This document shows, piece by piece, positions 1 to 64,000 of a stretch of 64,000 nt of DNA. Within the stretch, counting starts at the first letter, position 1; each line of letters opens with the position of its first letter. Source of the stretch: a virus; the IMG/VR virus record IMGVR_UViG_3300030616_000016, positions 70,561 to 134,560 of that record; one strand, written 5' to 3'. The position numbers and the translations under genes were made by a program. The notes under the pieces are model-generated. The model did not search any database and was not told the origin of the DNA. It saw only the letters and a list, made by a program, of their open reading frames with translations.

Positions 1-576
1 CTTTGTTCTACCTTTAACAAGGAAGAAGATGTCATTGGGCTTATCAAAACCTATAGATCAAACGATAGCTCGCGTGAAACTAATGTTGTCAGAACGGTGT
101 TATCTGAATGGAAGAAGAGCCTAAACATTCCAGATGCTTGTAGTTTCTGTGGAGTTCATTCTATTCTCTCCGAGTCCCAGATGGTAGCGTTGCTAGACAC
201 TATTGATTTATATGTGTGTACTTCTCGGGGAGAAGGAATGTCAGGCCCATTAATTCATGCTATGGCAATGGGAAAGCCTGTTATTTCTTCTGACTTTAGT
301 GCTATGAGTGACTTTATTTATGGCGATACATCTTTAAAGGTTGTTCGATACTGTCTAGAACCTGTTCATTCTATGTCACACATACCTTGGTATGGTCATA
401 GACAAGACTGGGCTAGACTAAACGTTTCTGATATTAGGGAAGGAATGCGTGAAGGATATGAATTATGGAGAGATGACAGAGATAGATTTGAAGAGATTGG
501 ACAGCGTGGAAGGGATTTTGTCAGAAAGATCTACTCTGACGAAGCAGTCCAGAAACGAATTAAGGAACTTATCTGA
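1..576 (+). CDS. Glycosyltransferase (GT-B, group-1-like), C-terminal part; 5' end outside window
   Basis: Frame is open from base 1 to the stop at 574-576. LYVCTSRGEGMSGPLIHAMAMGKPVISSDF resembles the conserved GT1 donor-binding region. Confidence 0.65.
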   Translation, partial: LCSTFNKEEDVIGLIKTYRSNDSSRETNVVRTVLSEWKKSLNIPDACSFCGVHSILSESQMVALLDTIDLYVCTSRGEGMSGPLIHAMAMGKPVISSDFSAMSDFIYGDTSLKVVRYCLEPVHSMSHIPWYGHRQDWARLNVSDIREGMREGYELWRDDRDRFEEIGQRGRDFVRKIYSDEAVQKRIKELI

Positions 577-712
577 TTGCAATATATTAAAGTCAAGTCT
601 TCCTAATAAACAAATTGCATATCTCTTATTAAATGGCTATAAGCCTAAAGAGATATGCAATATGTTACGCATTTCTATAAGATCGTTTTATCGTAGACTT
701 AAACAAAACTAA
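449..712 (+). CDS. Small helix-turn-helix protein (sigma-70 region-4 / LuxR-like); start uncertain
   Basis: C-terminal LPNKQIAYLLLNGYKPKEICNMLRISIRSFYRRLKQ fits an HTH pattern. The only start codons lie inside the upstream glycosyltransferase gene. Confidence 0.3.
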   Translation: MKDMNYGEMTEIDLKRLDSVEGILSERSTLTKQSRNELRNLSDCNILKSSLPNKQIAYLLLNGYKPKEICNMLRISIRSFYRRLKQN

Positions 713-719
713 ATACTTA

Positions 720-746
720 TTTTTACTAAACAGGGTTTAGTAAAAA
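720..746. terminator. Perfect hairpin between convergent genes
   Basis: tttttactaaac-agg-gtttagtaaaaa: 12-bp stem, 3-nt loop, T/A runs in the arms. Lies between the plus-strand stop at 712 and the minus-strand stop at 878. Confidence 0.4.
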
Positions 747-877
747 TGGTTTTAACCCATGCTATTGGGCTTGTCCATATTCCCATCAGGCAATGTGTAC
801 ACTGCCCTATTCTGTATAAACTATCACCAGAAATTTACTATTTAGTTATTTTTAGTTTAGTCTTATAGAAATACTCT

Positions 878-2026
878 TTAGAACGAGTCAGCGCTTTCCT
901 TTTCTCTAACTGCTCTTTTTATTTGACTACTTAGTCTTGCGTGTGATTGCTTTTCTTTTGCTATGTCTTCTAATATTTCTATATCTTTACTGCTTAACAA
1001 CTTTCTTACTCTGATAATATCAAGGTGAGCAGCATATGATAGAGTTGCAAACAATGTTTCCAACTCCTTTTTATCACATTCATAATTCATGACTTTATGG
1101 ATCCACCCTTTATATTGCTTATATTTTTTGGATCCTATTCCACTAATTCTTCTTGCCATTGTTCTACGACTTATGTCAACTCCAAATACAACACCCAATG
1201 CACTTATTCTATTTATACCGCTTAACATAACTTTTGACTTATGTTTATTAAATCTCATTCCTTCTACTGCTACGGCCTTATTTGCGCACTTGAAAATATC
1301 ATTTATCCATTCTTTCCAGAATCTTTTAGATATGTAAGGCATAGAGCTACTTAGTTGTATGTCGTCAGCATATCTTGAATATCTGATCCTTCCATATGGC
1401 CAACCCATGCTTGACATTGTTATATCAAACTTTCTCATACATAGATTTGATATTACAGGACTTGATGGAGCACCTTGTGGTAATCCATTTGTCATTGAAA
1501 CAAGAGGTATTAATGGTATCTTATATTTTCTGCAGCATGTATCTACAGTATGTAATGATATAAGCATCTTTCTAATATGTTTTGCTTTAATAGATGGAAA
1601 GAAGTTCTTAATATCCATACTAATCATTATTCTAGCTCCATCATGTATCGACTGTAATTTGTTAATTGCAGTTTGGAAGCGTCTAGAACGTCTTAGTATT
1701 CTTCTAAAAGATTCTTGTGTTGTAAACAGCGGTTTTGGACTATATGCTAAGCTATGTCCATTTCTGTCATACTTTTGCAATAGCCATGAGACATATCTTT
1801 GTGCCGTTTTTAAGTCTTCGTCTGGCTCATGTAAATGCCTGATGCCACCTGATCTTTTTCTTATCATGTGGTGTGTATATCTTGAGTCTCTATCGTTTGA
1901 GTTTTGTTGTAAGTCTTCAAACAATTGCTGAATTGTAATACCAGATGGCAAGACTAGACTTAGAAAATTGTCAGGAGTTATATCATGAAGTCTCAGTTTC
2001 TTCTTTATCTGATTCTGTTCCATCAT
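878..2026 (-). CDS. Reverse transcriptase, retron/Abi-type (bacterial group-II-related RT)
   Basis: SGGIRHLHEPDEDLKTAQ; MDIKNFFPSI; GLPQGAPSSPVISNL; YSRYADDIQL (YADD catalytic box). The NFFPSI and LPQGAPxSPxxSN pattern is typical of retron-like RTs. The DGR-type I/LGxxxSQ motif is absent. Confidence 0.8.
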   Translation of the reverse strand: MMEQNQIKKKLRLHDITPDNFLSLVLPSGITIQQLFEDLQQNSNDRDSRYTHHMIRKRSGGIRHLHEPDEDLKTAQRYVSWLLQKYDRNGHSLAYSPKPLFTTQESFRRILRRSRRFQTAINKLQSIHDGARIMISMDIKNFFPSIKAKHIRKMLISLHTVDTCCRKYKIPLIPLVSMTNGLPQGAPSSPVISNLCMRKFDITMSSMGWPYGRIRYSRYADDIQLSSSMPYISKRFWKEWINDIFKCANKAVAVEGMRFNKHKSKVMLSGINRISALGVVFGVDISRRTMARRISGIGSKKYKQYKGWIHKVMNYECDKKELETLFATLSYAAHLDIIRVRKLLSSKDIEILEDIAKEKQSHARLSSQIKRAVREKESADSF

Positions 2027-3107
2027 CTCCGCCTTCCGATTCCGTATTGTCAGATATTAATTTGGTTATATCATTGTTTGCTGCAAATTCATATAGTGCT
2101 ATTATTCCTTGCACGCTTTCTTCGCCTATGTAGTAGTATCCACCACGCTTGGTGATTTTACCATCTACAATCATTTGATCTACTAAAAATCTTTCTTCAC
2201 TAAACCCATGATTAAAGATGAATGGATATTTTACTTCGGCTCCCTCCGGCATAGTACCAGACTGTCTAGTCTTATTGATTTTCATGTAATGCATGAAGCC
2301 AATAATTTTCTCTTTCTTCTTTCCATCTTCTTCTACAATGGCAGCTGGAGCTTCGCTTTTGCTACCTCTACGAGTCATCAGCCTTACGTGTGTAAAATGC
2401 TTAACCGCATTTCCTCCCTTAACGAGAGTTAGGTCACCATATCCACCAATATTGGTGTATATTTGACCAATCATTATGATTGTTGTGTTTGTCTTTGCTG
2501 CAGGACCACAAGCAAGTCTTAGGAACTGGCTCATTTTTCTTTGAAGAACACCGATGGTATCATCGTTTAGGCTACGGTTAGTACCGGTTTTACTTTCGAG
2601 TTCTGCGCGTGGAAGCAGACCGCCAATTGAATCAATAACTACGATGTCTACTAAATTCTCTCTCATAATGTCGAGACATTTATCTAGCATGTTCTCCATC
2701 GTATCTTTCTCAATTATAAAGAGCTCATCTGTATTGACTCCTTGTACTTTTAACCACTCTTTATCCAATGCTTCTTCTGCATCAACCCAGCATGCAATAC
2801 CATGGTTTTTCTGAACTTCTGCTACACATCTTGCACATGCAGTGCCTTTAGCTGTCTGTTCTGGTCCGGCGATTGTAACAATTTTACCTCTAGGAAAACC
2901 TCCGCCTAAATAGTCATCCCAGCCTTTAATGCCGGTTGATATTCTACCGTAATCCTCTAGTCCAAAATGTACAATTTGATTTTCATCATCGATGTCTTTG
3001 TTAATAGAAGTCGCTACTCTTTTTAGACGAGCCATCTTCTCTGCTTTTATATCTTGTGGAGATACAATCTTTTCTTCACTAGTATCTTTGCTTTTTCTCT
3101 TAGCCAT
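1983..3107 (-). CDS. recA: RecA-family recombinase
   Basis: Collinear with RecA: GGGFPRGKIVTIAGPEQTAKGT..., CWVDAEEALD, VVIDSIGGLLPRAELE, GGNAVKHFTHVRL. The 3' end overlaps the RT start by 44 nt. Confidence 0.85.
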   Translation of the reverse strand: MAKRKSKDTSEEKIVSPQDIKAEKMARLKRVATSINKDIDDENQIVHFGLEDYGRISTGIKGWDDYLGGGFPRGKIVTIAGPEQTAKGTACARCVAEVQKNHGIACWVDAEEALDKEWLKVQGVNTDELFIIEKDTMENMLDKCLDIMRENLVDIVVIDSIGGLLPRAELESKTGTNRSLNDDTIGVLQRKMSQFLRLACGPAAKTNTTIIMIGQIYTNIGGYGDLTLVKGGNAVKHFTHVRLMTRRGSKSEAPAAIVEEDGKKKEKIIGFMHYMKINKTRQSGTMPEGAEVKYPFIFNHGFSEERFLVDQMIVDGKITKRGGYYYIGEESVQGIIALYEFAANNDITKLISDNTESEGGDDGTESDKEETETS

Positions 3108-3110
3108 GTG

Positions 3111-3287
3111 TTATTCTTCCAAACAAGTTTTACAGATTAAATTCCCAACGTCATCATGACTGCTACAATCTAAACAGATTGTTTTGCCACATGAACTACA
3201 TGATCCTAGATATGTGTCGGCCATAGTTTCCATAAACATTTGGTCGCATATTTCACAGTAGTTATCATTATCGTTGTTGTCACTCAT
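3111..3287 (-). CDS. Small zinc-ribbon protein (58 aa), not in ORF track
   Basis: Hand translation: MSDNNDNDNYCEICDQMF...GSCSSCGKTICLDCSSHDDVGNLICKTCLEE. The ATG overlaps the stop of the upstream gene (ATGAGTGA). Confidence 0.4.
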   Translation of the reverse strand: MSDNNDNDNYCEICDQMFMETMADTYLGSCSSCGKTICLDCSSHDDVGNLICKTCLEE

Positions 3288-3651
3288 TATCTATGCCCTG
3301 CATTAAATATAGTAAATGATCTAGCTTCAAAGTAACAAGAGTGGTTTCATTACTAGGCTTAGCACTTCCTGAAGTACATAAGATAGGAAATCTACCAGTA
3401 TTTCTTGCTTCGCCTATCAATTTCTTCCAATCTGATTTTGATGGCATAAATATTCCATCTTTATTTGTTCTTTGTTTAGCTTCGATCTGTAATAATCGGT
3501 TTTGTATATCGCTATCAGATGCAAATACATTTCCAGAGCCTGCTGTTTCTCTTAAAGATATACCATATTGCTGTGCTCTTTCAACAATGTATCGTTGCAT
3601 TAATGCAGCGTTTTTATTCCTTCCGCCAACTCTTGACATAGGAATCTCCAT
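3280..3651 (-). CDS. PD-(D/E)XK nuclease, Holliday-junction-resolvase-like (Hjc-type pattern)
   Basis: ETAGSGNVFASDSDIQ...LLQIEAKQR gives a GSG...D...E-x-K arrangement like archaeal-type resolvases. Sits beside recA. Confidence 0.5.
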   Translation of the reverse strand: MEIPMSRVGGRNKNAALMQRYIVERAQQYGISLRETAGSGNVFASDSDIQNRLLQIEAKQRTNKDGIFMPSKSDWKKLIGEARNTGRFPILCTSGSAKPSNETTLVTLKLDHLLYLMQGIDNE

Positions 3652-3752
3652 GCTTATTGCCTTTAAGTTTCTTATAGCCTGTCCATACTAATTCCCAACA
3701 GGCTATCTTAACTACCGTAGTGTATAATCTCCAGAGAATATATCCACAATGC

Positions 3753-4139
3753 CTATTCATGGCCCATATCCTCCTCAGGATTATACAAATAGGTTTTTCT
3801 GCCTATCATAAATCCTAATATACACATCTTTGTCATGCATAAATAGATATTCTTATCAAATTCTTCATCAGTATCACTATTTTCTAATATCCATTCTAGA
3901 TGGTCTTCACATACATTATCTATGAAATGCATGAGTGATCCTTCACATTCTTCTAACCAATCTTGTATCTCATTGCTCGTCTCTCTTTCTTCGAGCAATC
4001 TGTGACATTCGGAGATTATTTCTTTGGATACCATGTTGTAATCATCAAGTGTTATTTTCTTCATTGGTTTTTGGTCTCCATGTATATTTTGCATGCCAGG
4101 TTTTCTTTGCTTCAGTTGCATTGTCGTTTGTATTATCAT
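3753..4139 (-). CDS. Hypothetical protein (start uncertain)
   Basis: Co-directional ORF with no recognisable motif. Overlaps the neighbouring ORF, so a later ATG is likely. Confidence 0.4.
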   Translation of the reverse strand: MIIQTTMQLKQRKPGMQNIHGDQKPMKKITLDDYNMVSKEIISECHRLLEERETSNEIQDWLEECEGSLMHFIDNVCEDHLEWILENSDTDEEFDKNIYLCMTKMCILGFMIGRKTYLYNPEEDMGHE

Positions 4140-4584
4140 CCTGCTTTGTTTCCTGGCTCTCGTTGGCTTCGTTCTCTGGTTTAGGATCTTCTTTCTTTTC
4201 TTCTTTGATGCGATTGTGTTGATCTAAAATATCTACATTACATGTTTTGATAAATTCATTAAAGTCTGTTTCACTTAAACAGTAATCATTAACATGAATG
4301 TGATAATGTAGATGTTCAGAATCCATCTCAGAAGAAGTTACCAGTTTACCAACAATATACAATGTAGAATCCAAATCTACAGCCTTATCTATCTCCTCTT
4401 CTTCAGGATATTCGAAGTGTAGTTCGTATATATTACTATCATTTGGAGATATACTAGTACCTCTTGCTTTATATACTTTTGTAGATAGAGCTCCTTTCTT
4501 GTCATTGTCTACGGCATCGCTCATTAAATCAATCTTGATCGCCTTCAGAACTGTCATTCCTTGATTGAACCTCTGTATTATCAT
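4045..4584 (-). CDS. Hypothetical acidic protein (start probably 4524)
   Basis: Co-directional ORF with an acidic, Lys/Glu-rich C-terminus. Confidence 0.45.
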   Translation of the reverse strand: MIIQRFNQGMTVLKAIKIDLMSDAVDNDKKGALSTKVYKARGTSISPNDSNIYELHFEYPEEEEIDKAVDLDSTLYIVGKLVTSSEMDSEHLHYHIHVNDYCLSETDFNEFIKTCNVDILDQHNRIKEEKKEDPKPENEANESQETKQDDNTNDNATEAKKTWHAKYTWRPKTNEENNT

Positions 4585-5764
4585 TATTTGCTCCTACAAA
4601 AAATCCTTCTCTCGTGTTCGATGAGTCTGATTGCTCACCGTGTTGTTCTTCTACTTTCCATAGTACTATGTTATTCTCTTCATGCTTAAGTATTTTAAGC
4701 TTGATGGTATTTGTTGCACAGCATTTAATCTGTTCTGCAAACTGTTTGATCGGCAGTAATATAGAGAAATCTTCTTCTGTTTCAGTTGTACAATTTAAGA
4801 TAATATTTGTACTGCCTTCCTCGCCATTAATATTTATTCTTATCCTTTTAACATTGTCATCGCTACCTTCTTCACCTGGAATAACAATAAAGTTAGCTAA
4901 TATTAGGCTTGGATCTTTTAGTATAAACCCTGTGAGATTAATACATTCTTCTCTATTAATAATGAAGGACGCCATTTCTATAGACTGTTCTTCTATTAAA
5001 GAAACACTATTCCATTCCGGTACAGCTTGATCAATATTGCGTTTCATACACTCAATGTTAATATACCATCTAGTGTCTGCATCAAAATGCGTGAGTCTTA
5101 TAAAGTTTAAATTATCAAATACAATAAAATTAAAGCTTGGTGAATGATTTATAATACTGCTCACGTTTGATAATACATCTCTTGTAAGTATAGATGGATT
5201 GTTTATGTCACTTAGGTCTTGTGATCTAATAATACTACTTTGAATTCTATCAATACAATACATTTTTGAGTTATCAATTGTAATTATATCGCCTAGCTGG
5301 TTAAATTCAAGCTTTGTTTTTGCCATAGCTTTAATATATTGTGGTGAAAATATTATTTTCGGTAATCCAATAGCATTAGGTGTAGCACTAAATTCATCTA
5401 TTCCGTTAGTTCCTTCTTCACATAATCTAAAGTCTCTGTTGATGTTGCCGCCGTTAATACTAATAAATCTATTATCATAGCTTATATGTATGACATCATC
5501 ACATGCAGAAATAAAATCAAGTAGCTTTTTGCAGTCATATTTAGTAATGACATTAGACTCAAGCTGTTCTTCTAGAGCATTAGCTGCCATAAATTTACCT
5601 GCTTGAGATCTTAGGCACATCATAAAGATTGAGTGACTTGTAACAAAATTGTTATCGTCATTCCAGAATCCAAAATATATGTCTGATGATTGAGCTATTT
5701 TAGTGGCATTTTGAAGTAGCTCAATCAAACGTGATTTATTAATTTGCATCTCTTCTCCCATCAA
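4529..5764 (-). CDS. Hypothetical protein, weak DnaN/sliding-clamp-like pattern
   Basis: 411-aa ORF with three roughly equal segments and clamp-like strings (ISINGGNINRDFRL; IRININGEEGSTNIILN). Pattern-level impression only. Confidence 0.5.
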   Translation of the reverse strand: MMGEEMQINKSRLIELLQNATKIAQSSDIYFGFWNDDNNFVTSHSIFMMCLRSQAGKFMAANALEEQLESNVITKYDCKKLLDFISACDDVIHISYDNRFISINGGNINRDFRLCEEGTNGIDEFSATPNAIGLPKIIFSPQYIKAMAKTKLEFNQLGDIITIDNSKMYCIDRIQSSIIRSQDLSDINNPSILTRDVLSNVSSIINHSPSFNFIVFDNLNFIRLTHFDADTRWYINIECMKRNIDQAVPEWNSVSLIEEQSIEMASFIINREECINLTGFILKDPSLILANFIVIPGEEGSDDNVKRIRININGEEGSTNIILNCTTETEEDFSILLPIKQFAEQIKCCATNTIKLKILKHEENNIVLWKVEEQHGEQSDSSNTREGFFVGANNDNTEVQSRNDSSEGDQD

Positions 5765-6218
5765 TAGTTGCTCTTTTTAATGCTTCGTCTAGTTTATTAA
5801 CTAGCTGACCAGCGCTATACGAAATTCTATTAATCTTATTATATCCTGCTATTGCTTCGACATGTGCAATATACATATCTTTAGTATTCACACGTGCTTG
5901 TCTTAATGCTTCATCTCCTGTATAGTTCTTGTTAGTTGCTTCATTCTTTGTGCCTCTTAATTCGTTATATTCCTCATCTCTAGCAATTTCTCGCTCATAG
6001 TCTGCTTGTTTCTCAGCGCCTATTAATTCTCCAACCATTGGCGAGATGCTTACTAGCAATGCAGATAGGTGTAGAAGGTCATTTTGCATATCATAGTAGT
6101 TATCCCAAGTGTTTGGTTCTCCGCCAAACTCTTCTGGTGCATACTTTTGGGAGATTCTCATAATCTCCCTTATTTCCAGCTCGATGCTTCTTCTACCTTC
6201 TTCTGTTACTTCAATCAT
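5739..6218 (-). CDS. Hypothetical protein
   Basis: Co-directional 159-aa ORF with no motif recognised. Confidence 0.5.
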   Translation of the reverse strand: MIEVTEEGRRSIELEIREIMRISQKYAPEEFGGEPNTWDNYYDMQNDLLHLSALLVSISPMVGELIGAEKQADYEREIARDEEYNELRGTKNEATNKNYTGDEALRQARVNTKDMYIAHVEAIAGYNKINRISYSAGQLVNKLDEALKRATIDGRRDAN

Positions 6219-6231
6219 AATTTACACCGCC

Positions 6232-6777
6232 TTAGACTGTTGTGAAATAGAACCTATGTGACATAAGCTCGCAATCTCCGCCACAATACGGGCAGGCAAT
6301 AGTTAATGCAACCATATCTTGTTCACTATCTGATTCAACATCATCGTGAATCAGATCACAATCTTCACATATATATAATTCATTCTTGTCAGATGCATAC
6401 ATGGTAACGATGTCGCTTAAGAAATCAGATATGAATAGTTCTAGAGACACTTTATTTTCTAGAAGACCTAAAGCATAGTCTTCTGCATCTATGGGAGATA
6501 ATGTACTTGCTTTCACAAACTTAGTCATTTTGTCTATGTCTGACTTCCCATCATTTATAATATATATAAGAGCATTGTCTTTATCAATGTGTAGCATGCT
6601 CATTCCATGTTCAGCATTTGTCGACTTTGATTCACTTATTAAGTCTTCCCACATATAGGCTAGTGCAGCTGGATGTATCATCAATTCTTTAGCTATATTT
6701 ATCAATGAAGCTTTGAATTGATCTTTCATCACATCCGAATTGACTAACGCTTTTGGTAAAATGTCTGTGTCTTTCAT
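6232..6777 (-). CDS. Hypothetical protein with C-terminal CxxC...CPYCGG zinc-binding motif (start uncertain)
   Basis: CEDCDLIH...ACPYCGGDCE at the C-terminus. The 5' part overlaps ORF 6689-7069. Confidence 0.45.
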   Translation of the reverse strand: MKDTDILPKALVNSDVMKDQFKASLINIAKELMIHPAALAYMWEDLISESKSTNAEHGMSMLHIDKDNALIYIINDGKSDIDKMTKFVKASTLSPIDAEDYALGLLENKVSLELFISDFLSDIVTMYASDKNELYICEDCDLIHDDVESDSEQDMVALTIACPYCGGDCELMSHRFYFTTV

Positions 6778-7069
6778 TTTTATGTATCCATCTGTAGAAG
6801 GTTCTATCGTTAGTCCATATAAACATTAGTTTGTGTGTATATGGTATTCTTTCTTTATAAAGATCACGAAGTATCTGTCTTAGCTCTCCTGATTCCTTAC
6901 CAGTATTATGTATTATAAGAAGTTCTGTTCTTGTATACAAAGTCTTCGCATAGAATATTTGAAGCCAATCTTTGTTTAAAATAGTATGCCATGTAGACTT
7001 AGCATTCTCAATTAGTTGCTCATCATAGTTGAATAGACTAAGAGATAACAACATTTTCTGGTATAACAT
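6689..7069 (-). CDS. Hypothetical protein
   Basis: Co-directional 126-aa ORF. Confidence 0.4.
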   Translation of the reverse strand: MLYQKMLLSLSLFNYDEQLIENAKSTWHTILNKDWLQIFYAKTLYTRTELLIIHNTGKESGELRQILRDLYKERIPYTHKLMFIWTNDRTFYRWIHKNERHRHFTKSVSQFGCDERSIQSFIDKYS

Positions 7070-7475
7070 GATCAGGTACCAATGTTACTGTTTCATAATC
7101 ACTCTCTATATACCCATAGATAATAGATTTAGTATTCATATCAATTGGCATATCTTGGTTGACTTCACATTTAACATCATGTATTTTGCCTTCTTGTATG
7201 ACACCACAAGTTGAAAACATATTGATGAAGCAACGCTTGATTGTTGTTGAAATACGATCAACAATAATGTTATTCTTAAATACTTTTGCATCACAACAAA
7301 CAAAAGTATTTTTAGCAACGTTATCAATAGATGACTTTATTATAACGGGCACGATTGAAACATGGTCTTTACCATCTTTTACATACTCTTGATATATATT
7401 AAGAAACGTATGTTCCTTGTATATACATTTAGTTATAATATAGCCACCTATGATAGCGCTGATATTTTCACTCAC
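7038..7475 (-). CDS. Hypothetical protein
   Basis: Co-directional 145-aa ORF. Confidence 0.45.
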   Translation of the reverse strand: MSENISAIIGGYIITKCIYKEHTFLNIYQEYVKDGKDHVSIVPVIIKSSIDNVAKNTFVCCDAKVFKNNIIVDRISTTIKRCFINMFSTCGVIQEGKIHDVKCEVNQDMPIDMNTKSIIYGYIESDYETVTLVPDHVIPENVVIS

Positions 7476-7477
7476 AC

Positions 7478-8476
7478 TTATTCTCCTTGATTGTCTTGTG
7501 CACTTACACGAAACTCAATGTTCTCTGATGCATCCCTAATAGCATTGATCATCTTATTGATGCCTTTGTCCGTGGCTTCCAATACATTATCATCAGCTTC
7601 TGGACAAAGCTTCGTGATTTTGTAGTCACAGAAGTGAGGAGTAAGTACACATGTACGAGAAGGGCTATCGCTATTTAGTATATTTGTTAGAGCTTCGCTA
7701 TCAACTGATGAAGTGTTAAGACCAGTAAAGAAATCATTGTTAAATTTAAGGAAGGCAACAACAGTAAAATTATTTCTTCCACTAGTTTTTCTGCTGATTT
7801 GCTCGCTCTTATATACTTCTGTCAAGATTCTAAATCCCTTGTAATAGCGGACATAGCCTTTATAGAAGTCTTCTGCAGTGATATATGCAAGCACAACGGT
7901 TCTTGGATCAGGATCATTTTTGGAGAAAGACTCACTGATCTCAAGCTCTTTAGTATTAGCACGAACCATGTCTATATATTCTTTTAATTTCTGACGCTTA
8001 AGCCTAGCAATTCTACGCTGTTCAATAATGTTAGAGATACTTCCAATGGCTTCATCAAGTACTCTAACGTTACGAATCGCAGACATAAGATCATATAGAG
8101 AGTTCTTATATATAACCGCAAAGCTCTCCAGTCTTTCAAGAGCAGCTTTAGCAACTGCTTCAGCATAACTTTGGTCGTCTATCATATTATCCATGATAGA
8201 ATCGACCTCTTTTTTTACTAGCTCCTCAGAACTGTGACAATATTCTGGTATAGTCTCTGAAATAGAATAGCCTATTGCATTTGCTAGTTCTGATGGTGTC
8301 ATATTGATTATTCTGCTGATGTTTCTTAATGTATCTCCATTAGCAACTAACCTTGGCAAAGGATTGTTGAAGTTAGGTGTATAGGAGCCTTTAACAATAA
8401 CATCAGGGATCATGATACTTAAATTTTCTGTAAGAAAATTGCGTATCTTCTCTCTTTCTGTTTTAGGTGTAGACAT
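7478..8476 (-). CDS. Hypothetical protein with HTH-like segment
   Basis: DTLRNISRIINMTPSELANAIGYS resembles an XRE-type HTH. Lies immediately downstream of the JAB gene. Confidence 0.5.
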   Translation of the reverse strand: MSTPKTEREKIRNFLTENLSIMIPDVIVKGSYTPNFNNPLPRLVANGDTLRNISRIINMTPSELANAIGYSISETIPEYCHSSEELVKKEVDSIMDNMIDDQSYAEAVAKAALERLESFAVIYKNSLYDLMSAIRNVRVLDEAIGSISNIIEQRRIARLKRQKLKEYIDMVRANTKELEISESFSKNDPDPRTVVLAYITAEDFYKGYVRYYKGFRILTEVYKSEQISRKTSGRNNFTVVAFLKFNNDFFTGLNTSSVDSEALTNILNSDSPSRTCVLTPHFCDYKITKLCPEADDNVLEATDKGINKMINAIRDASENIEFRVSAQDNQGE

Positions 8477-8492
8477 TAATTAACTCCGCTTT

Positions 8493-9485
8493 CTAGACTT
8501 TGTTGAAGTCTTTAATTACATGACTATGACATCTAGGACATTCCAGATTATTTTCATCATTAATTACAAACACATTATTACATGCAGGACATGTTATTCC
8601 TTCCTCTTCATCTGCATCTATAATAAGAGGATCAGTAATATGGTTATCAATTGGATCATCGATAGGATCGCCATATCCAGCCCAATTACGAATGTTTTGA
8701 GAAGTTCTGTGATGTCTGTTACCAAACCTAGGATTGTAATAGCTACCACCTATTGGAAACATAGTTGATTTTCCTTCAACTACTTCATCTTTGTCTTCAT
8801 CATATGAATGTGTAGTCATAGATTTTACAAGCTCATTTATCTCTTCTCTACATTTCTTATATGTTTCTGTGTAATCTGCAGTTACAACATTGAGATCAAT
8901 ATTGTCAATGACAAGCTTGGGGTTTTTCTGAACATATTTGACTAAGATGTTACCAGATTTATTTCCTACAAGCATTACTGCCCATCCATGTTGCTGAAGC
9001 ATCTCATCTGCAGCATCTACATCCTGTCCACTCCAGAATGTAGGCATGTTTACATGAGAATGCCAATGGAAATTCATGCGGCTGTATATTGATTTGCCAA
9101 TGTCTTGTTTAATAGTCAGCATATCTTCTTCTGATATATCATCAACAGATATATCTTTAAACTCCTCAGAGTCTTCAATATATTTGTTGATGTAGTTATC
9201 GATAATATCATGCTCTCCCTTAATGAGAGGAAGCTCAATTCTCTTACATCTGTCTTTATTACACAAACGAAAGTAGCCTGAGCTTGCTACTTGTTTAACG
9301 ATGAATACATTATCAATGATAAGATTACCATTCTTGTCTTGGATGATGGTACCAAGTCCACCACATTCGGTTGAACAAGCATTGATCCATCCTCTGATCT
9401 TTTCTCTTAGGATTGCTGGCATGTATATATTGATGCTTTCTTTAGTTTCTAAAGCATCTTTCTCGGATTCGTTCTTGATTTGCAT
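8493..9485 (-). CDS. JAB/MPN (JAMM) metallopeptidase with C-terminal zinc ribbon
   Basis: Exact JAMM signature HSHVNMPTFWSGQD (H-x-H-x7-S-x2-D) preceded by the conserved Glu in STECGGLG. C-terminal CPACN...CPRCH. RBS AAAGGAAAG lies before the ATG. Confidence 0.8.
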   Translation of the reverse strand: MQIKNESEKDALETKESINIYMPAILREKIRGWINACSTECGGLGTIIQDKNGNLIIDNVFIVKQVASSGYFRLCNKDRCKRIELPLIKGEHDIIDNYINKYIEDSEEFKDISVDDISEEDMLTIKQDIGKSIYSRMNFHWHSHVNMPTFWSGQDVDAADEMLQQHGWAVMLVGNKSGNILVKYVQKNPKLVIDNIDLNVVTADYTETYKKCREEINELVKSMTTHSYDEDKDEVVEGKSTMFPIGGSYYNPRFGNRHHRTSQNIRNWAGYGDPIDDPIDNHITDPLIIDADEEEGITCPACNNVFVINDENNLECPRCHSHVIKDFNKV

Positions 9486-9511
9486 ATCTTTCCTTTCTAT
9501 GCAAGGAGTTA

Positions 9512-10549
9512 TTATGATGCTGATGTATCTACGCGTCCATCAGGCAATAGTTTCAAGTCTTCTTTTTTTGCATATGCTTTCCAGTGGTCAATATCTGCAT
9601 ATGTATCGCCAGAATTACAACTTTCAAGATATTCTTTCAGAATGGCAAATATTACTCCATAACTACCACATTTAAGATACTGAGGAATGGCTCTGCTAAT
9701 ATTCCCCAAGCATGGACCACCATCAACATTAACATGAGGATGTGGATTTGAAGTTTCTTTACCTGGAGGTTCAATAACTGATGTAATGCGTATTCCTGTA
9801 CTATTATATGGAATACTAACAAGATATGTTCCCATATAATAGTACATGTCATTTTCTTTTATCCAGATAGGTGGTGTAAGCCCCTTAATTGAGTCTGGAG
9901 CGAACTCAATGTTAGCATATGCACCTGATTCATATAATTTCATTACTCCAGTAACTGCTTTGTCAATCATCATTTCTTTCTCTTCACCTTCAGGTATGTT
10001 TTCTATATCTTTTAACCTTTCCTTGGCTATTTCAAGGCGTTTCATAAGAGTAAGTTGATGTGTTTGACAAGCTTTCATTTGGTTTTCTGTGAGCCTCAAA
10101 GATGTGAGAAGACTAGTTTTCTCACTATCTACATTACCAAGAAGCTGACGATAAATACATTCCCGTACATCGTTTCTCTTGTTTGCAATGTCTCGTTGAG
10201 ATCTACGACTAGAGCCACTACCTCTTCTAGAAAGAATTATTCGCGCGTCTCTAAAACTTTTAAATGCGTTTGAGATTACTGCGTCAAATATATCTTCTCT
10301 AGAAGCAAGTATTTGTAAACAGTTTGGTGAATGGGTAATAGTTTTTCTTGACTCGTCAACAAAAGGTTCCCATACATTAGATATGTTAGGAATATCTTCA
10401 ATTGGTGTAGGATTTATAATGCAAAGAACCTCTGAAGTAAAATCCTGGAATCTATCACTAATGATAATGGTTTTTGTCAGAGAGATCTCAAATGTTCTGA
10501 AAACAGCAAATAAATCTGAGCTGTTTGCAACTCCCATATTATCAATCAT
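9512..10549 (-). CDS. E2 (UBC-fold)-like ubiquitin-conjugating enzyme with N-terminal coiled-coil extension
   Basis: The C-terminal 110 aa contain NPHPHVNVDGGPCLGNI, which mirrors the UBC HPN...G-x-x-CL active-site motif. It is preceded by a beta-meander-like segment (YYMGTYLVSIPY). Confidence 0.6.
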   Translation of the reverse strand: MIDNMGVANSSDLFAVFRTFEISLTKTIIISDRFQDFTSEVLCIINPTPIEDIPNISNVWEPFVDESRKTITHSPNCLQILASREDIFDAVISNAFKSFRDARIILSRRGSGSSRRSQRDIANKRNDVRECIYRQLLGNVDSEKTSLLTSLRLTENQMKACQTHQLTLMKRLEIAKERLKDIENIPEGEEKEMMIDKAVTGVMKLYESGAYANIEFAPDSIKGLTPPIWIKENDMYYYMGTYLVSIPYNSTGIRITSVIEPPGKETSNPHPHVNVDGGPCLGNISRAIPQYLKCGSYGVIFAILKEYLESCNSGDTYADIDHWKAYAKKEDLKLLPDGRVDTSAS

Positions 10550-10587
10550 ATTTGAAAGCCTTTCTGTGTTTTATGATTAGGGTAAAG

Positions 10588-10634
10588 AAAAGTCAAGTAC
10601 TATAGTAAGTGTTTACTATAATACTTGACTTTTT
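10588..10634 (-). terminator. Long hairpin after the Ubl gene
   Basis: aaaagtcaagtactatagtaa-gtgt-ttactataatacttgactttt gives a stem of about 20 bp. On the minus strand it is followed by TTTTCTTT. Confidence 0.5.
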
Positions 10635-10684
10635 TGTGGCCACATAACTACACAAAAGTGTAGCTACATTTTTAGGGCACTTTA

Positions 10685-10900
10685 CTACTTGCCGCCATCA
10701 ACCTTCTGCTGCAGAACGACGATGTCGCCGTTATCCAGGACTGTGTCGAGGTCAGCAGCGTCGCCGTTTACACGGACTTTACGACTGCCCAGCTCAACTC
10801 CAGCTGTTGCAAGAAGGTTCGCGACGGTTGCGTTTGCCGGAGTGAGGCTGTAAGTCTTAACTTCGCCTTCACCCTGAGCCAGCTGTACACATGTAACCAT
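10685..10900 (-). CDS. Ubiquitin-like beta-grasp protein (ThiS/MoaD-like) ending ...VDGG-K
   Basis: MVTCVQLAQGEGEVKTYSL...VRVNGDAADLDTVLDNGDIVVLQQKVDGGK. A consensus AAGGAG lies 7 nt before this ATG, so the track ORF start at 10936 is probably too long. The di-glycine is followed by one Lys. About 55% GC by hand count. Confidence 0.75.
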   Translation of the reverse strand: MVTCVQLAQGEGEVKTYSLTPANATVANLLATAGVELGSRKVRVNGDAADLDTVLDNGDIVVLQQKVDGGK

Positions 10901-10939
10901 TGCAGAACTCCTTAAATAGGGTTCATGTTTTGTCAACGT

Positions 10940-11608
10940 TCAACTACAAGGCCACACTAGCCTGTAGTCCGCTGACCCTTTTAGAAACATTAATTCATCC
11001 ATAGATAAATTATGTTCATTTGCAACTATAAATCCTATGTTTCCGTAGTCATCGAATCTCATAAGAGATATAAAGTTTTCTATTCCGAACCTATTTTTTG
11101 ATTCGTTTCCACAATAAACGCAATTTGGAAATCCGTATAGCATTTTAGAACCACATAGACCACACTCTTCTTTAGACTCCAGTTTGTAAACTCTTAGTTC
11201 TTTTAGTATTCTTTCATTAATCATAAACGATTGTTGCCCAAGTTTTACCTCTGTACGTTCATGCAAATCTACAAGAGCATCAAATGGAATTCGATTGATC
11301 CAGTAATTTAATGGTCTTAAGCTAGCTGTTCTATTTCTATATATAAGTAAGTTAACTAGTATTTTGTCTGCACATATGGGAGAGCCTTCTTTAAAAATAT
11401 ATCCCATAATTTTATTAGTTCCAATAACATTTCTAGAGCTTCCAATTTCTGGCACTGCTAATGTTAAGCGATTTGGGCTTAGGACTATATCCCATTTCTT
11501 TGATAAATCTTGAGGCTCGTCTGGGTTGTGAGGAGTTATATGCGCCAGCTTTTCTTCTATAGCTCCACGAAATATTGAGCTTTTTCTTCGCTCTAGACAT
11601 TGCGACAT
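10940..11608 (-). CDS. Zinc-ribbon protein (start 11608 or 11407)
   Basis: CGLCGSKMLYGFPNCVYCGN. The ATG at 11608 has a strong AAAGGAGA RBS but lies inside the UvrD 3' end. An alternative ATG at 11407 has no RBS. Confidence 0.5.
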   Translation of the reverse strand: MSQCLERRKSSIFRGAIEEKLAHITPHNPDEPQDLSKKWDIVLSPNRLTLAVPEIGSSRNVIGTNKIMGYIFKEGSPICADKILVNLLIYRNRTASLRPLNYWINRIPFDALVDLHERTEVKLGQQSFMINERILKELRVYKLESKEECGLCGSKMLYGFPNCVYCGNESKNRFGIENFISLMRFDDYGNIGFIVANEHNLSMDELMFLKGSADYRLVWPCS

Positions 11609-13175
11609 ATACAACTCTCCTTTCGGACTCTATTTCGTCTTCTTCTACCATTGTGCATGGATAGTATCCTTCTTCCATCCCGCACATATAAACAATATCA
11701 AACTCAAGTCCCTTTACTCCGTGAACAGTAGCTATAGTCACATCTCCTGCATCGTTATCTGAGTTGCTTGTAAGTTTGATCTTATTTACTAGGTCAATCA
11801 TTGAGTCACAAGAGTCAGACATATAATCTATAATTTCATATAAGGATATCTGATACTTACTCTCGTCCATTTCATCAAGGAGTTTACAAGCATCTTTGAC
11901 TCCTTGCATATCATTGTTTAGGATCTTGTCTATTATCTCTACTATGTCCTCATTATCAACAAGAATTTTAGATTTTTCTTGGCTATTTTCTCTGTTAATA
12001 AATTGGTTAAGAAATCGTTTGCCTAATCCTCTTTTCAAGTATGCAAGAAATTGTGAGGTTCTTTCTATATTGATTCCGTCTTCTTTATTAATAGGATGAA
12101 GCCCACATATAAGATCAATAAGTCTTTTTGTCTTACCTCTTTCTGATAGTGACAGTCCACCTATTCTAGTATATGGTATAGCACGTTGATCAAAATATAT
12201 AGCTACAGTATCTAGTTGTCTATGTGTACGACCTAATATAGCCACTGAATTGCCAGCTTCCATATATCTTTGTATGTCTCGTGCCAAAAACTGATTCTCA
12301 TCAGATTCTGAGTTGAATGGATAGAAATCAACATTAGGTATACTAGCTTCTTCTGCAGTAATTTCACTGCTATAAGTATCTGCATTGCAGGATATTAGTT
12401 TATTACAATATCCAGCAATATGATTGTCAAATCTCCATGTATATGATAATGGAAGTACTTTGGCGCCTGATTCTTTTATGAGCATTTCTGTATTTTCGTA
12501 ACATGCACCACGAAATTGGTACAAGCACTGATTTTGGTCGCCTACTACTGTGAATCCTCTGTTAAAATCATACGTAAGTTCTTTAACCATATTGTATTGA
12601 ACAGTGTTGGTATCTTGCCATTCATCCACAATAATTCCATCGCAACCTACGTCTCTCATATATTCTATGGAGTCGTAAAGAAGATCACTGAAGTCTTTGA
12701 CATGGTTCTTTAGCTTGGTAGTTTTGTATATCTTAGCGAGAGAATCTAAGCTGTCTTGTACTGACAGATTATTTACTTCTACATTATTTTGAAGCTTAAT
12801 CTTTGCAGCTTCAAGTAAAAGCTTATAGATATCACTGTCAGGAGAGTATCCCATTTTCTTTATACAGCTTCTTATCAACTCTGTAGATTCGTTCTGGTCA
12901 ATAATCTCGAATTCTTGTTTGTTATTCTTGAGGAGTTGTAAGCCCAAGCCATGGAATGTTCCAATGAAAACAGCATTGTTCCCAGTTAGTCTACTTGTAA
13001 GTTCTTTTGCTGCCTTATTAGTAAATGTAATAGCAACGAACTTGTAATCTATATCAGCAACACCATAAGCTAATGTGGTTGTTTTGCCACTGCCAGGCGC
13101 AGCCATAACTACGTTTTTGTTGGCTGGGTCTTTCATATGCAAGATAATTGCTTGCTGTTCTTCAGTTGGATTCAT
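11433..13175 (-). CDS. UvrD/Rep/PcrA-family SF1 DNA helicase
   Basis: AAPGSGKTTTL (Walker A), TFHGLG, IIVDEWQDTN, VGDQNQCLYQFRGA, TVHGVKGLEFD, VYVAMSRAKKKL. The likely start is MNPTEEQQ at 13175; the track ORF extends to 13301. Confidence 0.85.
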   Translation of the reverse strand: MNPTEEQQAIILHMKDPANKNVVMAAPGSGKTTTLAYGVADIDYKFVAITFTNKAAKELTSRLTGNNAVFIGTFHGLGLQLLKNNKQEFEIIDQNESTELIRSCIKKMGYSPDSDIYKLLLEAAKIKLQNNVEVNNLSVQDSLDSLAKIYKTTKLKNHVKDFSDLLYDSIEYMRDVGCDGIIVDEWQDTNTVQYNMVKELTYDFNRGFTVVGDQNQCLYQFRGACYENTEMLIKESGAKVLPLSYTWRFDNHIAGYCNKLISCNADTYSSEITAEEASIPNVDFYPFNSESDENQFLARDIQRYMEAGNSVAILGRTHRQLDTVAIYFDQRAIPYTRIGGLSLSERGKTKRLIDLICGLHPINKEDGINIERTSQFLAYLKRGLGKRFLNQFINRENSQEKSKILVDNEDIVEIIDKILNNDMQGVKDACKLLDEMDESKYQISLYEIIDYMSDSCDSMIDLVNKIKLTSNSDNDAGDVTIATVHGVKGLEFDIVYMCGMEEGYYPCTMVEEDEIESERRVVYVAMSRAKKKLNISWSYRRKAGAYNSSQPRRASRFIKEMGYSPKPKSLNISSARNWKL

Positions 13176-13179
13176 ATTA

Positions 13180-13389
13180 TTAGTCTGTTGTAGTGTTAAG
13201 GTGGTATTCAATCTCATCAGTAATGGATTTGGTGTCTTTATGCAGCGTTTGTTCTCCCTTAATACTGAGTTTGTACTTATTTCTTTTCTTTGGATCTGCA
13301 TATTTTGTTATAGAGATGCTTATGCGTTCATCTTTCTTTTGTGCTTGTTCTTGCGGCTGTTGTGTTTGTTCTGTTACATCACCTGGCAT
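13180..13389 (-). CDS. Small Lys/Gln-rich hypothetical protein
   Basis: MPGDVTEQTQQPQEQAQKK... with GGAG before the ATG at 13389. Confidence 0.4.
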   Translation of the reverse strand: MPGDVTEQTQQPQEQAQKKDERISISITKYADPKKRNKYKLSIKGEQTLHKDTKSITDEIEYHLNTTTD

Positions 13390-14087
13390 TTTAATATATC
13401 TCCTAATTTGTCTAGGTCTGATAAAAGATCCCATTGTTTAAACATATGAAGGTCATTTATTAGTATTTTTTTACCACAGTAATAACATTCTGTAAAGTAT
13501 TCTGTGTGTGGACCAATTAATTTGTAGCGCAATATACCATCATTAAATAAATTATATGAAGCACATGAAGGACATAGGTATGGAATTAGTGCTAACATTG
13601 TTGATAGTATATTACCACGTTTTATACGAGCTGGATTTGATTTGTATATTGTTGTAAAACCAACTACTGAATTTAATAATGATCGAGACATAGCCCCAGA
13701 TGAATTTCTTCTTAATTCTTCTAGTATTGCTGTTTTTGAGTTTATTACTATGCGTTGACATGCAATACTAATACGTTGAACAGAATCATAATGCATATAA
13801 TCTGGATATATAGGTGGTATCTTTATCTCTGACATAGTTCCAATCATTTGTTCAATGATAGGTGTAACTGACCAGTTATACAAATCTCTTCCTACTAAAG
13901 AGCATCTTGTTATAGCACATGGAGGAACATATACATGTTTTTGATAACCGGGCGACAAATTATTAGTCATAGCTTTTGTAATGTCAGCATATGATACAGT
14001 AGGCACTGTCCATTTAGGGAGTATAGTGTTTTTAAGTTCTAGTGTGGAACAGATTGCTTTATTAAGACAGTTTATACATGGATGCAT
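13374..14087 (-). CDS. Cys-rich protein (multiple CxxC pairs)
   Basis: MHPCINCLNKAIC..., CPSCASYN...CYYCGKK. Lies between the E1 and Ubl genes. Confidence 0.5.
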   Translation of the reverse strand: MHPCINCLNKAICSTLELKNTILPKWTVPTVSYADITKAMTNNLSPGYQKHVYVPPCAITRCSLVGRDLYNWSVTPIIEQMIGTMSEIKIPPIYPDYMHYDSVQRISIACQRIVINSKTAILEELRRNSSGAMSRSLLNSVVGFTTIYKSNPARIKRGNILSTMLALIPYLCPSCASYNLFNDGILRYKLIGPHTEYFTECYYCGKKILINDLHMFKQWDLLSDLDKLGDILKCQVM

Positions 14088-14107
14088 TGCTCTTTTCTCA
14101 CAGAATA

Positions 14108-14575
14108 TTATTTAGATGTCTCGTATATTGCTTTGATGTCTATGTTTGATGAGTCTTCCAATAGTAATTTTACTAGTCCTATTTTATTCTTGCTGTTAAA
14201 TGAAGACATGATTGCTTTAAGTATATTATCATTGTATGCGCCACAAAATTGGCATATAATCGAGCTTCCCAGACACATACAATTTGAACATCTTTCTGTA
14301 AGTTTAGATGTAATACTTATATAATCGCGTGATATTGTTACTGGCAAGCAACCACAACTATCTATTGCCAAAATATCATAAGTATCGTTGTCTATGTATC
14401 CAACTATTATTTTTTTTGCACGCATAAATTCTTTATATATAAGGAGATTATAAGCATTATGTTCTACTTCAAATGGTATTAATATACTATCACTGTCTTG
14501 TAAGGGTTTTGTAGACCCTTCAGAAAGTGTAAGCCCAGTGAATAATATACGATCAAAACGACACGATTTACTCAT
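14108..14575 (-). CDS. Cys-rich protein, translationally coupled to E1
   Basis: CSNCMCLGSSIICQFCGAYN and SCGCLP. Its ATG overlaps the E1 stop (ATGA). Confidence 0.5.
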   Translation of the reverse strand: MSKSCRFDRILFTGLTLSEGSTKPLQDSDSILIPFEVEHNAYNLLIYKEFMRAKKIIVGYIDNDTYDILAIDSCGCLPVTISRDYISITSKLTERCSNCMCLGSSIICQFCGAYNDNILKAIMSSFNSKNKIGLVKLLLEDSSNIDIKAIYETSK

Positions 14576-15309
14576 GGTCTTTTATCCTTAAAGATATCCC
14601 ATGTCTTGAAATTAATATCTATTCCAAATGGAATTGTTTCTTCTGTTCCATTTGCAATATGATAAATACATGAGGATATCCAGCTTGCTGTCCACATTAC
14701 TGGAAATATAATGCTCTTTTCTGTACACTTGATATCAGGCATGTCTTCATCATTATCAAGATTGTTTTCCTCGAACAGCTGAACTTCATCTGGCATGTAA
14801 GGAAGTACTGCGTATGCTTCGCATTGAGTTGCTCCAATTCTTGAGTCTATAAACATGGAAATACGAGCCATATTTTGACAACTATATTCAAACAGGAGTT
14901 GTCTTGCCTTCATGTTATCGACGGCAGAAATAATAATGTCAGCTTTTCTAGCGTATTTGTCAACATCGTCTACGCTTTCAAGTCTGTCTTTATGAAATTC
15001 CCACTCCCAGTTGGGCTTTGAATATCCGCTTATAATCTTTTCAAGTTCAGCTACTTTTAGGGCTCCAGTTTGCCGCCAATTATAAATTTGGTTTGCCTGA
15101 TTATGGACTTCAATTGAATCAAAGTCTACAATAGTACATTTGGTGATACCCATTTTTGCCATAGCAACTGCAGCAAATGAACCTATGCTTCCAGCTCCAA
15201 GCATAAATACATTAAGCTTCATCAGCTTATCAATGTCAACTAGATCAAAGTGACCTTTATAAATTTCTTCATTCTCATTGAATACAAATTCTTCTTCCTG
15301 GTTAGACAT
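14572..15309 (-). CDS. E1-like adenylyltransferase (ThiF/MoeB/HesA family)
   Basis: LNVFMLGAGSIGSFAAVAMAKMGITKCTIVDFDSIEVHNQANQ (Rossmann GxGxxG and D-x-D...N-x-x-Q). AVDNMKARQLL. The ATG at 15309 follows AAAGGA; the track ORF starts at a GTG at 15336. Confidence 0.8.
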   Translation of the reverse strand: MSNQEEEFVFNENEEIYKGHFDLVDIDKLMKLNVFMLGAGSIGSFAAVAMAKMGITKCTIVDFDSIEVHNQANQIYNWRQTGALKVAELEKIISGYSKPNWEWEFHKDRLESVDDVDKYARKADIIISAVDNMKARQLLFEYSCQNMARISMFIDSRIGATQCEAYAVLPYMPDEVQLFEENNLDNDEDMPDIKCTEKSIIFPVMWTASWISSCIYHIANGTEETIPFGIDINFKTWDIFKDKRP

Positions 15310-15328
15310 TGAGTAATTCCTTTCTGGT

Positions 15329-16042
15329 CTACTCACCGAATATTGATTGCATCGAAAAGTATGTATAACATACTAGCTCATATTCCTGAATCCATTCTTC
15401 TCTTTTTGTTCCGCTTTTATCTCTTATGATGTAGCTCGGATGATAAAGACAGATTATTGGAATATCATTATTGTTATTGTTATAGTAAAATGTTTCTCCA
15501 ACTAAATCTCCCATTTTAGTTGTAGTATTTACATCTTTTATTAATGCTATAGCTGATTGTTTGCCAAGGCAAACAATCAACCATGGATCCAGTATTTCTA
15601 ATTCTTTGTGAAGAAATGGAATACATTCTTCAACACAGTCTGTGGGTGGAGGACAAGTTTTCTCACCTTGCCTGAATGGTTTGCATCTGGCTATGTTTGT
15701 TAAGTAGCATTCTGATGCTGGCAATTCGGCGGCTTCTGTCATCTCATTGAGTTCTTGTCCAGCTGGACCACAAAATGGGATGCCTTGGCTATCTTCCTGG
15801 GCCCCAGGAGATTCGCCGATAAAAACTATGTTGTATCGGTAGCTTCCTCTGCTAAAAACAGGACTAGATGCTATATTTCTTAGTCTGCATTTTGTGCAGT
15901 CTAGTACGTCCTGTTCTAAGTCTTGGAGCTGACTTTCTTTACTTATATTTTGAGTATCTCCAGACATTTTGCGTAAATCCACTAGGGGTTTTGAGTCTAA
16001 TGCGCTCTTTGTCAATACTGACAATCTCTGAGCCTGGTACAA
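15329..16042 (-). CDS. Uracil-DNA glycosylase, family 4 (start uncertain)
   Basis: CTKCRL..., IVFIGESPGAQEDSQGIPFCGPAGQELN, LYHPSYIIR. These are the family-4 UDG motifs. Confidence 0.8.
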   Translation of the reverse strand: MYQAQRLSVLTKSALDSKPLVDLRKMSGDTQNISKESQLQDLEQDVLDCTKCRLRNIASSPVFSRGSYRYNIVFIGESPGAQEDSQGIPFCGPAGQELNEMTEAAELPASECYLTNIARCKPFRQGEKTCPPPTDCVEECIPFLHKELEILDPWLIVCLGKQSAIALIKDVNTTTKMGDLVGETFYYNNNNNDIPIICLYHPSYIIRDKSGTKREEWIQEYELVCYTYFSMQSIFGE

Positions 16043-16385
16043 AGAGCTGGGCTAGGCTCATTTCAGTATACTTTGTTGAAGTTTTGGTAAGCTCTTCTTC
16101 TGACCAACCAAACTCCTTAGCCTTTGATACAGCTTCAACAAACTCACTGTCATTATATACATCAGGATTGTATTCTATATCACCGACATCAACTACCTGA
16201 CATATGATATTCTTAATCCTTGACTTGATGAATTTTGCATCGTCGTTCATATGAATATCTTCTAGTTTACTACACATGACAAGCAAGTCACCGCATAGAT
16301 TCCATGCGGGACTTGCTTGCAGTGTTTCTAGATTTGATTCTGACAGTGGAAGTATTTGCGTGATCTTTTCAGCTATAGCTTCCAT
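15939..16385 (-). CDS. Hypothetical protein
   Basis: Co-directional 148-aa ORF. Confidence 0.5.
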   Translation of the reverse strand: MEAIAEKITQILPLSESNLETLQASPAWNLCGDLLVMCSKLEDIHMNDDAKFIKSRIKNIICQVVDVGDIEYNPDVYNDSEFVEAVSKAKEFGWSEEELTKTSTKYTEMSLAQLFVPGSEIVSIDKERIRLKTPSGFTQNVWRYSKYK

Positions 16386-16396
16386 GTTGTCCTTTC

Positions 16397-16858
16397 CTAG
16401 TCGATAACGATATAATCAGAATCGACTACTTCATCTGTTTCGGGGTCAAGAATGTCAACCTTCTGCAATTTGTCCTTGTCAGAAGTATAGCCGTTTATGG
16501 CTTTGTAAATCTTGCGTGTACCCCTCTGAATGGGATTGGCCATATCTGTGCTTGTATCAAGACGCCGGCTTCCAATTGCTTTTAGCAGACCGCTAATCGA
16601 AATACAGCCAGAGTTGTCAATCAGCTCATGATTACCAATACCAAGCACTTTTCTAAGTGCATCTTCTTCAATGATAAACTCACTATCATTGATCCTGACA
16701 GTTGCAACTACCTCCTTATAAGGAAAGAGGAAGAACAAACCGTCACCTGTTTCTGCATCCTGGATAAGTACAAAGGCATTCTTGCCTATGGGTACAATTG
16801 TTACATCTTCCCAACCATACTCATCAAGGACTGTTTGGATGTCAATATTCTCATCCAT
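16397..16858 (-). CDS. Hypothetical protein
   Basis: AAGGGAG RBS before MDENIDIQ. The track ORF begins at 16879. Confidence 0.5.
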   Translation of the reverse strand: MDENIDIQTVLDEYGWEDVTIVPIGKNAFVLIQDAETGDGLFFLFPYKEVVATVRINDSEFIIEEDALRKVLGIGNHELIDNSGCISISGLLKAIGSRRLDTSTDMANPIQRGTRKIYKAINGYTSDKDKLQKVDILDPETDEVVDSDYIVID

Positions 16859-16903
16859 TACTAACTCCCTTCTGGACATGTTAATTAATCACAGCGCGCA
16901 TTC

Positions 16904-18661
16904 TCATGAATGCTTCCAAGCGCTGTATGAGATATCAATTATCTCTGTATCTAATATTTCGTTGGCCACTTGTTGTAAAACAAGTCTTGCAGGTAAGAAA
17001 GGTTTTAGCCTATTAAATGGCAGGCCTAAATTAACCTCAATAATTCCGTTGGAATATTTATATTCAGCTGACTGAATCACATGATAAACCTTAGGAGTTA
17101 CAAGGTTTTTAACTGAATATACTATTTTGTTTATTGTTTCCTTTTTGTTTGACGACATTATAGTATTGATTCTTTTAATTTCATCCAGTATAACACTTGA
17201 ACTTTCAGTGTTTCTTCTTACTGGTGGCAATTCTCTAAATGGTATTATTTCTGCAGGATATTGTCTATCGAATCCTAAGATGGTACTATTTAGAGATTTA
17301 GATACCTTCTTCCAGTTAGATAGGCTAAAGCCTGCAGGTGAACCATAGACTGTATAGAATAGATATACATCTCCGTTCTTAATCTTTCTAGACAGGCTCA
17401 TGATATGATCTTGCCATAACAGTATTGCTTCCATTTTTTGCTGGCTAAGAGGCATGACATAGTTTTCTTCAAAGCTTCTGAATTTGATTACACCTACTAC
17501 CTGAGTGCTAGATATATCAAACTTGGATAGTAGCTTTTTGTAGTCTATATCATTCTCTTCTGCGAATTTGTGTGCTCTTTCGTCACTCTTGCGTACAACT
17601 TCTACATCAATATTATGACCAAGTTCTTCCATAGACCATCGTTCTGACATAACGCCATAGTGTTTGTCAGAATCGACTACGTCGATAATATTGAACGACT
17701 TCTTGGTTTCTGTGATTCTAGCACCCCTGCCAATACACTGCATATACAGAACTTTAGAGGCTGTAGGCCTACCAAGAACTATTGTATCTATATCTGGTAC
17801 ATCTACACCCTCTGTATATATCTCACAGTTTATAAGGGTCTGAATTTTACCTTTGTAAAATGCCTCATTAATTTCTCTTCGTTCTTTTTTGGTATTCTCT
17901 TGAGATATCATTACAGGATTAAACTCTTCGAGTTCTTCAAGTAATGATTTGGCGTGAGTATTATCTACTGCGAATATAAGGGTCTTTCCTAAATATTCTG
18001 CGTCTCTCATGCCTTGTAGAATAGCCTTATTTCTTGCTTCGCTATTGACTTGCTTTAATGATTCTCTGGTAAATCTACCATTGACTTTCTTTAAGTCTAG
18101 TTTAATGCCAGTTCTTACTATATTGTATGAAGGTTTTGCGAGCCAGCCTTTTTCAACCATGTCATAGAATGTGCGTTGATAAGAAATAGAATCGAATCCT
18201 AGGTCTTTACCGTCTAATCTGGTTGGAGTTGCTGTAAGTCCTAGGATACGATTCCATTTAATTCTTTGAATTATGCCATCATCTCCTGATATGCTTGGCA
18301 TAGGGAAATGATGTGCTTCGTCACATACTATAGTATCGACTTCAGGAAGTTCATTATGTAATTCTGATGTAGATAGTATACTGGCGATTATGATATCTCC
18401 GCCAGCATCTTTCTCATCGGCATTCCATATTGTCACTTTAGAACCAAGAGACTCGAATGCACCATAGGCTTGAGATATTAGCTCATTTCTGTGTGCAAGC
18501 CAAAGAGTTTTTCTCTTCTTTGCATGAATCCAAGATGCCGCTGTAAATGTCTTACCTGTTCCAGTTGGAAGACATAACAGTGATTTCTTTCCAGGCTTGA
18601 GCTTCTTACTCATAGCTTTATGTGCTTCTTTTTGATAATCTCTTAGTTGTTTCTTAGCCAA
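16904..18661 (-). CDS. SF2 DEAD/DEAH-box helicase (type III restriction Res-like core) with C-terminal extension
   Basis: LPTGTGKTFTAA (motif I), CDEAHH (II), GLTATP (III), TEGVDVPDIDTIVLGRPTASKVLYMQCIGRGAR (V/VI). Confidence 0.85.
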   Translation of the reverse strand: MAKKQLRDYQKEAHKAMSKKLKPGKKSLLCLPTGTGKTFTAASWIHAKKRKTLWLAHRNELISQAYGAFESLGSKVTIWNADEKDAGGDIIIASILSTSELHNELPEVDTIVCDEAHHFPMPSISGDDGIIQRIKWNRILGLTATPTRLDGKDLGFDSISYQRTFYDMVEKGWLAKPSYNIVRTGIKLDLKKVNGRFTRESLKQVNSEARNKAILQGMRDAEYLGKTLIFAVDNTHAKSLLEELEEFNPVMISQENTKKERREINEAFYKGKIQTLINCEIYTEGVDVPDIDTIVLGRPTASKVLYMQCIGRGARITETKKSFNIIDVVDSDKHYGVMSERWSMEELGHNIDVEVVRKSDERAHKFAEENDIDYKKLLSKFDISSTQVVGVIKFRSFEENYVMPLSQQKMEAILLWQDHIMSLSRKIKNGDVYLFYTVYGSPAGFSLSNWKKVSKSLNSTILGFDRQYPAEIIPFRELPPVRRNTESSSVILDEIKRINTIMSSNKKETINKIVYSVKNLVTPKVYHVIQSAEYKYSNGIIEVNLGLPFNRLKPFLPARLVLQQVANEILDTEIIDISYSAWKHS

Positions 18662-18662
18662 G

Positions 18663-18932
18663 CTATGCTCCCTGTATTATCTGTCGTACAGTGAGACAAC
18701 ATGCCTTTCTGAAAGATATTTTACCATGTTTATTGACAACTTCACTAAACGCAGGCCTAAAAATCTTGTCTCGAAAGTGGACTGCTGCCTCAATACTATC
18801 AAATGGAACCGGTATCATAGTAACTACAGGCTCATTGATAATAATGTAGTTTTGACCTTCTTCCTCAATAATACAACTGGATATACTAGTGTTACCAGTG
18901 ATTATTATATTATCCTGATCGTTCTTTGGCAT
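18663..18932 (-). CDS. Hypothetical protein
   Basis: GGAGG RBS before MPKNDQDN at 18932. The track ORF is longer. Confidence 0.45.
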   Translation of the reverse strand: MPKNDQDNIIITGNTSISSCIIEEEGQNYIIINEPVVTMIPVPFDSIEAAVHFRDKIFRPAFSEVVNKHGKISFRKACCLTVRQIIQGA

Positions 18933-19251
18933 AAGGATCCTCCGGGTCGACTGCCAGGCTGAATCTTGGTCTGTTGCCGCTCTGGTCTCTGTTTTCAAAC
19001 AAGGCAATCTTAATTTGTTTGTTGTCTCTCAAAGCACCGTCAACGATGTCTTTGATTTTGTCATCGGACTCAGGGTCTTTACCAAAAAGTTCAAGTACAC
19101 CACTGTGAACTGTATCACTTCTTGTTGTCCATAATGCTCCTACAAAGAGCTTATCGCTACCCTTCTGATATCCTCTGCCACGACCTCGGTCGTCATTTCT
19201 TCCTCTGTCGTCTCTTCTCGAACTACTATTGTTTCCGCGCCAGCTCATATT
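18910..19251 (-). CDS. RG/RGG-rich small protein (possible nucleic-acid binder)
   Basis: AGGAGG RBS before MSWRGNNSSSRRDDRGRNDDRGRGRGYQKG. Confidence 0.5.
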   Translation of the reverse strand, partial: NMSWRGNNSSSRRDDRGRNDDRGRGRGYQKGSDKLFVGALWTTRSDTVHSGVLELFGKDPESDDKIKDIVDGALRDNKQIKIALFENRDQSGNRPRFSLAVDPEDPYAKERSG

Positions 19252-19568
19252 TATCCTCCTATGGTATAAAGTATAGCTGTGTCCCAGTTTGCTCCGCATA
19301 CTTTACATTTGTATCCGGATGTATATAAAGGTTTTAATATAGTTGTAGAACATGTTGCACATTTATATATTCTATTGTGACTCATATTGCCAACAGCATC
19401 TTCTTTATTTCTTCTATCCAGCTCTTCCATTACATAATTATCAAGAGGAGCACGAAGGGGAGTATTATCTAGCCATACTAAATATGCTGTTGGTATTTGA
19501 GCTAAAAACGTGCCTTTATGCTTTCCAAAGGGTATTCTAAAGTTCTGAGCAGACATATTTGTCACCAT
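19251..19568 (-). CDS. DUF3820-like protein
   Basis: FGKHKGTFLAQIPTAYLVWL is the characteristic FGKHKG...P..YL.WL motif. C-terminal CxxC pairs. Confidence 0.55.
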   Translation of the reverse strand: MVTNMSAQNFRIPFGKHKGTFLAQIPTAYLVWLDNTPLRAPLDNYVMEELDRRNKEDAVGNMSHNRIYKCATCSTTILKPLYTSGYKCKVCGANWDTAILYTIGG

Positions 19569-20196
19569 TCAAGTAATCGTCTATTTTGTTTGCTTCTAGC
19601 TCAATGCCTGGTAGAAATGATGCTTGTTTTCTACTGGCAATAAAGTCCGCTAGCTGCACAATTTTTACTTCAATATCATCACATTTTACTGCGAGATCGG
19701 CTTCAATTTTTGGTTTAGAAAATCTATACATATGGAATCTGACACACCGTGCTAGCATCATTTCAGTTACTTGAAATGAATACGTGTCTCTAAAGCTCAT
19801 AATATATTCAAAACCTAGGATGCCATGCCGATAATCTGTTTTATCTTTCCACCTATGTCCATTCTTTCTTATGTCATGTACAATAGCTGCACCGACTACT
19901 GCATCTTTCATATCTCCTGGTATGTCAAAGTATGTGGCGAGCTGTCCTGCTATATACATAACTTTGATAGTATGTCTAAGCAAGCCATGCTCTCCATTAT
20001 CTTCTGGTGGATGATATTTACCACTAGATGATGCAGCGGCATAGAAGAATTGTTCATCTGCTTCTTTCAGTGCACTTGATACTAGATTTCTTATATTTTT
20101 GTCTTTTATATTGAGTACAATACGGTTAATGAAATTGTCAATGTTCATATATTCTTCTTTCTTATTTTGATGCCCACCTATCTCTATATTTAGCAA
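19537..20196 (-). CDS. HD-domain phosphohydrolase
   Basis: LLRHTIKV...AAIVHDIRK...D gives an H...HD...D arrangement. Confidence 0.65.
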   Translation of the reverse strand: MLNIEIGGHQNKKEEYMNIDNFINRIVLNIKDKNIRNLVSSALKEADEQFFYAAASSSGKYHPPEDNGEHGLLRHTIKVMYIAGQLATYFDIPGDMKDAVVGAAIVHDIRKNGHRWKDKTDYRHGILGFEYIMSFRDTYSFQVTEMMLARCVRFHMYRFSKPKIEADLAVKCDDIEVKIVQLADFIASRKQASFLPGIELEANKIDDYLNGDKYVCSEL

Positions 20197-20386
20197 AAGT
20201 GTTGTGCATTGCTTTATTCATTTCCTCTATTTTATGAGGCATGTCACACAATTCATGAACAATCTTATTGTTAAAAGATTTGCCACGGAATAGCTGTAGA
20301 GTTGCTCTGATAAATATGGTTATTATTACCCATATAATATATAGGTATAAGAACAATTTGTCAAGCAATAATAATTTATTTGTCAT
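20162..20386 (-). CDS. Small membrane protein
   Basis: One hydrophobic helix: LFLYLYIIWVIITIFI. Confidence 0.4.
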   Translation of the reverse strand: MTNKLLLLDKLFLYLYIIWVIITIFIRATLQLFRGKSFNNKIVHELCDMPHKIEEMNKAMHNTFAKYRDRWASK

Positions 20387-20536
20387 CTAGTTTATTCTCA
20401 AAAGAGAAAGAAAAGCTATTATCTTTGGCGCTTGCCATATAGAGTTCCCACTAAATATGAGACAAGCTGTAAATGATATACTCCTTAGTAGGTGTAGTTA
20501 TTTACTTAGATAATAGCTTTTCATAGTAATGACAGA

Positions 20537-20851
20537 CTATGTAGCACCAAGATCCCATGGTTCTTTTGGTGGTTCAGTCGCGTCTCCGTTAGTTACAGCT
20601 TGTAATGTTTGCTCCACATTGTGTTTAAATCTCATTGCAAACTGACTAGGCTTAAGGCTTGTAATACCGCAAACCTTAGTTAACGCCTCCTTATAAACAT
20701 TATAAATATTATCTCTTTCCTCAGAGCTAAGTATTTTGCCTTGTAATAGCGTCAGGCAGCTTACTATTTCAACCATACGTTTTAAATCTTCTTTGTCTAC
20801 ATAGTAATTACCTTCTAAGCTCTGCTTGTTCATAATACAGTTCCATAGCAA
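20537..20851 (-). CDS. Hypothetical protein
   Basis: Co-directional ORF downstream of a sigma-70-like promoter. Confidence 0.5.
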   Translation of the reverse strand: MLWNCIMNKQSLEGNYYVDKEDLKRMVEIVSCLTLLQGKILSSEERDNIYNVYKEALTKVCGITSLKPSQFAMRFKHNVEQTLQAVTNGDATEPPKEPWDLGAT

Positions 20852-20904
20852 CTGGTTTTGATTTATATCCCATACTCCTTTAAAGAGTGTAAGATAAAAC
20901 TTTT

Positions 20905-20932
20905 ATTATATCATAAATGTGTGTAATATCAA
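20905..20932 (-). promoter_or_regulatory. Sigma-70-like promoter TTGATA-N16-TATAAT
   Basis: The minus strand reads TTGATAttacacacatttatgaTATAAT, about 50 nt upstream of gene 20537-20851. Confidence 0.5.
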
Positions 20933-20948
20933 CCTTTATGTTTCAAAA

Positions 20949-21001
20949 AACGGGTACTTACTCTACTTCGATTAAAAAAAGAAACGGGTACTTACTCTAC
21001 T
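20949..21001. repeat. Two identical 19-bp direct repeats (operator-like)
   Basis: aacgggtacttactctact at 20949-20967 and 20983-21001. Each copy is flanked by A-runs. Both lie just upstream of the promoter above. Confidence 0.7.
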
Positions 21002-21036
21002 GATAAAAAAGAACTTATGCACACAAAAAACAAGAT

Positions 21037-21195
21037 TCACTTCTTTTCGTCACCACAAATAGTACATCTGTGACCTGAGGATGTTTTGTTGTGGACGCGC
21101 TGAAACTTTCCGTATCTCTTGTCCTGAAAGATAGCGCCGGCTTTATTCATCTTGCCGTTTGCAATATGACCTTCACAAGTACAAGTTTTTATCAT
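21037..21195 (-). CDS. Small zinc-ribbon protein (52 aa), not in ORF track
   Basis: Hand translation: MIKTCTCEGHIANGKMNKAGAIFQDKRYGKFQRVHNKTSSGHRCTICGDEKK. Confidence 0.45.
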   Translation of the reverse strand: MIKTCTCEGHIANGKMNKAGAIFQDKRYGKFQRVHNKTSSGHRCTICGDEKK

Positions 21196-21221
21196 GATGT
21201 GCTCCAAATTGGTAAAAGATA

Positions 21222-21273
21222 GAGACCATCTAAAGTAATATTCTATTCAAAGAGTATTAAAGTAGATGGTCTC
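21222..21273 (-). terminator. Hairpin terminator after gene 21459-21845
   Basis: gagaccatcta...tagatggtctc forms an 11-bp stem with an inner taata/tatta pairing. On the minus strand it is followed by TATCTTTT. Confidence 0.5.
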
Positions 21274-21458
21274 ATGATTTGATGCGATGGAAATTAATTC
21301 CAATCTCATCAATGAATGAAAGATAGCCCAGAGCGATTAACGCTATTTTCGTGCTATCAATTCATATATAATATTATCTGAAATTAATATTAGTGCATAG
21401 TCGCTTCTCCGTCAGAATTTAGATTTCTGGAATTGTTATTCTTGAATGTTATTTGAAA

Positions 21459-21845
21459 TTATCTGGTGTCAATTTTGCTACTCTCTCCTGTTTCTATGCA
21501 ATAATGGACTGTTGTTTCATGACCTGTCATTACTATCATATGATTTCCGCACATATTTATTACATTAGTACTTTCTAAATCATATACATTAAATACCTTT
21601 TGCAGTTCTTTGTCTTTGAATATGAAGACAAGATCCATATCGAACGCACTAAACTGTGTGTTAGTATCTGATACATTTATTATGTAGTCGAAATCTATCT
21701 TTTTATTGATGGATTCTTCAAGATATTCTTGATAATTTTCATCAATATCCTGAGGGTCTTCTACTCCATATACTTCTGATATTTCTTCTTCTGTCAAGAC
21801 TTCCTTGATTGTTTTGCCTTCGATTTCATCAATGTTTCTATACAT
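21459..21845 (-). CDS. Hypothetical acidic protein
   Basis: The likely start MYRNIDEIEG at 21845 follows AAAGGA. The longer track ORF (to 21872) takes its ATG from the IS right end. Confidence 0.5.
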   Translation of the reverse strand: MYRNIDEIEGKTIKEVLTEEEISEVYGVEDPQDIDENYQEYLEESINKKIDFDYIINVSDTNTQFSAFDMDLVFIFKDKELQKVFNVYDLESTNVINMCGNHMIVMTGHETTVHYCIETGESSKIDTR

Positions 21846-21865
21846 TGAATTTCCTTTCTGAGAGA

Positions 21866-23164
21866 GTGACATTACCCCACGCCTAAAGGCGGGGGCTTCC
21901 TAATTCATCGAAAATTGCGTTCCATACTGGCTACGTCTTACATCTTCTCCAAAGGCTTTAGGTTCCCCTTGCCCAGGGGTACAAAATGCAAAATTCAAAA
22001 TATTACTAGATGCAAGGGCATCTCTATCGTGTTTGGCACCACAAGTGCAAGTCCAATATCTGTCACTTAGCTTAAGATTATTATTTATAGCGCCGCACTG
22101 GTTACACATCTTGCTGGATGGTTCAAATCTTCCTATAGTCAAAACATGCTTTCCATACCAACCTGCCTTATACTCAAGAAAGGTACGAAAAGTATACCAT
22201 CCAACATCAGAGATAGCCTTGGCCAAACAATGATTCTTCACCATTCCAGAAACGTTTAAATCCTCAAGACACACTGCTTGGTTCTCGTCAATGAGCCTTT
22301 TGGACAATTTATGCAAAAAATCTTTACGTTGATTAGAAATCTTCTCATGTATCAACGCTACCTTCCTACGAGCCTTGTTTCTATTTGAAGAACCTTTCTT
22401 CTTCTTTGATAATTGTTTTTGCTTTCTTGCCAATCTTCTTTCAAGTTTCTTTAGGTATCTTGGATTATCTATTTTCTCGCCTGTTGATAGTGTTGCAAAA
22501 TGTTTTAATCCAACGTCAACACCTACACTATTATCTCGTTCAGGATTACATTTGATAGGTAATTCTTCTCCATTGTCAACCAAAATAGAAGCAAAGTATT
22601 TCCCAGAAGGAGCCATGAATATAGTTACAGTTTTAATATTGCCTTCAAATTGTCTATGGAATTTGCATTTGATGCCATCACGGAATTTCATTACATATAG
22701 CCTATTATTATCAAAATCCACATTACTTCCTTGTGGAAATTGACAAGATTGCTTTTTGAATTTCTTCTTAAATTGAGGATATCTTGCCTGTTTCTTAAAA
22801 AACCGCCGGAAAGCATTGTCAAGGTTTCTAAAGGCCATTTGCAAAGATTGACTATTAACTTCCTTCAGCCAACCATGCTCAGATTTCATATGTTTCAATT
22901 GCTTTATCAAATCAAAACAGGAAGGAGATTTCCCCGTTTTTTGATAAGACTCTGTTTTCTTTTGGAGTCCCAAATTGTATATGAACCGTACACAACCAAA
23001 ATGCTTCACAAGAAGCTCCTGTTGTTTTTTGTTGGGGTATATTTTGTATTTATATGCTCGTATCATTATATTTATAGTATAGCACAGGTTTCTGTAAATG
23101 TCAAGAGAAAAACGCATTCTTATATCCCCATGGCTAAAGCCAGGGGTCTTACGAATGCACCTTG
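21866..23164 (-). mobile_element. IS200/IS605-family element carrying tnpB only (IS1341-like), 1.3 kb
   Basis: The ends are defined by comparison with copies at 33637-33883 and 62734-62781. The left end (LE) starts CAAGGTGCATTCGTAAGACCCCTGGCTTTAGCCATGGGG immediately after TTAT. The right end (RE) finishes CCCCCGCCTTTAGGCGTGGGGTAATGTCAC. Both ends have subterminal imperfect hairpins. No tnpA is present. Confidence 0.8.
21900..23066 (-). CDS. tnpB: TnpB (OrfB) RNA-guided-nuclease-family protein
   Basis: MIRAYKYKIYPNKKQQELL, GVDVGLKHFATLSTGEKIDNP (RuvC-I Asp), VCLEDLNV (RuvC-II Glu), CNQCG...CTCG (zinc finger), HDRDALASSNI (RuvC-III Asp). Confidence 0.9.
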   Translation of the reverse strand: MIRAYKYKIYPNKKQQELLVKHFGCVRFIYNLGLQKKTESYQKTGKSPSCFDLIKQLKHMKSEHGWLKEVNSQSLQMAFRNLDNAFRRFFKKQARYPQFKKKFKKQSCQFPQGSNVDFDNNRLYVMKFRDGIKCKFHRQFEGNIKTVTIFMAPSGKYFASILVDNGEELPIKCNPERDNSVGVDVGLKHFATLSTGEKIDNPRYLKKLERRLARKQKQLSKKKKGSSNRNKARRKVALIHEKISNQRKDFLHKLSKRLIDENQAVCLEDLNVSGMVKNHCLAKAISDVGWYTFRTFLEYKAGWYGKHVLTIGRFEPSSKMCNQCGAINNNLKLSDRYWTCTCGAKHDRDALASSNILNFAFCTPGQGEPKAFGEDVRRSQYGTQFSMN

Positions 23165-23296
23165 ATAAAAGAGCAGGAGGAAGGTATCCTCTTCCCCCTG
23201 CCAGGTTTCATTATCAAAAGCTCCAGCTGCTTTCAATTATCAGTTGAACGCTGGAATTCAATGAAATGTTGCATTTATGTTGTCTACGGCGCTATA

Positions 23297-23411
23297 GCCA
23301 ATTTTTAGATCTAAGTACCTGCGACCTGCCATTAGTCCAAGGACACATAAGGAATAAAATGGAGTGTCCTGAGGGACTTGAACCCTCAACTCAGGCATAG
23401 TTAATATTGGC
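23297..23411 (-). ncRNA. Circularly permuted tRNA-like element (3' half, encoded CCA, 13-nt linker, 5' half)
   Basis: Minus strand: GCCAAT-ATTAACTA-TGCCTG-AGTT-GAGGG-TTCAAGT-CCCTC-AGGACAC-T-CCA-TTTTATTCCTTAT-GTGTCCT-TG-GACT-AATGGCA-GGTC-G-CAGGTA-CTTAGATCTAAAA-ATTGGC. All four cloverleaf stems pair, but only across the permuted order. Confidence 0.4.
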
Positions 23412-23489
23412 GTTCGAGAAGACAACGCAACAAATGCTGAGCTTTCAGGGAATAGTCTGAATTTAGCGTGCTTTCATATTATCACCAGC

Positions 23490-23553
23490 TTTCGCCGCGT
23501 ATGCCAGTTCCGCCATCTTCCCATATAGTGGGAAGAGCAGGGTTCGAACCTGC
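23490..23553 (-). ncRNA. Second tRNA-like module (T-arm, 3' acceptor, 7-nt loop, 5' acceptor, D-arm)
   Basis: Minus strand: GCAGG-TTCGAAC-CCTGC-TCTTCCC-ACTATAT-GGGAAGA-TG-GCGG-AACTGGCAT-ACGC. Canonical U8, A14, G18G19 and A21 are present. No convincing anticodon stem was found. Confidence 0.3.
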
Positions 23554-23608
23554 ACGGTGAAGGAAAGTACTTATTTCAGCTTAACCTTAAGCTTCAGCTT
23601 GCCCTGTA

Positions 23609-24346
23609 TTATCCGAAAATGAAGTTACAGATGTCCTTGCCGATTTCTTTGCGTTCAACAGACGTGTTGTTTGCTTCTTCTCGTGCAAACTTGACTGCTC
23701 TCATAAGAACAGCAATTTTGTCAAGCATTTCTTTCTTACGAGTTGCAGAAATACATGTACTGAGCTTTGTAGTAGTCCAGTAACCGATAATCTCATCGCT
23801 GACTACAAGCTGAGTCTGTGCAGGATGCTTTTCAGTAGCAGCATAAAGAACGATAGGTTTCTCAACCTTACGTGTTTTATGTGTCTGACGCGCGCCTGAT
23901 TTGAACATTCCGGAATCTTCATCACGAGCCCATGTTTCTGCTGGATCCAGTTCAGGAAGTTTCTCGACATATGTTTTAATATCGTTCAGCTGTTTTTCGA
24001 GGTACAGCAAGAATGTGGGAGGGGCGTCTTTTACAATTACTGTGTCGCCAACCTTAATATCTGCTTTTGCAATGGTATTGCCAAAGTCTTTAGTTGCAGT
24101 AACATCAAACAGATCTGCGAGAGATTCCGCTACTTCGTTAATTACATTGTTCAGATTTTCTTGTACCTTTACTGATTCTTCTGGAAAGTTCTCACCTTCT
24201 TCGTCTTTAGGCTCATATACTTTATGAAGGCCATTGAATATTTGTGGTGCATCTGACAAACGATGAGCCTGAGTAATGATAGAATTATGGCGGGATTTTT
24301 CGCCCTTCTCAACTGCAATAATCTGATTAAGTTTAACTTCAGACAT
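23609..24346 (-). CDS. Conserved-looking hypothetical protein
   Basis: 245-aa ORF, visibly more GC-rich than its neighbours. It begins MSEVKLNQIIAVEKGEKSR. No family name recalled with confidence. Confidence 0.6.
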   Translation of the reverse strand: MSEVKLNQIIAVEKGEKSRHNSIITQAHRLSDAPQIFNGLHKVYEPKDEEGENFPEESVKVQENLNNVINEVAESLADLFDVTATKDFGNTIAKADIKVGDTVIVKDAPPTFLLYLEKQLNDIKTYVEKLPELDPAETWARDEDSGMFKSGARQTHKTRKVEKPIVLYAATEKHPAQTQLVVSDEIIGYWTTTKLSTCISATRKKEMLDKIAVLMRAVKFAREEANNTSVERKEIGKDICNFIFG

Positions 24347-24371
24347 TTGTTACCTCCTTCTGTAAGATTTA

Positions 24372-25121
24372 TTATTCAATTATTTCTTTTATTTCTTTTA
24401 TGATACTTTCTTTTGATTTAATTTTTGGTTTTGACTCATGCAATATATTATTAGTACTTTCTTGTATCATATAATCTTCAACTTGGATAGATTTTAATGT
24501 GTCTTTATACAAGTCATCGATTGTTATATCTGAAATATCATTTACACTATCAGAATATGTTGATATCATGTTATTAAATTTTGATTTAAGCTCTACTTGT
24601 TTAGACTTTGCCCTCAGAGAAATGAGCTTAGAATCATATTCATTACATTTCTTTTCATATTCTTTTATCTTATTTTCCCAGCTAATCAGAATTTTTCTTA
24701 AAGAGCTTAGTGTTTCTTTTTTAAGCTTAACTTCTTCTTTCATTTTCTTTAGAACAAGTGACCTAGAATGAATCGTTTCTAGTTCTTTTAGGTTTCGCTC
24801 TACATTTGATTCTTTTAGATTTTTCTTTATGTTACTTGTAACTTCTTGTATATTTTGTTCAAGTCCATAAACTTCTTCTTCCAGAAACTTTATATCTATT
24901 TTTAACTCTATTGCCTGTGATTTACTTACTTTCAAATTACTTTTCAGGTCATCTATAACGACCTCGATTCTATCAATTTTTACATCTGTAGGAATTGATT
25001 TTTCTATCTTCTTAACAGTAGTTTTCTGTGCTGTTTTGACATAGCTTTTAACTCTGCTGTATCCAATAAATACGATTGCTAATATTGTTATTATGGCTAC
25101 GACAACAAGTTTTTTAATCAT
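24372..25121 (-). CDS. Single-pass membrane protein with long coiled coil
   Basis: N-terminal helix LVVVAIITILAIVFIGY followed by a Lys/Glu-rich heptad-like sequence. Confidence 0.55.
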   Translation of the reverse strand: MIKKLVVVAIITILAIVFIGYSRVKSYVKTAQKTTVKKIEKSIPTDVKIDRIEVVIDDLKSNLKVSKSQAIELKIDIKFLEEEVYGLEQNIQEVTSNIKKNLKESNVERNLKELETIHSRSLVLKKMKEEVKLKKETLSSLRKILISWENKIKEYEKKCNEYDSKLISLRAKSKQVELKSKFNNMISTYSDSVNDISDITIDDLYKDTLKSIQVEDYMIQESTNNILHESKPKIKSKESIIKEIKEIIE

Positions 25122-26298
25122 TCAATTTCTCCTCTGATTTTGTTGATTTTTGTAGATTATATTGCATTATGTTTTTATCAAATTCTCTAATCTGTGTCTT
25201 CATTTCTTCTGATTCTTTTATAAGTTTGCTATATTTATGTTTGATAATAGCTTTAGAATGTAATAAGCCAATATGTTCAATAAGTTTATTAAATTTGTAA
25301 GCGAATCTAGTAGCTTTTGCTGGAATTTCTGTCAATGCTTCTACTTCTTGATCAGTTAGAGTTGAAGTTTTTAATTTATCAACTCTTGATTTTAATTCAT
25401 TAAGTTTACTTTGTGGTAATTTCAACTTATTTAATTGGTATTTGAAATCATCTTTGAGGAGATCTGCGAACTTTCCTTCTTTTGCTTCAAGTATATTATC
25501 AAAGAATCCTGTACCTTTCTTAGGTTCTTCTTCTATATATTTATCAAATCTAGTTACGGGTTCTTCCGGAGCACTCGCAAGTTCTTTCAGATACTCTGAA
25601 GGCTTAGGTAATGTTTTAGGTTCTTCTGTTGTTATTTTCTGTTGTAATGATCTTATCCACTCAGCACGTCCATCAAACTTGATGCTGTTTAAAGAAATAT
25701 GGTTATAATAATATTCAATAAGACAATCTGTTACATTTTTTAATATTTGTTCTTTTGGCATTTGATATATACAAGTCTTAAGACATTTTTTACTAATACT
25801 TTCCAAAACATTTTCTTTAATGTTTGGATATTCTGCTTTAATGTATTCTTTTATTAATGGAAGTCTTCTTTCAATAAGTTCATTATTTCTAAGATTATTC
25901 ATCATTAATAATATTACGATTGTTAAGCAAGTTCCAAAAATATATGGATTTATTTTGGTCTCAACTTTTGCAGCATCTCCATATAAGCTATGCCATATTA
26001 CAATAAGTTTTCCTGCTTGGATTATTGAATATACAATTAATGGGATAAATAATATGTATCCTAATGCCTCATATGCACTCATATATGGAAGTGTATTTAT
26101 ATTCATTATTGGCATTGGCTCCTTGGTTTGTGGAACATGGACATTGCTAAGTATTGATATAAGAATAAGTACAAACGAGATTATTAGTGCACAAAATAAT
26201 GACTTACTGGTTTGTATGATTTCAGATAAAAGTATTATCAATGCAAGTAATGGTAATCCAATACAAATGATTATTATAATGTATATAAGCACTACCAT
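25114..26298 (-). CDS. Polytopic membrane protein with C-terminal coiled-coil domain
   Basis: At least four hydrophobic helices in the first 130 aa. Overlaps the downstream gene by 8 nt. Confidence 0.55.
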   Translation of the reverse strand: MVVLIYIIIIICIGLPLLALIILLSEIIQTSKSLFCALIISFVLILISILSNVHVPQTKEPMPIMNINTLPYMSAYEALGYILFIPLIVYSIIQAGKLIVIWHSLYGDAAKVETKINPYIFGTCLTIVILLMMNNLRNNELIERRLPLIKEYIKAEYPNIKENVLESISKKCLKTCIYQMPKEQILKNVTDCLIEYYYNHISLNSIKFDGRAEWIRSLQQKITTEEPKTLPKPSEYLKELASAPEEPVTRFDKYIEEEPKKGTGFFDNILEAKEGKFADLLKDDFKYQLNKLKLPQSKLNELKSRVDKLKTSTLTDQEVEALTEIPAKATRFAYKFNKLIEHIGLLHSKAIIKHKYSKLIKESEEMKTQIREFDKNIMQYNLQKSTKSEEKLND

Positions 26299-26300
26299 AA

Positions 26301-27305
26301 TTATCTCATTAAATATAGATTGCGTAGTTCATCTCTATCATAAAACACATTACGGATTTCTTGTCTAATATTATAGTCTTGAAATATTCTATCATAAAAA
26401 CTAGTAGTATCTCCACCAAGAAATTCTATTGCATCATTTATTGGTTGAGTTGTATTATGGTCTGGAGTAATTCCAATTCCTTCTTTCTCGACTCCATATA
26501 TATCATATATAATTCCTGCTGTGTAATTGAATCCATCGCCTCTATAAAACTTATATGCTTGTACGGCTCTAAAAGCACCAAATGTTTTAGAGCCAAATAT
26601 TGTAGCTTCTGAATAGTATTTCATTGCTGAAACAAATATTTCTGCGAATTGAAATGTACAAGCACTCGTAAGTATACACATATTATTTTTATGAAGCCAT
26701 GTATTTTCTGTTTGCACAGACATATCTGCAAAATCACTAAACGCAAATGCTGTATTATTAATTGCTGCAACTAATTCATTAGAATAAGTTTTGTGAGTAA
26801 ATCCAGCAAGCAGTTTTATGTATTCGCCTAATCCGCCATTATTACAATATCTAAGATCGAGAATTAAAGAATTGCATTCGAATTCATACATGTAATGGTT
26901 GACATTAAGCATAACAGTTTCTGCCATTCCAGCAGACATTTTATCTACAGATATATATAATATATCTGGTTCAATTTTATATATTTTTAATGTTCCTGAT
27001 GCTTCATTATCTGATATGGCTGCTTCCATTTCTTCGCTGTTTATATACCTTGTATATAAATCTGTTTCAGAACGGAGTCTATTTATATATGATTCTAAAG
27101 TATCTGAAGTTAAAGGTGGTTGAACGTTTCCATAAATATAGCCTTGTGATAATACCGAATATGCTTCTTGTAGATATTCTTCATCTACGTTTGTAATTTG
27201 ATTTTCTGTATTTGGATTGCTACTATTTCCTCCTCCTCCACAGCCATTACAAAATATAATTATGATACATAATATGAACAAATTAATTTTGATATTTTTT
27301 ATCAA
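26301..27305 (-). CDS. Lipoprotein, S41 (C-terminal processing peptidase)-like domain
   Basis: Signal and lipobox LFILCIIIIFCNGC|GGGG. LILDLRYCNNGGLGEY resembles the S41 DLR-x-N-x-GG motif. GSKTFGAF aligns with the G-x-x-T-x-G-K region but lacks the Lys. TTG start with an AAGAGG RBS. Confidence 0.45.
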   Translation of the reverse strand: MIKNIKINLFILCIIIIFCNGCGGGGNSSNPNTENQITNVDEEYLQEAYSVLSQGYIYGNVQPPLTSDTLESYINRLRSETDLYTRYINSEEMEAAISDNEASGTLKIYKIEPDILYISVDKMSAGMAETVMLNVNHYMYEFECNSLILDLRYCNNGGLGEYIKLLAGFTHKTYSNELVAAINNTAFAFSDFADMSVQTENTWLHKNNMCILTSACTFQFAEIFVSAMKYYSEATIFGSKTFGAFRAVQAYKFYRGDGFNYTAGIIYDIYGVEKEGIGITPDHNTTQPINDAIEFLGGDTTSFYDRIFQDYNIRQEIRNVFYDRDELRNLYLMR

Positions 27306-27428
27306 GACTACCTCTTTCTGTTTAATAATGGTTGTAATGAATAGGAAAGTCTCTGGTAAGGCAAAAGGATGAAGAGCACGAGGGCTCTTTGGGGGAAGTC
27401 GAAAATTCTCACCAGAGACGGGATATAT

Positions 27429-28220
27429 TTAGAAATCAGTTGATTTTGCGGTTCTCATACCGCGAGCCATCATTTCTTTCACAAAGTCTTCTCCAAGACT
27501 TTCGAAGGTCGCTACATTTGAAGTTGTATCTTCAATTAATACAAACTTCTTAATATTCTCATCGCCGAAGTTATCAGCAATGTCTCTTACTGTATTTGCA
27601 ACACAGTGTGACAGAGCTTCTCCAGTTATGAGAATATCGTCTGCTTCCAGTAGGCTATCAAGAAGATTGCCATTAAGTCTTGTAGTAGGGTCAGACGGGT
27701 CTTCTACATCGGCTTTTACTGCTGAGTAGTGTTCTGTAAAAGGATTAGACCCTTTAGTAACATAGTCAATCATAGCAAACTGATTTTCCCACTCAGTTAT
27801 TGCTTCGAACACATTAGCATCGATTGAATGTCCTTGCGAACCAATAAGACAATGTGGCCGCCAGATGCAGAGAACATATCTGCCATTGTCTTCAAGTGTT
27901 TTTGTATAATCTGAAGCTTTCTGTTGAAGAGCTGGGTTATAGGAATGCCAGACACCATTTTTTACATCATCATGGGATATTACTGTAAATGGGTTTGGAT
28001 GTTTACCATCTTTATCAACCCAGAATATAGGATGTGCAATATGAATGGTTCTGTGAGAATCCATTGTAATATGGATATCATCTAATCCGTCTTTCATTCT
28101 GTTGACCATTTCTGCAAGACGTTTCATATCCTCATCTGCTCTAGGAACAACTAGGGCTCCTTTTGGATTACAGAAGTCATATTGAGGATCAATAGCAAGA
28201 AGATGAGTTTTCTTGTTCAT
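27429..28220 (-). CDS. pncA: Nicotinamidase / isochorismatase-family cysteine hydrolase
   Basis: LLAIDPQYDFCNPKGALVV (catalytic Asp region), MDSHRTIHIAHP (metal-binding D-x-H...H), ITGEALSHCVANTV (catalytic Cys). Confidence 0.7.
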   Translation of the reverse strand: MNKKTHLLAIDPQYDFCNPKGALVVPRADEDMKRLAEMVNRMKDGLDDIHITMDSHRTIHIAHPIFWVDKDGKHPNPFTVISHDDVKNGVWHSYNPALQQKASDYTKTLEDNGRYVLCIWRPHCLIGSQGHSIDANVFEAITEWENQFAMIDYVTKGSNPFTEHYSAVKADVEDPSDPTTRLNGNLLDSLLEADDILITGEALSHCVANTVRDIADNFGDENIKKFVLIEDTTSNVATFESLGEDFVKEMMARGMRTAKSTDF

Positions 28221-28239
28221 AATTGCTGACCTTTCTTAG

Positions 28240-29895
28240 TTATTTTTTAATACTGATAGAGAACATTTCTTTATCCTCTGTAAAGTATACACTGGTACCA
28301 TCAGTGTATAGTGGCATTGATGAGTCTATCGGCGGATTAGTAATAATGCGTTTTTGATTATCTTTAGAGATCTCAATCTTTTGATCGCTAAATACATCAA
28401 TGCAAACTCCATTATTAAGAACAATGAAATTGATATTATCAACATCGCGCTCTTCTTTGTCTAGCAGAATACCTTTATTTTCTTTGCTGCATAGTTTGAA
28501 TCGGAATCTATAATATTTACCAGATTCTTCTGCTATGCATACTAGAATTCCTCTGCTATGTTTTGCATTGATTATTCTAAGTCCATGGAGTTCCTCAATA
28601 GGACCTAGAAAACTACCAGAATCTTCTAATGGCGCATATGCCCAACATTTGTCTAGGAAGTTGCTAATTACTACTCCACTAAACATTTGATTCATAGTAC
28701 CAAGATTTTGGGATGGATTCGAGCATGCCGCGCTCTTATTCCCCATATTTTTTGCATATACCTCATATACTGAGGCGCCGTTTCTGCAAAATATACTACC
28801 ATTGTATATCATGGCTTTGTCTGCGGCAAATTTACCTGGTATATCCGTTTCTATTTCTACACAGCCATTATCAATTATGCCTAACACAGGGTCAGGAGAT
28901 AGATTGCATAGAAATGCCTTTTTATTGGATATATCCTTAAATATGGATTTACCACAGTATATTGCCTTATCCGTAAATGTATAGAAAATACCATTTAGGA
29001 ATTGTATTGATTTAATCGGCTCATTGTACTTATACATTGATTTAATGTCAAAATTTGCTGTGCTTCTTATAGTCTTTTGAACCATAGCTATATTAATTGT
29101 AGCGTCAGGTTTAGGTGGAGCGCTGCGTTTATTCTCAATGAATATTGACTTAAACCACTCCATATGAGCTTTAGGAATAACTGAGAAGTCTTGACATACG
29201 GATGGAATGGTAACCTTACTATCAAATACGGATATACCATCATCCATTCGCTTAGTAAATTCTCTTGGTTTATAGTCTGGGTGTTTACCCTTATAAGGAT
29301 GGATACCAACATAAAGCTGAAATGCTATTACTGCAAACGAGAACCAATCGCTTAGTTCTGTGAACTTTTTGGCTAAGCGGTCTCTTATTGAATCCATAAT
29401 AGCATTAGCTGGAAATGACTTTGTCTGATAACTGTCAACGTCAATAAAGTAAGGTACTTTATGACCTTTGTCTATCAGAAAGTTCATTTCATTCATATCT
29501 ACTATCAGGCATTGTTTAGAATGAATGTGCTCGACCGTGTCTTGTATATTGCGCACAATTTCTAATACTTGATTAGGAGATATATTATTATCTTTTCTGT
29601 ACTGCTTAGTAAAGAGCTTGCATAGAGCACTTGTCTCTTTAATATACTTCATTGTATATCCGATGACATTGCTTGTCTTTTTATCGCAAACAATATCTTC
29701 CGGTTTGATAACATTGCCGGCTGTTATATAGCCAAGCTCTTCAATCTTTCTTAATGGTATCATATGCTTGATATCATTATAAATCTTGAAGGCAATATTG
29801 TCTTTTTTATATACAGAACCTTGACCACCAGATGCAATAAAATCATTGTCTTTCAGGTCAAATGAAGCCTTTGTTCTATTTACAATGACTCTCAT
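28240..29895 (-). CDS. Ser/Thr protein kinase with large C-terminal domain
   Basis: IASGGQGSVYKKDNIAFKIY (Gly-rich loop and Lys). HSKQCLIVDMNEMNFLI (catalytic-loop D..N). FIDVDSY (DFG-equivalent). Confidence 0.7.
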   Translation of the reverse strand: MRVIVNRTKASFDLKDNDFIASGGQGSVYKKDNIAFKIYNDIKHMIPLRKIEELGYITAGNVIKPEDIVCDKKTSNVIGYTMKYIKETSALCKLFTKQYRKDNNISPNQVLEIVRNIQDTVEHIHSKQCLIVDMNEMNFLIDKGHKVPYFIDVDSYQTKSFPANAIMDSIRDRLAKKFTELSDWFSFAVIAFQLYVGIHPYKGKHPDYKPREFTKRMDDGISVFDSKVTIPSVCQDFSVIPKAHMEWFKSIFIENKRSAPPKPDATINIAMVQKTIRSTANFDIKSMYKYNEPIKSIQFLNGIFYTFTDKAIYCGKSIFKDISNKKAFLCNLSPDPVLGIIDNGCVEIETDIPGKFAADKAMIYNGSIFCRNGASVYEVYAKNMGNKSAACSNPSQNLGTMNQMFSGVVISNFLDKCWAYAPLEDSGSFLGPIEELHGLRIINAKHSRGILVCIAEESGKYYRFRFKLCSKENKGILLDKEERDVDNINFIVLNNGVCIDVFSDQKIEISKDNQKRIITNPPIDSSMPLYTDGTSVYFTEDKEMFSISIKK

Positions 29896-30731
29896 GGCTT
29901 ATCCTTAAGCAGTGTAGCACATGCTATATCATCAAAGTGCTTATTGTTTATTTTGGAATCCATGATGCGTATTTTCTTCATTCTTCTTTTTACAAACTCT
30001 CCTTTGAAGGTTTTATATACAGTCATTCGTATAGCGTTATCAAGCACACTTGTATTTTCAAAAGAGCTTATACCATCAGTGAACAGGCTTATGCTCATTC
30101 CTTCTGCCATTGGCGCACTAGACATTATGTATGGCTCGAACATGGGGATTGTAGAGCTCTTAAAGTCTTCGTCTGGGTTATATGACAATACTGTTTTTTC
30201 TGGATTGCCCAATATATCCATAGTATTCATATAGTCTTTAATCTTTTCATCTTCCATGCGATATGCAAGATAGTATGGCATGTTAGATGTATATGATATT
30301 TCTTCAATACGAATCCATGGATTTGGGTCATTCGCTCTATCAAAACCATCATTAAAGACAACTACTCCATCTCCCCATACTGCTATGCCAAATCCCTCAT
30401 TATTGGCTATTACTACCATAAGCGTGGCATAGAATGTCTGGATGTCAAGACAAAGAGCTATTGCTACTTTTGATAGCGCTCCCAACACTTTATTTTCAAA
30501 TGAACAAAGAGCAGTTGATAATGTCTTGTGTCCAAACATAACTATTGAGCTTCTTAATGCTTGTTCTGCAGCAATTCCAAGTATTTTTGCACCAAGGTCT
30601 GTGTTTTGTGCAGAAGAACAGCCGTCACAGACGATACCATAGGAATAACCATAGATATCGCCTGTGATAGCATAATCTTCACACATATCATGACTGGCAC
30701 CAATTTCTACAAAACTATCTTTCTGTATCAT
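29892..30731 (-). CDS. PP2C-family protein phosphatase
   Basis: IGASHDMCEDYA, VCDGCSSAQNTDLGAKI, LFTDGISSF. This is the PP2C_2-type pattern. Overlaps the kinase start by 4 nt. Confidence 0.65.
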   Translation of the reverse strand: MIQKDSFVEIGASHDMCEDYAITGDIYGYSYGIVCDGCSSAQNTDLGAKILGIAAEQALRSSIVMFGHKTLSTALCSFENKVLGALSKVAIALCLDIQTFYATLMVVIANNEGFGIAVWGDGVVVFNDGFDRANDPNPWIRIEEISYTSNMPYYLAYRMEDEKIKDYMNTMDILGNPEKTVLSYNPDEDFKSSTIPMFEPYIMSSAPMAEGMSISLFTDGISSFENTSVLDNAIRMTVYKTFKGEFVKRRMKKIRIMDSKINNKHFDDIACATLLKDKP

Positions 30732-30747
30732 TGGTACTCCCAGTCAT

Positions 30748-31497
30748 TTAGAAGTTAAGAATTGAAGATGCCGAGCCGGATCCAAGAGACTGTGATTGTG
30801 AGGATATGCTTTGACTCACAAATTCAGCCAGCTTTGCAAGCTTGGATGGAGTAGCTTCTCCGACAGATACGTATTTATCAAGGTTTGCATTATCCTTGAA
30901 TGTAGTCAAGAAATTCTTGACTGCAGGATCTTTATCAATCCCGATAAGAACCGTAATAATTGATTCGAGGCTTTCTTCTCTTGTGATATCATCTACTAAC
31001 GTAGCAACTTGTACTGGCGCATTATTTGATTGATTATCAGCGCCATCTGTAATGATAAATACAATTGCATTTGTTAGGAGATCTACTTTATCATACATCT
31101 GCTTGCTATACTGATGTGTTGCTTCGATGCCTTCATATGTTGCATCAAATAATGCAGTTGTACCGCCTGTACGGATGATATTAGAGTATTCATCATCACT
31201 AATATCACTTAGGAGGCGGAAACCATGCATTTCGTTCAGATTAGCATTGAATGTAGTGAAGCGAACCATTAAGTTTTCTGCACGTGGAGACTTTTTGCAT
31301 GATTCGATTACAGTTTTCAGCATATCCTCAATATCATCTTTGTATGGAGACACTGAAGAAGATACGTCGATAATAATTGAAACGAGTGTATATTCAGAAG
31401 CACCTAGTTCATCAAGCTTTACAGCACTGAATCTGAAGTTTGATGCAGTCTGCATACTGGTTATGTTTGCAAGATCTTTATCCATTAATCTTGGCAT
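30748..31497 (-). CDS. von Willebrand factor A (vWA) domain protein, TerY-like
   Basis: MIDAS residues: IIIDVSSSVS (DxSxS), GGTTALFDA (Thr), FIITDGADN (Asp). Confidence 0.75.
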   Translation of the reverse strand: MPRLMDKDLANITSMQTASNFRFSAVKLDELGASEYTLVSIIIDVSSSVSPYKDDIEDMLKTVIESCKKSPRAENLMVRFTTFNANLNEMHGFRLLSDISDDEYSNIIRTGGTTALFDATYEGIEATHQYSKQMYDKVDLLTNAIVFIITDGADNQSNNAPVQVATLVDDITREESLESIITVLIGIDKDPAVKNFLTTFKDNANLDKYVSVGEATPSKLAKLAEFVSQSISSQSQSLGSGSASSILNF

Positions 31498-31499
31498 GG

Positions 31500-32486
31500 T
31501 TATTTCCTTTCTTTGTTAAGCCTGTTTCCTTCTCCTAAATGCATAAGGGGAAGCGGTTTAGGGCTATCACCATTTAGGAAGTATACCTTGGTAGCCGGGT
31601 CTTTTGTAATTGTACCTAGTGCTTTAAGTGCTTCAAGCTGGATATATGCAGGATTATTTGCAATAGCATCGTTAACTTTCTGAATTTCATATGCTTTTGC
31701 GTCTGCAAGGATCTTCTGTTTTTCTGCTGAAAGCATTGCGGCGTCTTTATCTGCCTGAGCAGTTTTAACTTTCTTCTGCTGTTCAGTCTCAAACCTGCGC
31801 AACTCTGCTTTCTCACGTTCAGCTTCCTGCTCGCGTTTCTTCTTACTCTCAACACCTTGCTGGATTGTGTTGGGAAGTTGAATATTTCTAATGAGAACAG
31901 CTTCAACATCAAGGCCCTTTGGTGCAACGTATTCTTTAATTGAAGTAAGAAGATTTGCCTGCATCTTTTGCTGAATTTCTTCCCTAAAGAATGACTCTGC
32001 AGTTTTCACACTTTTACCTTGTTCTCGCAATAAGCTTCGGAACTTGGGTAACATGTGTACTTCCATAAGGTCTTTAGGATTACCGGTTTCTTGCAGAATG
32101 TCTGGAGCCATAGACTTGATAATTCGATACTGACAGCTTACATCGAATGTCGTAACAAGCTGGTCCATACTTGGGATGGGAACCTGGCTCATTGTAATAC
32201 TTTTCTGACGACAATCGAATTCTTCCCAATCATACAAAGGATTGGTAAGGTGAATGCCTGCTTCATAGGGCTGATCAACGACTTTACCAAAGAATGTAGC
32301 TACTCCAATATGTCCTGGAGGTATTGAGATAACACATGAAGCGATGAGAGTAATAGCGCCGACGGCTCCTACCAGTAGACCGCCAAGAATATAAGGACGC
32401 CTTTTTTCTTCTGATTTAGCCATAAGACCATATACAAACACCAACAAACCGATTAATGCAATTATAATACCAAGAGCAAGTATCAT
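31500..32486 (-). CDS. SPFH/Band-7 (prohibitin/HflK/C-like) membrane protein
   Basis: Two N-terminal TM helices, then IPPGHIGVATFFGKVVDQPYEAGIHLTNPLYDW and a C-terminal Lys/Glu/Ala coiled coil. Confidence 0.75.
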   Translation of the reverse strand: MILALGIIIALIGLLVFVYGLMAKSEEKRRPYILGGLLVGAVGAITLIASCVISIPPGHIGVATFFGKVVDQPYEAGIHLTNPLYDWEEFDCRQKSITMSQVPIPSMDQLVTTFDVSCQYRIIKSMAPDILQETGNPKDLMEVHMLPKFRSLLREQGKSVKTAESFFREEIQQKMQANLLTSIKEYVAPKGLDVEAVLIRNIQLPNTIQQGVESKKKREQEAEREKAELRRFETEQQKKVKTAQADKDAAMLSAEKQKILADAKAYEIQKVNDAIANNPAYIQLEALKALGTITKDPATKVYFLNGDSPKPLPLMHLGEGNRLNKERK

Positions 32487-32508
32487 ATTACTACCTTTCT
32501 AAATCAAA

Positions 32509-32646
32509 TTACTTTTTAGTATATATACCAATGAAACCATTCCACTGGTAATTTTTGTACTTAATACCACAAATGAATCCAAACAATAGTGTAGATAGAA
32601 CAACAAAGCCTATCATTATTAAAGTAGCTTTTGCTAATTGTTTCAT
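32509..32646 (-). CDS. Small membrane protein (45 aa), not in ORF track
   Basis: MKQLAKATLIMIGFVVLSTLLFGFICGIKYKNYQWNGFIGIYTKK, directly upstream of the SPFH gene. Confidence 0.35.
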   Translation of the reverse strand: MKQLAKATLIMIGFVVLSTLLFGFICGIKYKNYQWNGFIGIYTKK

Positions 32647-32921
32647 TCTACACCTCTATAATAAGTAAGTTTCCGTATAGCAGCCAACTCCTGGGGAAAT
32701 CGACATTAGGAAAGCATGTCGACTAACTATATGTCTCCATATAGAACAGGTGAAACGTTGGTTTCTCGATTAACTTTCACCTTTCAGCTGTCAACTTTCA
32801 AATCCTGAACTTTGAATTTTAAAGTTTGAGCTTTGAAGGGCTAAGTTTAGTTCGTATTATGAGTACGATACGTAATTCCTATTTTCTTTTCTCCCTCTTC
32901 GCTATGGAAAACTTATTGTAT

Positions 32922-33440
32922 TTATTCTATTGTAATAGTAGTCGTTGCATTGATCATTGACAGCTTACCGTCAATTTCATCTTCAATTTCGCCAAGCTCT
33001 TCCAGTTTCTTATGAACACTTGGTGCATCGACACTGATGACAAGTCCCGCACTGTCTTTGTCGAAGCTGTTGTTCATCGATTCTTCTTGCTTTACATGGC
33101 TATAAACTTGCATATATGAAGTTTTAATTGAAGGGAGAGTTTCTCTTCTCCAAATTAGCCATTCTGCAATTGTCATTTCATAATTGCCAATTTTAACAAC
33201 AGTTGCTTCATTTGCAAGCTGAATTGCCATTCTGATGTTCTTTTTGCGTTCGGCAAGATCAGTGATTGTTTGCATTGTATCTTGCACGAATTTTGCTGAT
33301 CCGCCTTCATTTTCGTATGGATCCTTAAATTTCTCATTCCTTATAGAAACATCAATAACTGCTTTAGTTTTCTTGTTAATCTTATTATTGATGAGTTTAA
33401 TTTCTGCGAGCCCTTCCGTAATAGTCATGTTTGATTCCAT
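32922..33440 (-). CDS. DIP1984-family-like protein
   Basis: The GAGGAAAGG RBS precedes the MESN initiator at 33440; the family-like architecture begins at MTITEGLAEIKLINNKINKK. LAERKKNIRMAIQLANEATVV...TIAEWLIWRRETLP...EEIDGKLSMINATTTI matches the family architecture as recalled. Confidence 0.55.
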   Translation of the reverse strand: MESNMTITEGLAEIKLINNKINKKTKAVIDVSIRNEKFKDPYENEGGSAKFVQDTMQTITDLAERKKNIRMAIQLANEATVVKIGNYEMTIAEWLIWRRETLPSIKTSYMQVYSHVKQEESMNNSFDKDSAGLVISVDAPSVHKKLEELGEIEDEIDGKLSMINATTTITIE

Positions 33441-33636
33441 GCTGAACCTTTCCTCTCTATTAATTTGTTTTAACCAAAAATTCACCAAACAACACAACTT
33501 GCTTATTAAATGATAATTAGATAGTTACTTAGATAATCAAATTATTTGATAGATCGGTAACATATCTCAATTATGCAATTTTTTGGTAATATATGTATAT
33601 CACTGTGCCTTAAAATGAGTACCTATTATCGTTTAT

Positions 33637-33883
33637 CAAGGTGCATTCGTAAGACCCCTGGCTTTAGCCATGGGGATATAAGAATGCGTTTTTCTCTTGA
33701 CATTTACAGAAATCTGTGCTATACTTTTGCTAATGATCGAAAACCAAGATCATTGGCAAAGAATTTAGATACCGCAGGGCATGCGGAAATTTACGCCTTT
33801 GGAGAAGATGTAAGACTTGTCTGCTTGAAAGCAGTCTTCAGTGAATTAGGAAGCCCCCGCCTTTAGGCGTGGGGTAATGTCAC
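33637..33883 (+). mobile_element. Non-autonomous miniature derivative (MITE/PATE-like) of the tnpB element, 247 bp
   Basis: The first ~97 nt match the IS LE with one mismatch. The last ~41 nt and an internal 22-nt block (gcctttggagaagatgtaagac) match the IS RE and tnpB 3' end. Preceded by TTAT. Track ORF 33573-33866 is an artefact of this element. Confidence 0.8.
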
Positions 33884-33887
33884 CTGA

Positions 33888-35558
33888 TTAGTTTATAAGG
33901 CAAAACAGATACTTCTGAATTCTGTCACTGCCTGTTGCATATTCGTCTATCAGGCGATATAAGAGCTTGTCCCAGCCTTTAGATAGCATCAACTGCATTA
34001 CAGTGATGTATATCCTTGTTCCAGACCTCTTACCACTATTTGCATATATTCCATCATCAGATAGCTTACGACTGCATGCATGAGTATTTGTCTGGTGGCT
34101 GAACTTATCTAATACTATCCAGAACACTTTCCCAGACCATGCCTCAACTGTCTGTCCGTTATAAGTATGCTTTTGTGGCTTGCATTCTTTTATAAGAGCA
34201 GATGGTATATTCCCATCTTCTCCTTCTAGAAAGTGAGGAACGGGCGCCGGCCCTGATTCCTCTGCAATATTATTAAGCATAGCTTCTACTATCTGACCTG
34301 GATTCCTACGCTTTAGAGTTGCAAGAGCGTTGGTTACCACTTCTGCTGGTTTGCCATCTATCTTAGGCATTTGCTCGTCTGGTATAATATTTACTATACC
34401 TTTATTACCGTGACGATTTGTAATTTTGTCGCCACTTCTGAGAATATGAAATCTCTCGTATTCGACAATAAGTTTTGTACAAACTGTGTTTGCTACTTTT
34501 GTTCTTATCTCACTGATATTAGACAGTTTAGCTTCACGCTTGACATGACATTTAAGCGTGATTGTTTCTTCTCCATCAGAATAAGAACCAATTATCTGAT
34601 TTGGTCTTACAATGTCTCCGGCTTTGGCTTCCATCTTTAGGCTTTGTTTGCACCATCCTGGTACTACGAATGTCTGTTTCTCAGGAATGACACATGTCAT
34701 TTTTCTAGCTGCTGACTTACTCATAACAATCTGTTCTTTGTATACACCAGGCATGATTGCATGAACTGTAAGTAAGTGCTTGCCATTAAGATTGTTATCA
34801 TAATCTTCTGGAAACACCATAGGTTTATCTGGACTAACTAGCTTGCTGGAAGCCTTGAAATTAGATGCAGTGGTTCTGCGGCGATTATATTCTGGTACAA
34901 TAAGATTCTTATTGAGTATATCGCAATAAACCCGACCTCTTTTGGTGAAGCATCCAATATCGTTTATTTTGCATTCTTCAGCCATGTACATTGTGCGACC
35001 ACAATTCCCCGATGACTGACTTATACTTGTCCAATCAAGAATGCCTTCTGTATTGAATGGCATAAATTCATCCGTTCGTTCTTGAAATAGCTCTAATGAT
35101 ATTTTGGGTCCATAGTGAGTAGCTATTCCCTTTACGACATGAGATAATCTTGAAGTTTTAAGTAAATTATCGAGCTTCATTTGAGCTGTGGTAGAATCTT
35201 CTTGATGTCCGAACATAAAGAAGTCTGACAGTTGTGTAGCATATGCTTGCTTAATGAATTTAAGAAGAAGCTCGTATGGTGTTGATAAATATGTGTGATT
35301 AATATTCATACATCTGTTATTAAAGATTGGCATTGGATTAAGTGTATAGCATAATTGCCGGCTTATTCCATTTACAGAAAACATACCCTTGTTATCAATC
35401 TTAGGTATATTTAGTTTTACGACTGTTTGCATGCTCTGGGATGCCTCTTTAACAAGCATTTTTGTATGAAATAGGTCATCATATTCTTCTATATGACAGT
35501 CAACAGGCAAACAATTACATATAGGAAACAATCTTGCAAGATGAGACTTATTCATCAT
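33888..35558 (-). CDS. Multisubunit RNA polymerase beta-like subunit, C-terminal fragment
   Basis: RSGDKITNRHGNKGIVNIIPDEQMPKIDGKPAEVVTNALATLKRRNPGQIVEAML is collinear with the RpoB GDK..RHGNKG...DMP...NP...R.N.GQ region. Confidence 0.75.
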   Translation of the reverse strand: MMNKSHLARLFPICNCLPVDCHIEEYDDLFHTKMLVKEASQSMQTVVKLNIPKIDNKGMFSVNGISRQLCYTLNPMPIFNNRCMNINHTYLSTPYELLLKFIKQAYATQLSDFFMFGHQEDSTTAQMKLDNLLKTSRLSHVVKGIATHYGPKISLELFQERTDEFMPFNTEGILDWTSISQSSGNCGRTMYMAEECKINDIGCFTKRGRVYCDILNKNLIVPEYNRRRTTASNFKASSKLVSPDKPMVFPEDYDNNLNGKHLLTVHAIMPGVYKEQIVMSKSAARKMTCVIPEKQTFVVPGWCKQSLKMEAKAGDIVRPNQIIGSYSDGEETITLKCHVKREAKLSNISEIRTKVANTVCTKLIVEYERFHILRSGDKITNRHGNKGIVNIIPDEQMPKIDGKPAEVVTNALATLKRRNPGQIVEAMLNNIAEESGPAPVPHFLEGEDGNIPSALIKECKPQKHTYNGQTVEAWSGKVFWIVLDKFSHQTNTHACSRKLSDDGIYANSGKRSGTRIYITVMQLMLSKGWDKLLYRLIDEYATGSDRIQKYLFCLIN

Positions 35559-37074
35559 TATCTTTCTCCAATACTAGGACTCTGTCCCTGAGATACTTGA
35601 TGAGTTGATTTTTGTCTTCGTTATTCAGTACATTCATGATGTGTTCTATGGCTAGAGTATAGAAAGCGTCGCCTTCTACCATGCTTAGTCTAGGATCAAA
35701 CACTGCATAGAATATAGAATTCTCTGCGTCTACTATATCATTAATTAACTTAGGGTTATCCCTATTATATAGTAGATTAAGATATGGCTCGACTTGTTCT
35801 ACGTCTATCTCACAATCTTTAAGTATTTCGCGAGCTACGTTTATGTCGCTAATACCATCATTTTTAAGTACTTTAATGAGACTGACATATGATTCATCAA
35901 GTTTATGTTTAGAATCAAATAGGCGCTGGTTTGCTTGTTCTGATAGCTTATCTGCAGCTTTGGCTATTTCTATATTGCCATCTGCCAATACTCTTGCACG
36001 ACATGCTGCGGCTCCAGCCTTGCCAATCTCTGATTTCTGGAGAATGAGGCCTTTTGCAACCTTGATGTCGTCTTCTCGTATTTCAGATAAGGACTTGCCT
36101 TTAAAGAATCCTGTAAGGTCCTTAACGTCAATGTCTTCTGCATTACACATGGCTTTTATTGTCTCAGAATTTTCTGTGTCAATAAGGTCATGTGGTCCAA
36201 TTACTCTGAATTTTGAGATTCTTTTTACACCATCATCTATTATGTTTTCCAAGTCAGGGGTTTCTTCTTGATTATCGATAAGAAACTCTTTGTCCCACTT
36301 TGTTGTGGACCAGTCTTCTTCTATATCAATATCAGGATACCCAAGTACTGTTTCAATTAGATCTCCATCGGAATCAGCACCCATGCCATCAGTAATAATG
36401 GGATGAATAATGATCCTGTTGGATTTAGTAGGAAGTATGTATAACTTGCGCATAGAATCGTTGTGTAGCAAGGGATTTCTGAATGCAATTACATAAGGCT
36501 TCCCTTCTGTATTGGACTCTTCTTTCCTTTCTTTCCACTTTTCTATGAACTTGACATATATATGCTGAGGTAATTTTATGTGGTCATAAGGCATTCTGAA
36601 GTCGGTAGCAATATGGCCTTTACCAGAATATAATGCTCTGAAACCAAGGATATATGTATTAAACAATCCTGATTTACCGACCAGCTCTTTAGCCATTATT
36701 TTCCATACTCTTTCAGCACTATCTTCCACTACTTCTGTGTCAATATTGCCAATACCAAGTTGGCTAATTGACACAAGTAGTTTTTCTGTAGCGATTTGTA
36801 TATCATTTAATACTATGTGCCCGGCTACTGGTCCTGGCATATTCATATTAGGGATTATTACTTTTTGAACCTTCTTGCCGAAGTAATTATTTATTTCAAT
36901 CGGCAAGTGTACATACCCGCCATACTGAAGTACATCTTCATCAAGTATGGTGTTTTTGAGGTTCTTATTAAGTAAATCCGGTTTTGAAATGATCGCTTTT
37001 GTTGTATTCGAAAATAGATTTCTTCGTATCTGTATATTACCACACTGTTTCGATAAACTCGTCAGATTCATCAT
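35548..37074 (-). CDS. Multisubunit RNA polymerase beta-prime-like subunit, N-terminal fragment
   Basis: LVGKSGLFNTYILGFRALYSGKG, AFRNPLLHNDSM (NRxPxLH) and ITDGMGADSDGDLIE (variant of the catalytic NADFDGD). Confidence 0.7.
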   Translation of the reverse strand: MMNLTSLSKQCGNIQIRRNLFSNTTKAIISKPDLLNKNLKNTILDEDVLQYGGYVHLPIEINNYFGKKVQKVIIPNMNMPGPVAGHIVLNDIQIATEKLLVSISQLGIGNIDTEVVEDSAERVWKIMAKELVGKSGLFNTYILGFRALYSGKGHIATDFRMPYDHIKLPQHIYVKFIEKWKERKEESNTEGKPYVIAFRNPLLHNDSMRKLYILPTKSNRIIIHPIITDGMGADSDGDLIETVLGYPDIDIEEDWSTTKWDKEFLIDNQEETPDLENIIDDGVKRISKFRVIGPHDLIDTENSETIKAMCNAEDIDVKDLTGFFKGKSLSEIREDDIKVAKGLILQKSEIGKAGAAACRARVLADGNIEIAKAADKLSEQANQRLFDSKHKLDESYVSLIKVLKNDGISDINVAREILKDCEIDVEQVEPYLNLLYNRDNPKLINDIVDAENSIFYAVFDPRLSMVEGDAFYTLAIEHIMNVLNNEDKNQLIKYLRDRVLVLEKDNDE

Positions 37075-37417
37075 CTATGTCTCCGTCTTCAATTTTTGTT
37101 TTATACCAGAAAGATATTGTATCATTTCCATAGTTCTTTCCAGGGATTCTGGAACCATGGAGTTCTCCGAATGCTGCGTTGCTTTCGCAACTCCAGGGAA
37201 GATTTATATGCATCTTATTCTTTAATCTTCCGTCTTCGGCTCTTTCTAACTTTCTGACTTTAACAAAAACTGGAACAGGCACGTATACAGAACCATCTTC
37301 TTCCTTTTTAACTGGCAATCCGCATATTTTGCCCTCTTGATCCTTTGAACTTGTGAATCTTACTGCTTGATCGATAATCTCAGTGAAGCGCTGATTAGGC
37401 TTGAGAAACGTTAGCAA
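37037..37417 (-). CDS. Hypothetical protein
   Basis: 126-aa ORF upstream of the RNAP genes. Confidence 0.45.
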   Translation of the reverse strand: MLTFLKPNQRFTEIIDQAVRFTSSKDQEGKICGLPVKKEEDGSVYVPVPVFVKVRKLERAEDGRLKNKMHINLPWSCESNAAFGELHGSRIPGKNYGNDTISFWYKTKIEDGDIDDESDEFIETVW

Positions 37418-37525
37418 TTGGCAACTCCTTACGTCTTTTTTGAGGTAGGAAGGGAATAAAAAGAGCTGGAATACTTACCAATAAAGGTAAATATTCCAGC
37501 TCAATCCATGTTTGGAGACATTGGA

Positions 37526-38344
37526 TTAGATTTCGTCGACGCTGAACTCTCCGACAACACCACTGTTACTTGCACTGAGTACATCAGACGGATCTCCAAT
37601 GAGAATATCGTCTGTAGCAACGTTATTGTCGCTGTTTGACCTTGCATTATTGTTACCATACATGATCCTATCGATCACTATACGGTGGAACAGAGGTTGT
37701 ACAATTGCTCTTTCATTATTGTCTCCGACCCATCCTTCGAGGGTCTCAGCAGGACCTGGATCTGATTCCAGATGACCAATAATATAGGAGCGAGGAGAAT
37801 CTTCGATATTGAGTCGATGCTCACGACGCATGATATGAATCCATGCAGGAACGTCATCAAGTGACTTTCCCATGATGACACGAGACTTACTATTATGGTA
37901 AGGCTTGGCCTCACCTTTGGCAATAATTGATCCGGCACACTGAGTAGAATGACGTGTCTGCGGGATTTCTTCATCCGCAACAGTTACGATTCCGTCTACA
38001 TAATTAAGCCTGAATCCTTCCTTGGTAACTACGTTTCCTTCCTCATCAGTAGCCTTTATAACTTTACCATCTTCAGTATTGTATGTAAAGGGCATATCGA
38101 TGATTTTGGAGCGCATATTGCCAATTACAATGACGTATTCGCCATGTTTGATCTCGCGTTTTGATACTACCTGAATGATGTTTTCAAAGAAAGAACCACC
38201 ATTGCGAGCCCTCCGTTTTGCAGATACAGTCGACAGAAAACCGAGTCCGTCAATGTGAATCCCACCAAAGCTCTGACCGATAACGGTTACACCCACACTG
38301 GGTCTATCCGCATTGTTTGCACTATTGTTCCTTGTAATGAACAT
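37526..38344 (-). CDS. Hypothetical protein with acidic C-terminal tip
   Basis: 272-aa ORF, relatively GC-rich, ending GEFSVDEI. An SSB-like role is only a guess. Confidence 0.55.
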   Translation of the reverse strand: MFITRNNSANNADRPSVGVTVIGQSFGGIHIDGLGFLSTVSAKRRARNGGSFFENIIQVVSKREIKHGEYVIVIGNMRSKIIDMPFTYNTEDGKVIKATDEEGNVVTKEGFRLNYVDGIVTVADEEIPQTRHSTQCAGSIIAKGEAKPYHNSKSRVIMGKSLDDVPAWIHIMRREHRLNIEDSPRSYIIGHLESDPGPAETLEGWVGDNNERAIVQPLFHRIVIDRIMYGNNNARSNSDNNVATDDILIGDPSDVLSASNSGVVGEFSVDEI

Positions 38345-38446
38345 GTGCTAACTCCTTCCTACAAATAAGATTAGAACGATTACCAACACAAAATATTCAC
38401 AACTATACACACCAATACAAGCTGAACAAAAGTCAAATTGGGACAA

Positions 38447-38770
38447 TTATTCCATGATTTTAATGTGTGGTTTGGTTATTTTCTCGAACCTTACGTTGTC
38501 TTGATATAAAGTTGTATCAGTTAAATCAGGCTTTTCTTTTGGCTTTTCATCCTTGTTTTCTTTGCCATTTATGGTGACTTCGAAGCGTTTTAACATGCTT
38601 TTAGGAAGCACTTCTCTTGCTACTTTTCTGTATAATTCTGCCTCCTGAGGCTTGGTTTTCATTAGTTTAACAAGAGATGACATGGCTTTATCATGGCCAT
38701 TTTCTTTGAGTTCTTTTACCAAGTTTTCGTACTTTTCTCTTGCTTTCTGCTTCTTTTCTGCGCGTGTCAT
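38447..38770 (-). CDS. Lys-rich small protein
   Basis: MTRAEKKQKAREKYENLVKELKENG... Confidence 0.45.
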   Translation of the reverse strand: MTRAEKKQKAREKYENLVKELKENGHDKAMSSLVKLMKTKPQEAELYRKVAREVLPKSMLKRFEVTINGKENKDEKPKEKPDLTDTTLYQDNVRFEKITKPHIKIME

Positions 38771-38936
38771 TGACTGCTCCTAAAAAATAGATACTGTTTT
38801 TGGTGTCACAAATTTCCAACTAGTTCGACACCAATATTGCTACTAGGATTGAAATTGCCAGAAATCCCCTTATTATAATAGGATTTCTTACACCTCTAGT
38901 GCCAGTTGCCCCAAACGGTTAGTTTTTGAGCAAAAA

Positions 38937-39185
38937 TTATTTTTTGTTCATTTTTATAGACTTCATATTGAACACAAGAACTTCGTCTTTATCAGAGATT
39001 CTTGTGTCAAGATCGTCTACTATTACACCATTCAGAATAACAATTCCATCTTTAGCAATTTGATTTACTTCTGACTTCTTCATTCCCTTAGATAGTAAAT
39101 CAAGAATAGTTGCTTGCTTTTTGACACGTATATCCTCAGATCTACTGACAAGAATACGTGCGCCAACTCTTAGACGTACCTTCAT
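38937..39185 (-). CDS. Small beta-grasp (ThiS/MoaD-like) or S4-like protein without terminal GG
   Basis: IVILNGVIVDDLDTRISDKDEVLVF parallels VRVNGDAADLDTVLDNGDIVVL of the Ubl at 10685-10900. It ends ...NMKSIKMNKK. Confidence 0.4.
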   Translation of the reverse strand: MKVRLRVGARILVSRSEDIRVKKQATILDLLSKGMKKSEVNQIAKDGIVILNGVIVDDLDTRISDKDEVLVFNMKSIKMNKK

Positions 39186-39254
39186 GTTGCACCCTCAGTG
39201 TATTTTATGATTATCTTGTAGATTAGCATAATCATATTATAGCACATCCAGATG

Positions 39255-39737
39255 CTAAGTCCAACGAAATAATTTTGAATCTAGAAACAGATGCACTAAC
39301 CATCCGATGGACATAGAGATACAAATTAAAAGAATATTTACAAGTTCTTCGTCTGTATCTTTCCTTAAACAGTATACCATGACAAACGCTATTGTAGGGC
39401 AAAGTATAGCAAAGACTTGTGAATGCATGTATCCACGGTGTTTTGAAGTTTGTGGAAGCAGTGCACATATTGCTACTATATTGGCAATAGCATGTTGTTT
39501 AACAATGAACATGATTAGAAGCGCCAGACAAACAAAACGATTGAACCATCTTTGTGGAATGGATCCAATGTCGAGGTCTGGGATTAGTGAACCACTGAAT
39601 GTGAACAAGCCGCACGCTATTGCTATATCTGGTTTATGACATAAATAGTATGCGCCTGTAGATGTAGCAATGGAAGTTAGTACTCCCATACTACAATGTG
39701 CTTTGAAATTCATTGTCATTCTCCAATTAGAACACAT
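39255..39737 (-). CDS. Membrane-bound metal-dependent hydrolase (YdjM/DUF457-like)
   Basis: Four hydrophobic helices. LIPDLDIGS and SKHRGYMHS match the family PD-x-D ... HRG-x-x-HS motifs. Confidence 0.55.
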   Translation of the reverse strand: MCSNWRMTMNFKAHCSMGVLTSIATSTGAYYLCHKPDIAIACGLFTFSGSLIPDLDIGSIPQRWFNRFVCLALLIMFIVKQHAIANIVAICALLPQTSKHRGYMHSQVFAILCPTIAFVMVYCLRKDTDEELVNILLICISMSIGWLVHLFLDSKLFRWT

Positions 39738-40083
39738 TGCCTTCCATATCGCTTGCCCATCGACTTACTATATCTTCTGATTCTTCAAGACTCATCTGAG
39801 TAATACGGGCAATTAGTATGACTGTAGCGTTAGATACTTCTTTGTCATTACTAACATTTTTGCCTATATTGTCCTTAAATGAATTTTCAATGAACTTAAG
39901 TGCCTGTTCTTTATCAGCTTCATAGGCGCTTTTTATTATCATGAACGCCGCGTCTATGTTTCTCATCATAGCAAGAAGTATTTTCTGATTATCCAGGTTA
40001 TAGATCATATCATAGCCGATGCTTCTTGCAATTTCTTCCATAAGTTTATTTTTGCATTCTGACATTTTGCTACTCCTTCTCAT
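39727..40083 (-). CDS. Hypothetical protein
   Basis: Co-directional 118-aa ORF. Confidence 0.45.
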   Translation of the reverse strand: MRRSSKMSECKNKLMEEIARSIGYDMIYNLDNQKILLAMMRNIDAAFMIIKSAYEADKEQALKFIENSFKDNIGKNVSNDKEVSNATVILIARITQMSLEESEDIVSRWASDMEGNVF

Positions 40084-40414
40084 CTTCGTTTACTAAGTGT
40101 GGGAATTTATTCACAATTATCTTGCATTGTAGTACTGACTCAAGTTTTCTGATTGTGTCCTTTGTTGTACATACTTCTAAACCGATTGATCTGTCGCCGC
40201 ATAAGTAGAACTGATCGTTTGCTTTTAGTAAGGTACCAGCAGCAAATGCAACGCTCTTATCTTCTTTCTCATCAAGAAGCTCGTCGCTTCTGGTTAAGTG
40301 ATTAAGATTATATTCAATGAATCGCATATCGCCACCTGTTGTTTCAAGAAACTTTATAACGATATTGTTCTTTCTATGAATATCTTCCACCGATAGTATC
40401 TTTTTATTGTGCAT
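40070..40414 (-). CDS. Hypothetical protein
   Basis: Co-directional 114-aa ORF. Confidence 0.45.
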   Translation of the reverse strand: MHNKKILSVEDIHRKNNIVIKFLETTGGDMRFIEYNLNHLTRSDELLDEKEDKSVAFAAGTLLKANDQFYLCGDRSIGLEVCTTKDTIRKLESVLQCKIIVNKFPHLVNEDEKE

Positions 40415-40598
40415 TACCTTGCTCCTTGAAATCTTTATTGGTTATCATGTTACCATTTGCTCTATCTTTTGGAGGTACATAATTATGGTTTAGGGCCTCA
40501 TTTTTTGTAATGCCATGCTCCAATTCTACTCTATTCCAATCTATAAGATCTGATATGCTACTTAGAAAACGTACTGAATCATTTTTATCTTGCGACAT
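40404..40598 (-). CDS. Hypothetical small protein
   Basis: Co-directional 64-aa ORF. Confidence 0.35.
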   Translation of the reverse strand: MSQDKNDSVRFLSSISDLIDWNRVELEHGITKNEALNHNYVPPKDRANGNMITNKDFKEQGNAQ

Positions 40599-40631
40599 CT
40601 TTATCTCCGATAATAATTCATTCTATACATA

Positions 40632-40974
40632 TGGTATATTTATTCTTCGTGATTCATTCGTTTGGCATGGTATTTCAATTTGCTTGATTCGCTAATGAGT
40701 AGTGGTGTTTCAATATTTTTGGCTCATTTTAATACTTTGTTCTATTCTTTCATATGATTCATTCCTTGGTCCTGGTATTTTAGGGCTGATGGCTCATTCA
40801 GTACAATTGGTATTTTCGTGTTCATAATTCATTCTTGTTGTTTGGTATTTCCACCAAGATGACTCATTCTAATAAAGTGGTTGTTCAAATAAAGTGATTC
40901 ATTCTTCCACGTTGATGTATTCAATTGCATAGTTCATTCTTTTCTTGTGATATTTCGTGTAGATTGATTCATTC
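40632..40974 (+). repeat. Array L: 10 phased units of a 35-bp bipartite repeat
   Basis: TGGTATTTC-N9-GATTCATTC-N8. The A boxes fall at 40668, 40703, 40738 ... 40948, exactly 35 bp apart. The N segments are unrelated to each other. No ORF. Confidence 0.9.
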
Positions 40975-41610
40975 ATGAAAACTATGATATTCACTCCAGA
41001 ATAACTTTTCTCTGTAATCCTTACATGCTTTCATGTATTCTTCTAAAGTCTGTAGAAATGATTTCTGTTCTTTTCTATTGTATGTTATAGGCATAGGAGG
41101 AAATCTTTTTATATATTCCTCTTGCTTTTTCTTTTGTATCTTCTTACGCCTATTTTTTCTTGCAAGTTTTCTTCTTGCTTTCATGCGTTGTGTTTTATTA
41201 AGTTGTACAATTTCACTTGTAATTGTTCTTCTATGAATAATCCACGATTTCCTAAGTTCTTGTTTAAATTCCTTAAAGAAATCCCATTCTTCTATAGCTC
41301 TGATTTTTCTTTTGAGACGCCTTCTTATTTTAATCCTTGATTTTCTAATGTGATTAAGTGTGAATATTTTACTACTTATATCTTTGGGCTCATGTTTATC
41401 GAATCCTGGTATCCAGTTATATTCACACCATAGGGTAAGATCTTTTGTAATTTGTTGAACATGCTCGTAATCTGGTTTTACATAATATGTTCTATATTCT
41501 GGAAGATAATGATTGTTTCTTTGTTCTTCAACGAGTTTGTTTGCTACAATAATTACGCAGCCTTTTAGTGATTTTATTAGATGTTCTCTAACAGATTTTG
41601 TTCGATTCAT
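40969..41610 (-). CDS. Highly basic protein flanked by the repeat arrays (candidate array-binding / initiator protein)
   Basis: 213 aa with long Arg/Lys runs (IRKSRIKIRRRLKRKIR; KARRKLARKNRRKKIQKKKQ). Its stop lies inside the last repeat unit of array L. Confidence 0.55.
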   Translation of the reverse strand: MNRTKSVREHLIKSLKGCVIIVANKLVEEQRNNHYLPEYRTYYVKPDYEHVQQITKDLTLWCEYNWIPGFDKHEPKDISSKIFTLNHIRKSRIKIRRRLKRKIRAIEEWDFFKEFKQELRKSWIIHRRTITSEIVQLNKTQRMKARRKLARKNRRKKIQKKKQEEYIKRFPPMPITYNRKEQKSFLQTLEEYMKACKDYREKLFWSEYHSFHE

Positions 41611-41637
41611 TTAGTTTATCCTTATATACAATATGCT

Positions 41638-42030
41638 TTAGAACAAAAACCTTACGTTTGGATACTCCTTGAGACATTCAAGACCGGGTTTGATTACTTC
41701 CTGGAAGATATTATATCTGTTAGCTAGCCCGCCACCTAATCTGCTAATTAAGAAGATATAATCATCATATTCTTCTATTCTTCTCTCTAGCTTGGCTAGT
41801 TCTGTTTGGAATTTAGGCTTATATTCTTCTGGCTTATAAAAGCTACCGTCATTGTTATTAGGCGCCTTCTTTGTTACGAATCCATATGTATTTGGCATAT
41901 CACGCAGCTTAGCAGCTCCGCCATATCCCTTATGTAATAGATTGTCGCCAAATACAAATATTTCATATCTATGTCTCTTTAAATAGGCCCTTGTTATTTT
42001 TGTCTCACCGCCGCTTCTATTAGATTCCAT
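41638..42030 (-). CDS. Hypothetical protein (FVFGDN...GYGGAA...LGGGLAN motifs)
   Basis: 130-aa ORF with conserved-looking Gly-rich motifs. Family not named with confidence. Confidence 0.5.
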   Translation of the reverse strand: MESNRSGGETKITRAYLKRHRYEIFVFGDNLLHKGYGGAAKLRDMPNTYGFVTKKAPNNNDGSFYKPEEYKPKFQTELAKLERRIEEYDDYIFLISRLGGGLANRYNIFQEVIKPGLECLKEYPNVRFLF

Positions 42031-42079
42031 TTATATCTCCCTTAATAAATTTGAGCCGCAATTATTACGCAGGATTCAA

Positions 42080-42298
42080 TTGAGAGCAGAGGTAGTTGGT
42101 GTCCAATGTCTGTTGGTCAATCCTGCTTACACATCCCAGACTTGTTCAAAGTGTGGTTATGTCCACAAGCTCAATCGGAATGGTGAGATATTTAATTGCA
42201 GGAATTGTGGCTGCAAAGGGGATGCTGATTTAAATGCATCTCGAAATATCTTGAATCTTGGATTGGCTCAGGAGTCTATAGTCCCTGAAAAAACATAA
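42080..42298 (+). pseudogene. TnpB/OrfB C-terminal relic (zinc finger and RuvC-III only)
   Basis: NPAYTSQTCSKCGYVHKLNRNGEIFNCRNCGCKGDADLNASRNILNLG corresponds to the last ~70 aa of TnpB. The N-terminal ~300 aa are missing. Its sequence differs from the intact tnpB. Confidence 0.7.
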
Positions 42299-42329
42299 AA
42301 GAATATTCCTCTATAAATATTCTAACTAT

Positions 42330-42916
42330 TGGTGTTTTCCTTTTTGTGATTCATTCATTATAACTGATGTTTCTATAAGTGTGATTCATTCTTTAATAAT
42401 GGTAATTTAATGGCTTTGATTCATTTTTCCCCAATGGTATTTCTTATGTAATTATTCATTCTTTATACTTGATATTGTGACTACATTGATTCATTTGTAT
42501 GGACTGGTATTTCATATTTAGTGATTCACTCACTTATTTTGGTATTTCCATGGGTGTGGTTCATTCCGGCATGATGGTACTTCTAGGCAATTAATTCATT
42601 CTTATAGTCTGGTACATTGTCCTATCTGATTCATTCCTTCTTTATGGTATTTCGTGACTGATAATTCATTCTGTTCAGCTGGTATTTTGGAGCTTATGAT
42701 TCGTTCGCAATTAATGGTACTTTCTGATTTATAACTCATTTTCTCCGAATGGTATTTCAGATTGAGTGATTCATTTGTTCATGTTGAATTATTGTGCAAA
42801 GTGATTCATTCTCGCGACATGGTATTTTGGGGCTAATGATTCATTCATAATATATGATATTTTTTGGATAATGATTCGTTCATGTTGCATGGTAATTCTA
42901 GGACGCTGACTCGCTC
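42330..42916 (+). repeat. Array R: 17 phased units of the same 35-bp bipartite repeat
   Basis: The A boxes fall at 42330 + 35n for n = 0 to 16, without a single indel. Same orientation as array L. Core consensus TGGTATTTC / GATTCATTC. Confidence 0.9.
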
Positions 42917-43009
42917 CAAGGGCTTGTAATCTTAACGGATTTGGCTTATGCTATTTATTAGTAAAACAGGGCAAGCCATTGTAGCTTGCCCTGTAATATA
43001 TTCTTCATA

Positions 43010-44020
43010 TTACCAAGGCCAGTTAGGGACCTCGATCTTATGAACATGTTTCAAGTGATCGAATGCATAAGGCTGGAAAGGCGCTTCGACGCCATAATGA
43101 GCACGATAAGCAACTTCCCACCAGTGAGACAGGAATATCTTAGTAGCCCATCTCTTACTTCTCATATGAATCTGACTATTGGGGAGCTTGCCTTCGCGAT
43201 ATATTGCCCTCTGTTTATGACCAGGCACTCTTCGAAGAACTTCTCGTGCAATATGCGCATATTCCTTGGCTTCATTCTTACGCGACTCGATAATCTTCCT
43301 TTCAACAACAAGATGTCCATAGAGATCTTTTGGATTGTTGCATGTCATATTGAAAGACTCACCGATTTTCCAGCAGAGTGTTTTCAGTTCTGAATTCCAG
43401 GGACGCATTGACAGACCTCTGTAAAGCGTCTTGCCTGTATGAACTCCGCCTCCTTTCTGTAATGAGAGACGAAGTGCGGTAGCTGCTTTGATTCCTCCGG
43501 CTTCTTGTATCGCATTTGCTACCTTAATAGCATCTTCTTCAGATACTCTTCTTGTACTATCAGGATTAATACCGGCTTCGTCAACCATGATTTCTCTTGT
43601 AACTTTCTTGCCAAGCCAGCGCTTTCCGTCTACAAGACCAGCATAGCTATAGATATGTCCTGGAGTCTTAGCTTTGTCCATATCTATATGGGCAATAAGA
43701 CCGGCGCTGATAACAGGGCCAATACCTACAACTGATTGAGCCCATGTACCAATTTTTGTTGATAATGAGAAATGATTGAGCGCGAGCTTCACCTGATTCT
43801 CAAGACGCTCCGCATTCTTAAGAAACCAATCAAGCACTTCCATTGGAGGGTCGTCTACGCCCTGCTCTGCTGCTCTAAGCTGACCAGCAAGCCTGATTCT
43901 CTGGTTCTGCATGGTATAATAACTATCTACCAGATAGCGGGCTTCCTGACGCGTAATCTTTCTTGACGCGTTTCTTATGTCTTTACCTACTCTTTCAATA
44001 ATTTCTTCAATAGCCATCAC
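43010..44020 (-). CDS. Protein with IS110/IS116/IS902-type transposase C-terminal (HhH) domain-like region
   Basis: VVGIGPVISAGLIAHIDMDKAKTPGHIYSYAGL resembles the GIGP..A..L.AEI....F......YAGL motif. I could not see the N-terminal DEDD catalytic domain. Confidence 0.4.
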   Translation of the reverse strand: MMAIEEIIERVGKDIRNASRKITRQEARYLVDSYYTMQNQRIRLAGQLRAAEQGVDDPPMEVLDWFLKNAERLENQVKLALNHFSLSTKIGTWAQSVVGIGPVISAGLIAHIDMDKAKTPGHIYSYAGLVDGKRWLGKKVTREIMVDEAGINPDSTRRVSEEDAIKVANAIQEAGGIKAATALRLSLQKGGGVHTGKTLYRGLSMRPWNSELKTLCWKIGESFNMTCNNPKDLYGHLVVERKIIESRKNEAKEYAHIAREVLRRVPGHKQRAIYREGKLPNSQIHMRSKRWATKIFLSHWWEVAYRAHYGVEAPFQPYAFDHLKHVHKIEVPNWPW

Positions 44021-44038
44021 AATGTCTCCAAAAATTAA

Positions 44039-45196
44039 TTAAAGCATGTTTACCATGCTATTATATAGACCCGCATACTCTTGCGGGCCTGAACGTTTGC
44101 CTGGGTTATCGGACAATTTAACAGTAGGAACAAAGCCCTCTCTATTATATGAACAGGCAGTCATTTTAATAACGATATTAAGAGGATCTACTCCAACATC
44201 ATTAGTGAAATTAGTGCCTATACCATATACTGTTTTGATTCTTTTGTTTACATATTCTTCTATCTCAAGAACCTTGTCAACATCAAGAGAGTCTGAGAAT
44301 ACAATGGTTTTTGTACTTGGATCTATACCAAGGCTCTCATAGTGTTTTATTATTTTGTCAGCAAATTCCATAGGATCGCCTGAATCTTGCCTTACACCAT
44401 CCCAAAGACTCGCTCTGACATAATCAAATGATCTTAGAAACCAATCAGTTGTATAAGTATCAGTAAGCGCTATGCCTAGTTTGCCCTTATATGTCTCTGC
44501 CCATTTATCAAGGGCAATAGAAGTAGCCATTTGAGGACCAAATATGGCGCCGTGGAACATAAACCACTCATGAGCTTGTGTGCCAATTGGTCGCATGTTA
44601 TGAGTGGTTGCTAATAATACATTACTTGTACCAAGACAGTATTGTGAAATTTGTTTTCTTGTAGACATGTCATCCAGAAGTTCATTCTGTACACCAAATG
44701 AAAATCTGCGTCTGGTTCCGAATTCTATGAAGTTGACTTTGTGCTTGATGAGTTTGTCAACCTTGTCTACATTTGTTTTATATCTTTCTTTCCTGAACTT
44801 AGGCGCTATACCAAGCTTAAGATAGTATAGCTCGCTAATAGCCGCTAATAGCGGTACTTCCCATAGTATAGCAGAATACCATGGCCCGCATATTTCTACT
44901 TTGAGATCTTCGTCTGTTTGTGTAACACATACTTCATTAGGATTGAATCGATGATGTCGTAGGTATTCTAGATATGTTGAATCAAAGACTCCAATCTTTC
45001 GCATAGCTGTAATACTATCGTCTATAAAGTATGTATGTTGCATATGATCAATAAACTCATTTAATTCCTTTTGCATACTTTCAGGGAACTCAGTCTTTGT
45101 TCTTGACTTGAATTCATATTTTACTAATGCAGATGGATAGTGTTTAAGTACTGCATTTTGCATGGCGAACTTATAGAAATCATTGTCTGCTGCCAT
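44039..45196 (-). CDS. pncB: Nicotinate phosphoribosyltransferase
   Basis: NDFYKFAMQNAVLKHYP (TD-x-YK-x-TM region). LGTSNVLLATTHNMRPIGTQAHEWF (GTSN...GT.AH). 385 aa. Confidence 0.75.
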   Translation of the reverse strand: MAADNDFYKFAMQNAVLKHYPSALVKYEFKSRTKTEFPESMQKELNEFIDHMQHTYFIDDSITAMRKIGVFDSTYLEYLRHHRFNPNEVCVTQTDEDLKVEICGPWYSAILWEVPLLAAISELYYLKLGIAPKFRKERYKTNVDKVDKLIKHKVNFIEFGTRRRFSFGVQNELLDDMSTRKQISQYCLGTSNVLLATTHNMRPIGTQAHEWFMFHGAIFGPQMATSIALDKWAETYKGKLGIALTDTYTTDWFLRSFDYVRASLWDGVRQDSGDPMEFADKIIKHYESLGIDPSTKTIVFSDSLDVDKVLEIEEYVNKRIKTVYGIGTNFTNDVGVDPLNIVIKMTACSYNREGFVPTVKLSDNPGKRSGPQEYAGLYNSMVNML

Positions 45197-45219
45197 TGTT
45201 ATCTCCGATAATGAATATG

Positions 45220-45642
45220 TTAATATATAGCATCTAATCCTTCACCTGCACGAAATATTTCTGCCTTTTCTATGGCTTCTAATAAACCCTTACATTCACA
45301 ACCGCAATGTATACATATTGCTAATTCTTTTGGATCTACTCGATCTTTCTTATTCAAAAGCTCATTGTTAAATTCTCTGGATCCACAGTAATTACATTGT
45401 GCTCTAAATACTTCTTCAAGTAACCAAGTAGAAATACCCTCTTTCCCTGTTGTGCATGTATGTTCTGGCTCCATACTTGTCAGATGGATATAATCATTTG
45501 GATAAGTTATAGTTTCTGTTCTTATAACTCTATGAAAATATCCAATACATTTCCTTAGTTGTTCTCGATAATCGCTATCTGGGCCAAGATCATCTGCTAT
45601 TTCATATGGTAATAGAATTTCTCCAACATTATATGTTTCCAT
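45220..45642 (-). CDS. Small protein with C-terminal double CxxC (zinc-ribbon family relative)
   Basis: GGAG RBS before METYNVGEIL. CNYCGSREF...CIHCGCEC. Confidence 0.5.
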   Translation of the reverse strand: METYNVGEILLPYEIADDLGPDSDYREQLRKCIGYFHRVIRTETITYPNDYIHLTSMEPEHTCTTGKEGISTWLLEEVFRAQCNYCGSREFNNELLNKKDRVDPKELAICIHCGCECKGLLEAIEKAEIFRAGEGLDAIY

Positions 45643-45644
45643 GA

Positions 45645-46190
45645 CTACTCCATCCCGATGGTATCTATGAAGTATTGTCCATCTCTTAATAATGTCACAC
45701 AAGAATGTTTGGATAATAGTTCGCGTGTATCAAATGGCTCTGTAATTATATGACAGCCATTTAAGGTATCAATTTTGGCTACTTGATTATCAGAAGGAAG
45801 TAGATTCATGATATCGATTATTGTATCTTGATCTGTAGTATCTACATCAAGCATAAACATCTTATCACTATGTGCATGCTCTTTTTGCATTAGAGCAGTG
45901 CGCCACCATGAATCAATAGAAGCTGATATTTCTGGATGGTCAATCATCTTCTTCATAAGCCATTTCATTGCTGCTTCACAATTACGGCTATTGACAGTCT
46001 TGTAAATACGCCACATTCCTCCCCTAATAGTGAGTTCTTCTTTAAGAATTTCTAGATCTATATCATGATCTTTAATAACGCGACGAATACATTTAGGCTT
46101 ATTATCGTTTATCTCCTGGTCTTTATTTCTTCGAACTGCAATGAACAAATCCACAAACTTTGAATAAAATGTTGGCTCTTTGTTTGACAT
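45645..46190 (-). CDS. Hypothetical protein
   Basis: AAAGGA RBS before MSNKEPTFYS. The track ORF starts at a GTG at 46205. Confidence 0.5.
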   Translation of the reverse strand: MSNKEPTFYSKFVDLFIAVRRNKDQEINDNKPKCIRRVIKDHDIDLEILKEELTIRGGMWRIYKTVNSRNCEAAMKWLMKKMIDHPEISASIDSWWRTALMQKEHAHSDKMFMLDVDTTDQDTIIDIMNLLPSDNQVAKIDTLNGCHIITEPFDTRELLSKHSCVTLLRDGQYFIDTIGME

Positions 46191-46327
46191 TTCTATTCCT
46201 TTCACAATAAATTGCCACAGAAGCTACCTAGCAATACAGAAATTGTGCCAAGAAGTAATCCTATGAGCAGTGGCCATACTGCTTCAAGCATCTTTTTAAA
46301 ATCTTCCATAATAATAACTCCTTGCAT

Positions 46328-46669
46328 TCAATTGACTGATTTGGATCCACAGTTTGGACATTCAAATAAGAGTTTAATATCATAGCCACAATAAAAGCAT
46401 TGATTATACGGCTCAAGATATTTTATAGTATTGACTGTATTAATAGTTGTGCCAAGTGCGACATTGCTATTAGGGTTTAGAGTGGCATTAGAAAGCTGAA
46501 ACATATTCCATTTTAATCTTTTAGTTATATATACATTGTGCTTATGAGTCCAATTGTATATATAATTCCTATGTACATCGGAAATATCTTCGTTACAAGT
46601 AAGTATGTTCTTGTGATATCTGACGCGTATGTGTCGCTTCATTACTTTTGCGGCTTCTCTATATTTCAT
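46328..46669 (-). CDS. Small protein with C-terminal zinc ribbon
   Basis: CFYCGYDIKLLFECPNCGSKS. Confidence 0.5.
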   Translation of the reverse strand: MKYREAAKVMKRHIRVRYHKNILTCNEDISDVHRNYIYNWTHKHNVYITKRLKWNMFQLSNATLNPNSNVALGTTINTVNTIKYLEPYNQCFYCGYDIKLLFECPNCGSKSVN

Positions 46670-46854
46670 TGTGATGGTCCATTTCCGAATACGACTCCGT
46701 CTCTGTACCCTTCTGTATGTCCAGCATTATATCCTGCCGCATAGGCTTTCTTTGCTAGTTCTTTTTGCTTTTTATCTTTTATACTAGCAGCTCTACACCA
46801 TTTCTTGAATTCCTTCTCACTGTATTCCATCATCCTCCTCCTCATAGCGGTCAT
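46666..46854 (-). CDS. Hypothetical small protein
   Basis: 62-aa ORF whose stop overlaps the next start. Confidence 0.4.
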   Translation of the reverse strand: MTAMRRRMMEYSEKEFKKWCRAASIKDKKQKELAKKAYAAGYNAGHTEGYRDGVVFGNGPSQ

Positions 46855-46910
46855 CTTCAGTCATCTTATGGCGACTTAAGAATGCCCATATTATTATGAT
46901 TATCAATAAT

Positions 46911-47099
46911 TCAACCCCCATTGTTGTCTCCATCTACATGATGATTTTTGCAAATTCTTACCTTGTGTCCTTGATAGTCAATTTCTTTTGTATCCGCCAT
47001 GGCATTCAATCTGCCACAAATAATACATCTTCCAACTGACTTTCTCTTTTCAGCTATTTTATTGCCCAGCAATGCTTTACTATCATTATTTTTGCTCAT
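46911..47099 (-). CDS. Small zinc-binding protein
   Basis: AGGAG RBS before MSKNNDSK. CIICG...CKNHH. Confidence 0.45.
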   Translation of the reverse strand: MSKNNDSKALLGNKIAEKRKSVGRCIICGRLNAMADTKEIDYQGHKVRICKNHHVDGDNNGG

Positions 47100-47109
47100 A
47101 AAAATTCTC

Positions 47110-47403
47110 CTATTGGTTATGTTGTTGTCTGATAACATTAAGGAATGCATCAATTCTATCAGAAGGTCTTTTGCGCAATTCTTGAATATAAATCGCGCGT
47201 CTTTTGGTAAGATTATCTATCCTCTCTTTTAGTTTCACTTCTTTCCTTGAAATATAAAACTTTCTTACTATTGGTGATAGAACAAACCATCTACTCTTTA
47301 GTTTTTCGTACTTTACTTTCAATAGCCATATTTCATCATTTAAATTGTTTATGGCAATAGATAAATCAGCACCTGACATTTTTGGAATAAGGTTAGTTTT
47401 CAT
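47110..47403 (-). CDS. Hypothetical coiled-coil protein
   Basis: GGAGAG RBS before MKTNLIPK. Confidence 0.45.
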   Translation of the reverse strand: MKTNLIPKMSGADLSIAINNLNDEIWLLKVKYEKLKSRWFVLSPIVRKFYISRKEVKLKERIDNLTKRRAIYIQELRKRPSDRIDAFLNVIRQQHNQ

Positions 47404-47417
47404 GCTCTCTCCATATT

Positions 47418-47759
47418 TCATAATAATGTAGAGCCGCATAAATCACAAATCTTCTGCTCTATATTAATATCTTTATTCCCACAAAATGGACATAATGCTA
47501 AATGAATGTTCTGAATGTCTGTTGATGTTAATGCTGCTGTATGCCAATAAGAGTCTATGACTATTGATTTATACTCCATGTGTATTCTAGATATTTTGAT
47601 ACTCTTGTTTGCTATAGTATTTGGAAGCCTGCATTGATACATTGTTGTACCATCTCCTTTATCATATATAGCACCATTAATAAGAGGAGAGTTTTCATCT
47701 TGTACATAAATTACAGACCATTGGTTTTCGTATGCAATAACACATTCTTCATAGGTCAT
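47418..47759 (-). CDS. Zinc-ribbon paralogue family member
   Basis: AAGGAG RBS before MTYEECVIAYENQ. C-terminal LCPFCGNKDINIEQKICDLCGS. Confidence 0.6.
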   Translation of the reverse strand: MTYEECVIAYENQWSVIYVQDENSPLINGAIYDKGDGTTMYQCRLPNTIANKSIKISRIHMEYKSIVIDSYWHTAALTSTDIQNIHLALCPFCGNKDINIEQKICDLCGSTLL

Positions 47760-47784
47760 TATGATACTCTCCTTCAATAATCAA

Positions 47785-48108
47785 TTAGTATTCTATAATG
47801 ACTTCTGGCTGTTTATACTCATTTGTATCTTTGTTAGTTTTAACCGGCGGCAAGACATTAATGATCCTACCATATGTGTCTTTTACTGTGCGGCTCGCTT
47901 CAAATTCTTCTTGTGTTAGTTCATTGGGATTGCCATACTGTTTGACCCATCCATTATATAGCTGCTTAGCATTTCTTTCTCTTTTTTGTATGATGCTTTT
48001 GCTGCTTCTAAATGTACATATAATCATTGATGAAAGTATGCAGATTATCGCTAATAGTACTACTAATTCAATAAAGGCAAACCCTTTATTACACTTTAAT
48101 ATTTTCAT
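47785..48108 (-). CDS. Protein with type-IV-pilin-like N-terminus (prepilin cleavage/methylation motif)
   Basis: MKILKCNKGFAFIELVVLLAIICILSSMI fits the G|F-x-x-x-E hydrophobic pilin signal. Confidence 0.55.
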   Translation of the reverse strand: MKILKCNKGFAFIELVVLLAIICILSSMIICTFRSSKSIIQKRERNAKQLYNGWVKQYGNPNELTQEEFEASRTVKDTYGRIINVLPPVKTNKDTNEYKQPEVIIEY

Positions 48109-48119
48109 GATATCTCCTG

Positions 48120-48488
48120 TTAGTCAATGTACCCATTTTTCTTAAAGCTAACTAATACTATCTTATTTTTCTCGCGATCATGTTGAAGCTTGATGTATAC
48201 TTTGGTATTACCTATTACTGTTTTGTATACATCCATATATTTTCTTACGTATAGATTTGCTTTTGTTGCATAAGCAAAATCTGGCTCTTTTAAGTTGAGC
48301 AGAGTTTCTACAACTTGGCTTTTTGAAAAGCTAAAGTCTTTTTGCGCATGATATCTCGCATCTCTTAATATCATATATCTATCATTCTTAATGAGAGTTT
48401 TTGCGCCTTCTAACTCAATAGAAGGCATGGCTCTCCTTTTTATGACAGGGAGATCTATGTCATTATTATTTGCTAAAGATACTTTCAC
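48120..48488 (-). CDS. mqsR: MqsR-family toxin-like protein
   Basis: LKEPDFAYATKANLYVRKYMDVYK...TKVYIKLQHDREKNKIVLVSFKKN aligns by eye with E. coli MqsR LSESDFYKSMTT...WQDVYR...QVYLKITVIHDVLIVSFKEK. Confidence 0.55.
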   Translation of the reverse strand: MKVSLANNNDIDLPVIKRRAMPSIELEGAKTLIKNDRYMILRDARYHAQKDFSFSKSQVVETLLNLKEPDFAYATKANLYVRKYMDVYKTVIGNTKVYIKLQHDREKNKIVLVSFKKNGYID

Positions 48489-48516
48489 TGGTCATTACTC
48501 CTCTGACAAAAAATGT

Positions 48517-48912
48517 TCATGGTAGTTCTGAATCGCAGCCGCAATTATTGCAAGCCTTATGCTTAATGTCTATATCTTGATTACCGCAATATTTGCATCT
48601 TATTACTTCAAGATCCTCAATTGATACATTTAGGTATAGAATTGTTTCTCCATCTGATACTGCAAATCCGCCTACATTCTCTGAATTTATCACATTAAGT
48701 TCATCTTTTACTATATCGACTCCTACAATATTTAGTGTCTTACCACGAAATATATCCACATAACAAGGCCCACAAATTGATGATTGTGAGACACAACCAT
48801 TTTCATCTATGTCAGCATGTCTTGCAGTTAAATTATATTCTTCATGTTCACCTATATTTAAGAATACAGGTGTTTTGTTAATATATGCCCGAACTGCCTC
48901 TTTGAACGTCAT
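48517..48912 (-). CDS. Zinc-ribbon paralogue family member
   Basis: MTFKEAVRAYINK... and C-terminal RCKYCGNQDIDIKHKACNNCGCDSE. Confidence 0.6.
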   Translation of the reverse strand: MTFKEAVRAYINKTPVFLNIGEHEEYNLTARHADIDENGCVSQSSICGPCYVDIFRGKTLNIVGVDIVKDELNVINSENVGGFAVSDGETILYLNVSIEDLEVIRCKYCGNQDIDIKHKACNNCGCDSELP

Positions 48913-49036
48913 GATTTATCCTCACGGTCTTTAAAGATTATCAATAGTATTTTTAGCGAAATAACATACAGTATGAGAATACCTAGAAATAGCTTTAACC
49001 ATAGAAATAGCATCGAATATTCTTCTCGATAGTATA

Positions 49037-49381
49037 TTATTTCGCTTCACGGACATCAATCCCAAGTTTGTCTTTAATCCACTTTGCAACAAGATGTCTG
49101 TGACAAAACTTCGTTGATCCTTCCCAGCATAATAGTATGGGTTCGCCGTCTACTAGCTCATGAATTTCATCATAAACTTCAGCGGCATTTAATTTACTTA
49201 GAATCTTGTCGTATTCTCGTACATAGGCTATTTTATCCAAGTTTCTTCTATAGGACTGTAATAATTCTTGTGATGGAGCTAATGTACGATATGTTGAGCC
49301 TATATAGAATTTTGGAGGAAATAGCGCTATAGACACTGCATCTGGATGAGTACCATAATTTCTGAAGTATGAAGTTTTCAA
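49037..49381 (-). CDS. DUF488-family protein
   Basis: LAPSQELLQSY...ILLCWEGSTKFCHRHLVAKWI (LLC.E....CHR..va.w). Confidence 0.6.
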   Translation of the reverse strand: MKTSYFRNYGTHPDAVSIALFPPKFYIGSTYRTLAPSQELLQSYRRNLDKIAYVREYDKILSKLNAAEVYDEIHELVDGEPILLCWEGSTKFCHRHLVAKWIKDKLGIDVREAK

Positions 49382-49614
49382 TTATCTTCTCCTTTGCTTT
49401 TATTATAATAGTATCTGTAAGCTTCTGTGGCTAATGCGCTCATCATAATTAGTGTGGAAGAACGATTGATATCATTTATTCTTATGAACTCATCAGTGAG
49501 CATACGTAATTTGCAATCGCCAATTTCTCCCTTATCTCTTAGAGTTTCATAATTAGATAGCAGTTCTTTTCTATCTTCGTCTGTCATTTCACCAATATAT
49601 TCTTCCATACTCAT
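49378..49614 (-). CDS. Hypothetical protein
   Basis: 78-aa co-directional ORF. Confidence 0.4.
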   Translation of the reverse strand: MSMEEYIGEMTDEDRKELLSNYETLRDKGEIGDCKLRMLTDEFIRINDINRSSTLIMMSALATEAYRYYYNKSKGEDN

Positions 49615-49617
49615 TAT

Positions 49618-50052
49618 TTAATCTCCATTGAGAGTTTCTATTGCACGCTCTTTAATGATTTCTTTTACTTTGTCTTCTATCTCATCCATTTTATCTTCAT
49701 CAAGATTATTTGATTCTGGTTTACGAGGACAGCTTGATTCCCAGTCACATTCGAAATCTACTGCAGATTTATCTGGTTCAATTGTGTATGTAGCACGACC
49801 ATGATAATCTTGATATCTCCAATCAGTACTTACTGTCTGTACTGATTTATAATTGGAGAGTTTTACTGTATTATGCTCTCTTGCTTCTTGTATATCATCC
49901 TGGATTTGTTCTTGTGTAACAATCTTATAGATTTGAGTAATATACTTTTTATTACAAGAAGTTTTCATAGCTGCATCATGTATGGTTTCTGCTTCTATGA
50001 TCTCGCTTTGTCCATTACAGCATAATACCTCAAAATGTGCTTTATTACTCAT
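49618..50052 (-). CDS. Hypothetical protein
   Basis: 144-aa co-directional ORF. Confidence 0.45.
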   Translation of the reverse strand: MSNKAHFEVLCCNGQSEIIEAETIHDAAMKTSCNKKYITQIYKIVTQEQIQDDIQEAREHNTVKLSNYKSVQTVSTDWRYQDYHGRATYTIEPDKSAVDFECDWESSCPRKPESNNLDEDKMDEIEDKVKEIIKERAIETLNGD

Positions 50053-50294
50053 TGCTTGTCCTCCTTCTCCATGAATTCAAGTGTATTGTAATCAATAGCT
50101 TTGAAGCCCTTCTCTTCGAATGTTTCCATATATTTAAGCTGGCGCTCAAGATCTTTCAACAAAGCTTGAGCATTTGCTCTAGGAGAGCCTTCTGCAGGTA
50201 TGTTCTTCTTAACAAGATCAATTTTATCTCTGAGCTTCTGCTTAAATACATTCCTGTGTTTCATTGTCTCAGGGATATTTACTTTATGTGGCAT
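50049..50294 (-). CDS. Hypothetical protein
   Basis: 81-aa co-directional ORF. Confidence 0.4.
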   Translation of the reverse strand: MPHKVNIPETMKHRNVFKQKLRDKIDLVKKNIPAEGSPRANAQALLKDLERQLKYMETFEEKGFKAIDYNTLEFMEKEDKQ

Positions 50295-50295
50295 A

Positions 50296-51069
50296 TTACT
50301 CCCTTTCTAGACAGAATGTCTCCATCATGTGATTTTGAACTCCTCTGTATTGCCATTGAAAAGTACAATTGACTCCCTTAATCTTAGGAAACTCTCCAAC
50401 ATTTCTATCTTGTATTTTGCTATTTCTTGAGTCACTCTGAATAGTTATGAAAATTAACTTACAATCGCTTTTGTTCACGAGATGTTTGACTGAAGATATT
50501 CTTTGATGCGTTAGTGGACCATTATAATCTAAGTGTGCTACATCAATGTCTATACGACTACATTTCTTGAGAAATGAATCGACATTCTGGTTTATCAGTT
50601 TTACATCCTTACTTAGCTTGCTCTTTATCGAGTTTTCGCAGATTGTATATATACTGTTTTTCGCCTCAAAGGCTAGAATGTTGTATGTATCTACTCCAAC
50701 CATGTTATTAATTATTACTAATTCAGTTCCTAGGTATGGTAGACATAGAAATTTGATGCTTCTTAGTCCTTTTGAGTGAATAATATTGCCTATGCTAGTA
50801 ATGCTATACCGCTTACCTATTGTGGCATATTTATCATTATTAGCGTCAATATTATTCTTTTTCTTAATGATTGGAAGGTTGGTTCTAACTTTTGTTTTGA
50901 TGTTATGCAAATGTGTCTCAACAGTTCTTGGCTTTATATCAAGCTTAGCTGATATTTGAGGAATAGAAAGACCACGCATGAATAGATCAACATGTTCTTT
51001 TTCTCTCTTTGTAAACAAATGCTTTTTATTAGAGACATCTGACGGCAAATGAACTTTTGTCCTATTCAT
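50296..51069 (-). CDS. LuxR/GerE-type HTH protein with uncharacterised C-terminal domain
   Basis: LFTKREKEHVDLFMRGLSIPQISAKLDIKPRTVETHLHNIKTKV. Confidence 0.6.
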   Translation of the reverse strand: MNRTKVHLPSDVSNKKHLFTKREKEHVDLFMRGLSIPQISAKLDIKPRTVETHLHNIKTKVRTNLPIIKKKNNIDANNDKYATIGKRYSITSIGNIIHSKGLRSIKFLCLPYLGTELVIINNMVGVDTYNILAFEAKNSIYTICENSIKSKLSKDVKLINQNVDSFLKKCSRIDIDVAHLDYNGPLTHQRISSVKHLVNKSDCKLIFITIQSDSRNSKIQDRNVGEFPKIKGVNCTFQWQYRGVQNHMMETFCLERE

Positions 51070-51310
51070 CTGGATTCCTTTCTGCTGAAGTATCTCTATC
51101 TGGTCCTCTTACTATTGATCTTAAACTCCATGATTTAGACTGTGGACAGGTTACGAAATGGCTTGTAAAGCATTCTGTTAAATGCCACTTCCCATTTTTA
51201 TCTTTTGTCCAAGCTTTTATTGGATCGACATCTAATGGCATACGTTTGCCATTGGCTGTTGTGATCCATTTAATATTTGCTTCACATGTTCTGCATTTCT
51301 CATATCCCAT
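51062..51310 (-). CDS. Small zinc-binding protein
   Basis: CRTCEANIKWITTANGKRMPLD...SHFVTCP (C-x2-C ... H-x3-C). Confidence 0.5.
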   Translation of the reverse strand: MGYEKCRTCEANIKWITTANGKRMPLDVDPIKAWTKDKNGKWHLTECFTSHFVTCPQSKSWSLRSIVRGPDRDTSAERNPDE

Positions 51311-51330
51311 ATCTTTCTCCTATCTTTGTT

Positions 51331-51621
51331 CTAAAGTCCAAACAGTTTTCTGTCTGATCCTAGGTGATCAACTATTTCACGAGCTAATCTTCTAGTAACG
51401 AGAATACGTATCATATCATCATCTGCATATGGCTCCTTTCTTTCAAAGTTCAATTGAAGATGTTCTTCTTGTGTGCGCAGTGCAATGACTATTTCAGCAA
51501 ACCACGATTCCATTTTACTGACTTCCATTTTTGCTTTATGTAGCTCGGAACTCATCTCCCAACATTTTTTATTTAGCTTCTTTTCGAGCTCTGTTTTTGG
51601 TTTTTGATTATGACAGTTCAT
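51331..51621 (-). CDS. Hypothetical protein
   Basis: 96-aa co-directional ORF. Confidence 0.45.
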   Translation of the reverse strand: MNCHNQKPKTELEKKLNKKCWEMSSELHKAKMEVSKMESWFAEIVIALRTQEEHLQLNFERKEPYADDDMIRILVTRRLAREIVDHLGSDRKLFGL

Positions 51622-51693
51622 TTTTTTCCTTCCTGTTGGACAGAAATATATGGGGTCGGGCTCTATTCCCTTATGCTAAAATTATATGTTAGT

Positions 51694-51972
51694 TTACCAC
51701 CCTTCCAAAAAACCTAAATTTTCCCAATGGATGTTTTCTTCCTTGTCTTTTTTCCATCCTCGTACTACAGTAACTTTCCTAAACCACTTTGTTTTAAAGT
51801 TTATTGTTACCGGTAGTATGGCAAACCAAGTTTTTATTTCTATCTCTGTTTCATCTCTTTCAGGATCTAAAAATCTCGCCAGTTCCCATCTTTTATCAAT
51901 CATACATTCCATTATTGCGACTACTTGTTCCAACCATCGAGTTTCATTATTAGTTTTGCTCGTCGCTGGCAA
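51694..51972 (-). CDS. WFALLPVT-repeat protein; N-terminus separated by a C7 tract (see findings)
   Basis: Two WFA(L/I)LP(A/V)T...(ETR)W units. The frame stays open upstream to a stop beside a homopolymer. The track start is a TTG. Confidence 0.45.
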   Translation of the reverse strand: MPATSKTNNETRWLEQVVAIMECMIDKRWELARFLDPERDETEIEIKTWFAILPVTINFKTKWFRKVTVVRGWKKDKEENIHWENLGFLEGW

Positions 51973-52128
51973 TAATGCAAACCAAGACTTAATTTCTACA
52001 TCACCACAAACAGGGGGGGTTTACGTTTACGCTTTATTCTCATTTCTCTTATATCCTTAACAAAAAAGTCAGTGGACCGGTTACTACTCAGACTACATCT
52101 TTACCTATTAATTCTATTGCTATGAACT

Positions 52129-52560
52129 TCATGTCTTGTCCTCTCGCCTAACTAAAAATGGCCCGCTTTGGTTATCCTTCACAAGCCTTTGTATTGTACC
52201 CTCGTCCAACTCAAAGCATTCCAAATTAGCCGATGTATGAGCAGACGGGACATGCGGAGCATAATCAGGATGTGATGACAAGCCCGCAGATGTTCTTAAA
52301 ATTCCCTTATCAAAAGGAAGCTCAAATACAGTAAAGTAACCATTATCGTTAGTAGCTTGTATTGCTTTTGATTGAGCTTGCTTCGAATTAAATCCGGTTG
52401 TTCTAACTTCATAATTAAAAATACAAAGCACATCACCAGATTTCAAGTCAGAAGCGTTATGTACTACAACCAAATTAAACTTATCTTGGATTTCTTTGCT
52501 AAAGTTAAAGCATCCTCCAGCTTCTACTATTTCATCAGACATTTTTGACTCCTTATCCAT
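52129..52560 (-). CDS. Hypothetical protein
   Basis: 143-aa co-directional ORF. Confidence 0.5.
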   Translation of the reverse strand: MDKESKMSDEIVEAGGCFNFSKEIQDKFNLVVVHNASDLKSGDVLCIFNYEVRTTGFNSKQAQSKAIQATNDNGYFTVFELPFDKGILRTSAGLSSHPDYAPHVPSAHTSANLECFELDEGTIQRLVKDNQSGPFLVRREDKT

Positions 52561-52696
52561 TAAGGTCTTTGTGCCGGTGGTGCTATATCGGGCTTTGGTG
52601 TTTTAGGAGGCTCGTTTACACCACCTTTTTGATATGCCCTTCTTTAATTGGATGTACTTGTCCCAGCACCTCCTAGCCCCGCCCTGAGAATATAAA

Positions 52697-52754
52697 CCTT
52701 GACTGGGCAAAACAAACCTGCTTCCCCTCAGGAAATCGAAAATCCCAGTCAAGG
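52697..52754 (-). terminator. Compound hairpin after the ligase gene
   Basis: CCTTGACTGGG...CCCAGTCAAGG forms an 11-bp stem enclosing CCTG-AGGGGAAG-CAGG. On the minus strand it is followed by TTTATATT. Confidence 0.45.
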
Positions 52755-52761
52755 AGGTTAA

Positions 52762-54402
52762 TTACTTATCGAGATGCCATGAATCGAATTGCGCGGCTCT
52801 TCCTTCATGCCCACCAAAATGATTAACTTTTGCGACTCTACCAATATAATCATTTGGATTGTTCATAATTTGGATTACCTCTTCGCGGCTTCCCATACTT
52901 GAAGCTCCAATCTTAAATGGCTTGCCTGATTCTAGGCTTTCGAAATTGACAACGCCGGCTATTCCGCCTTTGTCACCTGGTTTAAGATTGACACTTGTTA
53001 CTTCCCAATCTGCCTCATCGTCCTTAAACTTGAACTTTCTTCCGTCATTAATAGAGGCGTTGGCAGGAACACCAACAAACCCTTCAATATCTCTATGTCT
53101 ATCGATATTGTTTATGTCTGCCTTTTCGGGTAATTTGATTAATCCGCCGCTTTTTGATACAAGAGACTTAAGTATGCTGTGATTATCAGACTGGCTGACT
53201 TCTCCAATAGACTTATTGTCTATTTTATCTGCCCGATATGCTCTTATCTCAGGTTTGATTGTTGGATCAAGGTTAGATCCATTGAGAATACCACCAATCT
53301 CATGCGCTTTGAGATATTTGCCATCTCTCTTAAAAGTAAGCTCGCCCATTGATAGCATCTTCTTGGAAGTCTTTATTTTCTCAATACCAGGAACTTTTGC
53401 GGTATATTCAATACGCTGACCAGTCTTCTTGCTAATTCTTGGAGACCAAAGCCTTGTGCCTTTGGGTCCGCTTTCAATATAAGCACTAGCACCGTCGTAT
53501 TTTATTCTTACATCACCATCTTTACCAACAATTCTTTTGAACTTATCAATATCCTGGTCATATGTTAGATGGAGCCTGTCTTTAACAGCCGGCGCGTTTG
53601 GTTTCTTAACTCCAAGACTAATAATAGGCACACTTCTATTATCATTCTTATCCATGATTTTATATAGATAGAGTTTTCTATTATTGATAATATGAGGCGC
53701 GCTTATCTCTAGTGAGTTCTCACTACCATGCATATATATTGTCTTAGATGAAACTACCTGTCTGGATTCGCCTGCTCCATAGCCTGTAGGCCCATTCTCT
53801 TCTCCTATCCAGGATGTTTCTGCATCCTTAGGAGAATGATCAAGATTTTGTGCCAGCCAGGCATTACCTTCAAATTCAGACCTGACAAGCTGCATGATTC
53901 TATCTTTAGTTGCTTCAGTAATAGAACCATCAGTATTTTTGCTTATCTTAAAATCTTGTGGAAGACGCTTCACAATACTAATGTTACCAATGTGTATATC
54001 TACATGGTTACCTGCCTTATTTGCTTCATGTAATATAATGACCATTTTGGTAAATTGCGCCTTAGCCTTAGTAAATTCATTTGTTCTTCCTGCAGATAGA
54101 TTGTTAGCAGAAGTAGGACGGCTTGTGTTTACAATTGATGTTAGCATTCTTGCACAAGACTTTGCACATGGTTTTCTTACTGCTTTATTGAACAACATAT
54201 TACCAATATGCTCAGGAAGCCTGTCTTTCTTGTATGCATCATACAACTTGTAAGCACTTCTGAATCTTCTGGCTCTACTAATTACTTTTGCAAGTCTTCT
54301 GCTCTTGAAAATGAGCGGACCTACAATTAGCTCTTCTGCTACTTCTCTATATAGAAATTCAGCGTCATGAGTTTTCTTCTCAACTCTCGCTAGAATGTTC
54401 AT
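52762..54402 (-). CDS. ATP-dependent ligase-like nucleotidyltransferase fused to LigD-type 3'-phosphoesterase-like N-terminal domain
   Basis: N-terminal half: ILHEANKAGNHVDIHIG...FEGN...GYGAG (LigD PE-like H-x-A...H-x-D-x-R/H...FEG...YGAG). C-terminal half: RIKYDGASAY (motif I KxDG), SMGELTF (III), EGFVGV (IV), RKFKFK (V). Confidence 0.55.
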   Translation of the reverse strand: MNILARVEKKTHDAEFLYREVAEELIVGPLIFKSRRLAKVISRARRFRSAYKLYDAYKKDRLPEHIGNMLFNKAVRKPCAKSCARMLTSIVNTSRPTSANNLSAGRTNEFTKAKAQFTKMVIILHEANKAGNHVDIHIGNISIVKRLPQDFKISKNTDGSITEATKDRIMQLVRSEFEGNAWLAQNLDHSPKDAETSWIGEENGPTGYGAGESRQVVSSKTIYMHGSENSLEISAPHIINNRKLYLYKIMDKNDNRSVPIISLGVKKPNAPAVKDRLHLTYDQDIDKFKRIVGKDGDVRIKYDGASAYIESGPKGTRLWSPRISKKTGQRIEYTAKVPGIEKIKTSKKMLSMGELTFKRDGKYLKAHEIGGILNGSNLDPTIKPEIRAYRADKIDNKSIGEVSQSDNHSILKSLVSKSGGLIKLPEKADINNIDRHRDIEGFVGVPANASINDGRKFKFKDDEADWEVTSVNLKPGDKGGIAGVVNFESLESGKPFKIGASSMGSREEVIQIMNNPNDYIGRVAKVNHFGGHEGRAAQFDSWHLDK

Positions 54403-54414
54403 GGTCTTTCTCCG

Positions 54415-54747
54415 TTAGTGTTGTGAGCCACAGCTTGAACACACGCGTGTATCTACTGAAACATCTCCCCCACAAAATTTGCATATAAAGTTCTTTGTAT
54501 CTTTTATGTTTTTGACACTGCACGACTCACATACGTTACTATATTTCGCTATTGTTTCTATATCTATGTTCTGTGGAACAAGGAATGCGACTATTTGTTC
54601 GTATTTCCCAGCAGTGTAGTAATCTTGACAGGTTATGCAAACGCATTCCTCGATGAACTGATATACATCATACTTATATGTATCAGGGTCTACCCATTTT
54701 TTGATTTTAATTAAGTCTCCTTGTATGAACTTTAGGTATGTCCTCAT
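54415..54747 (-). CDS. Zinc-ribbon paralogue family member
   Basis: C-terminal ICKFCGGDVSVDTRVCSSCGSQH. Confidence 0.6.
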   Translation of the reverse strand: MRTYLKFIQGDLIKIKKWVDPDTYKYDVYQFIEECVCITCQDYYTAGKYEQIVAFLVPQNIDIETIAKYSNVCESCSVKNIKDTKNFICKFCGGDVSVDTRVCSSCGSQH

Positions 54748-54756
54748 CTGAATCTC

Positions 54757-55101
54757 CTAAATACTTGTCTCACATCCGCAGTTCTTACAAACACCTTTTT
54801 GTATTTCATCGCTGCCACAGAATTCACAAATTGCTAATTTCGCATATCTAATCGATTCGGATATTAAAAAATATTTTGAACCATTTGATACTATAAAGCA
54901 ATCGGTAGGAAATAGTGCATCAACAGACTGTATGGTACAAATTTTATCTCTTATTAAGTCTTCCACAAGTACATCAAATAGTTCTGTGCTTCTAATTCCT
55001 TTTGCATCAGTAAGTGTTGTTTTCATAGGATATGAACGAGGTATATCGAATACGATTTTTAGCTTATGTTTTATGGCATGCATTGCTTCTTCTATGGTCA
55101 T
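54757..55101 (-). CDS. Zinc-ribbon paralogue family member
   Basis: AAAGGA RBS before MTIEEAMHAIKHK. C-terminal AICEFCGSDEIQKGVCKNCGCETS. The track ORF is longer. Confidence 0.6.
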   Translation of the reverse strand: MTIEEAMHAIKHKLKIVFDIPRSYPMKTTLTDAKGIRSTELFDVLVEDLIRDKICTIQSVDALFPTDCFIVSNGSKYFLISESIRYAKLAICEFCGSDEIQKGVCKNCGCETSI

Positions 55102-55124
55102 AATATTATCCTTTGGAAATGATA

Positions 55125-55328
55125 TTAGGCAGCAAGCTTCCATACTCCAGCTGAGGCGCCTGCTAATGCCCATGTAGAAGAAATGCCCATATATGTCAAT
55201 ATACTTGCTCCTCCAAGAGTGGAGAGGCATAGCAATGAGAATCCTTTCCAGTGATTAGCTATTCCTAAAAAGAAATTTTTTGCTGATGACACGAATGAGT
55301 TTGTAGTTCTTGTAATAAAGTCTTTCAT
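55125..55328 (-). CDS. Small Gly/Ala-rich membrane protein
   Basis: LLCLSTLGGASILTYMGISSTWALAGASAGVW, with an AGAGG RBS. Confidence 0.45.
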   Translation of the reverse strand: MKDFITRTTNSFVSSAKNFFLGIANHWKGFSLLCLSTLGGASILTYMGISSTWALAGASAGVWKLAA

Positions 55329-55355
55329 CAATATACCTCTGATAAAATGTTAGTT

Positions 55356-55544
55356 TTAGTAATTTGCTATCTGACATAGTGTCACTGCAATAAGAGTTGT
55401 TACGACTATGGCGAAGCTTATTGACGCAAGTGAGCCGCATCCCATTAGATTTGTAAAGAAATATATGGCCGCGCCGCATCCTCCTCCAATAGCTCCATTC
55501 ATAAACTTCTGCATTTTTGTTAGTTTTCTTTTGTTATCGTACAT
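55356..55544 (-). CDS. Small Gly-zipper membrane protein
   Basis: TAGGAGA RBS before MYDNKRKL. GAIGGGCGAAIYFF and a second TM helix. Confidence 0.45.
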   Translation of the reverse strand: MYDNKRKLTKMQKFMNGAIGGGCGAAIYFFTNLMGCGSLASISFAIVVTTLIAVTLCQIANY

Positions 55545-55554
55545 GTTGGTTCTC

Positions 55555-55866
55555 CTAAGTATTAGTTTCACATCCACAATTGCAGCATACTTCATCTTGA
55601 ATCTCCTTACTGCCACAAAATTGACATTGTATTTCATAAGGAATTATATATCCTTCATCTACCCAGCGTCTGAGAGTAGTTGCTGTAATTGCGCTCCAGT
55701 TACTGCCACACCCTATTTCATTTAGATTACAATCTAGTCCAATCAGATAAAATGCAGCATCGCAAACGGAATGACGTTCTACTCTGAATATTTGTCCTGA
55801 ATTGCGCTCAATTTTATCTGTCCATTGCCATAGCTCACCAACTTGTGGCATTCTTGTTTCACTCAT
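55555..55866 (-). CDS. Zinc-ribbon paralogue family member
   Basis: AAGGAGGAG RBS. C-terminal IQCQFCGSKEIQDEVCCNCGCETN. Confidence 0.6.
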   Translation of the reverse strand: MSETRMPQVGELWQWTDKIERNSGQIFRVERHSVCDAAFYLIGLDCNLNEIGCGSNWSAITATTLRRWVDEGYIIPYEIQCQFCGSKEIQDEVCCNCGCETNT

Positions 55867-56038
55867 TTCTCCTCCTTAGATGACAGTGCGCAATATATGC
55901 CATATCTGCTATTACTCCTGCAAATAGTGAATTTGAGAAGTCGGCGCCAAGTGCCTTCATAAGAGAAAACATGATAAGTCCAATAACTGTTGCTATAAGA
56001 ATTTCCTTACTAGCATTATATGTTTCTTTAGAGCTCAT
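55859..56038 (-). CDS. Small membrane protein (59 aa), not in ORF track
   Basis: MSSKETYNASKEILIATVIGLIMFSLMKALGADFSNSLFAGVIADMAYIAHCHLRRRNE. Its stop overlaps the next start. Confidence 0.35.
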   Translation of the reverse strand: MSSKETYNASKEILIATVIGLIMFSLMKALGADFSNSLFAGVIADMAYIAHCHLRRRNE

Positions 56039-56099
56039 TATTATATCTCCTATTATTTGCTATGCATTTCTTGTCAAAAGTTGCCAAAAACGTGTGCGT

Positions 56100-56312
56100 G
56101 CTTCTTGTTCCCATGCTATACGCCGGTCTTTTACGTCAGGGCCATCGCATTACACGTCTCAGATTTGTTCTGAGTGCGGCAAAAATGTCAAGAAATCGTT
56201 GTCCGCAAGAACCCACATATGCTCCTGCGGATTCGTTGCGAATCGAGATCACAACGCAGCGTTGAATATTTTGCGACTCGGGATGGAGTCGCTTGCAGCT
56301 TCGACTGCATAG
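56100..56312 (+). pseudogene. Second TnpB/OrfB C-terminal relic
   Basis: YTSQICSECGKNVKKSLSARTHICSCGFVANRDHNAALNILRLG (zinc finger and RuvC-III). GC-rich relative to its surroundings. Followed by the hairpin ctcggcaa-ttca-ttgccgag. Confidence 0.65.
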
Positions 56313-56324
56313 ATGCTCGGCAAT

Positions 56325-56756
56325 TCATTGCCGAGAGCATTCACTTTTGCGTTCTTCTATAGGCATTTCTGAATTGCAGCCGCAATTTAAACATACATCC
56401 TTAATCTCATTATGCCCGCAGAATTTGCATATGGCAATAGACAGCTCACGTGGCTCGATAATTATATAGATATCTGATGTCCATTCTAAGATAACAAAGT
56501 CTATCTTCTCTCCATCATAACCCGTTTCTTTATAGACTCTTGCTATCTTCAATGGTTCGTGGTCTGCGCACTCAAGTGAGATACATAATAGCACGCCTTC
56601 TTCATCTACAATATAGCGTTCTTTATTATGTATTACATTTTGAGCCTTAAGCGCGGCAGGATTAAATGCATACCATGCATAATTATCATTAGGATCAACT
56701 ATAACCATAACCTTTAGTCCATTCTTGTAGCACTGCCTTACTTCTTTCAGTTTCAT
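56325..56756 (-). CDS. Zinc-ribbon paralogue family member
   Basis: MKLKEVRQCYKNG... and C-terminal AICKFCGHNEIKDVCLNCGCNSE. Confidence 0.6.
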   Translation of the reverse strand: MKLKEVRQCYKNGLKVMVIVDPNDNYAWYAFNPAALKAQNVIHNKERYIVDEEGVLLCISLECADHEPLKIARVYKETGYDGEKIDFVILEWTSDIYIIIEPRELSIAICKFCGHNEIKDVCLNCGCNSEMPIEERKSECSRQ

Positions 56757-56786
56757 TATTTTTTCTCCAATATGGATTCACTTGTT

Positions 56787-57083
56787 CTAACTATCAATCG
56801 TAAAATCTATTGGATGGTGTATAGTATCGCCTCCTGGTTGTACTTTTGTGTCTTCTCTACTTTGTTGGTCTGTAAATTCGACATTGACCCATTTAAGAAA
56901 ACGCATTGGCTCATATGTAAAATCACTAAATGACATTAACTCCTGTGCCTCTTGAACTACTGTTACTCGTTCCAGCCATCGTGTTTCTTTAATGTTATTC
57001 TTACATATGGTTACTGGCAATAATGCAAACCATGATTTTACACGTCTATTGCCTTCTTTCATTTCTTTCTTTTGGAATCTCAC
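56787..57083 (-). CDS. WFALLPVT-motif protein (paralogue of 51694-52043)
   Basis: GAGGAG RBS before a GTG start. MRFQKKEMKEGNRRVKSWFALLPVTICKNNIKETRWLERV. Confidence 0.5.
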   Translation of the reverse strand: MRFQKKEMKEGNRRVKSWFALLPVTICKNNIKETRWLERVTVVQEAQELMSFSDFTYEPMRFLKWVNVEFTDQQSREDTKVQPGGDTIHHPIDFTIDS

Positions 57084-57085
57084 GC

Positions 57086-57331
57086 TTAATCTCCTCTCAT
57101 TTCCTCAAGTAGGATATTCAGTGCTTCCCTAGCACGGTCTGTAAGCCATTGTTGGTCACATGACATACGTAATAATGTGCATTTCATCGGCTTTTCTTCG
57201 CTATACATCCATTCAATAAGCTCCTCTGCTTGCTCCCTGTCTGCAACCTCGACAGTCAGGTAAACAATTTTCTTTCTTGTAAGCATATCTACTATGCCGT
57301 TAAAAGTTTTCTCTGCTTGTTCAGGGTTCAT
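57086..57331 (-). CDS. Hypothetical protein
   Basis: The likely start is MNPEQAEK. The track ORF extends to 57439 and overlaps its neighbour. Confidence 0.4.
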   Translation of the reverse strand: MNPEQAEKTFNGIVDMLTRKKIVYLTVEVADREQAEELIEWMYSEEKPMKCTLLRMSCDQQWLTDRAREALNILLEEMRGD

Positions 57332-57413
57332 CTGTATCACCGCCTTTCTTTGCCATAATCGATCTCCTATAGCGTTAATATAACAACTGTAGCGTATCCC
57401 CTTACATCTCCTT

Positions 57414-57644
57414 TCAATATACGATACCGTTAATGTCAAATTCTTCTATCTTATTTTCTACAGGCCCGATTTTATTACCTAATATGATTCCAGCTGCAAA
57501 ACATTTTGCACATATAATACCTACATCCAAGTTACCTTGTGATCCATGTAGCTTGGAATAATTACTTTGATTTATTTCATGATGTGTTATTGTTAATCTT
57601 GATTTGCCTTCAGTTCTAACTAAATAAACATATGTTTTATTCAT
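57414..57644 (-). CDS. Hypothetical protein
   Basis: 76-aa co-directional ORF. Confidence 0.4.
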   Translation of the reverse strand: MNKTYVYLVRTEGKSRLTITHHEINQSNYSKLHGSQGNLDVGIICAKCFAAGIILGNKIGPVENKIEEFDINGIVY

Positions 57645-57669
57645 TGCTTATTCCTTTCATATTTTGGCA

Positions 57670-58047
57670 TTACAAAAGCATTGCGATTTCTTGAATAATA
57701 AATAGTTTGGGAGCAACGCATATTTTAACTAAGCATATTGTATTACAAATTATAAATGGTATAGAAACCAATCCGCAAGTAATTCCTGCTACCCAATAAA
57801 ACACTTCTTTATTATCGCAAGAATCAAACTCCTTGGTAATCAAGCAGTAAAAACAATAAATAGCTGTTGTCAATAATATAATGCCTGCTGTAACTCCAAT
57901 TATAGACAACCAGAAATTATACCTTAGGAGCTGATTGACTATATCTGGAGCCTGAGAAATAGCAAAATCCTTGGTTTTGACTATTGATTCCAGAATTTCC
58001 TTGACTAACGACATTGATTCTTTCTCCATATTAAATTTCCTTTCCAA
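57670..58047 (-). CDS. Membrane protein (three predicted helices)
   Basis: FWLSIIGVTAGIILLTTAIYCFYCLI; VFYWVAGITCGLVSIPFIICNTICLV. Confidence 0.5.
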   Translation of the reverse strand: MERKFNMEKESMSLVKEILESIVKTKDFAISQAPDIVNQLLRYNFWLSIIGVTAGIILLTTAIYCFYCLITKEFDSCDNKEVFYWVAGITCGLVSIPFIICNTICLVKICVAPKLFIIQEIAMLL

Positions 58048-58073
58048 TAAGGGTTAAATTGGCCTAATTCTTT

Positions 58074-58403
58074 TCACGATTGTTCACTTCCGCAGTTTGT
58101 GCATGTAGTACCACTAAGATTTGTATAGCCACAATATTTACAACTGGCTGTTTCTACAACACTACTGTATGTCCAATAGTATCCTCCTGCAGATATGCAT
58201 ACCAATAAGTATTCGTCTATCTTTGATGCACTTGTTTTTATAGTATCAATTATAAATGGAATGTTAAGCGGCGGCTGCATGGTCTCAGATAAGGAGTAAT
58301 GGTCGTGCTGTGTTCCAAAACTTGGATATTCATTAGGTGTATGCCTTCTAATAACACACTTGGTTTTATTCTCCTTGGCTATTTGAAGCTCTTGAATTGT
58401 CAT
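58074..58403 (-). CDS. Zinc-ribbon paralogue family member
   Basis: MTIQELQIAKENK... and C-terminal SCKYCGYTNLSGTTCTNCGSE. Confidence 0.6.
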   Translation of the reverse strand: MTIQELQIAKENKTKCVIRRHTPNEYPSFGTQHDHYSLSETMQPPLNIPFIIDTIKTSASKIDEYLLVCISAGGYYWTYSSVVETASCKYCGYTNLSGTTCTNCGSEQS

Positions 58404-58476
58404 TTGATATTATCCTAACCATGGTAATATTCTTCAAGTTCTTCTACGAACTCATGCAATTCTTTAAAGACTGTTT

Positions 58477-58740
58477 CTACGCATTTGAGACTATGCCATC
58501 CGGCTTCTTTCCACTTTTGCAATTTCCTCTGTTGTAATATCCACTGTTGTTTTTCTCATCTACAGCCACTTTAATATCCTCCTTTGACAGATTTTTAACA
58601 AGTTTTATTTTATTTGTACACGCCTTATCCGAACATACTATACGGTCATTGTCAAATCCACATCCGTACACTGGCAACATGATTTCACCACAAATATCAC
58701 ACTTGATCTGCACCTCAATAGCCCTTATAAATTGGTTCAT
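58477..58740 (-). CDS. Small zinc-finger protein
   Basis: CDICGE...CSDKAC. Confidence 0.45.
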   Translation of the reverse strand: MNQFIRAIEVQIKCDICGEIMLPVYGCGFDNDRIVCSDKACTNKIKLVKNLSKEDIKVAVDEKNNSGYYNRGNCKSGKKPDGIVSNA

Positions 58741-59105
58741 TGTTCACCGTCCTTCAATAATTCCGGGTTCTCGTGGATGTTGCCGATAATTTTGCCACTT
58801 GTGGCACCATAAAAAATTTGCCCGTCTTCGGTTTCAATATAAAAAGTTCCTCCCATCCATTTAACTACACCAATGAGGACGATTTCGAGATCGTATTTTA
58901 TAATATCACCTTGATAAACATCTTTGTCATCCCTGTCTTTAATATCGGTGAAGAACTCAGCAATACAGCCCTTTGCCAGCCTCTGAAAATAAGTGTGTCT
59001 AAGGTCAGCAACACAAAGCTCGCCGTTTGGGTTGAGGTAATATTCATCTTCGTCATGGTCATACTTGCCTTCGTTTTCATTCCATACCCTGAATTTACCA
59101 GTCAT
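58737..59105 (-). CDS. YopX-family protein
   Basis: FRVWNE...VYQGDII...GKIIGNIHENPELL (characteristic C-terminal GNIHENPELL). Confidence 0.7.
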   Translation of the reverse strand: MTGKFRVWNENEGKYDHDEDEYYLNPNGELCVADLRHTYFQRLAKGCIAEFFTDIKDRDDKDVYQGDIIKYDLEIVLIGVVKWMGGTFYIETEDGQIFYGATSGKIIGNIHENPELLKDGEQ

Positions 59106-59153
59106 TGTTCTCCGTCCTCCTGTTCTGGTTCTGGTTCCGGTCCACCGTCTGGA

Positions 59154-59615
59154 CTATTGCTCTGATCCCACCACCTCAAACCACCGACACCGATATTTAT
59201 TTCCAGCTTGATGAATTTCAGATAATTTAGTTCGTACTTTAATAATCTCTACCTTATTGACACTGTATTCTTTCGCATGTCGCAAAGTGGGCCATAAATA
59301 TAAGCCGGGATGACATTCTGTGGTGCATACTGAGAAAAAATCAGCCGAGTAAAACCGACCATCTCTATATTTATCAATATGCCCAGCTTCCCGAGTTCGA
59401 TAACCAATAGCATAACCTTCGTCAATTTCGGGCCAGTCCGTTGGCGTGTTTAATGTCGCGTTCGGATCTAAAACGGTGTTCGACAAATTGGCTCCGGACA
59501 GATTAGCTCCGGACAGGTTGGCTCTGTACAGATTAGCTCCGGACAAATAGGCTCCGGACAAAGATGTCCCTTCGATCTCTTTTAACAATATTCCATCTTT
59601 ATTTTTGATTTTCAT
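59154..59615 (-). CDS. Pentapeptide-repeat protein with C-terminal globular domain
   Basis: LSGAYLSGANLYRANLSGANLSGANLSNTVL. Confidence 0.7.
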   Translation of the reverse strand: MKIKNKDGILLKEIEGTSLSGAYLSGANLYRANLSGANLSGANLSNTVLDPNATLNTPTDWPEIDEGYAIGYRTREAGHIDKYRDGRFYSADFFSVCTTECHPGLYLWPTLRHAKEYSVNKVEIIKVRTKLSEIHQAGNKYRCRWFEVVGSEQ

Positions 59616-59835
59616 TTTTTATCTCCATCAGCCACTGCCTTTCCCGATAATAATCGTCCCATCTTTCCTTCCAATACGCATCGTTCTCTTTCCTGCAATC
59701 CGGGCAGAGTGTAACCCAATTTTTCTCTTCATCAGTAAAAAGCGTGTTCTGTCTATATCTTTCAGCGTCATTTGCACCGCACGCTTGACATTTATTCTCT
59801 TTTTTAATATCCTTTAACTGAGATTCTGTTTTCAT
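59599..59835 (-). CDS. Small zinc-ribbon protein
   Basis: CQACGAND...CPDCRKEN. Confidence 0.45.
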   Translation of the reverse strand: MKTESQLKDIKKENKCQACGANDAERYRQNTLFTDEEKNWVTLCPDCRKENDAYWKERWDDYYRERQWLMEIKNENQK

Positions 59836-60335
59836 TGTTCACCGTCCTTCCAGACGATGCCGACGATTTTGGCACGCTTAATTTTTTTGTAATCTAAATG
59901 GTATAACGAATTGTACCAGCCGCCGCTGTTTGCCCCAAACCAGCCATGAGTAGTGCTTATTATATAATTATCAGGACGGCCCGGTTCCACCTGTAGCAGG
60001 CCGAGGCATTGGTTGAGATCCATGAGTTTGGATTCTGTTTTTAAAAGACCGTATATTTTATATAGTCTTTTAGTTCCAAATCTTTCTTTGTGACGTTTTT
60101 TCTCCGGCTCAATTAATCTGTACCCCTCTGGCAACTGGTAAATAGGCTTCTCTGGCTCTAGCTCTTTGAGTTCCAAGCCGATTTCTTCTGGGTCGGTGTA
60201 TCCCATTGGGCTGTTATAACCACAACAACATACTATATAGTTTGACATTGTACTTAGTGTAAGTTTATGGCCAAGCGAGGTTGCTGCTTTGTTTATCACA
60301 TTCTCATACGGACATTTATAATCTTCAATCTTCAT
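59832..60335 (-). CDS. Hypothetical protein
   Basis: 167-aa co-directional ORF. Confidence 0.5.
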   Translation of the reverse strand: MKIEDYKCPYENVINKAATSLGHKLTLSTMSNYIVCCCGYNSPMGYTDPEEIGLELKELEPEKPIYQLPEGYRLIEPEKKRHKERFGTKRLYKIYGLLKTESKLMDLNQCLGLLQVEPGRPDNYIISTTHGWFGANSGGWYNSLYHLDYKKIKRAKIVGIVWKDGEQ

Positions 60336-60634
60336 TCACCATCCTCCTGTGGTTTGATAGTTATTTTGCCATCTAAACAAAAGTGTTTGCAGTTTTTTCT
60401 TCTACCTTTTATTGATTTACATAGTATATTTTTATATGCGTAGCAAACTGCAAAATAAGAAATATTCCACGCTGAAATACCCCATGCTGAAATGTCCCAT
60501 GCTGAAATATTCTCTGCTGAAATATTTCTTGCTGAAATATCCCCTGCTGAAATACTAAAACTAATATCAATGTCACAGCATATGCACACATCATCATCAA
60601 TAACAGCAGTATTAGTTTTATCAACGTATTTCAA
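60332..60634 (-). CDS. Small protein with ISAxN/D pentapeptide-type repeats
   Basis: SAGDISARNISAENISAWDISAWGISAWNISYF, encoded by 15-nt tandem repeats at 60471-60555. Confidence 0.5.
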   Translation of the reverse strand: MKYVDKTNTAVIDDDVCICCDIDISFSISAGDISARNISAENISAWDISAWGISAWNISYFAVCYAYKNILCKSIKGRRKNCKHFCLDGKITIKPQEDGE

Positions 60635-60681
60635 TAACTCTTCCTGTTTTTTATTATAATCATTCTCCGTCCTCCTCTGGT

Positions 60682-61008
60682 TCAGTCAATAACGTTTCGT
60701 ATTTCATTTTCAAATGGATCGACCTCACGTACAATTCCGATTTTATATTTGCCGGGCGATAGTGTTACTGGTCCATGCTCCTGATGCATAACGATTGCCT
60801 CTTTATCAACATAGCAATAGTGTTCGCCAGTGGCATCTTCCATTAGCATAACTCCGTCTGCAACACACGAATGATGGTGCCCTGTGACTTTTCCTTCAGC
60901 AAAAGTAACAAGTCCTTTTCGTGTGTTTTTTACCGGCTTTAAATTCGCAGGTATGCTATCAACTTCCTTAAACAGTACATCTCCCTGCTGTATTAAACGT
61001 TTCTCCAT
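60682..61008 (-). CDS. Conserved phage protein (QGDV...GHHH... motif, small beta-barrel-like)
   Basis: QQGDVLFKEV...AEGKVTGHHHS...MHQEHGPVTLSPGKYKIGIVREVDPF. A decayed second copy lies at 63842-63912. Confidence 0.55.
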   Translation of the reverse strand: MEKRLIQQGDVLFKEVDSIPANLKPVKNTRKGLVTFAEGKVTGHHHSCVADGVMLMEDATGEHYCYVDKEAIVMHQEHGPVTLSPGKYKIGIVREVDPFENEIRNVID

Positions 61009-61019
61009 TATTTAAACTC

Positions 61020-62240
61020 CTATGTCAATTGTTCTGGAATAAGCTCGCTTTGATTTCTCCAATTTAGAGCTTGTTCCACTGTTTTGATATTTTGTGGTAC
61101 GCATTCCATGTGCCATGTACCAATGCTTGGATTTAGCATTTTAAGATAAGGCCATTTGCCGGTCTCACCCTTCAGATCTACTACAACCAATTCATAATCT
61201 CCTTGCGTGTCCAGTGATTCAGCGCCCGTAGATTTGACAATTCGTTCTATACCTACCTTTCTTATAAACTCCCTACGGACTTCTGCATTATCAAGTTCTG
61301 CGAATTTAGCAGGGTCAATGTCATGCTCATTCGTTTCTGCTAACCACTGCGGAACTCGTACATTATTCAAATGCCACAGTCCCCAACCGTCCGCAAATTT
61401 TACAGACATTCCTCCATCTTTATGCAGATGACTGGCTTTCCAGTTTATTTCGATTGGATTCCGACTTACAATAGCAACATTTTTATACAGTGCGCTTGAG
61501 GATATTTTTCTGTTGTAATTTAGAAATATATCATATTTTTCTTTCTCATATTTAACGCCTATATATTTCCCAAACTCGTAAACTCCGCACCAATCATTCC
61601 ACCATATGTTTATATACTGCTCGGTTTTTAATTTGTTGGCACTAAGCCTGTCACGAAGGCTGTCACGAAGGCTGTCACGAAGGCTGGCATCAAGACTGTT
61701 ACGAAGACCGGCACTAAGACTATCATAAAAACTATTATGAAGACTGTCATAAAGACTGTTACGAATATTGTCATGAAGGCTGTTACGAAGACTTTTATGA
61801 AGACTGGCATAAAGACTGTCATAAAGACTGGCATAAAGTTTGTCATAAAGATTGTCATGGAGACTGTTACGAAGACTTTTACGAAGACTTTTACGAAGAC
61901 TGGCATCAAGACTGTAATAAAGACTGTCATAAAGACTGGTATAAAGTTTGTCATAAAGATTGTCATGGAGACTGTTACGAAGACTTTTATGAAGATTGTC
62001 ATGAAGATTGTTATGAAGATTGTCACTAAGCAAATGTTCTGTTAGTGCTGTTGTTAATGGGCTATCACAGATTATAATTTTAATGGCATTATCTGCACCA
62101 GTCATTTTTACAATAGGCAATACTGCGTGTTTAATTTCTTCATCACTGTATTGCGCCGATATGAGGTTTAAACAGCGATTTATATGTCTTGGTATCATTT
62201 TTTCTTGTTCTTTTGTTAAACTCATAATTTCCTCTTTCAT
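61020..62240 (-). CDS. Repeat protein: central (x-S-L-x)n tract and a C-terminal DUF6745-like domain
   Basis: About 130 aa of LHDNLYDKLYASLYDSLRNSL... repeats. C-terminal HLHKDGGMSVKFADGWGLWHLNNVRVPQW...DNAEVRREFIRKVG. Confidence 0.6.
   Translation of the reverse strand: MKEEIMSLTKEQEKMIPRHINRCLNLISAQYSDEEIKHAVLPIVKMTGADNAIKIIICDSPLTTALTEHLLSDNLHNNLHDNLHKSLRNSLHDNLYDKLYTSLYDSLYYSLDASLRKSLRKSLRNSLHDNLYDKLYASLYDSLYASLHKSLRNSLHDNIRNSLYDSLHNSFYDSLSAGLRNSLDASLRDSLRDSLRDRLSANKLKTEQYINIWWNDWCGVYEFGKYIGVKYEKEKYDIFLNYNRKISSSALYKNVAIVSRNPIEINWKASHLHKDGGMSVKFADGWGLWHLNNVRVPQWLAETNEHDIDPAKFAELDNAEVRREFIRKVGIERIVKSTGAESLDTQGDYELVVVDLKGETGKWPYLKMLNPSIGTWHMECVPQNIKTVEQALNWRNQSELIPEQLT
61641..62030. repeat. 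Roughly 32 tandem copies of a degenerate 12-nt unit inside gene 61020-62240
   Basis: Units such as gactgtcataaa / gactgttacgaa. There is a higher-order duplication of a ~100-nt block. All three frames on both strands are open, which produces the artefact ORFs 61628-62026 and 61737-62045. Confidence 0.85.
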
Positions 62241-62512
62241 TCTGCGTCCTCCTGTTCTGGTTCTGGTCTTGTTACTTTAAATCCCATGTTTTCAACTTCA
62301 TCCAAAGTATAAGCATCCTTCCGTGGTTCTTTATATTTTCTGCTTAATTCTATCCATTTATTACAACTTGGACAACGGCTATACATGTTCCTGATTTCTG
62401 TAGGGTCAACCTTATTCAGCATGCACTCTCCATCTTTGCTTTGAAATGAATCAACAGTGGTTCCACAAAAAGGGCAATACATTTCAAAGTTTACATAGTC
62501 ATACATTCCCAT
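62237..62512 (-). CDS. Small zinc-ribbon protein
   Basis: YDYVNFEMYCPFCGT...CPSCNKW. Confidence 0.5.
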   Translation of the reverse strand: MGMYDYVNFEMYCPFCGTTVDSFQSKDGECMLNKVDPTEIRNMYSRCPSCNKWIELSRKYKEPRKDAYTLDEVENMGFKVTRPEPEQEDAE

Positions 62513-62733
62513 TCTACGTCCTCCTCAATTATTTTTTGAAGACTTTTGAAATCTGACTTTAAGTCAAAAATTGCTTTTATCATCCATCCTATCGATGTTA
62601 GTATAAATGTGATAAAGCAATAGAAAACTATATCCATTTGGTATTCTCCTGTATGTGTATCCGGCCATTTATTAGGCCAAAATGGCCTGATTGATAATTA
62701 AGTTTGTTCGATAGGCGCCGCTTAACCGCTTAT

Positions 62734-62781
62734 CAAGGTGCATTCGTAAGACCCCTGGCTTTAGGCGTGGGGTAATGTCAC
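62734..62781 (+). mobile_element. 48-bp minimal relic of the tnpB element (LE start fused to RE end)
   Basis: TTAT|CAAGGTGCATTCGTAAGACCCCTGGCTTTAGGCGTGGGGTAATGTCAC. The junction falls in the CTTTAG loop shared by the LE and RE hairpins. Confidence 0.75.
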
Positions 62782-63024
62782 TTCTAAATCTAGTTCATAT
62801 TTAATTGTTTTTACTAGATCATTAATTAATTCTGGACGTGTAGCCATAGTTTCTACATTCCAATTTCTGTTGATGTATTGTGGTTTACATCTTAAATTAA
62901 AATTTCCTCCAATATCAGAGATAGATTCAATTATAGCTTTGATTCTTTCAGGAGTTAAACCAGCATTATGATAGTCTTCAAAACTCAAATGGATTATTGT
63001 TGTTGTATAATAATTAAGTTTCAT
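62761..63024 (-). CDS. Hypothetical protein whose last five codons and stop derive from the IS relic
   Basis: The C-terminal ...EVTLPHA* is encoded by gtgacattaccccacgcctaa, the reverse complement of the RE end. Confidence 0.45.
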   Translation of the reverse strand: MKLNYYTTTIIHLSFEDYHNAGLTPERIKAIIESISDIGGNFNLRCKPQYINRNWNVETMATRPELINDLVKTIKYELDLEVTLPHA

Positions 63025-63274
63025 TGTTCAATTCCTTTAGTTTAGCTTTCCATTGTTTTTCTGAATACCATTTGCCATCGAGACACCAAGCCTTATCTCC
63101 ACTAGCCCACTCAATTGAAGGTCCATCTTCTCTGTGATATTTGTCATTAATACACCAATACTTACTTCCATTGAAACCCTCAATTGCTGGAGCACCTTTT
63201 CGATGTAAGATTTTGTTTTTATCATAATGATCAAGAATGCTACCATCTTTATAATAGAATTTACTTCTTCTCAC
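63014..63274 (-). CDS. MORN-variant repeat protein
   Basis: HRKGAPAIEGFNGSKYWCINDKYHREDGPSIEWASGDKAWCLDGKWY (repeated G-P-[AS]-I-E...G-x-K-x-W...G-K-x-H). Confidence 0.55.
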   Translation of the reverse strand: MRRSKFYYKDGSILDHYDKNKILHRKGAPAIEGFNGSKYWCINDKYHREDGPSIEWASGDKAWCLDGKWYSEKQWKAKLKELNNET

Positions 63275-63318
63275 GTTTAGCCCTTTCTCTTATTAAATAA
63301 TTAATCTATTTTCAATAT

Positions 63319-63792
63319 TTAAGTGGTTTGTAACTCGGCAATAAGTAATGTGTTTCGTAAGATACTGCGCACGCTCTCAAAACTAAGATACAAATCGCTG
63401 TAGCAATCATTACATGACTCATATGGATAGTTATTGTATATATTATCACTCCCACAAAATGGACATGTTAATTTATATAAACTATCAGATACACATTTGT
63501 TAATATTGAATGTGAATAATTTTAATGTTAGTGCGTTGCCTTCATCGAGCGGGACTTTGAACAATAAACTATAGGTACATATATTGTCACTCCCCTTTTT
63601 TCCTATACTTTCTAGATAAAGCGGCAATTTTCTTTGTTGGCCTATGTTAAGTTCTTGAGATACAACAGTCTCCTCCTCATCTGTCATATGGAACCTATAG
63701 TTAGTCGTTTGAGTCTCGTTAAGTGTATATGGGTTAGCAATATAAATAAGCGGCCATTTCTCTTTCATAGCCTTAAGTAAGTTCAATTCCAT
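63319..63792 (-). CDS. Zinc-ribbon paralogue family member (divergent)
   Basis: MELNLLKAMKEKW... and C-terminal LTCPFCGSDNIYNNYPYESCNDC. Confidence 0.5.
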   Translation of the reverse strand: MELNLLKAMKEKWPLIYIANPYTLNETQTTNYRFHMTDEEETVVSQELNIGQQRKLPLYLESIGKKGSDNICTYSLLFKVPLDEGNALTLKLFTFNINKCVSDSLYKLTCPFCGSDNIYNNYPYESCNDCYSDLYLSFESVRSILRNTLLIAELQTT

Positions 63793-63841
63793 ATTTGATT
63801 GCTCCTTCTTGCCATCAATGTTGTTTTATACATTGATTATA

Positions 63842-63912
63842 TTAGTCACGAACCATGTTAATTTCTTTTTTGAATGGATCTACTTCTCTTACAATGTCTA
63901 TCTTTTCTCCAT
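63842..63912 (-). pseudogene. Internally deleted, frameshifted copy of gene 60682-61008
   Basis: ATGGAGAAAAGATAG... keeps the MEK(R) start, then jumps out of frame to the last 22 codons (EKIDIVREVDPFKKEINMVRD*). Confidence 0.6.
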
Positions 63913-63922
63913 TGTTTGACTC

Positions 63923-64000
63923 CTATGTCAATTGTTCTGGAATAAGCTCGCTCCGATTTCTCCAATTTAGAGCTTGCCGCACTGTTTTGATATTTTGTGG
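63923..64000 (-). CDS. 3' end of a second copy of the DUF6745-like repeat-protein gene (continues beyond window)
   Basis: 63921-64000 is near-identical to 61018-61097 (a handful of substitutions). It encodes ...PQNIKTVRQALNWRNRSELIPEQLT*. Confidence 0.7.
   Translation of the reverse strand, partial: PQNIKTVRQALNWRNRSELIPEQLT

Follow-up and report, generated by a model that had tools for sequence, protein, structure and literature searches.

Gene content of the locus

The window analysed here is a 64,000-nt stretch of viral DNA (positions 70,561 to 134,560 of IMG/VR record IMGVR_UViG_3300030616_000016). On its minus strand, an ATG-to-TAA open reading frame at 27429..28220 encodes a nicotinamidase-like cysteine hydrolase of 263 amino acids, here called NIC, identified from its reading frame, motifs, profile and fold. 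In the present genome NIC is the terminal gene of a four-gene cassette, which runs on the minus strand in the order vWA, PP2C, kinase and NIC, with gaps of 16, -4 and 19 nt; we propose that the four genes form a tight operon and would be co-transcribed. A ribosome-binding-like sequence, AAGAAAGG, stands upstream of the NIC start, and a consensus scan located a terminator-like hairpin with a T-rich tail at 27372..27389 on the minus strand, 40 nt past the NIC stop codon. The hairpin weakly suggests a possible operon end; the scan returned eight such sites in the region, where 3.7 ± 1.9 would be expected. A sigma-70 promoter scan of 26200-33600 was uninformative (38 sites, 32.9 ± 5.6 expected). 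An identical NIC protein is carried by a 231,593-bp metagenome contig in ENA, ERZ27252234:k141_1275754, of which 81 kb were examined (contig positions 88.8-170.2 kb of 231.6 kb).

The viral identity of the DNA is deduced from its jumbo-phage-type RNA polymerase together with homologues in huge-phage genomes and IMG/VR contigs. When ten large window proteins were compared with PHROGs, the only matches were to an RNA polymerase beta subunit, a TnpB transposase and, weakly, a ligase. No capsid or terminase genes were seen in the window, and a tRNA scan found none.

The kinase gene (28240..29895, minus strand) encodes a eukaryotic-like Ser/Thr protein kinase with an all-beta C-terminal domain, recognised by a Pfam Pkinase match of 30.1 bits, its residues and its fold. 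The kinase domain spans residues ~1-260, with K37, D133, N138 and D152 conserved, and the AlphaFold2 (AF2) model (pLDDT 88.5) has protein kinases as its best Foldseek matches. In this model the C-terminal domain of ~270 aa has ~28 predicted beta strands (residues 282-549) and neither a Zn-ribbon nor an OB-fold, and it may be propeller-like. The start of the kinase gene overlaps by 4 nt the stop of a gene for a PP2C-type protein phosphatase of 279 aa (29892..30731, minus strand; Pfam PP2C_2 40.1 bits, cut-off 24), in which the metal-binding Asp motifs D36-G37, D121-G122, D219-G220 and D267-D268 are conserved. The adhesion-type vWA-domain protein (249 aa; 30748..31497, minus strand) has an intact MIDAS that is invariant in its family (D44-x-S46-x-S48, T114, D151), and it ends in a Ser-rich tail that is also conserved. 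Its identification follows from the MIDAS motif and from Pfam VWA matches in 7 of 24 family members, the window copy not among them, and is backed by its linkage; the family profile matches the window ORF at 320 bits and matched nothing among PDB sequences.

A divergent family resembling nicotinamidases

An earlier, sequence-only reading of this DNA had described an isochorismatase-fold protein with Asp, metal-site and Cys motifs at 27429-28220, and all of these motifs are indeed present. The catalytic Asp11 lies within LLAID11PQYDF, the metal site is formed by TMD54SH56 and IWRPH123C, Lys156 lies within VTK156GSN, and Cys206 within GEALSHC206V, which includes the A-L oxyanion segment. The family comprises more than 3,100 homologues, from at least 579 species of bacteria and no fewer than 170 viral contigs. 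Among 140 representatives with mutual identity of no more than 50%, D11, D54, H56, H123, K156 and F16 are each kept in 140 of 140 and C206 in 138, a motif set far beyond chance. H63, C124 and H205 are also family-invariant and fall outside the six catalytic and metal residues matched in Pnc1. Longer family members are tandem duplications or carry uncharacterised N-terminal extensions. Fusions to vWA, PP2C, kinase or PncB are absent from them, and a single TRP-channel-like fusion was seen.

The AF2 model of NIC has a mean pLDDT of 93.3. In a Foldseek search of the PDB, the first eleven matches are nicotinamidases without exception (E 3e-16 to 2e-10), with maleamate amidase, biuret hydrolase, RutB and CSHase below them. 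The family profile, searched against PDB sequences, also retrieves nicotinamidases, with 2h0r (Pnc1, 6e-12) best, followed by 29iv, 3r2j and 3pl1. By profile and by fold, NIC groups with nicotinamidases and not with the isochorismatases or other amidohydrolases that the sequence-only reading had named as the grouping that would count against it. NIC shares with PncA and Pnc1 (yeast 2h0r/3v8e, A. baumannii 2wta, M. tuberculosis 3pl1, P. horikoshii 1ilw) the alpha/beta isochorismatase-like fold, the Asp-Lys-Cys triad, the Asp-x-His plus His metal site and the WPxHC, KG..YSA and ALxxC motifs. In alignment with yeast Pnc1, catalytic D8/K122/C167 correspond to NIC D11/K156/C206 and zinc ligands D51/H53/H94 to NIC D54/H56/H123, and the W-P-x-H-C, K-G...Y-S-A and A-L-x-x-C motifs match residue by residue.

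The more specific identification of NIC as PncA holds in part. The nicotinamidase fold and residues and the NAD-related neighbourhoods described below speak for it, but NIC scores 33.7 bits against the curated PncA equivalog NCBIfam NF008623 (cut-off 174) and 18.8 bits against Pfam Isochorismatase PF00857 (cut-off 27, which some of its relatives pass), and it is therefore better regarded as representing a divergent subfamily than as an orthodox PncA. Its identity to solved structures in the Foldseek list is 11-22%, or 13-22% for the nicotinamidases in that list, and it is longer than solved nicotinamidases by ~50-80 residues, in the form of family-specific insertions (long ones at residues ~57-118 and ~157-183 of the model) and a C-terminal extension; given some 50 extra residues, its substrate could differ.

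Among isochorismatase-like hydrolases the metal-binding Asp-x-His...His set is characteristic of nicotinamidases, where it binds the free pyridine nitrogen, and free nicotinamide is thus favoured as the substrate. NMN, NR and NAD were considered and set aside because the conserved metal site, judging from known nicotinamidase structures, would need a free pyridine nitrogen. An isochorismatase or EntB-type function was also rejected, given that there is no siderophore context and that nicotinamidases rank above every other superfamily member. NIC very probably encodes a nicotinamide-deamidating enzyme, with nicotinamide the substrate predicted from residues and modelled fold.

Linkage of NIC to a vWA-PP2C-kinase triad

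The association of NIC with the three other cassette genes, which the sequence-only reading had missed, recurs across phages and bacteria. Counted over non-redundant NIC-anchored loci (60 viral and 20 bacterial), the full vWA/PP2C/kinase triad is found within 10 kb of NIC in 52 of the 60 viral and 11 of the 20 bacterial loci. The reverse test places NIC within 10 kb in 57 of 60 kinase-anchored viral loci. All four genes lie on one strand in every one of 79 loci, and the gene order NIC-vWA-PP2C-kinase is kept in 73 of these. NIC with the vWA-PP2C-kinase cassette is common to bacterial chromosomes and phages, giant phages included, and NIC is a member of a tightly linked four-gene cassette, not a free-standing salvage enzyme. 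It differs in this from PncA, for whose genes we know of no described vWA-PP2C-kinase linkage, in being nearly always encoded with the triad. No published description of the combination was found in the literature searched.

A comparable triad, TerY-P, was reportedly described by Anantharaman et al. in 2012. TerY-P consists of a TerY-like vWA protein, a PP2C phosphatase and a Ser/Thr kinase, the last fused to a Zn-ribbon in the classical form or to an OB-fold in defence versions (PMC10542128). The cassette resembles it in having three contiguous genes on one strand, an intact MIDAS, the PP2C metal sites and the kinase catalytic residues, and both triads behave as mobile units joined to varying partner genes (PMC10542128). 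It differs in that its kinase carries the ~270-aa all-beta domain in place of a Zn-ribbon or OB-fold, and in that its constant partner is a nicotinamidase, often with NAD-synthesis genes as well. A PADLOC scan of nine window proteins returned no known defence system: vWA, PP2C and NIC were unmatched, and the kinase was weakly matched to mad6 (26.5 bits) and PD-T4-6. As these weak kinase matches were all that PADLOC gave, the cassette was not assigned to TerY-P defence.

PncB and other NAD-related genes

The nicotinate phosphoribosyltransferase PncB that the sequence-only reading had placed at 44039..45196 (minus strand, 385 aa), 16 kb from the cassette, is real: it lies above the cut-offs of the curated models NF003704 (438 bits, cut-off 379) and TIGR01514 (394 bits, cut-off 269.55), and matches both Pfam NAPRTase_N and NAPRTase. 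A profile of cassette-linked PncB sequences matches it at 450 bits, and it is, judged by sequence, the orthologue of the PncB found inside or beside the cassette in related loci. Among the non-redundant loci, only 19 of the 60 viral and 7 of the 20 bacterial ones have PncB no more than 10 kb from NIC; in at least three further contigs it lies ~14-30 kb away.

Other recurrent neighbours of the NIC family, besides PncB, are NadE (two types), a NadD-like nucleotidyltransferase and NrtR, along with the ADP-ribose-type proteins NADAR, PARP, ADP-ribosylglycohydrolase, Nudix and Tpt1. PncB, NadE and NadD are interleaved among the cassette genes in several phages (loci L039, L057, L069, L084, L086 and L026). 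In bacteria the cassette is preceded by NrtR, which regulates NAD synthesis, and the presence of the cassette in bacterial chromosomes beside this gene speaks for a general role in NAD homeostasis. Within the 81 kb examined of the 231.6-kb contig, NadD, NadE, NadR, NadV and Nudix genes were not detected, the relatives' NadD-like and NadE profiles had no match (E≤1), PARP, ARH, NADAR and Tpt1 were not detectable, and the sole phosphoribosyltransferase is PncB-class. The expectation that a PncA and PncB route would rely on host NadD and NadE fits this gene content.

The suggestion that such a pair would be a different solution to NAD loss overstated its novelty. Genome surveys have already turned up jumbo phages with Preiss-Handler genes (pncB, nadD, nadE), as well as phage pncA (Microbiome 2024, PMC11662467), and PncB has at least 577 matches in IMG/VR viral contigs. 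The present contig resembles the "NAD-jumbo phages" of that paper in being of jumbo-phage type and encoding PncB, and relatives of the present phage carry PncB, NadD-like and NadE together, as those phages do; the window, in contrast, shows PncB and the cassette without NadD or NadE. The passages of that paper that deal with pncA, pncB, nadD or Preiss-Handler genes describe neither the NIC family nor the vWA-PP2C-kinase cassette.

Three phage NAD-rebuilding pathways offer a further comparison. NARP1 comprises Adps and Namat, NARP2 NadV and NMNAT, and NARP3 PnuC and NadR. As with NIC and PncB, their phage enzymes start from an NAD breakdown product or precursor, which is nicotinamide for NARP1 and NARP2. 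The NIC/PncB route differs in that it would pass by deamidation to nicotinate and then to nicotinate mononucleotide (NaMN), needing NadD and NadE to finish, and in the signalling triad attached to it. None of the NARP1/2/3 gene pairs was found among Pfam matches at contig positions 88.8-170.2 kb.

Proposed function and alternatives

We consider it somewhat probable that the locus encodes a phospho-regulated salvage of nicotinamide to NaMN, in which a divergent nicotinamidase and PncB are placed under a vWA/PP2C/kinase switch. NIC would be an active metal-dependent nicotinamidase converting free nicotinamide to nicotinate, which phage PncB would convert to NaMN, the Preiss-Handler entry; NadD and NadE would be supplied by the host or by the remainder of the phage genome. 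The vWA, PP2C and kinase proteins would make up a TerY-P-like phosphorylation switch, with the beta-rich domain of the kinase acting in a sensor-like manner and the Ser-rich tail of the vWA protein a candidate kinase substrate. Most likely the switch would activate, silence or assemble the salvage step in response to a signal. The regulatory link between triad and salvage is one that we infer from gene linkage alone, and to our knowledge a switch of this kind is absent from known salvage pathways. Depleting NAD is one of the main ways in which bacteria resist phages, and the module may keep NAD available during jumbo-phage infection, including when host NADases free nicotinamide, though a counter-defence role for NIC and PncB is purely conjectural.

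Of the competing explanations, the one that survives best, while still unlikely, is that NIC clears nicotinamide instead of feeding NAD resynthesis. By removing nicotinamide, it would relieve product inhibition of sirtuins, PARPs, ADP-ribosyltransferases and Tpt1, in the way that yeast Pnc1 lifts nicotinamide inhibition of Sir2, so that NAD-consuming ADP-ribose reactions of the phage or cell could run, with the triad providing the timing. The frequent adjacency of the NIC family to PARP, ADP-ribosylglycohydrolase, NADAR, Nudix and Tpt1 fits this, as does the finding of PncB within 10 kb in only about one third of loci. However, the 81 kb examined have PncB and show no PARP, ARH, NADAR, Nudix or Tpt1; several phages have the full PncB-NadD-NadE set interleaved with the cassette; and the regulator preceding the bacterial cassette, NrtR, is one of NAD synthesis. 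Clearance and resynthesis are compatible, not mutually exclusive.

A little less probable still is that the substrate of NIC is an amide or ester other than nicotinamide, be it a signalling molecule, a modified base or an analogue of nicotinamide, and that the likeness of NIC to PncA reflects only shared ancestry within the isochorismatase-like superfamily. The sub-threshold scores on the curated PncA and Isochorismatase models, the low identity to solved structures (11-22%), the long family-specific insertions and the invariant H63, C124 and H205 outside the six matched Pnc1 residues could all be read in this way. The metal-binding Asp-x-His...His set is nevertheless kept in all 140 representatives, three motifs match those of Pnc1 residue by residue, other superfamily members rank lower in the fold search, and the neighbourhood is overwhelmingly NAD-related.

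It is more doubtful again that the cassette is a conflict system, in which infection would prompt a nicotinamidase effector, controlled by a TerY-P-like triad, to destroy nicotinamide. This would starve competing phages that use the Namat of NARP1 or the NadV of NARP2, since both pathways require nicotinamide. The owner, either a bacterium or a jumbo phage that resides in the cell and keeps out superinfecting phages, would still regain NAD via nicotinate. The combination of vWA, PP2C and Ser/Thr kinase is the TerY-P architecture, of which stand-alone anti-phage versions are reported (Gao et al. 2020, as reviewed in PMC10542128), and the weak matches of the kinase to the defence kinases mad6 and PD-T4-6 and the presence of the cassette in both bacterial chromosomes and phages point the same way. 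Against it, vWA, PP2C and nicotinamidase have no PADLOC match, and the kinase ends in neither the Zn-ribbon nor the OB-fold known from TerY-P. The genes that recur around the family serve NAD synthesis and its regulation and do not form defence islands, and the idea is speculative and without precedent.

Implications for NAD metabolism in phages and bacteria

Beyond phospho-regulated salvage at this locus lies a broader possibility, which we put forward only tentatively: that the four-gene unit, often with PncB, NadD and NadE, may be a signal-controlled Preiss-Handler NAD-reconstitution module of bacteria and jumbo phages. It would then be a fourth phage route for rebuilding NAD, recycling NADase-released nicotinamide via nicotinate under a phosphorylation switch, and its triad would be the first of TerY-P type to govern a metabolic enzyme. 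NARP1-3 all bypass the deamidated branch of NAD synthesis, and a phage nicotinamidase with PncB would add the Preiss-Handler entry. Curated models miss the large NIC family, so automated surveys of NAD genes in phages and bacteria probably under-count nicotinamidases.

The weightier point is the reciprocal linkage of NIC and the triad, which implies that a dedicated post-translational control of NAD salvage is possible. Current models of bacterial NAD homeostasis involve transcriptional control by NrtR, NiaR and NadR, and do not include post-translational control of salvage. The triads of TerY-P type, which are widespread and mechanistically obscure, would in turn gain a defined, assayable enzymatic partner.

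A divergent subfamily of probable nicotinamidases

The ORF at 27429-28220 (minus strand), described in the sequence-only reading as a phage nicotinamidase, is confirmed at exactly these positions, with 263 codons from an ATG and a Shine-Dalgarno-like sequence (AAGAAAGG) a short distance 5' of it. We refer to its product, and to the family of that product, as NIC. NIC is scored at 18.8 bits by the Pfam Isochorismatase model (cut-off 27) and at 33.7 bits by the NCBIfam PncA equivalog (cut-off 174), which leaves it outside the curated PncA family in the strict sense, and we regard it as representing a divergent nicotinamidase subfamily. Homologues of NIC number more than 3,100, and the best 120 are 59-68% identical to it (self-hit 100%); the family forms 2,520 clusters at 50% identity. 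It is essentially absent from reference viral proteomes, where matches in BFVD are limited to five structures, most of them giant-virus nicotinamidases with 11-17% identity.

The best matches of a 25-member NIC profile among PDB sequences are nicotinamidases, led by yeast Pnc1 (6e-12) and followed by 29iv, the Leishmania enzyme and M. tuberculosis PncA. The catalytic D8/K122/C167 of Pnc1 align with D11/K156/C206 of NIC, and the zinc ligands D51/H53/H94 with D54/H56/H123. For the AlphaFold2 model of NIC (pLDDT 93.3), the 11 best PDB fold matches are all nicotinamidases, with maleamate amidase, biuret hydrolase, RutB and carbamoylsarcosine amidase ranking below them. Among 140 family representatives with pairwise identity of at most 50%, D11, D54, H56, H123, K156 and F16 are each kept in all 140, and C206 in 138. 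The residue matches, fold ranking and conservation of catalytic and metal residues thus point to a nicotinamidase-type enzyme, and the profile and fold searches both favour nicotinamidases over a grouping with isochorismatases.

One eukaryote-like homologue from outside the window (P0197, 1,629 aa) has ankyrin repeats, a TRP-like ion-transport domain and, in tandem, two NIC-family domains, of which the first keeps the catalytic and metal motifs and the second has lost the Cys and His residues. The layout is reminiscent of TRPM2 with its NUDT9-H domain and, by this analogy, suggests a nicotinamide-sensing channel.

Linkage of NIC to a vWA, phosphatase and kinase triad

The NIC gene closes a compact run of four genes, all on the minus strand. 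The first encodes a vWA protein (30748-31497) whose MIDAS motif (D44-x-S46-x-S48, T114, D151) is intact and whose Ser-rich tail is conserved, and the second a PP2C phosphatase (29892-30731) with conserved metal-binding Asp motifs. The third product (28240-29895, 551 aa) is a eukaryotic-like Ser/Thr kinase over residues 1 to ~260, with K37, D133, N138 and D152 conserved, and its last ~270 residues are predicted to be all-beta. Successive intergenic gaps are 16, -4 and 19 nt, and there is weak evidence for a terminator-like hairpin 3' of the NIC gene. Membrane-related genes, also on the minus strand, flank this cassette: a Band_7/SPFH protein (31500-32486), whose gene stops 3 nt ahead of the vWA start, on one side, and an S41 peptidase with a lipoprotein-like N-terminus (26301-27305), a 394-aa multi-pass membrane protein (25114-26298) and a PspA/IM30-like protein (24372-25121) on the other. 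None of these four recurs beside the cassette in the other loci.

Members of the NIC family are encoded on at least 170 IMG/VR contigs and in the genomes of at least 579 species, including complete Capsulimonadaceae chromosomes, Pyrinomonadaceae, Thiotrichales and Desulfobacterales. Loci encoding NIC relatives were fetched, 80 from viruses and 80 from bacteria or archaea, and linkage was counted in the non-redundant ones flanked by 6 kb or more on each side (60 viral, 20 bacterial). The complete triad lies within 10 kb of NIC in 52/60 viral and 11/20 bacterial loci, and at least two of its three genes are present in 56/60 and 14/20, respectively. All 79 non-redundant loci with the four genes carry them on one strand, 73 of them in the order nicotinamidase-vWA-PP2C-kinase; the order in the window is rare. 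In the reverse test, loci fetched by the kinase family encode NIC in 57, vWA in 57 and PP2C in 59 of 60 cases. The association is reciprocal and near-obligate.

The triad has the vWA, PP2C and kinase architecture of TerY-P, which PMC10542128 describes from tellurite-resistance loci, CoCoNuT systems and stand-alone defence systems. It differs in the C-terminal domain of its kinase and in having a metabolic enzyme as its fixed partner, and the PADLOC models do not match the window vWA and PP2C proteins. We found no description of a nicotinamidase-triad cassette in the literature searched.

NAD genes around the cassette

All ORFs of the fetched loci were clustered without bias and recurrent clusters annotated with Pfam. 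PncB recurs in 20 viral and 12 bacterial groups, and NrtR, the NAD regulator, in 5 viral and 18 bacterial groups, typically just upstream on the same strand. Other recurrent neighbours are two types of NadE, a NadD-like nucleotidyltransferase, a second NAPRTase-family protein, NADAR, PARP, ADP-ribosylglycohydrolase, Nudix and Tpt1. Biosynthetic NAD genes are interleaved with the cassette in several phage loci, among them L069, L084, L086 and L039, the last with the order NIC-vWA-PncB-...-NadE-PP2C-NadD-...-kinase; in an Opitutaceae genome NrtR-NadE-PncB is transcribed divergently from the cassette. The most complete phage version seen, with the full Preiss-Handler set and regulator, is IMGVR_UViG_3300035208_007133 (L026), which carries PncB-NadE-NIC-vWA-PP2C-kinase, then a second NIC-family ORF, a NadD-like gene and NrtR. 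A conserved protein of ~189 aa without a Pfam match (cluster c34, e.g. L122:9221-9787; loci L148, L122 and other bacterial loci) lies between NrtR and the NIC gene in 6 bacterial groups, and may be an additional part of the bacterial cassette.

PncB of the window (44039-45196, minus strand) scores above cut-off with two curated PncB models and has both NAPRTase domains. A profile of cassette-linked PncB sequences matches it at 450 bits, and by this sequence criterion it is orthologous to the PncB genes adjoining the NIC family elsewhere. It lies ~16 kb from the cassette. Directly downstream of it is an IS110-type transposase-like gene (43010-44020, minus strand; Transposase_20, 23.4 bits), and a TnpB/OrfB_IS605 gene (21900-23117, minus strand; phrog_506, 1.5e-133) is found ~4.3 kb downstream of the cassette (start 23117, NIC stop 27429); mobile elements may explain the separation. 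At least three loci without PncB within 10 kb (L022, L080, L091) have it farther off on the same contig, as the window does. PncB relatives are found in at least 577 stretches of IMG/VR viral contigs, against at least 170 for the NIC family and 145 for the cassette kinase, and therefore many phages have PncB without the cassette.

Source of the window

A protein identical to NIC is called on a 231,593-bp ENA metagenome contig, positions 97,042-161,041 of which, reverse-complemented, are the window. G+C content is 36%, nearly all genes lie on one strand, and the majority of proteins have no family match. A jumbo phage is the likely source, because among the recognisable proteins are a jumbo-phage-type RNA polymerase beta subunit, DNA polymerase III alpha, RecA, UvrD, RuvC and HU, and the nearest phage-database matches to NIC come from three "huge phage" genomes (462-595 kb). 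In the 81 kb inspected (contig positions ~88.8-170.2 kb), no capsid or terminase gene was found; Pfam and profiles from relatives' proteins recovered the four cassette genes and PncB there, and no NadD, NadE, NrtR, Nudix, NADAR, PARP or ARH.

Elsewhere on the minus strand, a 382-aa RVT_1 reverse transcriptase (878-2026), which could be part of a retron, group II intron or diversity-generating element, overlaps the end of a RecA-like gene (1983-3107). A ThiF/E1-like protein (14572-15336) adjoins a uracil-DNA-glycosylase-family protein (15329-16042), with a DEAD/ResIII helicase downstream, and an MqsR-toxin-like protein (48120-48488) and a DUF488 protein (49037-49381) lie amid small genes without assigned function.

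Proposed function

We consider it moderately probable that the window module is a phospho-regulated salvage route from nicotinamide to NaMN. NIC would convert nicotinamide to nicotinate and PncB would convert nicotinate to NaMN, a plausible Preiss-Handler entry, with NadD and NadE coming from the host or from another part of the phage genome. The triad would control or assemble the nicotinamidase step; that such regulation exists, and its direction, are predictions of this model, with the Ser-rich tail of the vWA protein as candidate phospho-acceptor. The phage might gain protection from NADase defences (Thoeris, DSR, Sir2-type) or just a larger NAD supply. Since bacterial chromosomes carry the same cassette beside NrtR, a general homeostatic function, borrowed by phages, is suggested.

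Clearance of nicotinamide, relieving product inhibition of NAD-consuming enzymes, seems unlikely to be the main role, given the PncB, NadE and NadD-like genes interleaved with the cassette in several phages. It is also quite unlikely that NIC, divergent as it is, acts on a different amide. In known nicotinamidase structures the metal site holds on to the free pyridine nitrogen, so that free nicotinamide is a likelier substrate than NMN, NR or NAD. A defence or exclusion system starving the nicotinamide-dependent NARP1/NARP2 pathways, for all the likeness of the triad to TerY-P, is improbable. Since bacterial chromosomes carry the same cassette beside NrtR, a general homeostatic function, borrowed by phages, is suggested.

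The experimentally shown phage NAD-rebuilding routes are NARP1 (Adps and Namat), NARP2 (NadV and NMNAT) and NARP3 (PnuC and NadR), none using PncA or PncB. The survey PMC11662467 describes Preiss-Handler clusters (pncB-nadD-nadE) in jumbo phages and also mentions phage pncA, and an unrelated PncA-like gene is present in phage G. The words "nicotinamidase" and "isochorismatase" are absent from two Aravind-group surveys, one on jumbo phages and the other on viral NAD/ADP-ribose systems, as is "PncA" from the latter. Given the PMC11662467 survey, phage G and the IMG/VR PncB counts, a phage nicotinamidase with PncB is not new in kind. The earlier NAD-salvage reading holds as regards a nicotinamidase-type enzyme; for the enzyme pair, it overstated the novelty. 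Of greater interest is the conservation of a divergent nicotinamidase with a putative kinase/phosphatase/vWA switch in bacteria and jumbo phages, a coupling that often extends to the whole Preiss-Handler pathway.

What the first reader, a model, noticed from the sequence alone, without database searches (positions are those of the whole stretch)
28240..31497. vWA / PP2C phosphatase / Ser-Thr kinase triad (TerY-P-type) inside a phage
Three adjacent, partly overlapping genes encode a vWA protein with a full MIDAS motif, a PP2C-type phosphatase and a Hanks-type kinase with a ~270-aa extra C-terminal domain. This three-gene association has been noted in comparative genomics of tellurite-resistance-linked loci as a phospho-signalling switch. 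Its function is poorly understood. Its presence in phage cargo suggests manipulation of host signalling, or a self-versus-competitor sensing circuit.
Basis: partly seen in the sequence, partly recalled or inferred. Interest (0 to 1): 0.6.

Follow-up and report, generated by a model that had tools for sequence, protein, structure and literature searches.

The report
Phospho-switch triad wired to NAD salvage
The three genes are real, but they belong to a conserved four-gene cassette with a nicotinamidase that sits among NAD+-recycling genes in huge phages and some bacteria, so the triad most likely controls NAD+ salvage rather than general host signalling.

Summary
Window 28240-31497 (minus strand) encodes three proteins. 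One is a TerY/YegL-like vWA protein with a complete, conserved MIDAS. One is a PP2C-type phosphatase with all its metal-binding aspartates. One is a YegI-like Ser/Thr kinase with intact catalytic residues and a C-terminal 7-bladed beta-propeller (AF2 pLDDT 94-95).

This is the next gene, 27429-28220, a PncA-type nicotinamidase with its catalytic triad and metal ligands intact. In 160 related loci (80 IMG/VR viral contigs up to 548 kb and 80 bacterial genome contigs), the commonest order is PncA>vWA>PP2C>kinase (101 loci). In 100 of the 160 loci, further NAD+/ADP-ribose genes lie within 8 kb: PncB, NadD, NadE, NrtR-like Nudix, NMNAT-Nudix, NADAR, ARH and PARP. NadE often sits inside the triad. 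The window itself carries a bona fide PncB at 44039-45196.

My best reading is a TerY-P-like phospho-switch coupled to nicotinamide-to-NAD+ salvage, which the phage probably uses to sustain or rebuild NAD+. The gene association is shown. The regulatory mechanism is inferred.

This is a new variant of a known kind. Known TerY-P kinases carry a zinc ribbon or an OB fold, not a propeller. I found no paper that links the triad to PncA.

The parts
30748..31497 (-). TerY/YegL-like vWA protein (249 aa). MIDAS is D44-x-S46-x-S48, T114, D151. It has a conserved N-terminal extension and a conserved Ser-rich C-terminal tail (SISSQSQSLGSG), which is a candidate phospho-acceptor.
   Evidence: ORF. Homologues carry PF00092 and are named YegL. 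The alignment with E. coli YegL gives the invariant residues. The family profile hits the ITIH4 vWA domain.
29892..30731 (-). PP2C-type (PP2C_2) protein phosphatase, 279 aa, with all metal-binding aspartates.
   Evidence: PF13672 at E 3.7e-10. D19, D36, D121, D219, D267 and D268 are at least 99% conserved in 133 homologues.
29131..29895 (-). Kinase domain (residues 1-255) of the 551-aa kinase. It is a YegI-like, non-RD Hanks-type Ser/Thr kinase. Key residues are G-loop G23/G24, K37, E53, D133-x-N-E-x-N138, D152-V-D-S-Y-Q-T158 and D183-W184.
28249..29052 (-). C-terminal 7-bladed beta-propeller (residues 282-549) of the kinase; a presumed sensor or partner-binding domain. This propeller family occurs only at the C-terminus of such kinases.
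27429..28220 (-). PncA-type nicotinamidase (263 aa), the conserved fourth member of the cassette. The catalytic triad is D11/K156/C206 and the metal ligands are D54/H56/H123. It has an insertion of about 45 aa relative to E. coli PncA. In this window it lies after the kinase; in most relatives it lies before the vWA gene.
   Evidence: PDB Pnc1 at E 3.3e-5. NCBIfam PRK11609 at E 3e-8, below that model's cut-off. The family profile hits nicotinamidases at E 1.6e-21 to about 1e-11, ahead of isochorismatases at about 1e-4. 31% identity to E. coli PncA, with invariant residues. Co-located with the kinase in 128 of 163 loci.
27372..27389 (-). Terminator-like hairpin 40 nt after the PncA stop codon; a possible operon end. 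Weak evidence.
   Evidence: Eight such sites were found against 4.3 expected, so this is only suggestive.
44039..45196 (-). PncB-type nicotinate phosphoribosyltransferase (385 aa). It catalyses the step that consumes the nicotinate made by PncA. It lies 12.5 kb upstream on the same strand.
   Evidence: Pfam NAPRTase at E 9e-57 plus NAPRTase_N. NCBIfam NF003704 at 438 bits (cut-off 379) and TIGR01514 at 394 bits (cut-off 269.55). Matches the locus-derived NaPRT profile at E 2.7e-136.
31500..32486 (-). SPFH/Band-7 membrane protein that abuts the vWA gene (2-nt gap). It is probably co-transcribed here. It is not a conserved partner of the cassette elsewhere.
   Evidence: PF01145 at E 2.7e-24. A homologue is found next to the cassette only in the window's own locus.

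Best explanation
The locus is a four-gene cassette. It holds a PncA-type nicotinamidase and a TerY-P-like phospho-switch. The switch consists of a MIDAS-containing vWA protein, a PP2C phosphatase and a YegI-like Ser/Thr kinase fused to a beta-propeller.

The cassette is a conserved accessory of the deamidating (Preiss-Handler-type) NAD+ salvage route: nicotinamide -> nicotinate (PncA) -> NaMN (PncB, present in this window) -> NaAD (NadD) -> NAD+ (NadE).

Shown: the four genes are co-inherited in a fixed order in huge phages and in bacteria. All four carry intact catalytic or metal-binding residues. NAD+ salvage and ADP-ribose genes flank the triad, and NadE even interrupts it.

Inferred: the kinase, through its propeller, senses a partner or metabolite linked to NAD+ status. 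It reversibly phosphorylates a cassette component, and PP2C resets the switch. The most likely target is the conserved Ser-rich tail of the vWA protein; PncA itself is an alternative. The vWA protein uses its MIDAS to bind and gate the nicotinamidase or the salvage enzymes.

In the phage, the likely purpose is to keep or rebuild the NAD+ pool during infection, for example when host NADase defences release nicotinamide.
For: 1. Co-inheritance. With phmmer at E<=1e-3, 163 loci contain the kinase. Of these, 134 have the vWA, 133 the PP2C and 128 the PncA homologue. The order PncA>vWA>PP2C>kinase, all on one strand, is seen in 101 loci.

2. Spacing. Median intergenic gaps in bacterial loci are 24, 54 and -1 nt. 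In viral loci the PncA>vWA gap stays tight at 51 nt.

3. Closest relative. It has 54-71% identity and keeps PncA>vWA and PP2C>kinase. The window's order (vWA-PP2C-kinase-PncA) is therefore a rearrangement that still preserved linkage.

4. Neighbours confirmed by Pfam and NCBIfam: NAPRTase/PncB, NAD synthase, NadD, NrtR-type Nudix-wHTH, NMNAT-Nudix, NADAR, ADP-ribosylglycohydrolase; the WGR-PARP cluster rests on the precomputed Pfam listing for one locus.

5. Frequency. 100 of 160 loci have at least one such gene within 8 kb. Examples are L009 (NaPRT-PncA-vWA-PP2C-KIN-NadE-NadD), L077 (a 536-kb phage contig) and L084 (a 2.28-Mb Spirochaetota contig).

6. NadE often falls between PP2C and the kinase in viral loci (present in 26 of 80; median start 1.1 kb upstream of the kinase start).

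7. The window encodes a PncB that scores above the curated cut-offs.

8. The PncA-like protein has its catalytic triad and metal ligands, and its profile prefers nicotinamidases. It is the most conserved cassette member, at about 60% identity across more than 100 clusters.

9. Kinase, PP2C and vWA active-site residues are conserved.

10. YegI is a biochemically active Ser/Thr kinase according to its describing preprint (10.1101/819920).

11. Jumbo phages that encode complete salvage or Preiss-Handler pathways are documented (PMC11662467). Phage NAD+ reconstitution is an established counter-defence (abstracts listed; NARP3 paper).
Against: No experiment or structure-based interaction test links the triad to PncA or to NAD+ levels. 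The regulatory logic rests only on gene neighbourhood.

NadD and NadE were not found in this 64-kb window, so the phage may rely on host enzymes or on genes elsewhere on the contig.

Thirteen loci lack PP2C, and some viral loci show only PP2C plus kinase within 8 kb. The cassette is therefore not invariant.

The PncA-like protein has an insertion of about 45 aa and scores below NCBIfam's nicotinamidase cut-off, so its substrate could differ.

Some bacterial copies lie in variable, defence-like surroundings (AbiEii-like ATPase, RtcB/RlaP). That is also compatible with a conflict-system role.

Some 'genome' loci are short MAG contigs that could be mis-binned phage DNA.
Confidence: 0.55

Rival explanations
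1. The cassette is a stand-alone TerY-P-like defence or superinfection-exclusion system carried by the phage. The triad senses a competing phage. The nicotinamidase is the effector or an accessory, for example by starving a competitor's NAMPT-type salvage of nicotinamide.
For: TerY-P-like triads have been reported as stand-alone antiphage systems and as add-ons to CoCoNuT restriction systems (PMC11090510). The kinase gives weak PADLOC hits to the defence kinases mad6 and PD-T4-6. One bacterial chromosomal copy lies next to AbiEii-like AAA_21 and RtcB/RlaP genes. ARH, NADAR and PARP neighbours fit conflict systems.
Against: There is no hit to PADLOC TerY models, although those models also barely detect E. 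coli YegL. No nuclease, pore or other typical effector recurs nearby. The recurrent neighbours are NAD+-building enzymes (PncB, NadD, NadE), not NAD+-destroying ones. The module is widespread and old in huge phages.
Confidence: 0.15
2. The kinase and phosphatase are phage effectors that rewire host Ser/Thr signalling, and the adjacent metabolic genes are unrelated cargo.
For: Phage protein kinases that target host proteins are known (my own background knowledge). The kinase is predicted to be active.
Against: The same operon, with its own phosphatase, vWA and PncA, sits tightly packed in bacterial chromosomes of 3.8-6.2 Mb, where there is no host to manipulate. The fixed four-gene linkage and the NadE insertions inside the triad argue for an internal, self-contained circuit.
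Confidence: 0.1
3. The PncA-like enzyme is not a nicotinamidase. It is a cysteine hydrolase acting on another amide or on a protein side chain. The cassette would then be a protein- or metabolite-modification system only loosely tied to NAD+.
For: It has an insertion of about 45 aa and is larger than canonical PncA (263 aa against about 180-215 aa). Its NCBIfam score of 33.7 bits is far below the 174-bit cut-off. The Pfam Isochorismatase hit is weak.
Against: The catalytic D/K/C triad and the D/H/H metal site typical of nicotinamidases are conserved. The family profile ranks nicotinamidases 10 or more orders of magnitude ahead of isochorismatases. It frequently neighbours PncB, which consumes nicotinate.
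Confidence: 0.1
4. The vWA protein acts as a Mg2+-dependent chaperone or scaffold that assembles the NAD+ salvage enzymes into a complex. The kinase and PP2C only tune assembly, with no role in sensing.
For: vWA domains are described as Mg2+-dependent peptide-binding co-chaperones in NAD+/ADPr-related gene neighbourhoods (PMC9503650). The PncA-vWA junction is the tightest one in phage loci.
Against: This does not explain the conserved, family-specific propeller on the kinase. No AAA+/MoxR partner, which is usual for vWA chaperone pairs, recurs in the loci.
Confidence: 0.1

Closest known systems
TerY-P triad (TerY-like vWA + PP2C + Ser/Thr kinase), as in E. coli yegL-pphC-yegI and in CoCoNuT- or Ter-associated loci
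   Same: The three domain types and the gene order are the same. The vWA aligns with YegL, including the MIDAS and the Ser-rich C-terminal motif. The kinase domain is YegI-like (E 2e-11), with the same D-x-N-x-x-N and I-D-x-D-S motifs.
   Different: The kinase C-terminus is a 7-bladed beta-propeller. It is not a zinc ribbon or an OB fold (PMC11090510), and not YegI's membrane-spanning C-terminal region (10.1101/819920). A PncA nicotinamidase is a fixed fourth partner. The recurrent neighbours are NAD+ salvage genes, not Ter or restriction genes. Identity to the E. coli PP2C and vWA is very low.
Phage NAD+ reconstitution and salvage: NARP1, NARP2, NARP3, and 'NAD-jumbo phages' with salvage or Preiss-Handler genes
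   Same: These are phage-borne enzymes that rebuild NAD+ from its breakdown products. Jumbo phages are reported to encode complete Preiss-Handler pathways (PMC11662467). The window has PncA plus PncB.
   Different: The described pathways are purely enzymatic or transport sets. NARP3, for example, is PnuC plus NadR. None of the papers I could read mentions an embedded kinase, phosphatase and vWA module.
NrtR-regulated NAD+ salvage operons in bacteria
   Same: An NrtR-type Nudix-wHTH gene lies next to the cassette in 31 of 80 genome loci and 29 of 80 viral loci, as in classical NrtR regulons that control pncA and pncB.
   Different: Here a post-translational Ser/Thr switch appears to be layered on top of, or in place of, transcriptional control. 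The window itself has no NrtR homologue.
Integrin-type pairing of a vWA (I-like) domain with a beta-propeller
   Different: This is only a fold-level resemblance at about 6% identity. No interaction was tested. It is an analogy, not homology.

Membership tests
TerY-P triad | TerY/YegL-like vWA protein with a MIDAS motif | tested here: met
   D44, S48, T114 and D151 are invariant in an alignment that includes E. coli YegL; position 46 is S/T in the family rows. Homologues carry PF00092 and are named YegL. The protein's own Pfam hit is absent.
TerY-P triad | Adjacent PP2C-family phosphatase | tested here: met
   PF13672 at 40.1 bits against a gathering score of 24. The metal-binding aspartates are conserved.
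TerY-P triad | Adjacent Hanks-type Ser/Thr kinase with catalytic residues | tested here: met
   YegI-like at E 2e-11. K37, E53, D133, N138 and D152 are conserved. The AF2 model shows a kinase fold. The Pfam Pkinase score of 30.1 is just below the gathering score of 31.7.
TerY-P triad | Kinase fused at its C-terminus to a zinc ribbon (Ter/CoCoNuT type) or an OB fold (defence type) | tested here: not met
   The C-terminal 282-549 is a 7-bladed beta-propeller. The definition comes from PMC11090510.
TerY-P triad | Genomic association with Ter (tellurite-resistance) or restriction/DNA-processing genes | tested here: not met
   The most recurrent neighbour clusters in 160 loci are NAD+/ADP-ribose genes, and none is a Ter or restriction gene. 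I checked only within +/-8 kb.
TerY-P defence system (PADLOC models) | Match to the PADLOC TerY models | tested here: inconclusive
   The vWA and PP2C gave no hit at E<=10. However, E. coli YegL itself reaches only E 0.032, so the models are too narrow to decide.
Nicotinamidase (PncA/Pnc1) | Asp-Lys-Cys catalytic triad and Asp/His/His metal site on an isochorismatase-like fold | tested here: met
   D11, K156, C206 and H123 are invariant. D54 and H56 are conserved in at least 90% of sequences. Identity to E. coli PncA is 31%. The family profile's top PDB hits are all nicotinamidases.
Nicotinamidase (PncA/Pnc1) | Score above the curated family cut-off, and demonstrated nicotinamide deamidation | tested here: not met
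   NCBIfam PRK11609 gives 33.7 bits against a cut-off of 174. Enzymatic activity cannot be tested with these tools.
Nicotinate phosphoribosyltransferase PncB (window 44039-45196) | Score above the curated equivalog or subfamily cut-offs | tested here: met
   NF003704 at 438 bits (cut-off 379) and TIGR01514 at 394.3 bits (cut-off 269.55).
Phage NAD+ reconstitution pathways (NARP-type counter-defence) | A complete phage-encoded route from NAD+ breakdown products back to NAD+, and rescue from NADase defence | not testable with these tools
   Only PncA and PncB lie in the window. NadD and NadE are absent from these 64 kb but are present next to the cassette in relatives. Rescue needs an experiment.

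The most novel reading that the evidence does not exclude
The kinase-propeller, PP2C and vWA proteins form a previously unrecognised post-translational sensor that detects NAD+ collapse or its products (nicotinamide, ADP-ribose). It switches on a phage-encoded deamidating NAD+ resynthesis pathway that begins with PncA. This would be a regulated, fourth kind of phage NAD+ reconstitution system. It would also be the first assigned physiological output for a TerY-P-type triad, shared between huge phages and Armatimonadota, Acidobacteriota and Myxococcota.
Probability: 0.3. Interest if true: 0.8.

Novelty: new variant of a known kind. Interest (0 to 1): 0.62.

Why it matters
TerY-P/YegIKL-type triads are widespread, yet no physiological output has been assigned to them. 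This branch has a fixed enzymatic partner, a nicotinamidase, and a coherent metabolic neighbourhood. That makes its function directly testable.

NAD+ depletion and reconstitution is a central battleground between phages and bacterial immunity. A phospho-regulated Preiss-Handler-type salvage module would add a regulatory layer that is absent from the described NARP pathways. The kinase-propeller family has at least 612 clusters at 50% identity, and the module occurs in many uncultured phage contigs of 200-550 kb. It would also suggest that Ser/Thr signalling controls NAD+ homeostasis in several bacterial phyla.

Tried and rejected
- A single-sequence scan of IMG/VR with the kinase found nothing. 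Only the alignment-based scan worked.
- Pfam does not recognise the window's vWA protein, even at E<=10. Single-sequence PDB search gave only noise. The vWA assignment needed homologues and a profile.
- PADLOC gave no TerY-P assignment. I rejected this as evidence against membership, because E. coli YegL itself barely scores.
- blastn and tblastn against 50,697 deposited phage genomes found only unannotated, uncultured huge phages. No cultured relative or annotation is available to borrow.
- The promoter scan was not informative: 42 sites against 35 expected.
- I considered SPFH (31500-32486) and the S41 peptidase (26301-27305) as cassette members and rejected both. They are next to the cassette in only 1-2 of 163 loci.
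- I looked for NadD, NadE, Nudix, NADAR, ARH and PARP in the window using profiles built from the loci, and found none.
- I could not read Anantharaman et al. 2012 (PMC4104200 is not held). The TerY-P definition is therefore taken second-hand from PMC11090510.
- An apparent PncA-vWA fusion in L140 is an ORF-calling artefact; the two hits are in different frames.
- NARP3 turned out to be PnuC plus NadR, which is unrelated to this cassette.
Full report
**1. Observation**

Every ORF of 200 aa or more in the 64-kb window lies on the minus strand. The three ORFs named in the finding exist exactly as described:
- vWA: 30748-31497, 249 aa
- PP2C: 29892-30731, 279 aa
- kinase: 28240-29895, 551 aa

PP2C and the kinase overlap by 4 nt. 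vWA and PP2C are 16 nt apart.

PP2C. It is recognised directly: PF13672 at E 3.7e-10, 40.1 bits against a gathering score of 24. In 133 homologues, D19, D36-G37, D121, D219-G220 and D267-D268 are at least 99% conserved.

Kinase. Its Pkinase score is 30.1 bits, just under the Pfam threshold of 31.7. Other evidence makes the assignment secure:
- Its N-terminal 225 residues align with E. coli YegI at E 2e-11 and share the D-x-N-x-x-N and I-D-x-D-S motifs.
- In 118 full-length homologues, G23, G24, D133, N135, E136, N138, D152, D183 and W184 are invariant. K37 and E53 are at least 90% conserved.
- The AF2 model is very confident (pLDDT 93.9, pTM 0.90). Its N-terminal half matches eukaryotic kinase structures.

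vWA. The protein gets no Pfam hit, even at E<=10. The assignment rests on three other results:
- Its homologues at about 50% identity carry PF00092 or PF13519 and are labelled YegL by JGI.
- An alignment that includes E. coli YegL shows the invariant MIDAS residues D44, S48, T114 and D151, with S/T at position 46 in the family rows. It also shows a shared Ser-rich C-terminal motif in which S228, S230 and S235 are invariant.
- A family profile hits the vWA domain of ITIH4 (E 1.2e-3).

**2. The kinase's extra domain**

An exhaustive phmmer search of 1.84 billion cluster representatives with this domain found 612 clusters at E<=1e-3. In the 150 listed hits the match sits at the C-terminus, either of a protein of about 560 aa or of a truncated fragment. 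The kinase-propeller architecture is therefore a distinct, sizeable family.

According to PMC11090510, TerY-P kinases carry a C-terminal zinc ribbon or, in the defence-validated type, an OB fold. [quoted passage not shown] The propeller differs from all of these.

**3. Context and relatives: the key result**

The kinase has more than 1,600 homologues. Alignment-based scans retrieved 80 IMG/VR viral loci, from contigs up to 548 kb, and 80 loci from GTDB species genomes. The genome set includes complete Capsulimonadaceae chromosomes of 3.8-6.2 Mb and contigs assigned to Armatimonadota, Acidobacteriota (Pyrinomonadaceae, Blastocatellia), Myxococcota, Desulfobacterales and Spirochaetota.

I called ORFs in all loci and searched them with the window's proteins. 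The kinase is in 163 loci. Of these:
- 134 have the vWA
- 133 have the PP2C
- 128 have a homologue of the next window gene, 27429-28220

The dominant arrangement is that fourth gene first, then vWA, PP2C and kinase, all on one strand. It occurs in 101 loci.

Bacterial loci are tight operons, with median gaps of 24, 54 and -1 nt. In viral loci the fourth-gene-to-vWA junction stays tight (median 51 nt), while the other two junctions are often interrupted.

The window's closest relatives (54-71% identity) keep the canonical order. The window's order (vWA-PP2C-kinase-fourth gene) is therefore a rearrangement that nevertheless preserved linkage.

SPFH (31500-32486) and the S41 peptidase (26301-27305) are not conserved partners.

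**4. The fourth gene is a PncA-type nicotinamidase**

- Single-sequence hits: yeast Pnc1 (PDB 2h0r, E 3.3e-5) and NCBIfam PRK11609 (E 3e-8, below its cut-off).
- It shares 31% identity with E. coli PncA.
- The catalytic triad D11/K156/C206 is invariant. Of the metal ligands, H123 is invariant and D54 and H56 are conserved in at least 90% of sequences.
- It has an insertion of about 45 aa relative to E. coli PncA.
- A family profile ranks nicotinamidases first (E 1.6e-21 to about 1e-11), well ahead of isochorismatases (about 1e-4). One of the 15 profile rows is E. coli PncA itself, which is a mild bias.
- It is the most conserved member of the cassette, at about 60% identity over more than 100 clusters, with 3,168 hits in all.

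**5. The neighbourhood is NAD+ metabolism**

I clustered all ORFs of the 160 loci and annotated cluster representatives with Pfam and NCBIfam. The recurrent neighbours are:
- PncB-type nicotinate phosphoribosyltransferase (54 loci)
- NrtR-type Nudix-wHTH (about 60 loci by profile)
- NAD synthase NadE (29 loci)
- NadD (17 loci)
- NMNAT-Nudix
- NADAR
- ADP-ribosylglycohydrolase
- WGR-PARP (assigned from the precomputed Pfam listing of locus L002, not from my own scans)

In 100 of the 160 loci, at least one of these lies within 8 kb.

Whole pathways occur in line with the triad. L009 reads NaPRT-PncA-vWA-PP2C-KIN-NadE-NadD. L077, from a 536-kb phage contig, and L084, from a 2.28-Mb Spirochaetota contig, are similar. 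NadE is found in 26 of the 80 viral loci, and its median start is 1.1 kb upstream of the kinase start, so it commonly lies between PP2C and the kinase (L004 is a checked example).

The window itself has a PncB at 44039-45196 that exceeds the curated cut-offs: NF003704 at 438 bits against 379, and TIGR01514 at 394 bits against 269.55. NadD and NadE were not found in these 64 kb.

**6. Is it a phage?**

The window comes from a 231.6-kb contig (ENA ERZ27252234). The evidence for a huge phage is:
- one-strand gene organisation
- split RNAP beta-like genes
- a UvsX-like recombinase, phage-type helicases and TnpB
- mostly orphan ORFs
- no tRNA genes

Among deposited phage genomes, the only matches are uncultured huge phages: LR756511 (595 kb) and LR745208 (485 kb). 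A huge phage is the best reading.

In a distance analysis of kinase sequences, most sequences have a nearest neighbour of their own kind: 70 of the viral and 70 of the genome sequences. One large bacterial cluster of about 46 sequences stands apart from many diverse viral clusters. Some short 'genome' contigs may be mis-binned phage DNA.

One complete bacterial chromosome locus (L099) is not prophage-like. Its neighbours include an AbiEii-like AAA_21 ATPase, PcfJ, RlaP, RtcB and Ppk.

**7. Mechanism**

Shown:
- four co-inherited genes
- intact catalytic or metal-binding residues in all four
- an NAD+ salvage neighbourhood that even invades the triad

Inferred:
- PncA is the enzymatic output, or the first step, of a deamidating salvage route: nicotinamide -> nicotinate -> NaMN -> NaAD -> NAD+.
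- The triad is its post-translational switch.
- The kinase is a non-RD type with a nearly invariant S-Y-Q-T158 in the activation segment.
- Its family-specific propeller probably binds a partner or a metabolite.
- The conserved Ser-rich tail of the vWA protein is the most obvious phospho-acceptor.
- PP2C resets the switch.
- The vWA MIDAS provides metal-dependent binding to a target.

In a phage, the plausible benefit is to sustain or rebuild NAD+ when host NADase defences release nicotinamide. This is consistent with documented phage NAD+ reconstitution and with 'NAD-jumbo phages' (PMC11662467).

Rival readings are given with their evidence in the rival section of this report. They are a stand-alone defence or superinfection-exclusion system, host-signalling manipulation, a non-nicotinamide substrate for the hydrolase, and a scaffold or chaperone role for the vWA protein.

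**8. Comparison with what is known, and novelty**

The triad resembles TerY-P/YegLKI in domain set, gene order and sequence motifs. It fails the described C-terminal fusion criterion (ZnR or OB) and the Ter or restriction association.

PADLOC is uninformative, because its TerY models barely detect E. coli YegL.

I read four papers on NAD+ systems in phages: PMC11662467, PMC7824862, PMC9503650 and PMC13464706. None mentions a kinase, phosphatase and vWA module associated with NAD+ salvage. The two Aravind-lab surveys do not mention PncA at all. A full-text search for nicotinamidase + vWA + kinase + phage returned nothing.

I could not access Anantharaman et al. 2012, so an earlier mention there cannot be excluded.

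I rate this a new variant of a known kind. The gene association is solid. The mechanism is a testable hypothesis.

Noticed in passing
window 44039-45196 (-) and 43010-44020 (-): A bona fide PncB nicotinate phosphoribosyltransferase scores above the NCBIfam cut-offs. Directly downstream of it on the coding (minus) strand is an ORF with a weak IS110-family transposase hit (PF02371, E 7.7e-5). This may be a sign that the NAD+ genes move by transposition.
   Followed up: partly
window 21900-23117 (-): A TnpB/IS605 OrfB-type gene (phrog_506 at E 1.5e-133; Pfam OrfB_IS605 and Cas12f1-like_TNB in the contig listing). It lies about 4 kb downstream of the cassette on the coding strand. Another TnpB-like ORF flanks the cassette in the 508-kb relative, L002.
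   Followed up: no
window 33888-35558 and 35548-37074 (-): Two adjacent ORFs look like a split multisubunit RNA polymerase beta-type subunit. The first has RNA_pol_Rpb2_6 at E 2.4e-13; the second has no family hit. This is typical of jumbo phages with their own RNAP.
   Followed up: no
window 31500-32486 (-): An SPFH/Band-7 membrane protein (PF01145; phrog_200) is separated from the vWA start by only 2 nt. It is probably co-transcribed here, but it is absent next to the cassette in all other loci.
   Followed up: partly
window 878-2026 and 1983-3107 (-): An ORF resembling a reverse transcriptase or polymerase (phrog_2825 and phrog_1423) overlaps the end of a UvsX-like recombinase gene (phrog_97).
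   Followed up: no
loci L086, L090, L094, L145, L148, L153, L158, L159 and others (genome contigs): Thirteen loci, at least eight of them from Acidobacteriota, Blastocatellia and Myxococcota, have PncA>vWA>kinase with no PP2C. In those eight there is no room for one between vWA and the kinase; the other five have 1-2 kb gaps where a divergent PP2C was not excluded. The phosphatase is therefore dispensable in cis.
   Followed up: partly
19 genome loci, e.g. L122 9704-11926: A protein of about 740 aa, with an N-terminal SAM-methyltransferase domain and a large uncharacterised C-terminal part, follows the kinase directly in 19 bacterial loci and only 1 viral locus. It may be a bacterial-specific fifth component.
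   Followed up: no
L002 (NCBI GCA_043956695.1, 508.7-kb contig): A relative's cassette is followed by a methyltransferase, a NadD-like gene, a WGR-PARP gene and LAGLIDADG and HNH homing endonucleases. This is an unusually rich NAD+/ADP-ribose island in a very large contig of unclear nature.
   Followed up: no
L099 (Capsulimonadaceae chromosome OZ251980.1), flanks of the cassette: The bacterial chromosomal copy lies between an AbiEii-like AAA_21 ATPase and PcfJ, RlaP, RtcB and Ppk genes. This looks like an RNA-repair or defence-like variable region, not a prophage.
   Followed up: partly

Follow-up and report, generated by a model that had tools for sequence, protein, structure and literature searches.

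A lineage-specific expansion of small zinc-ribbon proteins, putatively built on one scaffold, in the accessory region of an uncultured jumbo phage

Do small, divergent phage proteins that end in the same four-cysteine pattern belong to one diversifying family, or do unrelated proteins carry a common zinc ribbon, and what might such proteins do? The question is raised by a stretch of 64,000 nucleotides (the window), part of a metagenomic contig of ~232 kb from an uncultured jumbo phage, in which an initial annotation had proposed an expanded paralogous family of at least nine genes sharing a C-terminal C-x-[FY]-C-G…C-x-x-C-[GY] ribbon. When six frames of the 64 kb were searched with the pattern C-x-[FYW]-C-G-x(4-30)-C-x-x-C-[GY], exactly the ten annotated ORFs were recovered, each in its place, all on the coding (minus) strand and all within 45.2-63.8 kb. 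Of the minus-strand ORFs with 60 aa or more, 10 of 48 at 45-64 kb carried the motif vs. 0 of 63 at 1-45 kb (Fisher p = 1.3e-4), and shuffling the residues of all ORFs 500 times never produced it.

The ribbon ends 3-6 residues before the C-terminus in seven of the ten proteins and 17-26 residues before it in 56325, 63319 and 45220 (ORFs are cited by their first coordinate). In its family-type form it reads C-x-[FY]-C-G-x6-10-C-x-N-C-G-[CS], and a C-G-C-[ED] signature, protein size and C-terminal ribbon position are common to members across subgroups. Parts of the originally annotated pattern had to be loosened: the size range of 100-145 aa is exceeded by 63319 (157 aa), the second knuckle, given as C-x-[ND]-C, is CDLC in 47418, CSSC in 54415 and CIHC in 45220, and the spacer of 6-13 residues grows to 24 in 45220. 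The M-T-x-x-E start is present in 47418, 48517, 54757 and 58074, and is degenerate in 56325 (MKLKEV), 46328 (MKYREA) and 63319 (MELNLL). Of the ten proteins encoded in the window, nine are acidic, with pI values of 4.5-5.8 and ribbons that are themselves acidic or neutral. The region also encodes small zinc proteins of other layouts (62237, 59599, 58477, 46911), and scans for promoters and terminators gave counts indistinguishable from those in shuffles.

Ribbons were scored leave-one-out against a family ribbon HMM, with the top-scoring generic ribbons among 1.84 billion proteins as the yardstick. Those of 48517, 54757, 55555, 56325 and 58074 out-scored the yardstick, and those of 63319, 45220, 47418, 46328 and 54415 scored no better than it. 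The best-connected protein, encoded by 54757..55101 (minus strand, 114 aa), consists of an MTIEEA… helix, a beta-rich body and the ribbon, CEFCGSDEIQKGVCKNCGCETSI; phmmer aligned it over its full length with 58074 and 47418 and partially with 48517 and 56325, and its ribbon reached 44 bits vs. 31 for the best generic one. The product of 58074..58403 (minus strand, 109 aa) forms subfamily A with copies a, b, c and d, which lie outside the window, and has a clear paralogue just past the window's end, the N-domain matching at E 1e-17 with the ribbon removed. Similarly, 56325..56756 (minus strand, 143 aa, a 17-aa tail past the ribbon; 35 bits) is a paralogue of out-of-window copy e, with an E of 2e-7 for the N-domain alone. 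Its NCGC[ND]SE[LM]P ending recurs in 48517..48912 (minus strand, 131 aa, pI 4.6; 33 bits), the DNA being 88% identical over 26 nt. In a 10-sequence set, 48517 matched 56325, 54757 and 47418 at phmmer E-values of 1e-8 to 1e-9, and its N-domain without the ribbon compared with that of 54757 at z = 3.7 over shuffles. The ribbon of 55555..55866 (minus strand, 103 aa, or 98 aa if translation starts at the second Met; 35 bits) matches that of 54757 with 73% identity across 22 aa; its N-domain gave nothing significant against any other member. Homology beyond the cysteines is solid, as judged from sequence comparison, for 54757, 48517, 56325, 58074, 55555 (in the ribbon only) and four copies outside the window. 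To this core 47418..47759 (minus strand, 113 aa, or 119 aa from a TTG at 47777) probably belongs: it begins MTYEEC and aligns over its full length with 54757 (phmmer 5e-7, 10-sequence set), and its ribbon has a score that the best generic ribbons also reach.

The remaining four are peripheral, and their kinship with the core, which would run through a generic ribbon, is unproven. The 157-aa product of 63319..63792 (minus strand) is a possible member whose ribbon ends in C-N-D-C-Y, is followed by a 26-aa tail and scores below generic ribbons; its N-terminal motif matches weakly in register (hhalign P 0.008). Another possible member, 54415..54747 (minus strand, 110 aa), directly follows 54757 in the direction of transcription, carries another CxxC…CxxC pair within the N-domain and resembles other members in the ribbon only. 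For 46328..46669 (minus strand, 113 aa), the sole basic member in the window (pI 9.5) and again a possible one, similarity is at ribbon level, with a weak N-terminal motif (hhalign P 0.11). Membership of 45220..45642 (minus strand, 140 aa) is doubtful; it carries the motif only if the long spacer between its knuckles is allowed, its ribbon, followed by a 26-aa tail, scores below generic ribbons, and no similarity of its N-domain to other members was found.

These peripheral proteins bear on the main objection to a family, namely that there is no single one, and that unrelated small phage proteins in a zinc-rich region independently carry the common short CxxCG…CxxCG ribbon. Most pairs of window members indeed lose all similarity once the ribbon is removed, the N-domain profile of subfamily A finds no other window member, and pairwise N-domain comparisons exceed shuffles by z of only 2.4-4.0, in three pairs. 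The five ribbons at generic level, the neighboring zinc proteins of differing layouts and the fact that the family profile also matches unrelated multi-ribbon proteins point the same way. Independent acquisition does not, however, account for five ribbons that beat the best found in 1.84 billion proteins, nor for the size, ribbon position and C-G-C-[ED] signature common to the subgroups, nor for an N-terminal helix and first strand that align in register from one subgroup to another and rank above every one of 93 background ORFs from the same phage. Moreover, copy c is a proven member on the evidence of its N-domain, and its ribbon is as degenerate as those of the doubtful members, so that a weak ribbon is compatible with membership. 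We consider it unlikely that the array lacks a common family, and this explanation can hold only for 54415, 63319, 45220 and 46328. The proposal of an expanded paralogous family was therefore borne out for the core by ribbon scores, outside paralogues and N-terminal alignment, and for those four the outcome that would have spoken against it, generic CxxC pairs as the only shared feature, was in part what we found.

The array does not stop at the end of the window. Four further members, one of them frameshifted, follow immediately on the same contig (L089, whose position 12700 corresponds, in reverse complement, to window position 64000). With the ten ORFs inside the window this brings the copy number to at least 14 within ~21.5 kb of accessory region, as counted over positions 84-161 kb of the 231.6-kb contig, ENA ERZ27252234 k141_1275754, so that "at least nine" was an underestimate. 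Two sequences (P0009 and P0014) considered as orthologues from a sister phage were rejected as such, since L089 places both on the same contig past the window's end. The true strain variants are L007 and L008 only, the strains being 88-95% identical in DNA; L008 has the extra copy c and L007 an a/b chimera. In the reference genome copy b is frameshifted by a 1-nt deletion, and the split recurs among the genes called in L090 and L092, whereas L091 shows its first part and then the contig runs out. Between strains, dN/dS was 0.52 for copy a, 1.83 for copy d and 0.40 for copy e vs. 0.13 and 0 in two flanking genes, values derived from a small number of substitutions (3 synonymous and 21 non-synonymous in copy d) and possibly inflated by recombination between paralogues. 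The changes in copy d are concentrated in the helix at the N-terminus and in one strand, and the ribbon has a single one.

Pfam, PHROGs, NCBIfam and PDB sequences yielded no related family; for the ten members the first three gave only sub-threshold matches to generic, Lar, L37e and NrdD ribbons. All ten ORFs have the two knuckles of the Pfam zinc-ribbon families PF13240, PF13248 and PF12773 (C-x-x-C-G…C-x-x-C), and the best scores of 9-17 bits fell short of gathering thresholds of 25-27. Ribosomal bL32 was rejected as a relative, since only the 22-26-residue ribbon aligned (E 1e-3 to 4e-3) without a full-length L32p match; the best E-value to Pfam Ribosomal_L32p was 0.019, with 58074 at 7.5 bits vs. 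a cut-off of 21.3. Lar was likewise rejected (16 bits vs. 28.6 for PF14354 and 17 vs. 39.6 for TIGR03655, only the CPFCG knuckle aligning). Among 5.8 billion clusters there were only self matches, among 1.84 billion protein representatives only self matches and repetitive generic ribbon proteins, and tblastn of 54757 and 58074 against 50,697 GenBank phage records gave no match at E <= 1. IMG/VR yielded nothing past the generic ribbon, one apparent relative (L005) proving to be an unrelated N-terminal-ribbon protein with only "IQKGVCKNCG" in common, and the JGI metagenomes yielded two contigs of the same lineage only. In the genomes searched, the family is an orphan that occurs in a single lineage of uncultured phage, and the earlier reluctance to name it was justified by the lack of a match in any curated family.

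An AlphaFold2 model of 58074 (pLDDT 84) predicts a helix at the N-terminus, followed by a small beta-barrel of SH3/Sm-like type and then the zinc ribbon, and a low-confidence model of 54757 (pLDDT 58) places the elements in the same order. The N-domain had been annotated as variable; divergent it is, and in the core it is better described as one fast-diverging predicted fold, a helix plus a small beta-barrel, rather than as unrelated domains. Foldseek found nothing at E < 0.09 either for the 54757 model against PDB or for the 58074 model against BFVD. We identified no Sm motifs, and there was no match to Pfam LSM or Hfq.

As to function, the reading we favor, plausible rather than probable and based on sequence and models, is that a lineage-specific family on a single scaffold, locally duplicated, supplies protein-binding factors for host takeover, anti-defence or exclusion. 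The scaffold would comprise an N-terminal alpha-helix (M-T-x-x-E-h-x-x-A…), an SH3/Sm-like barrel with a long variable loop and the C-terminal four-cysteine ribbon, and would have been multiplied by local duplication. The ribbon may be the constant metal-stabilised module that holds so tiny a domain together or docks it, with barrel and loop as the diversifying recognition surface through which separate paralogues would bind separate host or competitor proteins in one or other of these roles. Proteins are the probable ligands, rather than nucleic acid, because most window members are acidic. The arms-race interpretation offered at the outset is consistent with the turnover in copy content, with dN/dS of 0.4-1.8 vs. 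0-0.13, and with acidity. A more specific version, which we regard as speculative and rather improbable, is that the array is a battery of binders on one scaffold in which each paralogue, through a diversified surface of barrel and loop held in place by the invariant zinc ribbon, neutralises a different host immune or competitor protein, and that unequal recombination resizes this library as hosts change.

Sequence-specific nucleic-acid-binding regulators, or structural DNA- or RNA-binding proteins, each paralogue with its own site or transcript, would be the main functional alternative. Bacillus phage G has a zinc-ribbon expansion of ~35 copies of unknown function, for which a role as transcription factors or in DNA binding was proposed (Iyer et al. 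2021, PMC7824862). Nucleic-acid binding may hold for 46328 and for three outside copies, namely b and, from each of the two strains, d, since these proteins range from basic to nearly neutral (pI 8.1-8.2 or 7.6 for the outside copies). For the array as a whole we think it improbable, given the acidity of nine of the ten window members, whose ribbons are likewise acidic or neutral, the failure to find a helix-turn-helix or other DNA-binding domain, and the lack of tblastn similarity to GenBank phages at E <= 1.

An antitoxin origin is suggested by one neighbor. On the same strand as 48517, and starting 29 nt downstream of it, lies an MqsR-like toxin gene (48120-48488; Pfam MqsR_toxin, E 1.2e-10, above the curated cut-off), and 48517 could be a zinc-binding, MqsA-like antitoxin from whose kind the family derived. 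MqsA binds MqsR via its zinc-binding domain; it has that domain N-terminally and an HTH C-terminally, and its gene is downstream of mqsR. The ribbon of 48517 is instead C-terminal, without an HTH, its gene is upstream of the toxin, a search for the MqsA family gave no match, and only one of at least 14 members adjoins a toxin, making this origin very unlikely. The weakest proposal, that the N-domain is a divergent DUF2829 (Tad2/AcrIIA7) and the proteins are sponges for immune signalling nucleotides, is largely refuted: M-T-F-x-E-A-h-x-A-h-K-x-G-x-K-V does resemble the start M-x-F-G-E-A-L-E-A-L-K-x-G-K-K-V-x-R of Tad2 and AcrIIA7 chains in PDB (hhalign local P 0.002-0.004, over merely 16-28 columns), but an HMM of 62 sequences put no member above background, a profile including the G-W-N-G-K-G and L-A-E-D-W motifs was not matched (hhalign probability 8-15%, N-terminal helix only), no member matched PF11195, and a Tad2 fold was rejected.

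If the favored protein-binding role is correct, and these are binders on one tiny zinc-stabilised scaffold, the phage would provide no fewer than 14 natural versions of a ~110-aa domain for use in screens against host targets or defence systems, and a clean case of jumbo-phage counter-defence diversity arising by local duplication, chimera formation and pseudogenisation. It would not be new in kind, as jumbo phages are already known to harbor paralogue expansions, zinc-ribbon ones included. Synthesis and screening of the family would be reasonable, the fold of one member having been predicted with confidence.

Among known proteins, Zn_Ribbon_1 (PF13240), Zn_ribbon_3 (PF13248), DZR (PF12773) and ribosomal bL32/eL37, to whose ribbons there are weak matches, likewise have two CxxCG knuckles around a short hairpin. 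The phage proteins differ in the aromatic at knuckle position 3, the N before the last Cys, the frequent C-G-C-[ED] ending and a ribbon placed strictly C-terminally behind a domain of ~90 aa. A precedent for the favored role is Enki (bioRxiv 10.1101/2024.06.14.598830), a phage protein that has 52 aa and what is predicted to be a zinc ribbon, and that inhibits both AbiH and a retron. Enki and Lar resemble the present proteins in being small, in coming from accessory regions of phages and in their predicted ribbon. Both are, unlike the present proteins, essentially a ribbon alone, N-terminal and single-copy (Lar being ~60 aa, and Enki set apart by its description). With the Hfq/Sm, SH3, KOW, Mib/Herc2 and WYL families (N-terminal helix plus small barrel) the resemblance is at fold level only, at 9-17% identity, and those families are without a C-terminal zinc ribbon. 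The closest parallel in kind is phage G, also a jumbo phage with many paralogues of a small zinc-ribbon protein. No tblastn similarity to its family was found at E <= 1, in a collection that may or may not hold the phage G record, and the present proteins are set apart from that family by being mostly acidic and by an extra domain, predicted to comprise a helix and a small barrel.

All ten minus-strand ORFs that the initial annotation had listed as encoding small zinc-ribbon proteins (45220, 46328, 47418, 48517, 54415, 54757, 55555, 56325, 58074 and 63319, named by their lower coordinates) are present in the window. When all 64 kb were translated in six frames, the motif C-x-[FYW]-C-G-x(4-30)-C-x-x-C-[GY] was confined to these ORFs, matching on the coding strand every time and always within 45.2-63.8 kb. 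Among minus-strand ORFs of at least 60 aa, 10 of 48 in that region carry the motif vs. 0 of 63 elsewhere in the window (Fisher p = 1.3e-4), and it arose in none of 500 shuffles of the ORFs. The ribbon lies at the extreme C-terminus in seven members, followed by 3-6 residues, and precedes tails of 17-26 aa in three; cysteine makes up 5.8% of the family proteins vs. about 2% in the remaining window. The initial description needs minor correction: the second knuckle is not C-x-[ND]-C in every member, the spacer of 45220 has 24 residues rather than 6-13, and 63319, at 157 aa, exceeds the range of 100-145 aa. The observation of a motif-bearing gene cluster is confirmed and can be extended past the window.

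An exhaustive HMMER search of 1.84 billion representatives retrieved the window members and two more full-length small proteins (P0009 and P0014), the remaining matches being long proteins of repeated generic ribbons only. Both are encoded on the window's own contig, at a locus (L089) whose sequence, beginning with position 12700, matches the window exactly in reverse complement from 64000 on. Directly upstream in the direction of transcription, past window position 64000, L089 10001-11414 holds a head-to-tail array of four further members: copy a (115 aa), copy b (reading frame broken by loss of 1 nt), copy d (106 aa, sharing 52% identity with 58074) and copy e (139 aa, paralogous to 56325). 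A DUF6745-like gene separates this array from 63319, and the family totals at least 14 copies between contig positions 94.3 and 115.8 kb. That DUF6745-like gene (window 63919-64000, continuing as L089 11662-12777) has a paralogue at 61020-62240 (-), the last 82 nt of the two being 94% identical; the in-window copy carries about 35 degenerate 12-nt (4-aa) repeats, LHDNLYDKLY….

The family is confined to one phage lineage: across 5.8 billion clusters, word-indexed searches recovered this phage's own proteins and no others, and every contig retrieved by scans of IMG/VR and JGI metagenomes belonged to the same lineage and came from a few related samples. Two short contigs, 88-95% identical to the out-of-window array, are strain variants of it; one (L008) carries copy b in unbroken form along with a further copy, c, the other (L007) an a/b chimera. 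Copy b is frameshifted in the reference genome, gene calls at two further loci (L090 and L092) show the same split, and those at L091 include its first part before the contig ends. Between the reference and L008, dN/dS (Nei-Gojobori) was 0.52 for copy a, 1.83 for copy d (3 synonymous and 21 non-synonymous differences) and 0.40 for copy e, vs. 0.13 and 0 for flanking genes of 197 and 58 aa; the counts are small, and recombination among paralogues plausibly contributes to the values. The differences in copy d are concentrated in the N-terminal helix and in one strand; the ribbon has just one.

Compared without their ribbons, 58074 and copies a, b, c and d (subfamily A) are clearly homologous (phmmer E 1e-17 to about 1e-4), with H-Y-S…Q-P-P and A-Y-S-S-V-[IV]-E in common, as are 56325 and copy e (E 2e-7). 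N-domain similarity among the other window members is weak (Smith-Waterman z = 4.0 for 54757-58074, 3.7 for 48517-54757 and 2.4 for 47418-54757), and a subfamily A profile detected none of the remaining window members. When profiles were compared with one another, with 93 other ORFs of the same phage as background, family members ranked top, with alignments in register every time (residues 1-18/30 on 1-18/30); the four best non-self matches of the 54757/47418/48517 profile were copy d, 56325, 58074 (80 columns) and 63319 (P 4e-4 to 8e-3). The ribbons themselves were given leave-one-out scores, with the top generic ribbons recovered by the profile from the whole library as the yardstick. Those of 48517, 54757, 55555, 56325, 58074, d and e outscored every generic ribbon, those of 47418, 54415, 46328, a and b fell inside the generic range, and those of 63319, 45220 and c below it. 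A second knuckle ending C-G-C-[ED] occurs in 9 of 17 sequences compared, across N-domain subgroups. Since the N-domain places copy c securely in the family, a degenerate ribbon is no bar to membership, and sequence therefore cannot prove 54415, 63319, 45220 and 46328 to be members. N-domain E-values, ribbon scores and in-register N-termini support an expanded paralogous family for the core, while the claim is unproven for these four.

The AlphaFold2 model of 58074, built from an eight-sequence subfamily alignment (mean pLDDT 83.7, pTM 0.75), comprises a helix (3-11), a strand (16-18), a long, partly low-confidence loop holding the conserved Q-P-P, strands 50-57, 65-71, 74-79 and 83-85, and the ribbon. 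The order of elements is the same in the poor model of 54757 (pLDDT 58), which shared its alignment with 58074 and is no independent evidence. Foldseek gave no significant match in PDB or BFVD.

In reverse complement, the window corresponds to positions 97,042-161,041 of a metagenomic contig of ~231.6 kb (ENA ERZ27252234 k141_1275754; 231,647 bp in the JGI copy), with genes nearly throughout on the minus strand and a GC content of about 0.36. It encodes a split multisubunit RNA-polymerase beta-like protein, UvrD-like and DEAD-type helicases, a kinase-like protein, a full TnpB and a nicotinate phosphoribosyltransferase, an auxiliary NAD-salvage gene (44039-45196, -) adjoining a 336-aa protein (43010-44020, -) with a weak IS110-type Transposase_20 match (E 8e-5). 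Because a DNA-level search found no match among GenBank phages and the RNAP-like protein shares no more than 26-31% identity with isolated phages, in alignments that span roughly a quarter to a third of it, we consider this jumbo phage deeply novel.

In the accessory region, the family has as neighbours an MqsR-like toxin, pentapeptide-repeat proteins and further pairs of paralogues. The MqsR-type gene (48120-48488, -; passing the Pfam cut-off at E 1.2e-10), for which no MqsA antitoxin could be recognised, is flanked by 48517 and a small membrane protein; the 107-aa product of 47785-48108 (-) begins KGFAFIELVVLLAII…, resembling the prepilin N-terminal methylation motif (Pfam N_methyl E 0.0035, below cut-off). 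A pentapeptide-repeat protein (59154-59615, -; Pfam E 4e-12) and a protein with 15-nt (5-aa) 'ISAxN/W' repeats (60332-60634, -) could be DNA-mimic-like. Small proteins at 51694-51972 (-) and 56787-57083 (-), which match no family, have W-F-A-[IL]-L-P-V-T…V-T-V-V in common and a 25-nt stretch 92% identical. In the gap between 56325 and 55555, and in the opposite orientation to all phage genes, lies a C-terminal fragment of a TnpB/IS605-type protein (55971-56312, +, chiefly 56060-56312; Pfam Cas12f1-like_TNB E 8e-13), which shares 35% identity with the full TnpB (21900-23117) in a 55-aa stretch and is probably what remains of an insertion element. Small zinc-binding ORFs are common throughout the region, and further small cysteine-rich proteins (62237-62512, 59599-59835, 58477-58740 and 46911-47153, -) have N-terminal or central CxxC pairs, unlike the family. 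A 20-nt junction (minus strand: GAAGGACGGTGAACAATGAA) recurs at 58736-58755, 59101-59120 and 59831-59850, where the upstream gene ends …DGEQ* and its stop is overlapped by the next ATG, an arrangement that suggests translational coupling via a shared ribosome-binding sequence.

All but one of the ten window members are acidic (pI 4.5-5.8), with acidic or neutral ribbons, which argues for protein binding and against general nucleic-acid binding. Protein binding is also favoured by the small-barrel fold with its long conserved loop, the constant ribbon, the accessory-region position and the strain-level turnover. The favoured reading of the family is a diversifying set of binders, of host-interaction or anti-defence type, in which a single zinc-stabilised scaffold would vary; its function is plausibly host-directed. 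That the proteins are specific nucleic-acid-binding regulators is a serious rival, especially for basic members. Membership of DUF2829 (Tad2/AcrIIA7), suggested by the N-terminal motif, was rejected: a DUF2829 consensus retrieved Tad2 and AcrIIA7 chains in PDB, an HMM of 62 non-redundant DUF2829 sequences from IMG/VR scored no family member above background, hhalign aligned the helix alone (probability 8-15%) and Tad2 chains did not appear in fold searches.

As initially reported, no name can be assigned, none of the curated families searched being a match. The ribbon resembles the ubiquitous short zinc ribbon, with bL32 and eL37 ribbons the best PDB sequence matches (E 1e-3 to 4e-3). Bacillus phage G has a lineage-specific expansion of a zinc-ribbon protein, for which a transcription-factor or DNA-binding role was suggested (PMC7824862), and AbiH and a retron are inhibited by Enki, a phage zinc-ribbon protein of 52 aa (bioRxiv 10.1101/2024.06.14.598830). 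Sequence lends no support to a relationship of either to the present family, whose novelty is that of a new architecture within a known phenomenon.
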